Assembly (NCBI GenBank): GCA_004431415.1
Contig: QPMI01000664.1
Span: forward strand, 1 to 41,995
From: Cyanophora paradoxa CCMP329
Lineage: Eukaryota; Plantae; Glaucophyta
Direction: 5' to 3'
Length of the DNA: 41,995 nucleotides
Shown: positions 1-41,995 of the stretch, one piece after another
Position numbering within the stretch: the first letter of the stretch is position 1
How the letters are laid out: every line of letters begins with the position of its first letter
The notes under the pieces: model-generated
What the model was told of the DNA's origin: nothing
What the model saw: only the letters and a program-made list of their open reading frames with translations
The model's database searches: none
Program-made: the position numbers and the translations under genes

Positions 1-117
1 GGCGCGCGGTCGACGGCACCTGCCGTTGCTCGTGGCGCTCGGCGGCTCGCTCCTCATGGTCTGGTACCTGCGCGGCTTCGCGATTTAGATAGATTTTCGA
101 AGCGCTAGCTAGAAGAG

Positions 118-447
118 ATGAGCTGGCTCGACGCGCTGCTCACCAAGACCTTTGGGCCCAAGGGCGCGCCGCGGCTGCAGTTCGGTGAGCTCAACGCCGC
201 GATCGGCGCCACAGTCGAGATGAAGAACCGCGAGAACGTGCTGCTGCGCGGCGACGGAGGCGCGTGGGCGGACATTGCGGCGGGCGCGCTGGGCTCCGCA
301 CTCACCGCACCGGGCAAGGCGGGCCGCGCGCTCACGGACGTGGCCGAGCGCTTCTGGCACTGGCTCAAGGTTGCCGTGGTCATCGCCGCAGCGGTTGTGG
401 CGGGTCTCCTGGTGCTCGAGGCTCGCGCGCTATTTTCTAAACGCTAG
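118..447 (+). CDS. Small viral membrane protein (C-terminal TM helix)
   Basis: 109-aa ORF with hydrophobic segment VAVVIAAAVVAGLLVL; ATTTTC motif upstream of the ATG. Confidence 0.65.
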   Translation: MSWLDALLTKTFGPKGAPRLQFGELNAAIGATVEMKNRENVLLRGDGGAWADIAAGALGSALTAPGKAGRALTDVAERFWHWLKVAVVIAAAVVAGLLVLEARALFSKR

Positions 448-463
448 GTAAAGCGAGCGAACC

Positions 464-868
464 ATGCCCCGCGGCGGCTCTTCCCCCCGTGTCTCCTTCG
501 CTGAGAACGAAGTCGCCGCTACCCCCCTGGAGCCCGGCGTCAAGCTGGAGCGCGCGAACGCAGTCTCCATCAAGAAGGCCAAGCGCGCGCTGGTTCTAGA
601 AGTCCCCAAGACCGCCTCGCAGTTCCTTCCCACGTCCGAGTACGACGGCACGGAAGATACGGAGAAGGTTGCATTCAACAAGCGCAAGACGTACAAGGCT
701 ATACGCGAGGGCCAGCTGCTGCCCACGGACGCGGTTCCCGGGCTGCCGGGCACCACGGCCGGCGAGCTGCTCGTGCGCAACCTGCGCCTGCAGTACGTCT
801 CCCGCCTCCGCCGCTCCAAGGCCAAGAAGGCGCGCCTGGACTCGGGCGATAGCAGCTCTAGCTCGTAG
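464..868 (+). CDS. Hypothetical basic viral protein
   Basis: 134-aa ORF with viral-like codon usage; TATTTTCT upstream. Confidence 0.6.
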   Translation: MPRGGSSPRVSFAENEVAATPLEPGVKLERANAVSIKKAKRALVLEVPKTASQFLPTSEYDGTEDTEKVAFNKRKTYKAIREGQLLPTDAVPGLPGTTAGELLVRNLRLQYVSRLRRSKAKKARLDSGDSSSSS

Positions 869-899
869 GCTCTGTACTCAATACTACCAGTTCCTGTTC

Positions 900-1169
900 C
901 TATCCCAGAGCACGACTCGGGTAAAGGGCACGGTCATAGCGAACATGAACTCGGCAAACTTGGCGAAGTTCATGAGGGTCCCTAGGCGGCGGGTCCTCCC
1001 AGTAGATAGCTTCGCGCAGGGACTCGTAGATGCGCATGAGGGAGCGCTCGTTCTCCGTCGCGAAGGCGTCGGAGGGCTCGTCGGGATCCGGATCCGAGAG
1101 CTCCGAGTACTCGTCCGAGCTGCCAGCGCTCTCGACGCCTGCGGCCGGGTCGGGCGAGGGGTCAGCCAT
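900..1169 (-). CDS. Hypothetical acidic viral protein
   Basis: 89-aa ORF; ATTTTCT motif upstream of the ATG. Confidence 0.5.
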   Translation of the reverse strand: MADPSPDPAAGVESAGSSDEYSELSDPDPDEPSDAFATENERSLMRIYESLREAIYWEDPPPRDPHELRQVCRVHVRYDRALYPSRALG

Positions 1170-1531
1170 TCTTTGCTGGTAGAAGGGCTAGAAAATCACG
1201 GCGCCGGTACTCCATCGAGTCGCCGCGCCAGTACTTGTTGCCGGAGGCGAGCAGCTTCATCGGCTCGCCCGTCGAATCGTGCTTCCAGGCCGCGCCGTCC
1301 CAGAGGGCCGTGCCGCCGTCCTCTAGCTTGAGGCGGTGGCCCGCCTCGAGCCGATCGCCGTTGAGCATGCGGCCGGCCATGAGCGCCAGGTCCCACTCGG
1401 TGAGGCCGCGCTGCTCTTCGGGGTGAGGCCGCGCTCGACGCGCTCGGGCTGGCGCGCCTCGCGCTCATGCGGCTGAGGCCACTAGGAGAAGATGGGCAGC
1501 GCAAAGGCCATGAGATCTAGCAGGCTCCATT
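1162..1531 (-). CDS. Hypothetical viral protein (frameshifted; ORF track shows 1162..1380)
   Basis: The reading frame extends upstream of 1380 (PEEQRGLTEWDLAL-MAGRM...). ATG near 1531 is preceded by TTTTCT. Confidence 0.4.
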
Positions 1532-1867
1532 GGCAAGACTTAGAAAAGGTTCCGGGCCAGGCTGAGAGCTGCGGGCCCAGGCGCGGGCCGCGTAGTAGAG
1601 CCGGCGGCCGCCGCGGCCAGGATCAGGAGGCGGGGCGGGCCGCGCGCGGGCTCCTCCAGGGTCAAGTCCACGGTCTCTGGCTCGCGGGCCGCGTCGCCAG
1701 GATCTCGGGCTCGGAGCTGAGGGACTTGGGCCGCGGCGGCGGCGCTGCTTGGGGCGGAGGCGGCGCGGCGGAGGAGGTCCTCGGGTCCTGTTGATACTGC
1801 GCAGTCAGTAAAGTCCTGCTTGTGGGTACCTCGGAAAATTGTGGGAGGTGCCCGCGGCTGCGAACGT

Positions 1868-3247
1868 AGGAGGGGGGAGAAGTGACGCGGACGGAATACG
1901 TCATAGTCGAATACGTCATAGTCCAAAACCTGGACTCGGGACTCGCCCGGCCTGCCGGTAAAAAAATAGACTCGGATTGGCGCCATCATCTCTACCCCGC
2001 TGGTTCAGCTGAGTAGGGGGAGAAGTGACGCGTCCGAATACGTCATAGTCGAATACGTCATAGTCCAAAACCTGGACTTGGGACTGGGCCAGACTCTCGC
2101 CAAGTTTCAAATAATAATACTGTACCCTATTATAATAATAATAATACTTAGTATAATAATAATACTATTGCATTCATTGCTTTTGAATGTAGTTAATGTC
2201 ATAGCAACTTGAACATGATGTCATGATGATTTCAAGTTAAATACCGGGTACGGTGTTTTTGTTCAAGTCTCTTTTTTACGGCAGGGCCGGCCGAGTCCCG
2301 AGTCCAGGTTTTGGACTATGACGTATTCGACTATGACGTATTTGTGACGCGTCCGCAACCTCCGCAACCTTTCAGTTAATTAATTAAGCACTGGGCTAGC
2401 GCTAGGCTAGCTAGATATCGATACAGCTAGCTAGCTCAGCTCTACCCTGCCCAAGTTGATGGTATCTAGCAGCGCTTGCTCTCTAAGTCTGCACCGCCTC
2501 CTCCTAGCGCTAGCGCTAGCTCGATACCGCCTCCAGACTTGATCTCCCTTGGCTTCAGCCACCGAAGGGGCTCAGGCACCTTTCCTAGTGAAGCCAGTAT
2601 CGTTGCTCTTGTCCAGCTTGAGGTAGCGGTAGGGCGCCGGCGCCGGCCAGTCGGGCCTGTGGCTGCTTGCTTCCTTGGCTATGTCCTTGGGCCTACGCGG
2701 AAGCAGGTCGGCCTTGGCCTTCGCCCTCTGCAGAGGGCCCAGCGCCTTGAACTTCGGTGCCTTCGTCGCCGGTAGAGCCTTGGGCTGAGGCTTCAGTGCC
2801 TTCTGCGCCTTCGACTTCGGCTGCGGCTGAGGCTTTGGCTGCTTCAATTTCTGCATACTTCTTGCTCATAAATGAGAAAAGCGCCACGAAGTCGGCTTTT
2901 ATCTCCTCCTTGGTCCAGGATGTCACATGATCCGGGTCACCTGAGAACGGCGCATCGAACGCCACGTGGAGCGATTTGCAGGCCTGAGCTATCATTGGCT
3001 CCGGCCAGGCCAGCTCGATCAGCTGAAGGTAGATGTTGAGGGCCTTGTCGAGCTTGGCGCCCTGGGACTAGCTGGGAGATGGCGGGCTCCATGGTGGGTA
3101 GACTTGCATCAGAAAATGGCGCCAAGTTTGAGTTTATTTTTTTACTGGGCGGGGACCTGGGCCCGAGTCCCGAGTCCAAGTTCCAGCCCATGACGGAATC
3201 GTCCATGACGGAATCTTTTGCGTCCGCGTCACTTCTCCCCCCCTCCT
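1868..3247. repeat. Nested inverted-repeat/iteron locus with AT-rich core (candidate origin/enhancer)
   Basis: 15-mer GAATACGTCATAGTC doubled at 1894-1923 and 2036-2065 and inverted at 2314-2343. A diverged inverted copy of the 1868-1986 block lies at about 3115-3247. AT-rich (AAT)n core at 2107-2240. Confidence 0.85.
2466..3092 (-). CDS. Hypothetical protein with Lys/Pro/Ala-rich basic C-terminal half (frameshifted across ORFs 2937..3206, 2693..2995, 2572..2856)
   Basis: ATG at 3092 preceded by ATTTTCTGATGCAA (identical to the motif upstream of 25413). Consecutive overlapping frames join into one plausible protein. Confidence 0.45.
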
Positions 3248-3304
3248 CACCTGAACGCTCACCTGACCCTCAGCTGAGCGCTCACCTGAACGGCCTTTAT
3301 AAGC
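3244..3304 (+). promoter_or_regulatory. Candidate early promoter: TCACCTGA x3 plus TTTATAAG TATA-like box
   Basis: Repeated TCACCTGA/TCAGCTGA followed by tttataag about 65 nt upstream of ATG 3365. The same motif occurs upstream of 3943, 4334 and VLTF3. Confidence 0.6.
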
Positions 3305-3364
3305 GCGCGGCACGCGGCGTTCCCCTCACACTCTCAATCTCTCTCAACGCAACCAGCAGGCAAC

Positions 3365-3833
3365 ATGGCCCTTGTCGCCCAGTTCAACGTCGAGGAATAC
3401 ACCGTGCGCGTGATCGGCGAGCCCATCGACCGCGAGGTGGAAGTTCTCAAGAACGGCGAGGTGGAAGACTGTAAGGACTGCCCCGGCAAGATCCTCCTCA
3501 TGAAGCTCTCCGACGACGGCCTCTCCTTCACGCTTGTCTCCTGCGCCAAGACTCACACCGGGCACACGGCCTACATCGTTACCTTCTCCGCGGGGCGCTT
3601 GAGCTGCACCCACGTTAAAGTGCCGAGTGGGCCTCGTTCTGCGCGGCGATCTCGCCTCGGGCCGCTCCCTCGCCTACACCTCTTCGAGGACTACGACTGC
3701 AACATCTGGGTCTTGCGGAGGCAGATGGGCTCCTCAAGATGAAGGTCGATCAGCTGCACCAGCAGTGCGGCTACCCCTTCAGCATAGACGATAGGTCGAT
3801 TACCTTTGATCTCGAGGGCTCTGTATCCCTTTG
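3365..3833 (+). CDS. Hypothetical early viral protein (frameshifted near 3' end)
   Basis: ORF 3365..3742 with strong codon bias; coding-like sequence continues in a shifted frame (...LLKMKVDQLHQQCGYPFSID...). Confidence 0.5.
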
Positions 3834-3834
3834 A

Positions 3835-3890
3835 AATTGAACACGTGTTTTCTGGCTTCACCTGACGCTCACCTGATGCGGGGCCTTAAG
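3835..3890 (+). promoter_or_regulatory. Candidate early promoter (AATTGAACACGTGTTTT plus TCACCTGA x2)
   Basis: 17-mer identical to 4223-4239; contains the palindrome AACACGTGTT. Confidence 0.55.
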
Positions 3891-3942
3891 AGGGTGCGCG
3901 GGGCCTCGTTTCCTCACACTTTATCAGCAAGCAAACGAGAGA

Positions 3943-4218
3943 ATGTGCGCCCCCAAGTACTTCACCTGCTGCCTCACCTTCGGCATCTTCGAGTACGAGG
4001 CCATGGACGAGGATCTCGACGAGAACGGCGAGATCTGCTTCAACTACTGCAGGCTGCTGCGCAACATCTCGCTGGAGTGCCGCAAGGGCGACTGCTTCAG
4101 CACATCATGCTCAATCCGCCAAGAACGAGATCACCCTGTACGCCGTCGCCAGCCCAGCGCCAGATTTAGACTCTCGAATATTCGCGTAGCCGTGATCGAG
4201 GCTCTCCCCTCCCAGTGA
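3943..4218 (+). CDS. Small Cys-rich hypothetical viral protein
   Basis: 91-aa ORF downstream of the repeated promoter motif. Confidence 0.5.
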   Translation: MCAPKYFTCCLTFGIFEYEAMDEDLDENGEICFNYCRLLRNISLECRKGDCFSTSCSIRQERDHPVRRRQPSARFRLSNIRVAVIEALPSQ

Positions 4219-4222
4219 GCTG

Positions 4223-4300
4223 AATTGAACACGTGTTTTACCTGAATCACCTGAGCGCTCAGCTGAAGTCAGGCCGGGCGACCTCAAATATTTTCTGGCG
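4223..4300 (+). promoter_or_regulatory. Candidate early promoter of the SSB gene
   Basis: AATTGAACACGTGTTTT, then TGAATCACCTGAGC (4243-4256), then TCAGCTGA. Confidence 0.55.
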
Positions 4301-4333
4301 CTAGGCTGAAGCACACTCTAAGCTAACGCAACC

Positions 4334-5115
4334 ATGGCCACCGTCCGCAGCGCCACCGAGATCGACCCCGCCAAGCTCGCCTTCGAAATCGACGCCAACG
4401 GCCGCATCAAGGCCAAGTACGACGGCCTGCAGGGCCTCATGATGTACGCGCCGCCCATGGTCACGATCAACCCGTGCATCAACACCGAGCAAGGCAAGGC
4501 CTGGAGCGACGAGAAGAAGGCCTTCGTCATGGAAGAAAACGGCGGATTCTACACGCTGGACCTCACCGATCTCAGCGCCGTCGACGGCCAGACGAACCCG
4601 GCCGCGGACGAGTTCCTCAAGCTGCTGGAGGCCCTGGACGCGAAATTCTGCGAGTTCGTGCAGCAGAACCAGGCCAAGCTCAAGGTCTCGCCCGGGCGCG
4701 CCCTCTCCAAGGATCAGATCTCGGTGCTGCAGACGCCCAGCGTCCGCATCAAGGTCGACAAGGAGTCGGGCCAGGCCTTCTACAAGTACCTCAACATGCG
4801 CATCCGCACGCAGACGATGGCCGGCAAGCGCAAGACCGTGCCCGTCGTCGACATGTCCAACTACCTCATCACCGAGCGCGCCACCATCGGCACCGGCGAC
4901 CTGGTGGCGGCCCTCGTTAAAATCGACACCGCCTACGCCATCCCGAGGGCAAGTTCGGCCTCAAGTGGTCCTTCCTCGCCGTGCAGCAGTGCAAGGTCGG
5001 CGCCTTTCGCTTCGCCGGCCGCACGCCCGAGCTGGCCTTCAAGCCCTACGACAACGAGGCCGATTTCGAGCCCTACCTAAACCCCGAGTCTATGTACACC
5101 GCCCCCATGCAGTAG
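4334..5115 (+). CDS. NCLDV-type single-stranded DNA-binding protein (OB-fold); one frameshift near 4945
   Basis: FLKLLEALDAKF helix and G-D-L-V-A-A-L-V-K-I strand. The shifted frame gives GKFGLKWSFLAVQ and an acidic/aromatic tail, matching the GxFGxxW signature of NCLDV/T7-like SSBs. Confidence 0.7.
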
Positions 5116-5169
5116 CTTAGTCGAATAAATTGTAATTTCTCTGGTGCAATTGATTACAAGCGTTTACAG

Positions 5170-5973
5170 TCAAAGGCCGTTGAACTTGCCGCCCACCGCC
5201 CTGGGCTCCGCCGCCGTCGAGGCCGCCGCCTCCGTCACCTCCTTCATCATCTCCGGGTTCGCGTTGGCCGCGTGCACCGCCAGCACCGTCTGCACAAGGG
5301 CCATCCCCAGGCGCGCCTCGGGCCCCAGGGTCACGTAGCGCGAGTACTTAATCACCAGCTCCTCTAAAATCGGCTGCACCTGGTCCATGGAAGAGAGCGT
5401 CGCCTGCCCGAGCCCGTCTAACTTCAGGCCGATCGGATCGTACGCTTTGTTAAGGTGCTCCAGCGAGTGCATGCCCGCGATCAGAAAGAGGCGCGCCGCC
5501 TCCAGCGAACCCCGCGTGCTCAGCTCGCGCTGAATTTCCTCGTACTCTTCCTTCAGCTCGTCCAGCGGCGTGGCGAGGCTCAGCTTCTTCGTGGACGTCA
5601 GCTCGCCCCCGAACGAGCGCCTGTACTGCGCGATCTGCCGCAGAACCTGCTTCTTCTCGTCCACGTCCACCTGCGCCTCGTCTCGCGGCCTCTCCTGCAG
5701 GTCGATCCCCAGCGCCTTTTTCACGCTCTGCTCCTTCTTTTTCGTCATTTCGATGTGCTCCTGCACGCTGAAGCTCGCGCCCTTGCTCGGCGCCGTCGGC
5801 GGCACCGTGGGCCCGTCGCCCGGCAGCGCCGTCTTGTCTGCCTTCGGCGCCTTCTCGCCCTTTTCCTTGCCTTCCTTCGCGGGGCGGCCCTTCTTCCGAG
5901 GCTGTGGGATCCCCACCGGGTTCGGCCCGTCCACGGCCAGCGCGTCGAAGCCGAGCATGGAAGAGGGGTCCAT
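5170..5973 (-). CDS. Conserved NCLDV-type hypothetical protein (DUF5767-like)
   Basis: DPIGLKLDGL...LEELVIKY...GPEARLGMALVQTVLAVHAAN resembles the LDG...EL..KY...PE..L..H..N pattern of a family conserved in phycodna/mimiviruses (recognised from memory). Confidence 0.6.
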   Translation of the reverse strand: MDPSSMLGFDALAVDGPNPVGIPQPRKKGRPAKEGKEKGEKAPKADKTALPGDGPTVPPTAPSKGASFSVQEHIEMTKKKEQSVKKALGIDLQERPRDEAQVDVDEKKQVLRQIAQYRRSFGGELTSTKKLSLATPLDELKEEYEEIQRELSTRGSLEAARLFLIAGMHSLEHLNKAYDPIGLKLDGLGQATLSSMDQVQPILEELVIKYSRYVTLGPEARLGMALVQTVLAVHAANANPEMMKEVTEAAASTAAEPRAVGGKFNGL

Positions 5974-5998
5974 CGTTACGCTTGCCCCTTAGAAATAT

Positions 5999-6325
5999 TT
6001 ACTCGGAGGTCAGCTCGGTGAACATATCCAGGTAGAGCCAGAGCTTCTCCCGCGTGCTCGACGGGCACCCGAAGAAGAGCGGCCGCACCCACCGGTACTC
6101 GGCCGGCAGCTTCTCGAAAATTCGCTCGTCGCGCGATTTAATTAGCGCCGCCTCCGCGTTGATGTGCCGCCTGAAGAGGACGATGACCGCCGTGGCCCCT
6201 ATGCCGCGCAGCGAGTCGATCTGCGCCCGTACCCCCGGCTCCTTCGCCTCCGCCCCCAGCACTCCGAGGAAGCGGCCCCAGCGCGCCTCGATCTGCTCGC
6301 CCAGCGTTGCCTCCGTCGCCGCCAT
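5999..6325 (-). CDS. Conserved NCLDV-type small helical protein
   Basis: IKSRDERIF...REKLWLYL resembles the I..kDE.FF...K..IW.YL pattern of NCLDV hypotheticals; ATTTCT upstream. Confidence 0.55.
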   Translation of the reverse strand: MAATEATLGEQIEARWGRFLGVLGAEAKEPGVRAQIDSLRGIGATAVIVLFRRHINAEAALIKSRDERIFEKLPAEYRWVRPLFFGCPSSTREKLWLYLDMFTELTSE

Positions 6326-6347
6326 GTGCTCGCGTGTGCATTAGAAA

Positions 6348-7520
6348 TTAAGCAGCGGCGAAGGGGTTGGGGGCAGCCACCGGTGCGACCGGTGCGACCG
6401 CTGCGGCCGCCTGCGCGGCGTATCGACCCTGCTGTGCTGCGGCCGCAGTGTACGCATTCGCCGCGCGCAACGCAACGGCCTGTTGGACACGGAGCTGGTT
6501 GTTACGACCCTGGCCCACCAGGTTCTGGAATGTTGTACGGAATCGTTCCTGCAGTGAGTCCTCCCCCGCGTTCACCGGGCCCGCCCGCCGCAGGTCGTTA
6601 ATCTGTCTAACCATGCTCCCGTCCGCCCCCCACGCGTTCGCCTCCTGCATAATCGGGTTTGTAATCGCCGGCAGGAGGTTCTGATCGTGGTACGGCACGG
6701 CGGTCGAGATGGCCGGGCCGCGCGTCCCCTGCATGTCCATGAGCACCGCTTCGAACGGATTGCCCTTGCTGAAGTCGATGTCCTTCCTCCCGTACGGCGT
6801 GTTGGCCGCATTGGTGAGCCGCGCCGTCTGGGCGTTGAACATGGGCGACAGGTCGGGGGTGTAACCGGCGCGGAGGTTCTGCCCGTAACGGCCTGCGGGG
6901 CCAAGCAGGTTCTCCCGCTCAATTTCTTCCATCGTCTTGATCCAGCCGCGCTCGCGCGCCCACTTCATGACGAGGTCGTCGTAGTTCATCGGGAAGAAAA
7001 CCTTCTGGTACTTGTCGAACCGCGTAATTTCGATATCCTGCTCGATCATGTTCGTAATTCGCTCGAGCAGCTCGGGGTAATATTCCTCGAGCATTTTGGC
7101 GACGCCCGGCTGCTTCAGGTCGAAGGCCGTCATCGCCCACTGGTCGAAATCGCGAATCATGATTTCCTTCCGCAGCGAGAAGGCATTCTCAACGTCCTCC
7201 TCGTTGATCGTGCGCCCGGGGTGGGCGTTCTGCAGCTGCTGTCGGATGCCCATGCGCATCAGCTTCTCCATCTGCGGGGTGTACTTCATGGCCGGCAGGG
7301 CCTTCGTGTTCGTGCCGCTCACGCCCAGGCCACGCGCCACGTCCTCCGGCGTGTAGACGTCGGCCTTTGAGGGATCCAGGACGGGCACCTCGGGCATGAT
7401 CGTGCCCGGCGCGTACTTCTCGATAATTCCCGTCACCTCGCCCTTCAGGTCGTTCTTCAGCGACTGGCGCTGCTTCTTAGAGCCCTCCCCAATGTCCATC
7501 ATAGAGTGGCCCTTCGTCAT
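6348..7520 (-). CDS. Hypothetical protein downstream of MCP (possible virion/core protein)
   Basis: Intact 390-aa ORF, co-oriented with MCP, ATTTTC upstream. Confidence 0.7.
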   Translation of the reverse strand: MTKGHSMMDIGEGSKKQRQSLKNDLKGEVTGIIEKYAPGTIMPEVPVLDPSKADVYTPEDVARGLGVSGTNTKALPAMKYTPQMEKLMRMGIRQQLQNAHPGRTINEEDVENAFSLRKEIMIRDFDQWAMTAFDLKQPGVAKMLEEYYPELLERITNMIEQDIEITRFDKYQKVFFPMNYDDLVMKWARERGWIKTMEEIERENLLGPAGRYGQNLRAGYTPDLSPMFNAQTARLTNAANTPYGRKDIDFSKGNPFEAVLMDMQGTRGPAISTAVPYHDQNLLPAITNPIMQEANAWGADGSMVRQINDLRRAGPVNAGEDSLQERFRTTFQNLVGQGRNNQLRVQQAVALRAANAYTAAAAQQGRYAAQAAAAVAPVAPVAAPNPFAAA

Positions 7521-7592
7521 CGTGCCTCGGTTAGGATCCCAATGGGAAAATTTATTGGTTCAAATCGGCGTACAGGGGAGGGGGCTAGGCGA

Positions 7593-9050
7593 CTACTGGA
7601 AGCGGCGGTAGGCGCCGCCGCCCACGTAGCTGATCTCGTTGTAGTAGCGGCAGTAGATGGTGGCGTGCCCCTCGAAGGCAGCGGGAGGGTTGCCCGCGCC
7701 GGTCTTGGCCGTCGTGAGGGTGAGCTCGACGGTCTTGAAGGCGCCAAAGTCCAGGCCGCCGAACATCTTGGTGTCGTCGCCGACCTCGGTGCCGAAGGGC
7801 AGCGAGTAGATGTACTCGACGCCGAACTGGCCGGTCGCAGTCGAGGCGGGAACAATGTCGCTGTTGGTCCTGTCCTGCGTCTCCACGGTCGTGACGGGCG
7901 TGTCGTTGCCCGACCAGGGGTTGGCAAGGAGCGCCGTCTGGAGGGCCTTGAGCGCCGCGGCCTCCCTTGCGTCGTAGGCGACATCCCCGGCGGCGGGCGC
8001 CGTAATCAGGTTTTGCGCCTCCGCGTCGGTGGATGCCGCGAAGCCCTGCAGCAGCTCGAGGAACTTGCGCGTCGGCACGTTGCGGTGCTCGCGCGAACAA
8101 ATAACCGTGCGGATGAAATTCGCGTCCAGGATGGAGTCGTCCACCACCTTAATATTATCGCACTTGAGGCCGATCTTCGTGAGGGGCCGGAACTTCCAGA
8201 ACTCCTTGGCCGCCGCCGTCGGCGTGGCATCGCGCACGACGACCAGCAGCTCGTAGCAAACTCCGGTGAAGGGCAACCGAATCGCGGTGCCCGACTTGAA
8301 GCCGACCTCGTAGGACTGCATGAACTTGCCGGGGTAGGTAACGCTGTTGGGCTGGAGGCTCAGCTCGTAGGCGGAAACGTGCGTGTAGCGGACCATGAGC
8401 TTGACGCTGTCGAGGTTGCCGGCGCTGGTGCCGGCCGTGTGGTTTGCCGTCGAGGCGTAGGTGACGTTGAGCTCGTTGAGGCGCGCAAATGTGATCTGAA
8501 TCTTCAGGTCGTTGCCGGTGCCGCGGAGCTTGTAGAGGGGCACGGCGTTCTTGCGACCGAAGCCGTTGAGAATGCGCAGTGGGATGGTGAGGCTCATGGC
8601 CCCGTGGTTGGAGCGGCGCTGCAGGAGCTGGGGCGCCCAGCACTCGTTGATGAGGTTGGCGTTGTGGGGGAGGGAGCGATCCTGCTCGAGCTCGTCGTAG
8701 ATCGCATCGTAGGCACCCTCGTACTCGTGCACGAGCTGCGTCCCCACGAACACCTTGACCTTCTTGAGCAAAATAAATCCGGCCTTGGGAAGGTAAAATT
8801 TGGTGTCGTCCGCAAGGTCGGGCAGGGTCGCCCGGAGCCAGACGTCGGAGATGAACGGGCCGGAGTGGGGCACGACGAAATCGACGACGGTGTCGAAATT
8901 GGGCGAGGCCTGCACGGGGCTAACCTCCAGCACCTCGTCCACGAACGGCGTCGCCGTGTCGAAGGAGTCGGGCACGTGCACCGACGAGTTCGAGCTCAGG
9001 AGCGACTGCGCGAGGGCGGTCGTGGGGGTGGAGATGAGCGCGGAAGCCAT
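7593..9050 (-). CDS. MCP: Major capsid protein, NCLDV-type double jelly-roll
   Basis: 485 aa with motifs F.VPHSG..ISDVWL..TLP, LKKVKVFVG.Q, LTIPL, VPL..L, LKIQITF, YSLPFG, GGLDFG, YCRYYN, typical of NCLDV MCPs. Confidence 0.9.
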   Translation of the reverse strand: MASALISTPTTALAQSLLSSNSSVHVPDSFDTATPFVDEVLEVSPVQASPNFDTVVDFVVPHSGPFISDVWLRATLPDLADDTKFYLPKAGFILLKKVKVFVGTQLVHEYEGAYDAIYDELEQDRSLPHNANLINECWAPQLLQRRSNHGAMSLTIPLRILNGFGRKNAVPLYKLRGTGNDLKIQITFARLNELNVTYASTANHTAGTSAGNLDSVKLMVRYTHVSAYELSLQPNSVTYPGKFMQSYEVGFKSGTAIRLPFTGVCYELLVVVRDATPTAAAKEFWKFRPLTKIGLKCDNIKVVDDSILDANFIRTVICSREHRNVPTRKFLELLQGFAASTDAEAQNLITAPAAGDVAYDAREAAALKALQTALLANPWSGNDTPVTTVETQDRTNSDIVPASTATGQFGVEYIYSLPFGTEVGDDTKMFGGLDFGAFKTVELTLTTAKTGAGNPPAAFEGHATIYCRYYNEISYVGGGAYRRFQ

Positions 9051-9080
9051 GGTTTAGGGGTGCGTTGAGAAAATTTTTCA
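9051..9080 (-). promoter_or_regulatory. Candidate late promoter of MCP (AATTTTCT...TAAACCATG)
   Basis: An instance of the ATTT(T)C(T) motif found about 15-30 nt upstream of more than 20 viral ATGs. Confidence 0.55.
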
Positions 9081-9086
9081 GTGGGT

Positions 9087-10751
9087 TCAGTTCGGCTGCA
9101 GGAATGCCAGAATCATCGAGTTGGGCATTGCCGCCAGCTGGGCGGGCGACCGCTTCAGCAGCATCTCCTTTCGCTTCAGGATTTCGGCCGCCCCGCGCAC
9201 GAGCTCGTCCGTCTGCGACGTGGCGGAGTAGCGCGCCCCGTTGATGCGTATGGCCTCGTTGTAGAGATCGTCAACTCGCATCAGCTGGTCCAGCTGCCGC
9301 TCGCGCGCCCTTTGCGCCAAGGAGTCCGTGATTTCCATGGGCTCGGCCTCGGACGCCGGCGCGGCAAGCGCGGCCGCGACGTCGGGGTCCGTTTCCATGT
9401 CATCACCCAAGGAGGCGGCAGGGGGCAGCTGGGCGGCGTTTCCGGCCTCCTGAATCCGAGCCGCCACCGCGAGCGCCCGCCCGGCGCTCGAAATCGCGCG
9501 GGCCGCCTGGGCCAGGGGCGCAGCTACTCCAGCTGCAGGGGACGATACCTCCATCGCCTGCAGCAGTCCATCTACAGACGGATTCAACAGGACCGGAGGG
9601 TTGGCCAGGGGCGGGGCGAAGGCGAACGGTGCCGGGGCAGGGGGCGGCGGGGCAGGGGGCGCCGCGGCCGCCAGGGCCTCGGGCGTCTCCAGGCGAGGGG
9701 ACGGGGCCGGCGCCGCAGCAACCCCGAACGGCGTATCGACGATCATGGGGGGGCCAGGGGGCATAGGCGGTACGTCGGGTGAGGCGGGAGGCGGGGCCGG
9801 TGCGGGGGCGGGAATCGCGGCGGAGGGGCCCTCCCCGCCGCCCCCGTCCCCGCCGCCAGGTCGCCTGATTGCGGGCCTCTCGACGGGCCGCTTTCCCGGC
9901 AGGGCCGCCTGGATGAGGGCTTCCGCTGAGTTGTTGTTGTTTTCGAGCGAGTCCTTGACGTTGTTAAAAACGTCCTCGTTATCGCGATCCGTGAGGCGCG
10001 CGCGCTGCTCCCTCTCCTCCCGCAGTATTTTCGTGAGGCGCGCCAGGTTCGCCTCCATCCGCCGCAGCGCGGCTCGGTCGTCCTTCTGTCGGCTCTCGTC
10101 GGGACCGGGCCCTTCATCGTTTTCTCCCGGCGGGTCGGCTTGCGCGAACGGCTTCGATGTGTTCTTCTCTGCGTAGTCGACGGGCCCGTCCGGGTCGCGT
10201 GCGTGCACGTAAATGCTCTTCGGCTTGAAGTGCTCACCGTTCACGATGTACTTGTAGTAGTAGTACGCGTCGTCGAGGTTCATGGGGCCGATGGTTTCCA
10301 GCCGCTTCTTGCGCTTCAAAAATTCGGTGACCTGGTCCTCCTTCGAGATGCAGAACTCGCGCACGCCCGGGAGCATGGTGAGATTTTTCCCGTCGACGTC
10401 GCACGCGCCCGCCCCCACGGCCTTGGTCGGTTGACCGAAGGCGGATTGGCCCATGAGCCAGGCGCGGAAGCCCTCCTCGTACTCTTCGTCGATCTCCTGC
10501 TCCATGTCTCTGAACTTGTTGATGTAGTAGGCGTTGGCAATAGCCTGGGCCTCTACCTCTGCGAGCTTATCAACCTTTGCCTTATCCTCGATGCGCCGCA
10601 TCCCATCGGAGCGGTGCAGCGCGGTTTTGGCCATCTGCTGGAAGCGCGCGTACTTGTCGGCTTCGAAGGGAGTGGCGTGCGAATCCCCGCCCCCCGGGAC
10701 TGCGAGAACGTTGCGCGGCGCGAAACGCGAGGCGAGCCCCCTCATTTGCAC
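9087..10751 (-). CDS. Hypothetical structural protein: globular N-terminal domain plus Pro/Ala-rich linker
   Basis: Intact 554-aa ORF upstream of MCP with conserved-looking FRAWLMGQS...LTMLPGVREF...GPMNLDDAYYYYKYIV block. Confidence 0.7.
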   Translation of the reverse strand: MQMRGLASRFAPRNVLAVPGGGDSHATPFEADKYARFQQMAKTALHRSDGMRRIEDKAKVDKLAEVEAQAIANAYYINKFRDMEQEIDEEYEEGFRAWLMGQSAFGQPTKAVGAGACDVDGKNLTMLPGVREFCISKEDQVTEFLKRKKRLETIGPMNLDDAYYYYKYIVNGEHFKPKSIYVHARDPDGPVDYAEKNTSKPFAQADPPGENDEGPGPDESRQKDDRAALRRMEANLARLTKILREEREQRARLTDRDNEDVFNNVKDSLENNNNSAEALIQAALPGKRPVERPAIRRPGGGDGGGGEGPSAAIPAPAPAPPPASPDVPPMPPGPPMIVDTPFGVAAAPAPSPRLETPEALAAAAPPAPPPPAPAPFAFAPPLANPPVLLNPSVDGLLQAMEVSSPAAGVAAPLAQAARAISSAGRALAVAARIQEAGNAAQLPPAASLGDDMETDPDVAAALAAPASEAEPMEITDSLAQRARERQLDQLMRVDDLYNEAIRINGARYSATSQTDELVRGAAEILKRKEMLLKRSPAQLAAMPNSMILAFLQPN

Positions 10752-11020
10752 TTCTTAGGAGCCGGCTTTGAAATTTTATCGGTCTTGGCCTTGTCTTCCT
10801 TCCCGTCCTTCTTGTCGCCGCCCTTCTTCCCCTGCTTTGTCGGGCGCATCGCCACAAATATTTCGCCGGGCGAGACGTCCTCGTACAGCGGCTTCGGCCC
10901 CTTAGGAAATTCGGGCGGGCCCTTCAGCTTCTCCTTCACCTCCTTCACTTCGGCCTTTGAGGGCTTTTCCTGTCCGTTCGTGGGCGCCTTTTTCGCGGGC
11001 TTCTTCTGCGCCTCTGGCAT
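10742..11020 (-). CDS. Small Lys-rich basic protein (possible DNA-condensing protein)
   Basis: 92 aa, very Lys/Pro-rich; ATTTCT upstream. Confidence 0.6.
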   Translation of the reverse strand: MPEAQKKPAKKAPTNGQEKPSKAEVKEVKEKLKGPPEFPKGPKPLYEDVSPGEIFVAMRPTKQGKKGGDKKDGKEDKAKTDKISKPAPKKCK

Positions 11021-11034
11021 TTTTGCACAGCACC

Positions 11035-11298
11035 CTACTGAGAAATTACACTGGGTCGGAAGAGGAGGTACCCCGCCAGGATCCCCGCTATAATCCAGAG
11101 GGGCGACCAGTCGCGCTCCGCCGCCGCGCCCCCGTGGTGCTGCAGCAGCTGGGCGGCCCCCGGCCTGCTCAGCCCGTGCGTGCGGTGGTCCGTGTAGTGA
11201 GGGCGCGGGAACTGCTCCTGCGGCACGCGCGGCGGGTAGATGCCCTCGAAATGGTTGCGCATTTGGTACATATCCCTATCGAACAGCAGGGAGGCCAT
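11035..11298 (-). CDS. Small protein with C-terminal TM helix
   Basis: WSPLWIIAGILAGYLLF hydrophobic segment; ATTTCT upstream. Confidence 0.6.
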   Translation of the reverse strand: MASLLFDRDMYQMRNHFEGIYPPRVPQEQFPRPHYTDHRTHGLSRPGAAQLLQHHGGAAAERDWSPLWIIAGILAGYLLFRPSVISQ

Positions 11299-11520
11299 TT
11301 CTTAATTTGGGGAGGGACTTAGAAATACTGCCCGTGAGCTCCCTGTCGCGGATCCTGCGGAAATCGGCGAAGAGACCGCGCGCGCAGTGCCTGCAGACGA
11401 GGCGGGCCCGCCCGCCCACGCGCGCCACCGTGATCTCGTGGCCGAACTGCAGGTGGCCCGGGAAGCATGTGGGGGGGTAGTTGCAGACGAAGCAGTGAAC
11501 TGGGCAGTTGCGCCGCCGAA
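11276..11520 (-). CDS. Possible small Zn-finger protein (start uncertain)
   Basis: The 3' part of ORF 11276..11890 reads CPVHCFVC...LVCRHC (two CxxC pairs). Confidence 0.35.
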
Positions 11521-11916
11521 TTACATCTGAACTGCAATCGCGGGCTCGCTCGCCGCCTTCTTCGGCGCGCGCTGGCGCTTCGGGACTTGGCTCTCGGCGG
11601 GCGCCGAGTCGTCCGCCGGGGCCGCCGTCTTCTTGACGCGGGGCGCCGCGGGGGGCTTCGGGACCGTAGGGGCTGCCGGTGCCTGGCTCGAGCCGGCGGC
11701 CGGGCCAGTTGCGTGGGCCACCTGCGGGCGCTGCGGCGGGGGGCTGGTCTCCCGGGCCCCCTCCTCGAGGACCCGGCGCATGAAGCGCGAGACCCGGCCG
11801 CTGCATTGCGTGCAGGAGCCGACGGCCACCTGGCGGTTGTTCTTGCTGGTACGCACCTCGACGTTGGCGAGCCTGGTGTTGGAACGGCACTTGAAGCAGT
11901 AGTGGGCGTGCTCCAT
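11521..11916 (-). CDS. DUF5679-like zinc-ribbon protein with basic/Pro-rich tail
   Basis: YCFKCR...TSKNNR...GSCTQCSGRVSRF matches the YCxKC...KNGR...G.C..CG pattern. Confidence 0.7.
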   Translation of the reverse strand: MEHAHYCFKCRSNTRLANVEVRTSKNNRQVAVGSCTQCSGRVSRFMRRVLEEGARETSPPPQRPQVAHATGPAAGSSQAPAAPTVPKPPAAPRVKKTAAPADDSAPAESQVPKRQRAPKKAASEPAIAVQM

Positions 11917-11920
11917 GGAT

Positions 11921-12085
11921 CTAGCTACGGATGTAGCAGCCTTCAGAAAAAAGTGCGTAGTAGCGGACGGCGCACCGGGCGCAGCAGACGTAGACGCCCG
12001 CCTTGAGCACCCAGCCGCGCTTGGTCTGCGGCAGGCGGCAGATTTCGCAGCAGAGGGGCCTGGGCTTGCGGCACGAGGATCCCAT
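11921..12085 (-). CDS. Small Cys-rich protein (54 aa, not in the ORF track)
   Basis: MGSSCRKPRPLCCEICRLPQTKRGWVLKAGVYVCCARCAVRYYALFSEGCYIRS; fills the intergenic gap and has ATTTCT upstream. Confidence 0.5.
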   Translation of the reverse strand: MGSSCRKPRPLCCEICRLPQTKRGWVLKAGVYVCCARCAVRYYALFSEGCYIRS

Positions 12086-12117
12086 CTGGCGGGCGGGGCC
12101 TAGAAATCACAATGGGA

Positions 12118-12594
12118 TCACAACGGGTTGAGCGCGGCGTAGAGCGCGATTAAGTAGGCGTCGCAGAGGTCGTCTAGCTTCCCGTTTCGATCCGCGATGC
12201 CGGCGAGCTCGGCGGGTACAAGGTCACGGCACTTGTCCACGGCGCCGCGCTTGCGCTCCTTGTAGCTCGGGTTCGAGATCTTGAAGAAGTGCTTGATGGC
12301 GCGCGGGCTCACGATGCGCGCACGCCCGTACAGGAGGGCGTGGAGCGTGCACTCGATGCAGCGATTGATTCCCGTCCTCTGGCCCTCGATCGCGATCTGG
12401 TCGGGAAGGCCGAAGGCGCTATGGCCGCGAGTAACCTCAACCAGGCGCGCAACAAGGCGGCCACAGCAGCGCGCAGACGGGAAGAGGGCGATCTTTTGCC
12501 AGTCGAGAATCTGGGATTCCTTTGTCTGCGGATCGAATTCGATGAGGCACCAGGCGAAATTAATGACCCCCACATCCACGCCGAGAATCTTCAT
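12118..12594 (-). CDS. RuvC-like Holliday junction resolvase (poxvirus A22-like)
   Basis: True start at 12594 (MKILGVDVGVINFAWC); IAIEGQ, KERKRGAV and KLDDLCDAYL catalytic motifs. Confidence 0.88.
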   Translation of the reverse strand: MKILGVDVGVINFAWCLIEFDPQTKESQILDWQKIALFPSARCCGRLVARLVEVTRGHSAFGLPDQIAIEGQRTGINRCIECTLHALLYGRARIVSPRAIKHFFKISNPSYKERKRGAVDKCRDLVPAELAGIADRNGKLDDLCDAYLIALYAALNPL

Positions 12595-12631
12595 TCCGAG
12601 GTCACAAGAAAATCTGAATGAAGGGGGTAAA

Positions 12632-13702
12632 ATGGCCAAGGACCCCAAGAAGCCGAAGAAGCCGAAGGCGGCCAAGCCCCAGGCCGCCCAGCCCCAGGGC
12701 ACAGCACCCGCGGCCCCCGCCCCCGCCGGCCAGGCCACCGGCTCGGGCTCGGGCACCGCCCCCGCCGCCGGCGCCAGCTGCGCGATGGGCATGACAGAGG
12801 ACGGCATGCAGCTCACGCCCGAGCAGGTAAACGCCTTCCTCGACAACTCGAAGACGGGCGGCATCGAGCGCATGGCCTGCCTCCCGGAACTTAAGTGGTT
12901 CGACGTGAACACCGTCAAGCCGGACGCCACCGTCGTCTGCGTCGGCAAGCGGCGCACGGGCAAGTCCTTTTTCCTTCGCGATCTCATGTTCAACCTCTCG
13001 GGCACCTTCCCGGGGGGTATCGTGATCAGCCAGACCGATCGCCTGAACGGGTACTGGAAGCAGTACATCCCGCAGCGCTTCATCTGGCCCAAGTACAACC
13101 CGGGGGTGCTCTTCCATTTATTCAGGAGGCAGCAGGCGATCATGCAGCACAATAAGTCGGAAGACGTGCTGGCCGGAAAGGAAGATCCCGTCGACCCGCG
13201 ATTTTTCGTGCTGCTCGACGACGTGATTTCCGACTCGCGGCTGCGGTACGACGAGGCCCTCAACGAGCTGTTCGTGGCGGGGCGCCACTACAAAATCATG
13301 ACCCTTATCACGACGCAGTATGCCAAGGGCATCAATCCCGTCCTGCGCTCCAATACTGATCTGGCTGTCATTTTCAAGTGCTCGCAGGCGATGCAGCGCG
13401 AGGCCCTCGCAAAGGAGTGGGGCGACATCATATCCCAGCGCGCCTTCTACTACCTGCTCGATAAGTACACGCAGGATAACCACTGCCTTATCATCGATTC
13501 TTCCAACAACTCTACGAACCCCCTGGACGTTTTGTACGTCTACAAGGCCGAGGAGCCGCCCCCGTTCCGAATCGGATCCAAGGAGTACTGGGAGGGCGAA
13601 ACCGTCAACGGAGAAAATCTCGTGGGCCCGGACGACGGCACGGTGGACAAGACGCTCCTGGGCATGATAGATAATTTCAGGAAGCACCGCGGCCTCGCCT
13701 GA
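12632..13702 (+). CDS. A32-like (FtsK/HerA family) genome-packaging ATPase
   Basis: Walker A GKRRTGKS, Walker B FVLLDD, and AGRHYKI and TTQY motifs; likely start MAKDPKK at 12632. Confidence 0.92.
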   Translation: MAKDPKKPKKPKAAKPQAAQPQGTAPAAPAPAGQATGSGSGTAPAAGASCAMGMTEDGMQLTPEQVNAFLDNSKTGGIERMACLPELKWFDVNTVKPDATVVCVGKRRTGKSFFLRDLMFNLSGTFPGGIVISQTDRLNGYWKQYIPQRFIWPKYNPGVLFHLFRRQQAIMQHNKSEDVLAGKEDPVDPRFFVLLDDVISDSRLRYDEALNELFVAGRHYKIMTLITTQYAKGINPVLRSNTDLAVIFKCSQAMQREALAKEWGDIISQRAFYYLLDKYTQDNHCLIIDSSNNSTNPLDVLYVYKAEEPPPFRIGSKEYWEGETVNGENLVGPDDGTVDKTLLGMIDNFRKHRGLA

Positions 13703-13728
13703 TTTTTTCTGAGGCCACGTGCATAAGC

Positions 13729-14073
13729 ATGTCGCCCAGCGCCCATATCGCCTCCGTCTTCCGCGTAGAGTCCGTCGTCTACGACTGCCTCCTGGAGGCC
13801 AGCCTCGACCCCTCCTCGCCCTTCAACGACGGCGAGGTCAGCAGCGCCCTGGAGAGGATCTGCGACGCGCTGGGAATTAACTGGGAGCGCCTCACGTCGG
13901 AGGCGGCGGACGAGGCCGCGGCCGAGTCGCTGGGCAGCGAGGACACCAGCTCGGAAGAGATGACAGACGAAGAGGGAGACAGGGTTATTTACGTGCGCGA
14001 CCCGGACGACTTTGCAACCTCGGAATCGAGCTCGGAAGAGGAAGAGACTGAGGACGAGGACTCCGACGCCTAG
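13729..14073 (+). CDS. Hypothetical acidic protein
   Basis: 114-aa ORF with Asp/Glu-rich C-terminus; ATTTTTTCT upstream. Confidence 0.6.
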   Translation: MSPSAHIASVFRVESVVYDCLLEASLDPSSPFNDGEVSSALERICDALGINWERLTSEAADEAAAESLGSEDTSSEEMTDEEGDRVIYVRDPDDFATSESSSEEEETEDEDSDA

Positions 14074-14108
14074 GCGCGCCCCTTAAAAATTTCCGAGGCC
14101 CCAGGAAA

Positions 14109-14452
14109 ATGTCAAAGGTGCTCCTAGGGCTCTCCCAGGCTATCGTGCAGTACGCCCTCGGCCTGGCCTCCGGCTCCCTCATCGACGCCGCCTTCTCCTC
14201 GCACGAAGGCGAAAATAGGGCGGGCCACGCGGCCGAGCTCGCCGCGCAAGTCGCCGTCAACGGCCTCTCCCTCGGCCTGCTCTCGAAATACGTGCTCACC
14301 CTCAAGTTTTTCGACGACGACCCCACGGCGGAATTATGTTCATCCTCGGATTTACACACGGGCAGACGAACATGCTAATCAAGGCTACCAGCGCCAGCTT
14401 CGGAATCAAGCAGGCGCTCGAGCGGAAGGCCGCCGCGATCACTAAAGAGTAG
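14109..14452 (+). CDS. Putative viral membrane/envelope protein (frameshift near 14328)
   Basis: Hydrophobic segments; the shifted frame continues DPT-GGIMFILGFTHGQTNMLIK... to a stop at 14452. Confidence 0.5.
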
Positions 14453-15283
14453 CTAAAGAGTAGGAAAGAAATGCCAGTCGTTGTACTCGCAGATCCTGTT
14501 CCAAATCGAATCTAACTCCGAGAGTTTCTGCCTGCTCTTGAGCAAGGGAAAGTAGGGGAGGTGCTGGGGCAAATCTAGCAGCACGAAAATCTGCCTGAAA
14601 ACGTAGTTGTAGTTGAGCATGTTCTTCCTGCCCTGCGACTTGAACATGCTGAAGGGGACCTCCACCAGGGCGAACATCTCCTGCACCCGGTCCATATCCT
14701 CCGCGCTCATCGGAGGCGGGCGCTCGCCCGTGATGCGCCACTTGATCTGCGCCCAGCGCTCGATGTACTTCTGCTGCTTCAGAGCCCGGAGAACTTGGCG
14801 GATATTGTCTTTGCTCCACTCCTTCCCTGCCATGCGCCTCGCAATAGCTGCCAGCACGTCCTCGGGTACAGGAGAATCCTCCAGGCAGTGCTGCTTAAGT
14901 CGCTCAGATACGTGGTACTTCCGCAGGTAGTTGCTGTGGATTTCGCTGACAGCCAGGGGTTGATGATCCGGATAATAAAAATCCAGGACCAGACCGCAGC
15001 CTTGGCAAACCAGATCCCCATCCAGGTGAACACCAACGAGGGCGGTAGAGCCGCAATTTCCGCAGGGGACAGCGGCTTCGCCTTGGGGGCCTTGGGTGCG
15101 GCGGTTGCGCTTGCGGGGGCGCTCTCCGGCTCCAAGGTAGGAACTGGTGATGGCGGCGGCGGCGGCGGGGTACGGTGCCGGAGTGTCGAAGTCTGGGTCC
15201 CCCTCGTCGTGAAGGATGGCGCCGTAGCGCTGGATCTGCTCGAAGTTTCGGAGCAGGAGATCGATTTCGCCAGAGTCCGCCAT
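14453..15283 (-). CDS. VLTF3: Viral late transcription factor 3 with N-terminal TFIIB-type zinc ribbon
   Basis: RKNMLNYNYVFRQIFVLL...YFPLLKSRQKL...DSIWNRIC...W.F.PT is the VLTF3 signature; CGNCGS...GDLVCQGCGLV ribbon; ATG at 15283. Confidence 0.9.
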   Translation of the reverse strand: MADSGEIDLLLRNFEQIQRYGAILHDEGDPDFDTPAPYPAAAAAITSSYLGAGERPRKRNRRTQGPQGEAAVPCGNCGSTALVGVHLDGDLVCQGCGLVLDFYYPDHQPLAVSEIHSNYLRKYHVSERLKQHCLEDSPVPEDVLAAIARRMAGKEWSKDNIRQVLRALKQQKYIERWAQIKWRITGERPPPMSAEDMDRVQEMFALVEVPFSMFKSQGRKNMLNYNYVFRQIFVLLDLPQHLPYFPLLKSRQKLSELDSIWNRICEYNDWHFFPTL

Positions 15284-15299
15284 TCCTCCGAGTCCTCGT

Positions 15300-15430
15300 A
15301 CTGCAGCTGAGCTATTCCCTTGCAGAAATAGCAAACCGGCTTCACGCAATCGAGTGGGTCCCAGCCGCAGGTGAGCCCGCAGATGTGACAGAAGGCGTTG
15401 CTCAGGTGATTCATGTGAGGCTCAGGTGAG
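15300..15430 (-). promoter_or_regulatory. Candidate early promoter of VLTF3 (TCACCTG x3 on the minus strand)
   Basis: CAGGTGA at 15368, 15403 and 15423. 15400-15413 is the exact reverse complement of TGAATCACCTGAGC at 4243-4256. Confidence 0.55.
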
Positions 15431-15503
15431 GTGTGAACGTACCCCGGGGCCCCACGTGGAAGCTCACCCTAGCCTCGGAAAATTTTCTAGGCCTTGGTCT
15501 GAC

Positions 15504-16345
15504 ATGCTCAACCTCATCGCGAGGGGCGTAGCAGCAAACAGGCAAGCCCGAGCCCCGAACCCGCACCTCCGCATGGACGCCTCCGGCCGCTCCCGGGTAG
15601 AGACTCACATCGTGGTGGGCAACATCAACGACAAGGTGCTGGCGCCCGACAAGACGTGGTTCCAGAAGGTGCTGGACGCGGCGCCCGTGAGGAAACTGAA
15701 CGGAGAGGATCGGCCCCAGCGCGAGTCGAATTTCATGATCACCATCCAGACCAACTACAAGCCGCGGAGCAGGGGAGAAGGCTCCAAGGTGCAGGACGCC
15801 TTTCACAGGGGGCTGGAGGCCCTCTTCTACGACGACAGGCAGCTGGCGCGGTGCATAAAGATGGGGGTGTACCCCGACAAGGCGAACCCCAAGGGCTTCG
15901 ATTTCAAGTCCGACCAGTACGATACGCACGTGGAGAGGGCAACGCGAACATCGGCATCGAGTACGGGCCGCGGTCGGGGCGGCTCCACGCGCACATCCTG
16001 CTCACGCTGGTGCACTACTCGCGCGTGCAATTCGACGGCAAGCGGGCGTCGGATTTCCTCATCGATTTCATGCGGACGGAGGGGCAGGGCGGCCTGCCGA
16101 ATTTTTACAAGGACGACTGGTTCGGAGAGGAGTACCAGAAGACGGCGGTGCGCCCGATACGGAGAAAGGACGCCCTCGGCATGCAGTGGACGGGCAAGGA
16201 GACGGGCTACAGGAAGCGAGAAACCGCCAGGCAGATGCACGTAGATGTAAAATTGCTACCGCAGAGCAACCTCAAGGATCTGCTGCAGCTGTACATTACG
16301 AAGACGGTAGAGGCCCTCGAGACGGGTGCCGTAAAGCTCGTGTAA
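15504..16345 (+). CDS. HUH-superfamily (rolling-circle) endonuclease, short form; frameshift near 15937
   Basis: Motif I-like FMITIQTN (ORF 15426), motif II RLHAHILL and motif III LYITK (ORF 15656); ATTTTCT upstream of ATG 15504. Confidence 0.8.
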
Positions 16346-16368
16346 ATTTTTTCTTGTAGCCAATGAAA

Positions 16369-18337
16369 ATGCCTCCGAAGCGCCGAGGCCGCAAGAAGAA
16401 GCCGGAGAGCGAATCCGAGGGGTCGGCGTACGAGGAAGAAGAGGAGAAGCCAGAGTCGGAATCAGAGGAAGAGGTAGACAAGGAAGAGGCCGAGGATGAG
16501 CCGAAGCCAAAGGGGAAGCGGGGGAAGAAGATGAAGGAAAAGAAATACAACGAGCTCGATATGCCCATAGTCGAAATTCCAAAGCGGGCCGTGCTGGTCG
16601 AGGGCGAAAACGGGCAGATCATCGAAATGCAGAAGGGCATCCCGGATGTAGTTAAAATTCTCGAGGATCCGATCACGCGCGTACAGGTACCGGAAACCAC
16701 TGCGCTCGACGCCTACTACGAAGATGCAACGTTCTGGAGCATCCACAGCAAGCAGTTCTACGACGCGCTGCCCGAGGAGCGCCTGCGGGCCATCCCGCGC
16801 GCCTTCCAGAGCGCCCAAAAATCGCCGCCCGTCTGCTACCGCTGCCTGCGCCTCATGTACGAAATCCCGAGCATACCCCGCAAAAAGGGCACCGCGGAGG
16901 CCGTCGCGGAGGCGACCGCGAAGAAGGAGGCCGCGTACGCCGATTACGCGAAAAAGGTCGACAGGGCCAACGAGTGGGCCAAGGCGCAGAGGCCAAAAAA
17001 CAAGTACCCCCCGATCAAAGACAAGAAGCCCGCGCAGCTGCCCCCGGTGTACCCAAAGAACTCGTGGCTCTGCATGCAGTGCTACCGATTCCTGGACGAT
17101 CGCGGCCTCCTCGCGAATTTGGGCCTGCAGCGGCGCAAGAGGGGCGACACCACGGCCGTGTCGGCACAGGCGCAGAATCAGATGGCGCAGACGGTGCTGG
17201 GCGGCCCGAAGCCGAAGGCCTCGAAATCCGCCAAGGATATGGCCGCCGCCTTCGGCCAGTCGACCATCGCGCCGGGTTCGGGCCAGGAGAAAATTAGGAA
17301 GCAGGATATCGCCGCGCCCGACATGAGCAGGATCGACGAGATCCTAAGGAAATCGACCGAGGTGAGGGAGAACATAGAAAAGACGAAAACGGGGCTGCAG
17401 GCCGCGAGGGCCAACGGGCTGGAGGCGCTCGAAAAGGTCATCACCGAAATCAACGAGACGGGCCGCTCGGTTTTCATCCTCAACAAAAAGAACGCCGACG
17501 GCAGCACGCGCTACGATATTCGTCAGGCGCGCCAGTCGCGGTACTGGGTGCTCTTCAACACGCACAAGAGGCTGGGCGCCGCGAGAGAATTCGAGGTGGA
17601 GGCCTTTCGCGGCAGCCTGGCCCAGGTGCTCTCGGACGCCGAATTCTACAAGTTCATTCGATTTAATTTAAAGGAAGAGGACGGCAAGTACAAAGACGAT
17701 ACCTTTGCAAACGCCATCATCGGAATTCGCGTGCAGGGGGGCGTGGAAGTGGGGCCGACCGACGGCTGCCTGCACGCCCACGTGCTCGTCACGATCGACC
17801 ACATATCGAACCTGCAGGTGCTCTGGGCAAAGTACGATTGGGTCGTGGTACTCAAGGAAAAGGAGCCGGGTACGACAACCGTCTACGAGAGGCTGGGCGA
17901 AATTCTGGCCGGCAAATTCGCGGAGGCCGGAAGGAGGCTGGTGGAGCAGCTGCAGCAAGAGGCGGGGCAGGACGCGGAGAGAATCCTGCAGAACGCGGAG
18001 CTCATCGACGACCTGAACCGGGGAGAATCGGCATGGGAAAAGACCCGCCCACCATCCTCGCCGAGCTGATCCGGAGGAAAATTACGGCGGGCGGCTGCAG
18101 GAGTACCTCACGAAGACGCTGCCCGAGACGCAGCGGCGCGACCTGCTGAAGCAGTGGTCGCACGCGCGCAACCAGAATAACACCGACAACAACACGGACG
18201 GCTACCTCTTCTCCATCTTCCAGACGGAGTCCGCCCCTCGGACGATCCGCGCTTCGCGCCGCAGGCGCCGAGATCGGAGGGCTGGGCCGCGGGCGCGGAA
18301 AGGGCAAGGGGCGCGGAAGGGGCAGGGGCCGCGGTTA
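16369..18337 (+). CDS. HUH-superfamily endonuclease, long form with acidic/basic N-terminus and split CxxC pairs; frameshifts near 18040-18070
   Basis: YWVLFNTH (motif I-like), EVGPTDGCLHAHVLV (motif II), and QEYLTK (motif III, TAC at 18104) in a shifted frame; CYRC...CMQC; GR-repeat tail. Confidence 0.75.
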
Positions 18338-18359
18338 ATTAATCTGACGCGCCCGCAAG

Positions 18360-18995
18360 ATGTTCCAGGGGGAATGCACCCACTCGGACGTCATCACCGT
18401 CGTATGCGGCGCGCTCTTCCTGATTTCCGAGCTGCTGGGCGGCACGGAGCGAGTGCGCCCCAACACCGTGCTGGGTGCCCTGAAGGCGGCGGCCCTTAGG
18501 GTCGTGCGCCGCGGGCAGCCCGAGCCCGAGCCCCCGCCCGAGCAGAGGCGCGAGAGCGTCCAGAACATAGGCCCGCACCACGTGGACATTCAGATGACGC
18601 AGACCGGTACGCGTTTTTTTCTAGAGAACATGGGAAATGGAGACTCCCGCGACACCAGCCCCCAGCGCCGAGGTCAGCGCCACAACACCAGCACCAGCAG
18701 CAGCACCACGGCCTACCCTTGGCTTCTTAGGACTTACGCGCGAAAGAAGCAGCAGCAGCCGAAGGCACCGGCGAAATGGCGGCTGACCTGGATCGGTGCA
18801 CCCGCCGCGCCATCGCGAGCTACGCCAAGCGGGTCGAGCAGTACCACCCCCAGATGGCAGAGGACGCCGGGCGTACGCGAAAAACCCCGCCGCGAGCCCG
18901 CCCGTGATGGCCGCCGTCATCGACCGGCTGCAGTGGGCGCTGCACGAGGAGGGAGAGCGCGTCAGGAATTTCTTCATGCCCAAGTAAATTTCTGA
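18360..18995 (+). CDS. One or two small proteins; N-terminal part is a small membrane protein
   Basis: VITVVCGALFLISELLG TM segment. A TTTTTTCT motif near 18615 suggests a second gene starts near 18630-18640. Confidence 0.4.
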   Translation: MFQGECTHSDVITVVCGALFLISELLGGTERVRPNTVLGALKAAALRVVRRGQPEPEPPPEQRRESVQNIGPHHVDIQMTQTGTRFFLENMGNGDSRDTSPQRRGQRHNTSTSSSTTAYPWLLRTYARKKQQQPKAPAKWRLTWIGAPAAPSRATPSGSSSTTPRWQRTPGVREKPRREPARDGRRHRPAAVGAARGGRARQEFLHAQVNF

Positions 18996-19015
18996 AAGGG
19001 GCCTTAAACCCGAGA

Positions 19016-19204
19016 ATGATGTCCCTGCCGAGCCTCGACAACATCCTCAGCGATTCGCGCTACCTGGGCAGCCTGCTGACCCTCGGCGCCGTTGCGTACA
19101 TGTCGCCCGCGCGCTACTACCTGCTGCGGATCCTCCTCGCGCAATTCGCGGGCTACTACTTCGTGGGGCCCACCCTCCTGAACATGGGACCAAAGCGGGC
19201 TTAA
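19016..19204 (+). CDS. Small two-TM membrane protein
   Basis: 62 aa, hydrophobic; ATTTCT upstream. Confidence 0.55.
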   Translation: MMSLPSLDNILSDSRYLGSLLTLGAVAYMSPARYYLLRILLAQFAGYYFVGPTLLNMGPKRA

Positions 19205-19221
19205 TTTTCTGGGCCCCCTAA

Positions 19222-19670
19222 ATGTCCTGCGTTAACCTCTACGTCCAGTCGAACGGAGAACGCAGGATTCCGAGGGCTTCTGGCGCCTGAAGCTGAACCA
19301 GATCCCCTCCGACATCGACACGCTGCAGATCAAGGGAGTCTACCTGGAGCTGGACACGACCGCGATCCCGGACCCCACCGCCGCGAAAACCGTAAACGTG
19401 CTGCTGATGGACGCGCCCGACTTGAACGTGAGAACCATCTCGAACGTCAACTCGTGCATCAACAAGGTCGTGATCCCGACGTGGGGCCACGACGGCCTGG
19501 AAAACACCATCCTCTACTGGTTCGAGGTGCCCATGGCCGTGCGCCCGAATTACGTCGCGTACGACAAATTCCAGGAGCTGCGCGTGCGCTTCACCGACAT
19601 CACGGGCGCCACCAAGAAGAACAACGCCTTCATCGTCAAGAACTTCGGCCTCTGGGCCTACGCTAAATAG
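19222..19670 (+). CDS. Beta-strand-rich protein, candidate minor capsid (penton-like) protein; frameshift near 19260
   Basis: Joined frames give about 150 aa of alternating beta-type residues ending ...FQELRVRFTDITG...; ATTTTCT...TAAATG start. Penton identity is inference. Confidence 0.45.
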
Positions 19671-19690
19671 ATTTTCGCATGCCCCCTTAA

Positions 19691-20164
19691 ATGCGCCTGA
19701 TCATATTCCCGCGAAAGGGCTCGGGCGTCAAGACGCGCACCTTTACGGGCGTGCCTGGCTACCCCTCGCCCCTTGCTTACAGAGTCGATCTTGTAACCGC
19801 CTCTGGTCCAATTAAATACGGGCTGCTGCACAGCCTCAGTCACATCCGTCTCGGCGAGAGCGCATGGCAGGACTTGGCCTTAATCGTAGAATTCGAGTAC
19901 AGGGGGGTAGACACGCTAACGGGCGATCACTTTTACAGGGTACGGGTAGCAAGGGAGGGGTACTCGCTGCCGAACGGCGCGGGCGGGGAATACTGGGAGC
20001 CGAAAATACGCGATGCCTCCGAGGCCTACCGCTGGCTGCGCGACGAGCAGATCACTATCAGGCCCGATTACCCTACGCCGACGTTTTCTGGCAGGTGCCG
20101 TGGGCCGCTGGACAACGGGCGAGGTGAGCGGCAAGCTGAAGTGGACTGGGACGCGGAGCATTAG
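19691..20164 (+). CDS. Hypothetical viral protein
   Basis: 157-aa ORF; ATTTTC...TAAATG start. Confidence 0.6.
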   Translation: MRLIIFPRKGSGVKTRTFTGVPGYPSPLAYRVDLVTASGPIKYGLLHSLSHIRLGESAWQDLALIVEFEYRGVDTLTGDHFYRVRVAREGYSLPNGAGGEYWEPKIRDASEAYRWLRDEQITIRPDYPTPTFSGRCRGPLDNGRGERQAEVDWDAEH

Positions 20165-20189
20165 TTAATTTTTCTCTCTCGCGGTAAAA

Positions 20190-23100
20190 TGTCGATGCTC
20201 GACGACCCTGGCGCATGGCCATCCCGAATCCGGACGAGGTGCTGAACGGCGCCTTCGCGATAGACGGGAGCCTGAGCGTGAGGGGAATTTACGCGGACGA
20301 GATAAGGCTGCGCAAGGGCGCGACCTACAGCGATTTCCTGACGTCCGTCGGTACCTTGGACGATTACGGTGACCTCACCGCAATTATCAAGGGCTCTGGG
20401 GCGTGACGACCGAGACGGGCGTGGACTGGAACATTATTAAGAGGGCGGCCGACGTGAAAATCGCAAACTCCGTCACAGCAAAAGATGCCACCCTGAACCT
20501 CGTGAAACTGACTCTAAAGGGCGCAGAGGGAGACGTGAGGCCCGGGTACAACGCACTCGAGCGCATCGCGGGCCCCCTGCGCCACATCTACTGGAGCCGC
20601 CAGGCGCTGCCGAGCATGGAGCCCGAGCAGTACAGGCGCGACAGGGAGGAGTTTTTCGCGTGGTTCGACCACTTCAAGGTCAACATCCGTGCCCTGAGCG
20701 CCGACAGGACGGGCGAGACGCCGGAGACGACGGGCGGGGGCCGCATCCCAACGGCGCCCGACGTGCTTCCCGATCGCTCCGACTGGGCGAAAACCCAGAA
20801 CTGGGCGCTGAAGGACCACTTCCACGACGAGAGGTACGCCCTCGTCAAGCACCCGCACGTGAAGGCCGACATCACGGACTGGGCGCACCGCCACCTGTAC
20901 GACGACATCATCGGCGGGCCCAAGGTGCCGGGCGCAATTCCTGGTGGGGGTACGGGCGGCGGAAGCACGGGAGGTGGGGGTACAGGCACCGGGGGTGGGG
21001 GTACAGGCACCGGAGGCGGGGGTACAGGCACGGGGGGCGGAGGGGGCGCGGGCGGCACGCCAGTGGGCGGGGGTGGGGCAGCAGCAGCTCGGGTGGCGGC
21101 GGTCGGCGGGGACGGCATGGATAAGGTAGCAGGCCTTGCACTTCAACGGCCATCTTCGGGGCGCCCTCATCGTAGGCGGCATCAAATACTACAAGGATCG
21201 GAAGGGGTTCGTGAGGCAAATCGACGAGCTGAACGCGAGACCCCCCATTAAATTCGATTCCGAGGACGCGCAGCGCGAGTACTACAAACTCGAGAACGAA
21301 AAGAAGCAATGGAGCGAGCTGAAAGACAAGGAAATGACAGAGGTCGCGGAGAAGAAGGCGGAAGCGAACAAGCTGATGACAGACGCTCAAAGGCAGGAAG
21401 AGAGCGCCCTCACGGCGCTAAGGTCGGCGGAGCGCCAGGTCGCGGAAGAGCGCACGAAAATGATACTCGATGCCGAGGAGGAGCTGAAGAGGCTAAACGA
21501 GCAAAGGGAAGCCGCCAAGGCAAAGAAGCTGCAGGAAATCGAGGCGCTGACTGCCGGCACCGAGCTGCTCGAGGCGCAGAGGAAAGAGATCGAGGACAGG
21601 AAGAAGAAATTGGAAAAGGAGGCAGAGACGAGAAGGCAGCTGCTGGAAGAGGAAGAAGAAACGAGGAGAAAGGCGGGAGAGCTGCAAACGGGGGCGGTGC
21701 AGGAGGCGAACAGGCTCCGGGAGGAGATCAAAAATTTAAAAGAGGCGGCCGAGCGGGCGGACGAGCAGTCGAAAAAATTCAAGGCCAACGCGGACGAGCT
21801 GGCACAGAGGCTGCTCAAGTACGCGGCCACGGCAGAGGCTCGCTCGCCCATGGGGACGGCCGAGACGCAGACGACGCCGAGGCCCGATCCGAGGCCGGCC
21901 GCCGAGAGGCTGCCCTTCGCGCGGCTGGGTAGGAGCGACCAGGTGGAAGAGCTCATTGGCCTCACGCTCGAGGATCAGAGGGCCCTCTTCGACGCGTTAG
22001 AGCAGCGGCGCAGGGCGGACGAGGAGGCAGCTGCCAAGACAGAAGAGGAACGACTGAAGGCAATGCAAACTGCATCAGACGAGGAATTTGCACGGCTGGA
22101 GGAGCCGAAGGTAGCGGAGCGTAAGCGACGACTGGAGACGTTCAGGGGCGCAGATGGATTTTTACCGCTCGGAGCTCAAAAAACTGAAAGAAGGAAATGC
22201 ATCGGGGGACAGGGTCGCGCCATGGAAGAGAACATGCGCGACTTTAGCTACGTTATGGATCAGCTGACGGGAAGGGGTCAGAAAGACGCCGAAGAACTGA
22301 GGAGAAAGATGGCCGATGAGAAGTGGAAAAACTTTGAGCGTCAGGCTGTTCAGAGGCCCATCAGCGATGCCATCTGGATAGCGTACGGCGACGTGGAGGA
22401 GATGCACCGCGAACTGCGGACGGAAGCGAGCCTATGGCGGGGAGCCCTCGAATGGTCATTGTACCGGATGCAAAAGGGAAAATTCGCGGCAGAGCTGCGA
22501 GCCAATCCGAAAACGGTGAGCGCGGGCGCACAGAGCGCGTACCTCTCCATGGTCGATTACGTGGGCAAGCTGAGCAAATTTTGGGAAATGCGAAGAGCCA
22601 TCATTCCAGCGGAGGGGCTCGCGCAGTACGATGCCATGGTGCGCGATCTGGAGGCCTTCAAACGTGAGCACCCACCCGCCAAATACAAGATTCACATAGA
22701 TACGACGGCATTCATGGGCGATCTAAGGAAGAGAGGAGACGAGGCCAAGAGTCAGATCGAGGAGCGCTACAGAAAGGCCCAAGCGGACAAGGAGTACGCA
22801 AACAGGGTGATTGAAGAGCGCAAACAGCAAGCAAAGGAGAACGCGGCTAGACGCAACGCCGAGATAGAAGAGCAGAGGAAGAAGATTGCGGAGCGCAAGG
22901 CGGCAGAGGAGGAGGCGAGAAAAACCAAGGTAGAAACAGAATACCAAGCATTGAAACGGGAGGCCAGTCAACTATTAAAAAGGAGGGGAAGGGCGTACGC
23001 CGATGAGGGCGCGGGCGTCGGCTTGGCCAGCCCAGACGACATCACACTCGCGGAGAGGGACGACGTTTCCGTGGAGGAAATGCGCCCGGGCACCGCCCGC

Positions 23101-25388
23101 CTGCCCTCCGAGGGCGTGTTTCAGACGCTCGACAGGCGCGTGATGGGCGACTCGGACGTTATTTTGCGCAACGCCCTGATGCCCTACGGCGACTGGAACC
23201 GCGCCACCGCCGACGCCCTTGCGGATTTCGACCTCGAGCGATTCACCACCAAAGAGCAGCGCGACGCCTACCTGGGGCGCCCGAGGGCAAGGCGGCCCGG
23301 GGTGGCCAAGGAGGCCTCAGCGCCGAGACGCTCTTCTCGCGGCGGGTACGGCGAACAACGATGGCATGTCTTTCGGGGCAGCCGATTTATTTCAAGGGGC
23401 GGGTATCGATTTGGTGGGCGCCGGGCTGGGGGGTACGGGCTCGCGGGCCATGCGGCGGGCGGGCGCGGCGGCGGCGGGCCTTGGACTGGCGACGGCGGGG
23501 GGTCTGCTCTCGGCCTACCAGGCGCTCTCGCAGGGCAAGATAGGGGAGGCGGAGTTCTTCGATACGTTCCGCGATCAGATGATCATGACGGTCGGCTCCT
23601 TTGGCCTGCAGACGGGCATGTCGTCCGCCCTGAGCGCCCTCACGAAAATGAGGATCGGCACGGTGGGCGGACTTGGCCTGTCCATCCTCGCGGGCGCCAT
23701 CGCGCAGGTGATCGTGGATATCATCAACGGGCGCAGCGCGGAAGAGATCGTGAAGAACTTCTTCAAGTACCCCGTCGACTGGGCGGCCGACACCATCCAG
23801 TTCATTGCGCAATTATCGCAGCAGATCTACGACTGGGGCGTCGAGACGTGGGGCGACGAGGCGAGCCAGCTGCGCAACCGAATTAATCGGCTGGAGGGCG
23901 AGCTGGGCTCCGGATTTGTGGGGGTGTACGACCCCTCGGAGGCGCGCGAAATGGCCTCTCTCTTGGCCCAGGAGCTGCGGTTAAACGAAATTAAGGAGCC
24001 GAAGGAGCTGCAGGCGTTCATTCGCGCGCTCGACAACAGCATCAACGATTACCGTACCCCCAAGGACCAGAAGACCCTGCTCGAAATCGATCGCGCGACC
24101 GTGCTCTTCCTCTCCCAGCTCACCGTTAAAATGCAGGAGGGCTTCGGGTCGACTTCGCTCGCCCTGAGTCGACTTATGCGCGACCTGAAGCAGATGATAA
24201 AGGAGGAGACCAAGGGGCGGAAGCGCGTCTTAATTGCCGTCTACCAGGAGGGCCTCAACAGGATCAATCACATCGAAGCCCTAAGGCGCGAATTCGGCTC
24301 GGCCATCCGTCACTCGGGCGTCTCGTCGAACGGAGGGGCGCAGGTGGCCCGCCTGGCCGACGCCAACTCGCGCCTCGAGATTCCCGGTACCTTCCGCATG
24401 CAGGATTGGTGGGAGGCCGAGGCCTTCAGGAATTACGGGGCCTTCATAGACAACGGGATCAATTCCCAGAGCCCCAAGGCAAACTGGCTGGTACCCAAGG
24501 CCTACGTCGATAAATTGATGGACAGGCCCGCGGCACCCTACAGCAAAAAGATCGCCAAGGGCATCGAGTACTGGGCGCCCGAGCCTAACCAGCCCGTCTT
24601 TGCGTCGCAGAACTACGAGTGGCACATGGCGCCGGGGGCGAGTCAGGCCGTCAGCACCGTGGGCGTTGCCGTACCGCAGCTGGCGGCCGTGGCGCATACA
24701 GGAGAGTACCAAGATCTAAAAGGGAGGCCGACGATACCGACAATTCCAGCAACTTGGGCGTGGGATAACATCACGGGGAAGCCGAGCACGTACCCCCACG
24801 CAGACCACCAGCACACCCTCTCCCAGATCAGCGACTGGGAGGCCCCGGATTTGTCAAACATCACTGTGGACTGGGAAACGCAAGTTACGGGCAGGCCAGC
24901 CACCTTTCCCCCCTCGACTCACAGTCACAACGTGGACTGGGAGACTCAAGTTACGGGGAAGCCTCTCACCTTCCCCCCCTCTACGCACAGTCACACAGAG
25001 TACTCGCTCACCGGCCACGGGCACAGAAACGTGAACATGGACGCTTACATTCAACACGGCACTTTCTTTCACACGTACTCCGCGAACACGGCTTTCGATC
25101 TCAACACAACATACATTGTCACGTTCAACATGAGTTTCCCGGAAGCGTACGACGCAGGTGGTGGCTTGTTACCTGTATGGCCCCAGCCAGGGGGAACCCA
25201 CCGCCAAACGTAACAGTTACCCATCCATAAAACTTGGAGTGGATGTCGACATGACAGTGAACGTCTACGACGTCACCTACACCGGATTTGTCGTCAGAGT
25301 GAGGTTCAGGCCCACGATGTCAGAAACGATCATCGAATCTAAACGGCTCACGATCTACTGGATGGCAGCGGGCAAGCTGCTTATGTAA
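20190..25388 (+). CDS. Giant (~1,700 aa) fibre/tape-measure-like protein, broken by several frameshifts (ORFs 20215, 20403, 21136, 23219, 25158)
   Basis: Consecutive overlapping ORFs join at single-base shifts. Contains HxH fibre motifs, a (GGGGTGT)n linker, a TM segment, a long coiled coil, Gly/Ala hydrophobic helices, W..(I/V)TG(K/R)P.T(Y/F)P...H.H repeats and a C-terminal H-type-lectin-like domain (VTF...F...VYDVTYTGF...YWMAAG). Confidence 0.6.
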
Positions 25389-25412
25389 TCGATTTTCTGA
25401 TGCAATCCAAAA

Positions 25413-26238
25413 ATGTCAGTTGCTGTTCCTTTGTTCACCTACGCTGCAGCGTGAATCACAAGGGCGATCACACGATTAAGGAGACCACCCTCGGAAACCA
25501 GGCCACCGAGGCCCCCTACAACGCCACGGCCGTCCCTTCTCCGAGGCCGATCTCGTGCGAGTCGGCGAGCTGCGCTGCGATAAGATGCGCACGCGGGAGG
25601 GCGGATCGGCCGTGCCGGGGCGCGTGAAGACGCAGAGGCTCACCGTCACGAACGGCTCCTGGGACGGGAGTGGTCACACCACAAACGCCCTGACCTTTAA
25701 CGGTACTGCCGACGGGGAGGGGAATGCGGCGCTCTACGTGCAGGGGGGAGGGGCGGACGTGGTGGGCGGGCTGCGGGTCAACGGGGCCGCAACAATTACG
25801 GGCTACCTGAAGCACCCAAAGCCGGCTTTCTGCGTGGGCCTGAAAACAACGTTTGTAACACCAGCGGAAAAGGGGGTCATCAAACCATGGGGGTGGGCGT
25901 GGATCAACACGGGAGGCTTCAATACGACGGAGGGCACATTCACGGCACCCGTGAGCGGGGTGTACAAATTTACGCTGTCGGCAACCAGTGCTGTCGCAGG
26001 GGCCCTTTCCGTCACGCTGCGGAGAAACGGATCGGAAGGCGTGGATGGTGCGAAACCCTGGGCGTACACAAGCGAATCCGGCGATAACCGCAACCTTGCA
26101 TTTACGTTCATGTGCACTCTGGCACAAGATCAGTACATCGATCTTTACTCCTGGAGTGGTCAGTACCTGGGCGAGGGATTGAGTGTCACACCCAGTGGCT
26201 TCACCATATTCACTGGCGAGCTTGTTTACATGACGTGA
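25413..26238 (+). CDS. C1q/TNF-like domain fibre-head protein (5' frameshifts)
   Basis: PAFCVG...GFNTTEGTFTAPVSGVYKFT...LRRNG...LAQDQYIDL...FTIFTGELV is a typical C1q pattern. Confidence 0.8.
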
Positions 26239-26256
26239 GTCTTGGTGTAGAACGAC

Positions 26257-28277
26257 TCAGAGGCCGTACTTGGCCTTAAGGTGCGTCATCAGGCTGCTGA
26301 TGTCGCCGCGGAGCCGGAGCGCCCGACAATGATGATCTCAGCGACAAAGGCGTTGAGGTACCCGCCCAGACACCAATGTTCCTCCCAATGAAGCCGGATG
26401 TGCGGGCCTGTGCAAGGGGCAACCGGTAGAGGGTCCCGTACCTCCACGCGCCGGGATCGCGGTAGCGCCCCCGCCCTGCAGCGAAGACCAGAACGTACGC
26501 GACGTGTCCGTGAACTGGCATATGAAGACGCTGTAGGAGGATGTCGATGTCGTCTGGGGCGTGGTCGTGTACGCACTGTACGTCGTGGAATTCGGGCTGA
26601 CGCCTGTGACGATCCGACCCGGGTCGTTCAGGTCGTGCATCGCGTAAATGATGCCGGATACGTCCGATACCACGCCGATGTTCCAGTAGTTCGTGTGATC
26701 TACGCTGCTTATGGCCTTCACTACCAACGCGACCAGGAACCCATTCGGGTAAGCAACGTTGTTGAACCGCGACAGGTGCGCCGAAAAGTCTAGCCACTGG
26801 CTGGAAGCCGACGTGAAGCGCAGCGCCGGCTTGCCGTTGCTGGCGTTCGCGACGAAGGTAGGGCGGTTTGCCGGCGTCGACTGCGTTGCGGACTCTGCGG
26901 TGTTCGCGAGGTTCTGCCAGCTGCTGACCGCTGCGCCGTCTGCAAGCGAGAGGGACGAGGCGTCGAAGTGCTGCACCAGATCTGTACCGAACTGAGCGGC
27001 AACGGAGAAGAGGGTGACGCTGCTGCTTCCCGAGGAGGGGCCCTCCTCGCCACCTGGTTGACGCCTTGACGGTGTAAGTGTACGTGGCCCCGTAGACGGC
27101 CGTCGCGTCCGAGTAGGGGCTGGCGCTGGCGTTCGCGAGGAAGGCGCCGCCCCTGTAGATGTTGTAGGAGACGGTGACGCCCGTCGCCGGCGCGGACCAC
27201 GCGAGCACCACGGGCAGCAGCTGGGGCGCCCCTTCCGTCGGGGTCGCGGTGAGCCCCGCGGGCGCCGCCGGGTCCGTGGTGACGTAGACGGCCACGCTTG
27301 TGAGCCCCTCCCCGCCCAAGTTCGTCGCGGAGATCTGGTACTCGTACCCCGTACCCCAGACCGTGGTCGCGTCGCTGTAGGAGTTGGTTGCGGAGTCTGT
27401 AAGGTAGGCCCCATCCCTGTAGATCTTGTACCCCGTCGCCCCCGTGGGCGCCGTCCACGCTAAGCTGACGGGCTGCTGCTGATCGTCGGTGCAGTCGCCG
27501 TCACGTTCGTGGGTGCCGCCGGCTTCGTCCAAACAACGAGGGGATCGGACTTTTCGTATTCGACCCCGCCCACGATGCCAGCCACCTGGTAGGAGTACTC
27601 CGTGCCCCATGCGAGGGCAGTGCTATCGTCAATGTACGAGGTAGATAGTCCGCTGCTCGCAAATCCGATGGGGGTACCATCCCTGTAAATGCGAATCGAG
27701 TCCGCGCCCTCCATGGCCACCCAGTTGATTGTGACAACAAAGGTGGGCTTCGGGAAGCCTGCAGACGCGGGCCGCCCCCTGCGATAAAATCGCCGTAGCT
27801 CTGGGCCGTGGCGGTCGTGAGCGTGGTGTACGCCTCGATCTGCGGCTGAAGCCGCCTATGCCTTGAAGAGAATGTAATTGCTCATAGTGCCCTCATGCGT
27901 GTAGAGAAGCGACTGTGCGTAGGTGGTGGGCGGGGCTTTGCGTGAGAGCCCGTGCTGCTGCTGCCCTGCTCGCGCACCGCCGCCACGCGTAGAGCCGCAG
28001 AGCCCCGAAACTAAAGGGCGAGTCCGTGTAGGTGACGGTTGGCGCATTCACCGTGGCCACGAGATCCAGGGCCGTTGATGCTGGTCGCCCTGTACACCTT
28101 GTACTTGACGGCGTTGGCGACGGCGACCCAGTTCAGTTGAAATCCGTAGGTGCCGCCCCCGTTATTGAGCACGGAGCCCGATCGGACCTGGGGCCTGCTC
28201 ACAGTGAGCGAGATCGGTTCCACGCCGTACTGCGGCGCCTGCACCACCTGCTTCTTCACAAATACGAAGCGGGGCAT
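26257..28277 (-). CDS. Fibronectin type III repeat protein with C-terminal LamG/ConA-like domain (multiple frameshifts; may be two genes)
   Basis: Four FN3-like units (L.W.A...A..Y.IYR.G...Y.D...G..Y.Y.V.A), then HFDASSL...VSSWQN...RPTF...NGKPALRF...AEIIIV...HLKAKYGL stop at 26257. Confidence 0.7.
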
Positions 28278-28316
28278 TTTCCTCTACGATCCGAAAAAAT
28301 ATCTGCGCCGGGGTAA

Positions 28317-29782
28317 ATGACTTCCAACTGGTACCAGACCCTCAACTCCCTGGACGTTGGTGACAACACCAAGGATTTTGCGCGCATCCCTCGGTAGTTA
28401 CGTCGACGTCTTTCTGCAAAATCCCGTCGTGATTCAGGCCGTTCAGAACGCCTACGCCACGCCCAAGATTTACTCCTACCAGCTCTTCTTCGACCCTTTG
28501 AGCCTCAGCGCAGAGGTAATCGAGCTGCTGCACGAATCCGGCCTCGTGAAAAAGGTCGCGCCTGCCACGGCCACGGCCAACGTCCTGCGCTGTCTCGAGG
28601 TAAAGTTCAGGGAGACGGGGTACGGCCCCACCGTGAACCAGTACACCGACAACAGTCTACCGGGTACGGGTGCGTACACGGCGCGGGGTACGCTCAAGGG
28701 CGACGTGCTCTTCACAAAATTCAATCCAAGTCCGCCCCCTGGGGCCCTCTACACGGCGGCAACCCGCGCGAATCGAATCTGCCCCGCTTCCCTTCACCTT
28801 TTTCAAGTTCCAGGTCTTCCCCTCCCCTACGCCGCAGACCAGCCCCACTTCAGCACGGGTGCCAGCCTCTGCGCAGAGCTGCGCGAGTGCTCGATTTCCT
28901 ACAGGCACACACGGGCTCCGACGCGGTGCAGCCCGCGGCCCGCATCTCGGGCATCGGCAACGACATCGCCCTCCTCTACGGATAATCTTTCTCATTTGAG
29001 GTCGCAAAATGCCTGCTACTTCGAACACCATCGTCAAGACCGTGCTGCCCACCCCGATTTCTCGGCGACGCCACGAACGCGGCCAACGCTGGGACGGATT
29101 CCGTGGTCTGGGACGGCAACTACGCCTCCATGCTGACCGTGAAAATCCAGAATCCAGTCATGCTGCGCATCACCTCCAACGACTTGAGAATCCCGCCTCC
29201 TGCTCCGTGTACGTGTACTTTGACATCGACTCGGGAGTGAGCGCGGACGAGGCGAGGCCCTCTGGCTTTCCGGCCTCCTTAAAAAGATAGAGCCTCCGTA
29301 CCCGATCGGCCCGCGATTCGCGTGCTCGAGCTCAAGTTCACTGCGACACCGCCTCACCCGCACCTTAATGGCGCTCCAAGACTCACATTGACGGCGCTGC
29401 CATCGATAGCACGCGCAAAACTACACAGGCCGTCCCTTCGAGATGTACAACCTCTGGAAGATGACCGCAAAGGAGATGATGACGAATGCCACCACGGGCG
29501 GAGTCTCGGGTACCTCGTTTTCCTACGATTCCTCGAATCCCGTACCCAGGTCTGGCCCCGGCTCCTCTTCACGAAATTCACTTTCAAATTGTACAACAAC
29601 ATTGCGGGTATGCCTACCTCTGGAATGGTCGTGGCTCTACCCTCATGGCCGAGCTGATAGAAGCTGAGGCAGACTACACAACTGCCACAACCAACCCTGC
29701 AAACGGCACGGCTACAAACTACGTATCCTGGGCCACAATAGGCCGCGAGTACGACACTAAGATTCACACCACTAGCGTCTAG
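28317..29782 (+). pseudogene. Beta-rich putative structural protein, heavily frameshifted
   Basis: TAAATG start; coding-like fragments in alternating frames (ORFs 28357, 28670, 29009, 29322, 29443, 29486). Confidence 0.45.
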
Positions 29783-30132
29783 ACTGGCTAAGCTGCATTA
29801 GCGCCTGTGCCGCCTCCATCATCTCCGCAATCTCTTCGCTCTTCTCCCGCAGGCTTGTACCTCCTCTTCTTCTTCTGGATCTCCGACATCGATACCCAGC
29901 GCAGGTTCTCCCTCCTGTAGTCAGCGGGTTGCCGTTGATGTGCTCCACGTACAGTCCACGTGGCGGCTTCCCGAGGATGAGCTGGAGAGGTAGTGCTTGC
30001 GCCTCCCGAAAGTCTTGGTCACCCTGCCCTGTCCAGTCGCCAGGGAAACTCCATCGCACTCCGGGGTACGTCCGAGTTGACCAGGACGTTGTAGGGCAGG
30101 TCGCGGGAGTCGGTGCACTTGAGCAGGGCCAT
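29772..30132 (-). pseudogene. Degenerate HNH endonuclease (HNH_3-like)
   Basis: LILGKPPRGLYVEHINGNPL followed in a shifted frame by ..ENLRWVS; ATTTTCT upstream of ATG 30132. Confidence 0.6.
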
Positions 30133-30167
30133 TTTGCCCTAGGTTCAGAAAATGTTCGACCGGGACC

Positions 30168-30641
30168 TTGGACCTTGGTGCTCGGACTTGGTGCTTGGTG
30201 CTTGGTGCTTGGTGCTTTGGAAGCGTTTCTCTCAGGACCCGGCCCAGACTTTCTCCAGGATCGGAAATTTGTCAGACAAGTCAGGTGAGTTTTTCTACGG
30301 ACTTTTTTACTCGTAGTCTTTTTAGTCGTACCACCCTCATACTCTTTTTACTCGTAGTCTTTTTTACTCTTACGACTTCTCGTACCCTCTGTCTCTTGAC
30401 ATCTCGCTTGAATCGCTCTCGAAACTCTGTCGACATTTCAGACTCTACCTCTCTCGAAATCTCACCTGGAATGTCACCGAAACGTCGTATGCAAAATGCA
30501 GTACCCCTTTCTAAGTCTGCCCGATGGTTAATGACTTGGCGCGGCAAACTCTCAGATCCAGAGAAAGTCTGGGCCCAGACTCTGAGAGTAACGCTCCAAA
30601 GCACCAAGCACCAAGCCCAAGGTCCGAGCACCAAGGTCAAG
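30168..30641. repeat. Inverted repeat (~100-bp arms) with CTTGGTG heptamer arrays around a pyrimidine-rich spacer
   Basis: 30171-30186 matches the reverse complement of 30623-30638, and 30241-30255 matches 30561-30575; tandem CTTGGTG/CACCAAG; TTTTTACTCGTAGTCTTTTT is repeated in the spacer. Confidence 0.85.
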
Positions 30642-30737
30642 TAAAAATAGTCGCCAATTTTACAAGTATGTACAATGGAATGACGCAATACTATTTACAG
30701 CATCTCAAAGTCAGAGTCATCGCCATCGGAAACCAAC

Positions 30738-31560
30738 TCAATGAGGCCTCGGGCGCCGACTTAAGGGAATGCGGGGAAGGGCCTGCGCTGCCTGCACTAA
30801 GTCCTGCCGCTCCTGCTCGCGCTGCGCCGCCAAGGCCGCTGCCGCCTCTGCCTCGCGCTGCCGCTGAGCCTCAATGCGCGCCTTGAGCTCGGCTGCCTCC
30901 TTCTGCTTGCGCTCGGCAATCTTGGCCAGCGTCATCTCGCGACGAAGAAGGCGCTCGTGACGCAGCTTGCGCCGCAGCTCGGCCATTTCGCGCTTGGCGA
31001 TGATGCGCTTCTCAATGGTCTTGACGTGCTGAGTCAGGCGCTCGGTGTAGTGTGACGTCACACGAGAACGGCAATGCCAGCGCCGAGCTTCAAGTCCTTG
31101 GCGTTTTCCTTGGCGGGTCCTTGACGCGCTCGGAGTTGTCGGTGAATGACGTAGTCTCCATGAACTTCTTCTTGACGATTGACTTGTCTTGATAATGCGG
31201 CGCTTGCGAGTCGGGTTTTCGTTGTCGCCTTCAGAGTCAGAAGACGACTCAGAGTCGTATGGGATCGGCACGTCAAAGTCGATGAAGTCGTTGATGTCAG
31301 ACTCGACGTCAGAGGCCTCGGACTTGCGTCTTCAGTGGGCTGAGGGGCAGATGACGACGATGACGGAGGGGGTAATTCGTGAAGACTTGAGGGGATAGGC
31401 CAGGCGAGCGTCTCGGCGGCAGACTCGCGAAAAGCTTGGGGTCGCCCCAGCCAGTGGGAGTCTTGACCCAGCCGGGACGGGGGGCACGTCGACGGGGGGC
31501 TCGGCTTGGGTTGCTTGGACTTGGCAGAAGGGCGGGTACAAAGTTGAGGTTGATGGTGCG
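30738..31560 (-). CDS. Hypothetical protein with acidic patch and coiled coil (frameshifted; start uncertain)
   Basis: ORFs 31058..31633, 31332..31541 and 30738..31271 overlap; E/K/R/A-rich coiled-coil C-terminus. Confidence 0.4.
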
Positions 31561-32879
31561 ACATTACCGTCGCTGTAAGCTGGTAGCAGTACCCCAGATT
31601 GCGGGCACGCTTCTCCATTTCACGGTAGGCCAATCGCGGGACTTAGTCCACATCTCGCGGCCTTGGCAAGGTCCTCAACAAGCTCAGAGGGAAGCGACAT
31701 CTGCGCAAAGGAAAAGTTCAGCAAAGGCAAACGTGAGGTGACTGAGAGAGCGGACTGTGAAATCGAGAGGCAGGTTTCCTTGGCTGAGAGAAGGCGGCGA
31801 ACCCGTTTCAAGAGTGAGGCAAAGTGGGCCGCCAGATGCCAGGCGTACGCGATGGGAGAAGGCGTGCGGATCACGAAGGTCATGAAGAACGTCGCGCCAA
31901 GCGAAGCGCACTGAGGCGCGCGGGCGCGAGGCCGACGCGCCGCCTGACGATACGCTGGCAACGCTCGCAGGAAGCGCGCGGATCCGGAGCCCCGGCAGCG
32001 GGAACGCTGCAGGGAGTGCGGTGCCCTCGAGTCCCGCCACCAAGGCGGGGAAACCCTAGCCCTCTCACACCTAGCTGCCGCCAGACGACTACGCTGGGTC
32101 CGGCTTCAGCGGCCATGCAAGTATACGACCATACGAACAGGTATGCTTGGGGCGTGGCACACAGAGGGCGCGCCCGCGCTAGAGGGAGACACTGGGGATT
32201 GCGGTCTGGGGGCGGGGCCGGAGGACGCAACACCAACAAATGGAGGCGGCGGAGGCACGGCAGCGGCGGCCAGTAGCCCAATCTACTGGGGCTGGCGAGG
32301 AGCCTGGCACACGGCGCGGCGAGGCCCTTGGGCAGCGCTGGCGGCGGACATACCATGATTGGGAGTCTTTGTAGAGATAGGACCTCGTAGCCGGGAGTTT
32401 AGGTTGGTTTAGAAATCGATACAGCTAGCTTCCACATCATTAGTATTAGTTAGAAACCTCCTTAGCTAGATATCTAGACACGAAACCTTCAAACCTTTCG
32501 TTCATTTGTACTTTCTAAAGCACAGCATACGACGGTCCTCGATAGTATCTAGTCGGAGAGATTTATTGGCGATGTGAAACTCATTGTAGTTGTTTGTGTG
32601 CTAATGCAAGAGATTTTAATTCAAGAGTGAGGCAAAATGGCGGCGGACCGCGGTTTTGTTGCCGATTTTTTTCGCGTCTAGTTCGCAACGGAAAACGTGC
32701 AACTGGCCTGAAAAAAGCCAAATTTGGCCTTTTCTTACGTTTCTCCCCCCTTCCTTGCTGCAAACTGGACCTAAAAAAATGTTGGCCGAAGGAAATCTCA
32801 CGAAAAAGTCCCTTCTCCCCCTGTTTGCTGCAAACTGGACCGCAAAAAAGTTGGACCGAAGCCCCCCTACCCCGCTGAG

Positions 32880-33438
32880 TCAACCTGGCGGAAATCACTC
32901 GAGTGCGTCCTCCGAAGGTCGAGTCTCGGGGTTGGGTGTACCCCCGTCCAGAAACTCATCTGAGGTCCACAGATTTTTCCCCAGCCGTGTCAGGTATGCC
33001 AAAACGGCCGCCTTATCTGGAAGATAATTCTCAGTCAGCAGCCGTTGAAAGGCGTTACGAAATCGCATGACAACCTCATCTGGATCATATCCTTTATGAA
33101 CGCCATGAACTGCGAATTTTTTGCAAGCTCCTCCGCTGCAACGGTGTCCGTATTGGGAATGCTATTGGATACGGAATATCCTCGTGAACCCCAGCAAGGT
33201 TGCTGCCTGTGTCGACTTCACTAGAAGAGGTGCGCGTAGCCAGTCATGATTGCTTCACGCCGAGCCCGTTGTGGCTGAAATCGTACCGTTGGCGGGCCAG
33301 GCTTCCTGTGAGCTCTTGCTCCATGCGCCCAATAAATGAGCGATCGTATGCTGCGCGCTTTCGATCGTATGAGGCTTCGACATTATCGCGGTGTTGTGTC
33401 GACTATCCTCTTCCGACGTCCACTGTCCAACTGGTCAT
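32880..33438 (-). pseudogene. Decayed viral ORF
   Basis: ATTTC...AAATG start at 33438; interrupted coding-like fragments (GYDPDEVVMRFRNAFQRLLTENYLPDKAAVLAYLTRLGKNLW). Confidence 0.3.
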
Positions 33439-33478
33439 TTGAGCTTTCCCTCCCTCCGAAATTTCCCCGCTTTTGAGT

Positions 33479-33535
33479 CCAGACTCTGATTTAACTCTTC
33501 CCAATCCAAGCACCAAGCACCAAGCACCAAGGTCC
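33479..33535. repeat. Third copy of the CACCAAG heptamer block
   Basis: CCAGACTCTGA...CCAAGCACCAAGCACCAAGCACCAAGGTCC, same orientation as 30575-30638. Confidence 0.8.
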
Positions 33536-33984
33536 TAGTCCATTTTTCTCCCATTTTGACTCGAGATTCTGTCCAAGTCCAAATCCGGCCCCGGGATTCG
33601 AACCCTCGTTTTGGGTCGATTTCACGCGTGAAAACAGCACTTTTCGGCCTTTCCGATTTTTCCTTTCTCGCGATCGCATTAATGCCCCCGATCTCGAAAT
33701 CGCGATCGAAAAGGGTCGCGATCGGGAGAAAGTCGCGATCACCAGGGTCGCGATCGGCTCGTGATCGCCGCGATCGCCAGCTCGGAGGGGGTACCCCCAC
33801 AGCTGTTGCGGCGGTTATAAGAACCTCCGCAATCCAAGCGTCACTTCCGAGTCTCGAGCTCTCGAGTTGACTTTTCGCGTTTGGCCATTGATGGCCCTCA
33901 TATATATATACGCATAATCTCACGACAATGTCCAGAATTCACTACAGATAGCTAGCTATAAGCGGGCCGCGAAGGCAAAGTAAA

Positions 33985-34905
33985 TACATTCGGGCATTCC
34001 AGAGCTGGTACTATTACTCTGATATAACCGGTGAGCCGGGGCGCCGGGCGGCACACAGAATTCGAAGAATCGCCTCGAGGAGTGAGAGGGGCACCTGAGA
34101 ATGATGGCCGCGGAACCACGCCCGTCCTCCCCAGGCGGGCCCCGCGCCTGCATCCGAGCCTGCGAAATAACATCTATTACATTGGGATTCAGTTTATATA
34201 AGGTGAGCCGGGGACGCCGGGCACGACACAGAAGAATCGCCTCGAGGGAGTGAGGGGGGCACCTGAGAATGATGGGCCCGCGGAACCACGCCCGGCCTCC
34301 CCAGGGCGGGCCCCGCGCCTGCATCCGAGCCCTGAGAACCAACATCGATTACATTGGGATTCAGTTTATATAAGGTGAGCCGGGCCGCCGGGCGCGACAC
34401 AGAAGAATCGCCTCGAGGGATGAGGGGGTCATCAGAGAATGATGGGCCGCGGAACACGCCCGGCCTCCCAGGGCGGGCCCCGCGCCTGCATCCGAGCCCT
34501 GAGAACCAACATCGATTACATTGGGATTCAGTTTATATAAGGTGAGCCGGGCCGCCGGGGCGACACAGAAGAATCGCCTCGAGGGAGTGAGGGGGGCACT
34601 GAGAATGATGGGCCCGCGGAACCACGCCCGGCCTCCCAGGGCGGGCCCCCGCCTGCATCCGAGCCCTGAGAACCAACATCGATTACATTGGGATCAGTTA
34701 TATAAGGTGAAGCCGGGGCCGCCGGGCGCGACACAGAAGAATCGCCTCGAGGGAGTGAGGGGGTCATCAGAGAATGATGGGCGGGCCCAGGAACCACGCC
34801 CGGCCCGCCTCCCCAGGGCGGCCCCGCGCCTGCATCCAAGCCCTGAGAAACAACATGTGGTATACATGGATTCAGAATCTATAAGATGCGGGGTGCCCGG
34901 GCCCT
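33985..34905. repeat. Tandem repeat, ~167-172-bp unit, about 5 copies
   Basis: CATTGGGAT(T)CAGTT(T)ATATAAGGTGA recurs at 34180, 34352, 34519 and 34686, with degenerate copies at both ends. Confidence 0.92.
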
Positions 34906-35609
34906 AGTGGGATGGCAAGAGCGAGACCAGGCACCATGTGCCATCCACAGAAGTTTCTTTTCGAACTGAATATCTTTGGATAGATTGAGCTCTATTACAT
35001 CAGAGTACATCATAAGAACGACAATGAAAAGAACTTTCAGGATATATAAAAAGGTCGGGACTCGCAAAGTAATCTAACTGTAAGAGCCCGCCAAAACGTC
35101 TGACGAGCTCTCAAGCCTGACATCATGGCATCTTGATCATGACCTCATCCAACTCTGTCATCATGAAAACTGACCTCGCCGAGTCGGTGAGTGACTCCAT
35201 TCCAGTCAACAACAGCATGTGTGGATCATATAAAGGCTTAAACAAGCCTCATATGTCACTCTTAACAGGGCATCGCTTGTTGGAACGAGATTTCGGAAAT
35301 TATTACGGGCCAGGTGCCCTAGAGCTAGCTATAGTGCACGTGCCCGGGCCTGGCCCCACGGCCATGCCGCGCGGCGCACTCGTACTATGCCCGCTGCCGT
35401 GCCCCCACGTGCCTCATTATATGCCCCGGCGCCGCGATCGCGACCGCCGTGCGCCACGTAACCGCCTCGCTTGGCGTGCCCTCATGATCACGTGCACATA
35501 TATATGCATGTCCCCTACACATGTCGTAAATGACGCCATGTGTCAATGCGAGACAAAGCAATTTGAGCTACTAGGCTATCAAATCACATCAAAATCTCTG
35601 CACATTGAG

Positions 35610-36870
35610 CGGGGAGCCGCGCCGCGCCCGCCGCGCCGCCGCGCCGCCGCCCGCCGCGCCGCGCCCGCCGCGCCGCCGCCGCCGGCCTCGCCGCCGCGCC
35701 TCGCGCGTGGGCGAGCCTCGCCGCCGCCCGCGCGCCTCCCGCGCCGCCGGCGAGATGCCGCGCCGCGCGCCGCGCCTCCGCCCCGCCCGGAGAGCCGCGC
35801 CCTGCCCCGCGCCTCCCGCGCCGCCCGCGAGATGCCCCGCCGCCCGCCGCGCCTCTGCCCGCCCGGAGAGCCGCGCCGCTGCCCGCCCGCGCCTCCCGCG
35901 CGTGCAGTGAGCCTCGTCGCCGCCCGCCGCGCCTCCCGACCGCCCGGCGAGATGCCCCGCCGCGCGCCGCGCCTCCGCCCCGCCCGGAGAGCCGCGCGCG
36001 CCCGCGCCGCTCCCGCGCCGCCGGCGAGATGCCCCGCGCCGCCGCGCCTCCGCCCCGCCCGGAGAGCCTCGCCGCCGCCCGCCGCGCCTCCCGCGCCGCC
36101 CGGCGAGATGCCCCGCCGCGCCCGCGCTCGCCCCGCCAGAGAGCCTCGCCCGCCCGTCGCGCCTCCGCCGCGTGCGGCGAGCCTCGTCGCCGCCCGCCGC
36201 GCCTCCGCCCCGCCCGGAGACCGCGCCGCTGCCGCCGCGCCTCCCGCCGCCCGGCGAGATGCCCCGCCGCCGCCGCGCTCTGCCCACCCGAGAGCGCGCC
36301 GCTGCCCGCCCGCGCTCCCGCGCGTGGTGAGCCTCGTCGCGCCGCCCGCCTCCCCGCACCGCCCGCGAGATGCCCCGCCGCGCGCCGCGCCTCCGCCCGC
36401 CCGGAGAGCCGCGCCGCTGCCCGCGCCGCCTCCCGCGCCGCCGGCGAGATGCCCGCGCCCGCCGCGCTCCGCCCCGCCCGGAGAGCCTCGCCGCCGCCGC
36501 CGCGCCTCCCGCGCGCCCGGCGAGATGCCCGCCGCGCGCCGCGCTCCGCCCGCCAGAGAGCCTCGCCGCCGCCCGTCGCGCCTCCGCGCGTGCGGCGAGC
36601 TCGTCGCCGCCCGCCGGCTCCGCCGCCCGGAGAGCCTCGCTGCGCCTTCGCGCTCCGCGCGTGCGGCAGCCTCGCGCGCCCGCGGCCTCCCGCGCCGCCC
36701 GGCGAATGCCCGCGCGCGCCGCGCCTCCGCCGCCAGAGAGCCGCGCGCTTGCCGCGCGCTACGCGGCGTGCAGTGAGCTCGCCGCGCCCGCCGCGCTCCG
36801 CCCCGCCCGGCGAGCCGCGCCGCCGCGCGCGCCTCCGCTCCGCCTGGCCGCGCCTCGGCCCTATGCGGCG
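35610..36870. repeat. Extremely GC-rich complex minisatellite
   Basis: Recurring CCGGCGAGATGCCCCGCCG, CCCGGAGAGCC and GAGCCTCGTCGCCG submotifs; ORFs in all frames are low-complexity. Confidence 0.85.
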
Positions 36871-38146
36871 GCCCCATGACTTGTCTATGAGAAAACTTCT
36901 AAGCGTGGTACGAACTGTTCATATCGCTTGCCGGAGGGGCGGGTCCCCGCATGGATCGCGCTGCCTCAGCATCTGCGCTGCGTCGCCGAGTCTCCCTGCG
37001 CCACGGAGTACTCAGCCCTGGGGACTCATAGGAGAGATTGTATTAGAAGTGGCACGCACGAAGCTTTTCGCTCGTTAGCGGCTCGGGCTGTGTATCGGTT
37101 GCCTGTCGCCACATCGCGCCGCGCCAGTTCTTGGCATCCTTGGCATCCTCGCACACGTATGCTTGCACGCGCTCAGCTGCACGATGGGATGCAGCTGCGG
37201 GACCATTGCACATGGTTGCAGCAGCAATGCAGCTGCGGGACCGGGGTACCAGTACGCGATTGGACAGGGTACACATCCAAAAAGCCTTCGTCAACGTCTT
37301 CGTCCCGCAGGCCTCGCTGGCCGCCGCCGAGCAACAGCATTGAACCGCGACTCCTAGCGCATTCCTGTCCTCTTCACGCGCAGGTCCTTGGTCATCGGCT
37401 TCCGTTCATCGGCTTCAACGGACACCCGCTGCGGTCGGTCTCCCGCCGTCCACTTGGTGCCACGCTGGCTAACTAGCTCTTGAGGGCGGACAGCAACCCT
37501 TCCGAGCACCGAGACGCGAATTCCGACGCTCTGGACCGAGACGCGATGGCAGGTTCGAACAAGTGCCCAAGACACCGTCCTGCCATCGGATTTGCTAAGT
37601 GATCTGACTACTCCGTAAAGGAGCCCTCGGTGGTCTCCCTAGGCCTGCGTTCCGCGTTCCGCGGGCCGGGCCCTCTGGCACCAGGTACGCGCGCGCCCCA
37701 GGCTGCGCCACGTTAGCTAGCAATGCTTGCTAGCAAGCGCGCCAGGCCGGTCCATCCTATAGCTTCCCGTCCCGCGCTGAGCTTAGGTGCCGCGCCTTGC
37801 CGTGACTTCGCGCGTGCAGGCGCCTGGCGGCACCGCGGCACGCGCAACGAGGCGCCGCGGATGTGGTGGAGCACATGGAGCGGCGCCGGCGGCTGGGACA
37901 AGTGGGCGATGGCGCTGCGCGGATGGCGCTGCGAGTAGCTAAGAGGTGGTCAACGAGGCGCGATGTAGGTGTAGCTAGCTAGCTAGCGAGACCATTCAGG
38001 CATCTGATAGCTAGCTAGCTAGAGAGTGAGTGCAATCGAGATTGGCTGCTCGCTGGTGGGCGCGCGGCGCGGGTGGACGGGTGCTCCGGTCACAGGCCTG
38101 CGAGATAAGCTTAAATAAGCTTAGATGCCTGCCGAGATGAGCTTAA

Positions 38147-40151
38147 ATGGTATTTCGGACTCATCATTGCGTGTCCGTTTCACTGAAATGGTATCTCGGG
38201 TTTTACTTAAGATACACCCGAGTTAATTCTCGCTGTGCGCGATATCGATACGTCTTCCTCTACTCGCTCGCCCTCGGCTCGGGACGCGCGAACGACGAGC
38301 AGGTGGAAGCGATGCGTGAGTTTCGGGTGCGTTCGACCTGCTGCGGCGTCGACCGATCGCGAGCCGCCCAGCGGCCGCGTCTTGCCGTCTGACGTCGACC
38401 CGCGGCCGTGCCGACGCCCCAGCCTGGCAGCGCGTCATCTACCGGAACCAGTACCGAGCCCGCGAGGATTGCAGCCCCCGCGTGTCTCAGATCCTCCTCT
38501 TTCGCTTCGGCGCCGCAGGCGCGCGCGCCGCATCCCGCACGCCCTGCGGCCGTGACCCCGGGTTTAGTGCGCGGGCCGGCGGCGGGCGCAGGGTTCGGCT
38601 CGGAGCTCCACCACACGGCCTCGCTCTGGGGATCGTGCTCAAGACGCGGCGCGTGCTCCTGGTGGCCCGCACCAGGACTGGCTGTGCGCGCGTCGCGCCC
38701 GCCCCTCTCAGAGTCTGCCCCCTCCCGCCCGAGCCGAGAGCGGGCGGCCCGGCGGCAGGTACGCGGACCACGATCTCTGCGCGGAGGAGTGCCGCTGCCT
38801 CGGCTGCCGCATGCTCCCGCTCTCCACCTGCTCGTGCGCCGACGCGCCGACGCGGCGGCGCGGCGCACCTCCCCCAGCCCGCCTCACGCGCCGGCGCGGG
38901 GCAGCCTCTCGGACCTTGGGGACCTGCAGAGCGGGGCGGCGCCCATATCGCTCGGGAAGCACGAGGCGCGCCGCGCTCCGGCCCACCCGCCCCCCCGCCT
39001 CGGGCGAGCCGGCGGCGGGGCGCAGCGAACAAGACGGTCCTCTACTACGACTTCGCGGCGTGGAGCGACGCGGCGCTCGCGCGCTCCGTGGCGGCCCCCG
39101 GCGAGGCGCGGCCCCCGGGCTTCGAGAAGTGGGGCCCCGAGTGGGCCCGCGCCCAGGCGCGCCTTGAAGGCCGGGCGAGCGACCCGCGGGCGCCCCCTCA
39201 CTCGCACGCGCGGCAGGCCGTCGCCTTCCTGCTGCGCTCCAACGCGCGGGGCGCGGCCTGGCTCGAGGAGGGCCTGCGCGCCGCCGGCCTCGCCCCCGGC
39301 GCCCCCTGCGTCTCCATCCACGTCCGGTCCGCCCCGCCCCGCCCCTGCGCCCCACGCCCGCCGCCGCCGAGCGGGCGGGGCAGGCGGCAGGACAAGAGGT
39401 CGGAGGCGAGGCCGCTGCCGCTGGCCCGGGTGCGGCGCCCGCTGCGCCCCCCGCGGGCGGGGCCGACCGGGGGGGCGGCCCGGCCAGTACGTGGAGCGGG
39501 CGGAGCCGTTCCTCCGCGCCCTCAACACGACCCTCTTCTTCGTCGCAACGGGTCCGCCTGCCCCCACGCCCCCCCTCCGGGGGCCGGGGGGCGAGGGGCG
39601 GGGGCAGACGAGGCAGCGGTGCTGCGGGAGGAGGCGGGGGCGTACGGGCCGCGCTACACCTTCCTCCACGCCCCCGACAAGGACCGCGCGGTGGGTGGGG
39701 CCCCGCCGGCCATGGCCAGCCGCGTCTCAGGGCGGCGGGGGCAGGTCTTCGACCACGCGAGCCACCTGCGGGAGCGGCGGAGGGGCGGGACGCGCACGCG
39801 CGAGTGGAAGGTGGCCCCCCGCGCCCTCCGCGGGGCCGCGGGCGAGGCGGGGCGGGGCGGGCAGGCGGCGATGGTGGACGTGGTGGCGCTGGCGACGTGC
39901 GGCGCCTCCGTCGTCACCTTCTCAAGCAACGTCCGCCGCCCCCCCGCCCCCGCCCCGCCCCGCCGAGCGCCCCGCTCCGCGCTGCAGATCGGGCGCCTGG
40001 TCGCCGAGCTGGCGACCTTCCTGCGGCACAACCACACGCGGGCGCGCGCCGGCCCCCGCCCCCCGCCCCCGCCTCTCGGGCCGAGGGGCGGGGGCGGCAG
40101 GTGCGGGGCGAGGTGGTCTCCCTCGACGACACTTTCTTCCTCCCGCCCTGA
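38147..40151 (+). CDS. Host alpha-1,6-fucosyltransferase-like glycosyltransferase (GT23/FUT8-like), multi-exon; 5' end approximate
   Basis: After removing GT-AG introns (39327-39383, 39430-39487, 39552-39607, 39691-39744, 39811-39864, 39931-39987) the exons read SIHVRRQDKRSEA...FVATDE...DVVALATCGASVVTFSSNIGRLVAEL...VSLDDTFF; upstream GAGFGSELHH. Confidence 0.8.
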
Positions 40152-40848
40152 CCGCCCGGCCCCGCCCAACCCGCGCCCCCCGCCCCTGCTCCTTCACCCA
40201 CGTCCGCCTCCTCCTTGGCTTCTCGGGGCCCCGCCCGCCCGCCCACCCCGCCCGTCCCGCAGACCCCCTCCCGGAGTCCACCCCCTTCGTTCGCCACCGA
40301 CGTCGACGCCCCACCATCCTCGCCCCGCGCCCCGCCGCCCCGCCCCCGGCGGCCTTCCTGGCGCGCGGCCCCGCGCGGCCTTCCCCCGGCGCCGGCAGCC
40401 CCGCGCGGCCGCGGGTCGACCCGCTGCTGGCGCCTCGCCTCTGGGGGCCCCGAGCATGCGCAGCGGGGCGGGTCCTGCGGAGGGCCCCGGCCAGGTCCCC
40501 ATGGCCAGTGCTCGCGAATTCGAAGCTGCTCGCGTTGATCCTGAGCTCGGCCCGCGGCCGGTCGCTTTCCGTTCGTGGCCCGCTGCAGTGCAATTCAATA
40601 CTTGTCCTGTCGACGTCTGTAATATGTGTGCCCCTCTCTGATCACTCCTCCCTCGTTCATTTTGTTCGTTAGTTCGTTAGTTCTTGTTTAGTGCAGTAGG
40701 AGACTCAGTGACTGCTGTAGATCACTAGAAGAGAAGCCCCGCTCCAAGTAGTGTCAGGCCGGCCGACACTTTTAATCTGACACTATTTACATTAAATATT
40801 GTCAGGACAGTGTCACTTCCTGCCCCATTCTACTAGCTATAGTGGGAG

Positions 40849-41995
40849 ATGGCCATGAATGGCCCAGAGTCGGCGCGTGCGCGCGCAGCAGAGTCGGCGC
40901 CCGCGCGCCCAGGAGGAGGCGGCGGGGAGGGGGGGGGCGGGGTGGCGCTGGGGGCACCCTCGGGCCCGACGAAGAGGGCGCCTCGAGCTCCCCCAGCGCC
41001 CCTGCGGGGGAGGCGCGAGGGGGGGCCCAGCTGCGGGGCGCGGCCCGGGGGCGGGGGCGGCGGGGCCGGCCCTTCGGGGCCCAGTGGCGGGGGCCAGCAG
41101 CGGGGGTCGACCCCGAGGCGCCGGGCGCCCCGCCGCCGGCCCGCCAGCTGCGAGGCCGAGGGCGCGCGAGGGCCCGAGGAGGAGGGAGGGGGGGCAGGGG
41201 CGGGGCGGGCCTTGCCGAGACGGGTGGTGAAGCAGAGGTTGTGCGCGATCGCCGTCGAGGGGCACAGCGACTGCACTGGGGCGTATGAGAGCCGGAGCCG
41301 CGGGCGAGGTTGGCGAAGAGGTGGATGCCGCAGGTGCGCGCCAGCTCCGACGCCCGCCGCACCCGCGCGGGGCGTCGGGCGGGGCCGGGGGGAGGGGGGC
41401 GGGAGAAGGGGAGGCGGGCTTCGCCGCGTCGCGCAGCCAGCCGGGAACCCTGGTCCGGGGCGGGGCGGGGCGGACGAGGTCGACGGCCCCGAGGATGGCG
41501 AGCGCCGTCCCCGCCCGCTGCCTGCGCCCCGCGTCCCTCTTCGACGCTCTCGAGGGAGTGCTTCAGCTCCCCCCGCATCAGCCGCCGCACGTTCAGCACG
41601 CGCCCGCCGGCGATCAGACCGGGGAAGGGGGAGGAGGAGGGGGAGAGGGGCGGACCGGCCGGAGACGTCAGCCTAGGGTCGGCACCGGCGAGAGAGGCCC
41701 TCCGAAGGCGAAGGACGCCGCACCACTGGAGGTCGATGCCGATACCCAGCGAGCCGCCCTGCACCCTGTACCCGCCAGCACGTCCGGGTCCACCCCCGCA
41801 CCAGCTCCGCGAACCCTAAGGGTGCGCCGCTCAGACGACGGGGTACGGGGGAGGTGTGGGCTCGTCGGGGGGGAGCGGGGCGTCGGAGAAGGCTCGCTCC
41901 AGGCGGCGCGGGCCCCGGGCCCCGTCTGGGGCGGCGGGGCCGGCGGCTGAGCTGGCGGGGGCGGGGGCTCCGCTGGGCGGGGCGCAGGCGCAGGC
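40849..41995 (+). CDS. Possible 5' part of a host gene of unknown function
   Basis: ATG after an AT-richer intergenic stretch, GC-rich ORF with possible short introns; no recognisable domain. Confidence 0.25.

Follow-up and report, generated by a model that had tools for sequence, protein, structure and literature searches.

Mriyaviruses (Mriyaviricetes), which have genomes of 35–45 kb, are, on one proposal, more closely related to the ancestor of giant viruses than any other living group and, according to a 2026 preprint, Yaravirus is their only isolate. They lack the DNA polymerase PolB, and the rolling-circle model of their replication (PMC11253617) is a prediction. One group of mriyaviruses, the 'Gamadviridae', includes the Pleurochrysis sp. 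endemic viruses and NDDV such as Phaglo-G (PMC11253617), the latter described as GC-rich with short tandem repeats flanking it (10.1101/2022.07.28.501842). Endogenous Yaravirus-like NCLDVs, PaeNCLDV and PgeNCLDV, have been reported in Phaeocystis (PMC12480563). In glaucophytes, regions of Mriyaviricetes are reported in a 2026 preprint to be embedded in an assembly from Glaucocystophyceae (bioRxiv 10.1101/2025.04.19.649669, Fig. 5f), and methylated Nucleocytoviricota insertions have been published for Cyanophora paradoxa (PMC12344493). Here a mriyavirus-type element of C. paradoxa is compared with these systems.

Gene content of the element

The window is the whole 41,995-nucleotide stretch of C. 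paradoxa contig QPMI01000664.1. The element occupies bases 1 to approximately 34,000, so that at least 34 kb of it is seen, and its left end lies beyond base 1. The original prediction had placed it at 1..33900; the element passes base 1, and high read depth, and with it shared repeated sequence, persists to at least 34040. Profiles and motifs recovered every predicted hallmark within about 34 kb: an NCLDV-type double jelly-roll major capsid protein (MCP), an A32 ATPase, RuvC, VLTF3, an SSB-family protein and two tandem HUH genes.

In line with the original prediction for polymerase and integrase, no PolB, integrase or helicase family was detected in the window among 43 ORFs and 123 of the 187 stop-to-stop frames listed. 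RNA polymerase subunits are absent from the 34 kb seen and the polinton, PLV and virophage genes (pPolB, rve/YR integrase and cysteine protease) from the window, the left part of the element lying outside it. Also not found in the window were an SF3/SF2 helicase, carried by 55 of 60 mriyaviruses, VLTF2, which all gamadviruses have, a PD-(D/E)xK nuclease and, using gamadvirus profiles, Mriya_50 and the minor capsid protein (mCP). The part of the element to the left could hold the missing genes, or an integrase.

The A32-like DNA packaging ATPase (12632–13702, + strand) matches a gamadvirus profile and Pox_A32 (E = 2e-4, slightly short of the curated threshold). It is 48.7% identical over 269 residues to AUD57306 of Pleurochrysis endemic virus 2 (PEV2). 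On the minus strand beside it are the RuvC/A22-like Holliday-junction resolvase (12118–12594; Pox_A22, E = 3e-6; gamadvirus profile; open frame of 158 residues) and a DUF5679 zinc-ribbon protein (11521–11916; Pfam E = 9e-10). The late transcription factor VLTF3 (14453–15283, − strand; Pfam E = 9e-25) is separated from the ATPase by a small, frameshifted hydrophobic ORF (14109–14449, + strand; gamadvirus profile E = 9e-7), which is conserved between these two genes in gamadvirus-type contigs and whose family is present in 76 of 80 loci. A WWTTTC motif, picked after inspection, lies upstream of 22 of 30 genes and in 5% of random windows.

Two small viral ORFs of 109 and 134 residues (118–868, + strand) have a late-type upstream motif. 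Their homologues lie 8–11 gene numbers from MCP on four other contigs and 10 gene numbers from Mriya_48 on a fifth, and the ORFs are therefore taken as part of the element. To the right of the HUH genes, three ORFs (19017–20164, + strand), a small hydrophobic one with two helices and two that are beta-rich, are candidate minor capsid genes; they matched neither the Mriya_50 nor the mCP profile of gamadviruses. They are followed by a predicted fibre/spike block (20190–28277) encoding a coiled-coil protein, phage-tail-like repeats, a C1q domain (25585–26238) and, on the minus strand, a tail/virion-like repeat protein. Near the right end is a charged 340-residue gene (30698–31700, − strand) in a stretch with many frameshifts; it has no Pfam or PHROG match and its homologues, on 32 named contigs, are all EukProt models.

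The capsid block

The MCP gene (7593–9050, − strand; Pfam Capsid_N, E = 1e-8) encodes an NCLDV-type double jelly-roll protein. The structure best matching its model is PBCV-1 (Z 37.1, rmsd 2.3, 350 aligned residues), although the alignment behind it contained NCLDV and gamadvirus MCPs, which favours an NCLDV-type fold, and a model from the family alone reached a pLDDT of only 34.6. In the BFVD ranking, virophage and adintovirus entries appear only at rows 42 and 43. A virophage- or polinton-type MCP was rejected, as Sputnik (Z 20.4) and mavirus (Z 20.0) score far lower than PBCV-1.

The neighbouring genes, all on the minus strand, encode a Mriya_1-domain protein (9087–10745; gamadvirus profile E = 8e-11), a Mriya_51-like protein (6348–7520; gamadvirus profile E = 7e-9), a weakly matching PEV_20-like ORF in the syntenic position (5999–6325; profile E = 0.016, or 4e-4 in a small set) and Mriya_48 (DUF5767), described as an envelope protein (5170–5973; Pfam E = 3e-13, profile E = 4e-31). 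The Mriya_1, Mriya_48 and Mriya_51 labels were transferred through gene order from a published table.

Relationship to the gamadviruses

Ten of the 34 profiles built from gamadvirus-type contigs match the window; those read as PEV_14, 15, 22, 27, 34 and 35 gave no convincing match there. The blocks Mriya_51–PEV_20–Mriya_48 and ATPase–ORF–VLTF3 keep the gamadvirus order, and HUH is followed by HUH_long as in L083. The predicted mriyavirus identity is thus supported, and narrows to a gamadvirus-related virus on the tandem HUH and HUH_long genes, the PEV_26-type SSB, Mriya_1, Mriya_48 and Mriya_51, and the identity of the ATPase to that of PEV2.

That the locus is instead a PLV, a virophage or a decayed fragment of a large NCLDV is very improbable. 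The MCP is very divergent, its nearest hits outside the family being NCLDV-type MCPs at E values of 1e-10 or weaker, and VLTF3 occurs in some Zephyr PLVs, as do HUH and Mriya_48 in some Zora viruses (10.64898/2026.06.19.733378). Against this, the ATPase is approximately 50% identical to gamadviruses and 33–37% identical to two NCLDV-type loci, ten gamadvirus families are shared with their order conserved, the HUH genes form a tandem pair, and virophage MCPs score about half as high as PBCV-1 against the MCP model.

The family falls on a long branch outside the compact gamadvirus clade in the trees for the ATPase (86/98), MCP (96/93) and VLTF3 (98/98), each of which carries a long-branch warning and was built from rows that include neither Yaraviridae nor PLVs. 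For VLTF3, all four rows from outside the gamadviruses (the C. paradoxa family and two NCLDV rows) fall on the same side of one starred branch. Given its long branch outside the sampled clade, the family is filed as a relative and not a member of 'Gamadviridae'. The suggestion of a probably new lineage is supported in part by these three trees, but is weakened by the long-branch warnings and the missing groups.

HUH genes, SSB and palindromes

The short HUH endonuclease (15504–16345, + strand) has motifs I, II and III and is split by one frameshift. HUH_long (16363–18200, + strand; 3′ end uncertain) has a long N-terminal region and a C-terminal HUH domain, with a frameshift before motif III. 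The HUH motifs are at 15986 and 17773 and the YxxK motifs at 16292 and 18104. Both proteins match gamadvirus HUH proteins, and the Atlas look-alikes of HUH_long are Rep/HUH clusters (scores 0.88–0.91). The SSB-family gene (4334–5115, + strand; frameshift near the 3′ end) matches the gamadvirus PEV_26 profile (E = 1e-20) and has Nucleocytoviricota clusters as Atlas look-alikes (scores 0.92–0.94); the SSB function of PEV_26-type proteins was assigned by Yutin et al.

A long imperfect palindrome (1870–2353), with inverted 15-bp iterons around an AT-rich core and an inverted copy of one arm at 3116–3243, has a DNA fold z of −16 and is a candidate replication origin. A second (30160–30640) has arms of CTTGGTG repeats, an inverted arm copy at 33490–33545 and a fold z of −10. 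In neither case did any of 100 shuffles fold equally well.

Copies, capsid types and the host flank

Among C. paradoxa gene models, family genes are found on 65 named contigs and MCP on 29, although contigs are not loci and contig depth is not copy number. EukProt models make up all 13 non-self MCP matches and the nearest ATPase clusters, and the members listed bear C. paradoxa accessions. On 11 of 15 other contigs the ATPase shows at least 96% identity, whereas MCP is 49–67% identical on 14 of these 15; across copies the ATPase and RuvC are 97–99% identical, as is Mriya_48 (97–99.6% in nine other copies). The 31 alignable of 33 MCP models form three capsid types (22:6:3) that are only 54–67% identical. 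The window carries the rarest type, common to three loci. Neither the high copy number nor this capsid mosaic had been remarked on in the original prediction.

The apparent right boundary is marked by a 167-bp tandem array (×4.7; 34064–34856), whose viral or host origin is unsettled. The flank contains a GC-rich 38/77-bp satellite (approximately 35600–36854, from repeat analysis) and a host gene (approximately 38400–40150, + strand) with short GC-rich GT..AG introns (approximately 39430–39487, 39552–39607 and 39931–39987), in accord with the satellites and intron-containing eukaryotic gene of the original prediction. The intron-like stretches are common to many contigs of one organism. From its motifs we take the gene to resemble an alpha-1,6-fucosyltransferase; Pfam and PDB gave no confirmation of this likeness.

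In X3/X5, single viral contigs have depths of 2,200–8,200 and host-gene contigs about 120–340. The X1 (2012) to X3 (2024) depth ratio, a rough measure, is 0.25–0.37 for the virus and 0.18–0.27 for the moderate-GC flank; the similar virus-to-host ratio in 2012 and 2024 fits fixed chromosomal copies. No listed short-read contig was seen to bridge the virus–host boundary, in a comparison that left out 34041–36869. The endogenous state claimed originally is therefore favoured by the many copies and the depth pattern, but not by a junction-spanning contig. This last point, the high viral depth and the persistent virus suspected in a Pleurochrysis strain linked to related viruses (PMC5294986) would suit a virus that persists in the culture in free or episomal form, with the join to host DNA an assembly chimera. 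Such an origin is very improbable: the virus-to-flank ratio is similar in one 2012 and two 2024 runs, the window sequence is present in many DNA runs of one organism, many diverged copies exist, and methylated, clustered viral genes have been published for C. paradoxa (PMC12344493).

Proposed life cycle and chromosomal entry

It is probable that the window contains the larger part of one gamadvirus-related mriyavirus copy, likely a C. paradoxa nuclear provirus. Its genes and their order, the motifs, the fold, the multiplicity and the capsid types are observations; the replication mode, origin, integration route, recombination and silencing in the following scheme are inferred. The virus would work in the nucleus, using host DNA and RNA polymerases. 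The HUH endonuclease would nick the candidate origin and start rolling-circle replication, the displaced strand would be coated by SSB, and concatemers would be resolved by RuvC. Late genes would be driven by VLTF3 through the AT-rich motif upstream of them, and the double jelly-roll capsid would be filled by the A32 ATPase. Recombination between related viruses likely swapped the capsid block from Mriya_1 to Mriya_51, giving three types on one backbone, and CpG methylation probably silences most copies.

HUH nucleases such as AAV Rep and those of Helitrons and IS91 can link the DNA of a virus or element to a chromosome; unlike in these systems, no cognate helicase is seen in the C. paradoxa window. 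Recent, repeated chromosomal entry from HUH-nicked replication intermediates, needing no dedicated integrase, has a little under an even chance of being correct; some copies would then likely have been duplicated together with their flanks.

A dedicated integrase (rve or tyrosine recombinase) could instead lie in the left part of the element, which extends past the window, as in the mriyavirus-related Zora/VC134/VC218 viruses, and an active integrase would fit the dispersal of dozens of nearly identical copies. RVE or YR is present in 57–62% of genomes of these related groups, but integration genes are absent from mriyaviruses according to the same study (10.64898/2026.06.19.733378), no integrase is among the conserved genes of PMC11253617 and none was found in 34 kb of the element, so that this origin is rather unlikely.

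Similarly unlikely is that a few accidental insertions of an element not itself competent for integration were multiplied by segmental or subtelomeric duplication of the host. The flank is repeated 2–6 fold by depth, so some viral copies may indeed be host duplications; window-specific viral alleles (depth about 350) match the flank (320–340) in X3/X5, the window's capsid type is common to three loci, the element adjoins satellites, and Nucleocytoviricota insertions that lack mobility genes are interpreted in one preprint as accidental for the most part. However, for three capsid types to occur on nearly identical backbones, several genomes must have come in or recombination must have followed, and family genes are spread over 65 contigs.

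The broadest form of the HUH-entry reading, in which some 60 recently expanded C. paradoxa proviruses are a new family-level lineage sister to Gamadviridae, integrating through their duplicated HUH endonuclease and not an integrase and with three swapped capsid types, is doubtful. If true, Nucleocytoviricota would gain its first temperate member that integrates by HUH, and this in a model alga kept in culture.

Comparison with known systems

The tie of the group to a specific algal host stands for C. paradoxa, but its novelty had been overrated, since endogenous mriyaviruses are known in Phaeocystis and, briefly, in a glaucophyte assembly; the surprise is accordingly limited. For the C. paradoxa family, no published account was found of its copy number, its deep branch or its mosaic of capsids. 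As an alga in culture, for which DNA, RNA and methylation data are public, contains dozens of copies, and no wild virus is needed, three questions become testable: whether HUH nicks the predicted origin, how Nucleocytoviricota without an integrase enter chromosomes, and why turnover is faster for capsid genes than for the remainder of the genome.

The embedded Glaucocystophyceae regions (10.1101/2025.04.19.649669) share virus class and host class with the element and are probably the same family; the passages on them offer neither a gene map nor a copy number, an analysis of HUH or a division into capsid types. The Phaeocystis elements (PMC12480563; Phaglo-G, 10.1101/2022.07.28.501842) are likewise small NCLDV relatives in algal assemblies, but are 47–54 kb in size with haptophyte hosts, and the passages describing them mention no large copy expansion. 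Zoravirus, VC134 and VC218 (10.64898/2026.06.19.733378) share an NCLDV-like capsid module, Mriya_48 and, in some genomes, HUH; they differ, by description only, in being 20–30 kb and usually encoding RVE or YR.

The closest likeness is to 'Gamadviridae' (PMC11253617), with which the element shares MCP, ATPase, VLTF3, RuvC, Mriya_1, Mriya_48, Mriya_51, the PEV_26 SSB, PEV_20 (weakly), HUH followed by HUH_long, two gene blocks and, as far as seen, the lack of PolB and RNA polymerase. In contrast to that group, helicase, VLTF2, PD-(D/E)xK, Mriya_50, PEV_27 and mCP are undetected in the window and HUH_long is about 600 residues long, compared with 1749 in L083. The element resides in a freshwater glaucophyte and not in haptophytes, in dozens of copies with three capsid types.

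Gene content and affinity of the element

The viral element of C. paradoxa is real and is a divergent new member of an already defined class, the Mriyaviricetes. The hallmark genes named in the original prediction are all present, as judged by Pfam, motifs and gamadvirus profiles. Among 43 ORFs, Pfam matched the MCP (7593-9050, reverse strand; Capsid_N, E=1e-8), RuvC (12118-12594, reverse; Pox_A22, E=3e-6), the A32-like ATPase (12632-13702, forward; Pox_A32, E=2e-4, slightly below the cut-off) and VLTF3 (14453-15283, reverse; Pox_VLTF3, E=9e-25), with further matches to DUF5767, DUF5679 and C1q. The SSB-family gene starts at 4334 (forward). Of the two HUH genes, HUH (15504-16345, forward) has its HUH motif at 15986 and its YxxK motif at 16292, and HUH_long (16363-18200, forward) has them at 17773 and 18104. 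Both resemble their gamadvirus counterparts, and the resemblance extends to motif I and the C-terminal helix. Atlas look-alikes of the C-terminal part of HUH_long are Rep/HUH clusters (scores 0.88-0.91).

The original prediction had seen no polymerase or integrase, and neither was found in the 43 ORFs or among the 123 of 187 further frames listed for the window; the same set contained no helicase family. Gene labels were transferred by gene order from the gamadvirus rows (seven loci) of the table in PMC11253617, and 34 profiles built from gamadvirus-type loci were run against the window. Ten matched: ATPase, VLTF3, Mriya_48, SSB/PEV_26, RuvC, MCP, Mriya_1, Mriya_51, the small post-ATPase ORF and, weakly, PEV_20. 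A gamadvirus helicase frame and the profiles for VLTF2, PD-(D/E)xK, mCP, Mriya_50 and PEV_27 had no match in the window, and no tRNA was found there. The hallmark genes, these ten profiles and two blocks in gamadvirus order bear out the mriyavirus identity first proposed. A small hydrophobic ORF between ATPase and VLTF3 is kept in 76 of 80 reference loci (L001-L078) and in the window; it matched no named cluster among the rows compared from the accessible part of the published table.

The ATPase search gave 359 matches, and among the 120 listed the proteins next beyond the family (the element and its related copies) are 47-55% identical. The Pleurochrysis endemic virus 2 cluster belongs to this group (48.7% over 269 aa). 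Of the 139 relatives in IMG/VR, 80 were retained: 78 have 39-52% identity, and two NCLDV-like ones have 33-37%. The family ATPase alignment found no relative in the metagenome_contigs collection. In trees of ATPase (46 rows), MCP (36) and VLTF3 (23), from which Yaraviridae and PLV rows are absent, the family sits on a long branch, apart from both the gamadvirus clade (support 86/98, 96/93 and 98/98, respectively) and the NCLDV rows, with a long-branch warning on each tree. The predicted separate lineage is partly supported, as regards the sampled gamadviruses and NCLDVs. From its sequence, the element is best described as a gamadvirus-related mriyavirus, filed outside membership of the Gamadviridae.

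Two relatives lie beyond the C. paradoxa gene set, on an ENA contig of 3350 bp (P0017/P0268) and a Logan contig of 8181 bp (P0020), with ATPases 90% and 83% identical, respectively, and RuvC 88.5%. Their source may be a free virus or a different strain or species of Cyanophora.

Capsid structure and mosaic

An MCP model based on the 13 family sequences alone reached a pLDDT of just 34.6, too low for use in the structure comparison. The second, built from 70 sequences including NCLDV and gamadvirus MCPs, reached a pLDDT of 73.7 and superposed on the PBCV-1 capsid with Z 37.1 and an rmsd of 2.3 over 350 aligned residues, compared with Z 20.4 for Sputnik and 20.0 for mavirus. In a BFVD search with the model, the first virophage was at rank 42. 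An MCP profile search of 1.84 billion representatives gave 55 matches, the best seven being pieces of the family or similar-looking and the remainder, at E 1e-10 or weaker, mostly NCLDV-type MCPs; the viral_contigs collection held no relative. The capsid is without a close known relative.

Compared with the window, 15 other contigs carry both genes, the ATPase being at least 96% identical on 11 and the MCP 49-67% on 14. Identity is likewise high for Mriya_48 (97-99.6%, nine copies) and RuvC (97-99%, five copies). The 33 MCP models fetched fall into three types of 22, 6 and 3, and two do not align. The types are 54-67% identical and their backbones (ATPase, RuvC, Mriya_48) 97-99%; over 6000-10745, the stretch compared with other copies, the window carries the rarest type. 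The divergence covers the 3′ part of Mriya_1 and the entire MCP, fading in Mriya_51, and points to a block of about 4-5 kb probably exchanged by recombination.

Within 23366-28277 a C1q domain is accompanied by phage-tail-like repeats and by a repeat protein of tail/virion type. Depth falls sharply at 25964-27179, which suggests a variable receptor-binding block.

Host, copy number and probable endogenous state

All 13 non-self MCP matches are EukProt models, and the cluster members listed are Cyanophora paradoxa accessions. A hand tally of named contigs gave at least 29 with the MCP, at least 38 with core or left-end genes and at least 32 with the right-end gene (6 shared), at least 65 in all; contigs are not loci, and the tally is a rough count of copies. 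On 14 of the 15 other contigs bearing both genes, MCP and ATPase are paired at a spacing of 4-6 gene numbers. Three EukProt contigs, tig00000342 (g24262 and g24267), tig00020572 and tig00020816 (adjacent numbers on both), have two MCP models each, from either split genes or neighbouring copies.

In the 2024 runs (X3/X5), single viral contigs had depths of 7,500-8,200 for VLTF3 and the short HUH and 2,200-2,400 for HUH_long, with about 350 for window-specific viral alleles and about 120-340 for host-gene contigs. Contig depth does not equal copy number; as a loose guide, it fits copies in the tens. The depth ratio of the 2012 run (X1) to X3 was 0.25-0.37 for the virus and 0.18-0.27 for moderate-GC flank; where host DNA is very rich in GC it fell to about 0.05, a drop read as library bias. 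This steadiness of viral relative to flank depth between 2012 and 2024, a rough measure, is more in keeping with chromosomal copies than with an infection that fluctuates. Such copies might also descend from an accidental insertion followed by host duplication, an origin that seems rather unlikely. No contig bridging the virus-host boundary was seen among those listed; the comparison extended to 34040 and resumed at 36870. In run X17, which is RNA by guess only, the contigs listed cover 14103-16364, 19048-19844 and 32078-32569 but leave much of 20085-24739 empty; the run speaks neither way on expression.

Frameshifts split SSB, both HUH genes and several others in the window. Alignments of short-read contigs to the window show many gaps of a single letter (among the matches listed, 12 of 184 rows). 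Some low-depth contigs have only 0-1 substitutions and probably derive from this locus, yet they carry 1-3 gaps. Many of the breaks are therefore likely to be errors in the window's consensus; decay of the window copy may also play a part.

Extent, ends and sequence signals

Homologues of the ORFs at 118 and 464 lie beside core genes on five other contigs, so the element continues past the left window edge. An integrase encoded in that leftward part could account for insertion, and seems rather unlikely, to the same degree as accidental insertion with host duplication. The predicted right boundary, at about 34 kb, was about right, as depth is high up to 34040, and satellites and an intron-bearing gene do follow on that side. 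Each 167-bp unit at 34064-34856 has a TATA-like word and an AGGTGAG/CACCTGA-like word, the latter resembling a motif before early viral genes. The host flank at 36870-41000, including the intron-bearing gene, is repeated about 2-6 fold by depth. That gene may be fucosyltransferase-like, a resemblance for which Pfam and PDB gave no confirmation. A bacterial promoter scan of the boundary gave chance level.

The gene at 30698-31700 has homologues on five contigs at a distance of 12-14 gene numbers from the ATPase or VLTF3 model; in four they are on the side of VLTF3, and in the fifth (tig00020545) the side is unassigned; on tig00000443 it lies 20 gene numbers beyond the MCP, on the opposite side. 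These placements could reflect a terminal repeat, copies in tandem, circular permutation or a small CTTGGTG-armed element of its own. The gene sits in a 3.4-kb segment (30160-33545) between inverted CTTGGTG-repeat arms and occurs on at least 32 named contigs, 26 of which have no core gene among the matches listed; the segment may be a module of the viral terminus or else a mobile element in its own right. Within it, 32900-33475 has low depth (215-296, X3/X5) in a high-depth region and a broken ORF with no family match, and is probably a copy-specific insert or allele. A retrotransposon gag fragment at 32900-33440 received no support from Pfam or PHROG.

Long palindromes at 1870-2353 (z=-16) and 30160-30640 (z=-10) are candidate origins or ends. 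As mutual terminal inverted repeats they were rejected, having only short words in common. Two CTAG-rich regions, 2350-2560 and 32380-32560, have in common a 21-base word (95% identity) that adjoins similar purine/pyrimidine tracts. For 22 of 30 genes a WWTTTC motif, picked after looking, occurs in the 45 bases upstream, compared with 5% of random windows. TCACCTGA clusters ahead of SSB, the VLTF3 unit and two ORFs, at 3365 and 3943.

Proposed life cycle and relation to known systems

The mriyavirus model in the accessible text of PMC11253617 has nuclear replication by host polymerases and HUH-initiated rolling circle. Following it, the element would replicate in the nucleus with host polymerases, HUH would start the rolling circle, SSB, RuvC and VLTF3 would act in the cycle and the ATPase would package DNA. 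Integration may proceed through HUH-nicked intermediates without an integrase, the route we tentatively favour, at somewhat under even chances. AAV Rep and Helitrons are precedents for HUH-type integration. Silencing of the copies by CpG methylation would be likely, since the methylated and largely silent fraction of C. paradoxa genes is enriched in genes of viral origin (PMC12344493, accessible text).

PMC11253617 defines the class, and the part of its table available has no Cyanophora row. According to the accessible text of 10.1101/2025.04.19.649669, Mriyaviricetes regions are embedded in a Glaucocystophyceae assembly, and its figures or supplements may show this same family. The predicted host tie stands, in the form of a divergent mriyavirus in glaucophyte DNA; the presence of the class there was already on record. 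In the accessible portions, PMC12344493 describes giant-virus insertions in C. paradoxa, mriyaviruses not being named; PMC12480563 and 10.1101/2022.07.28.501842 describe Yaravirus-like or NDDV elements in Phaeocystis; and the main text of PMC10120064 has no mention of Cyanophora, glaucophytes or Yaravirus, nor the words dwarf, NCLDV-like or endemic. Further related work, likewise available in part, is 10.64898/2026.06.19.733378, PMC12220804, PMC12721341 and PMC5294986. Searches of the literature outside subscription papers found no account of how many copies the family has, of its two HUH genes in tandem or of its capsid types.

Copy expansion, a deep branch and a capsid mosaic lift the element above the routine. 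It shares with the gamadviruses the order of two gene blocks, and in the gamadvirus-type locus L083, likewise, HUH precedes HUH_long.
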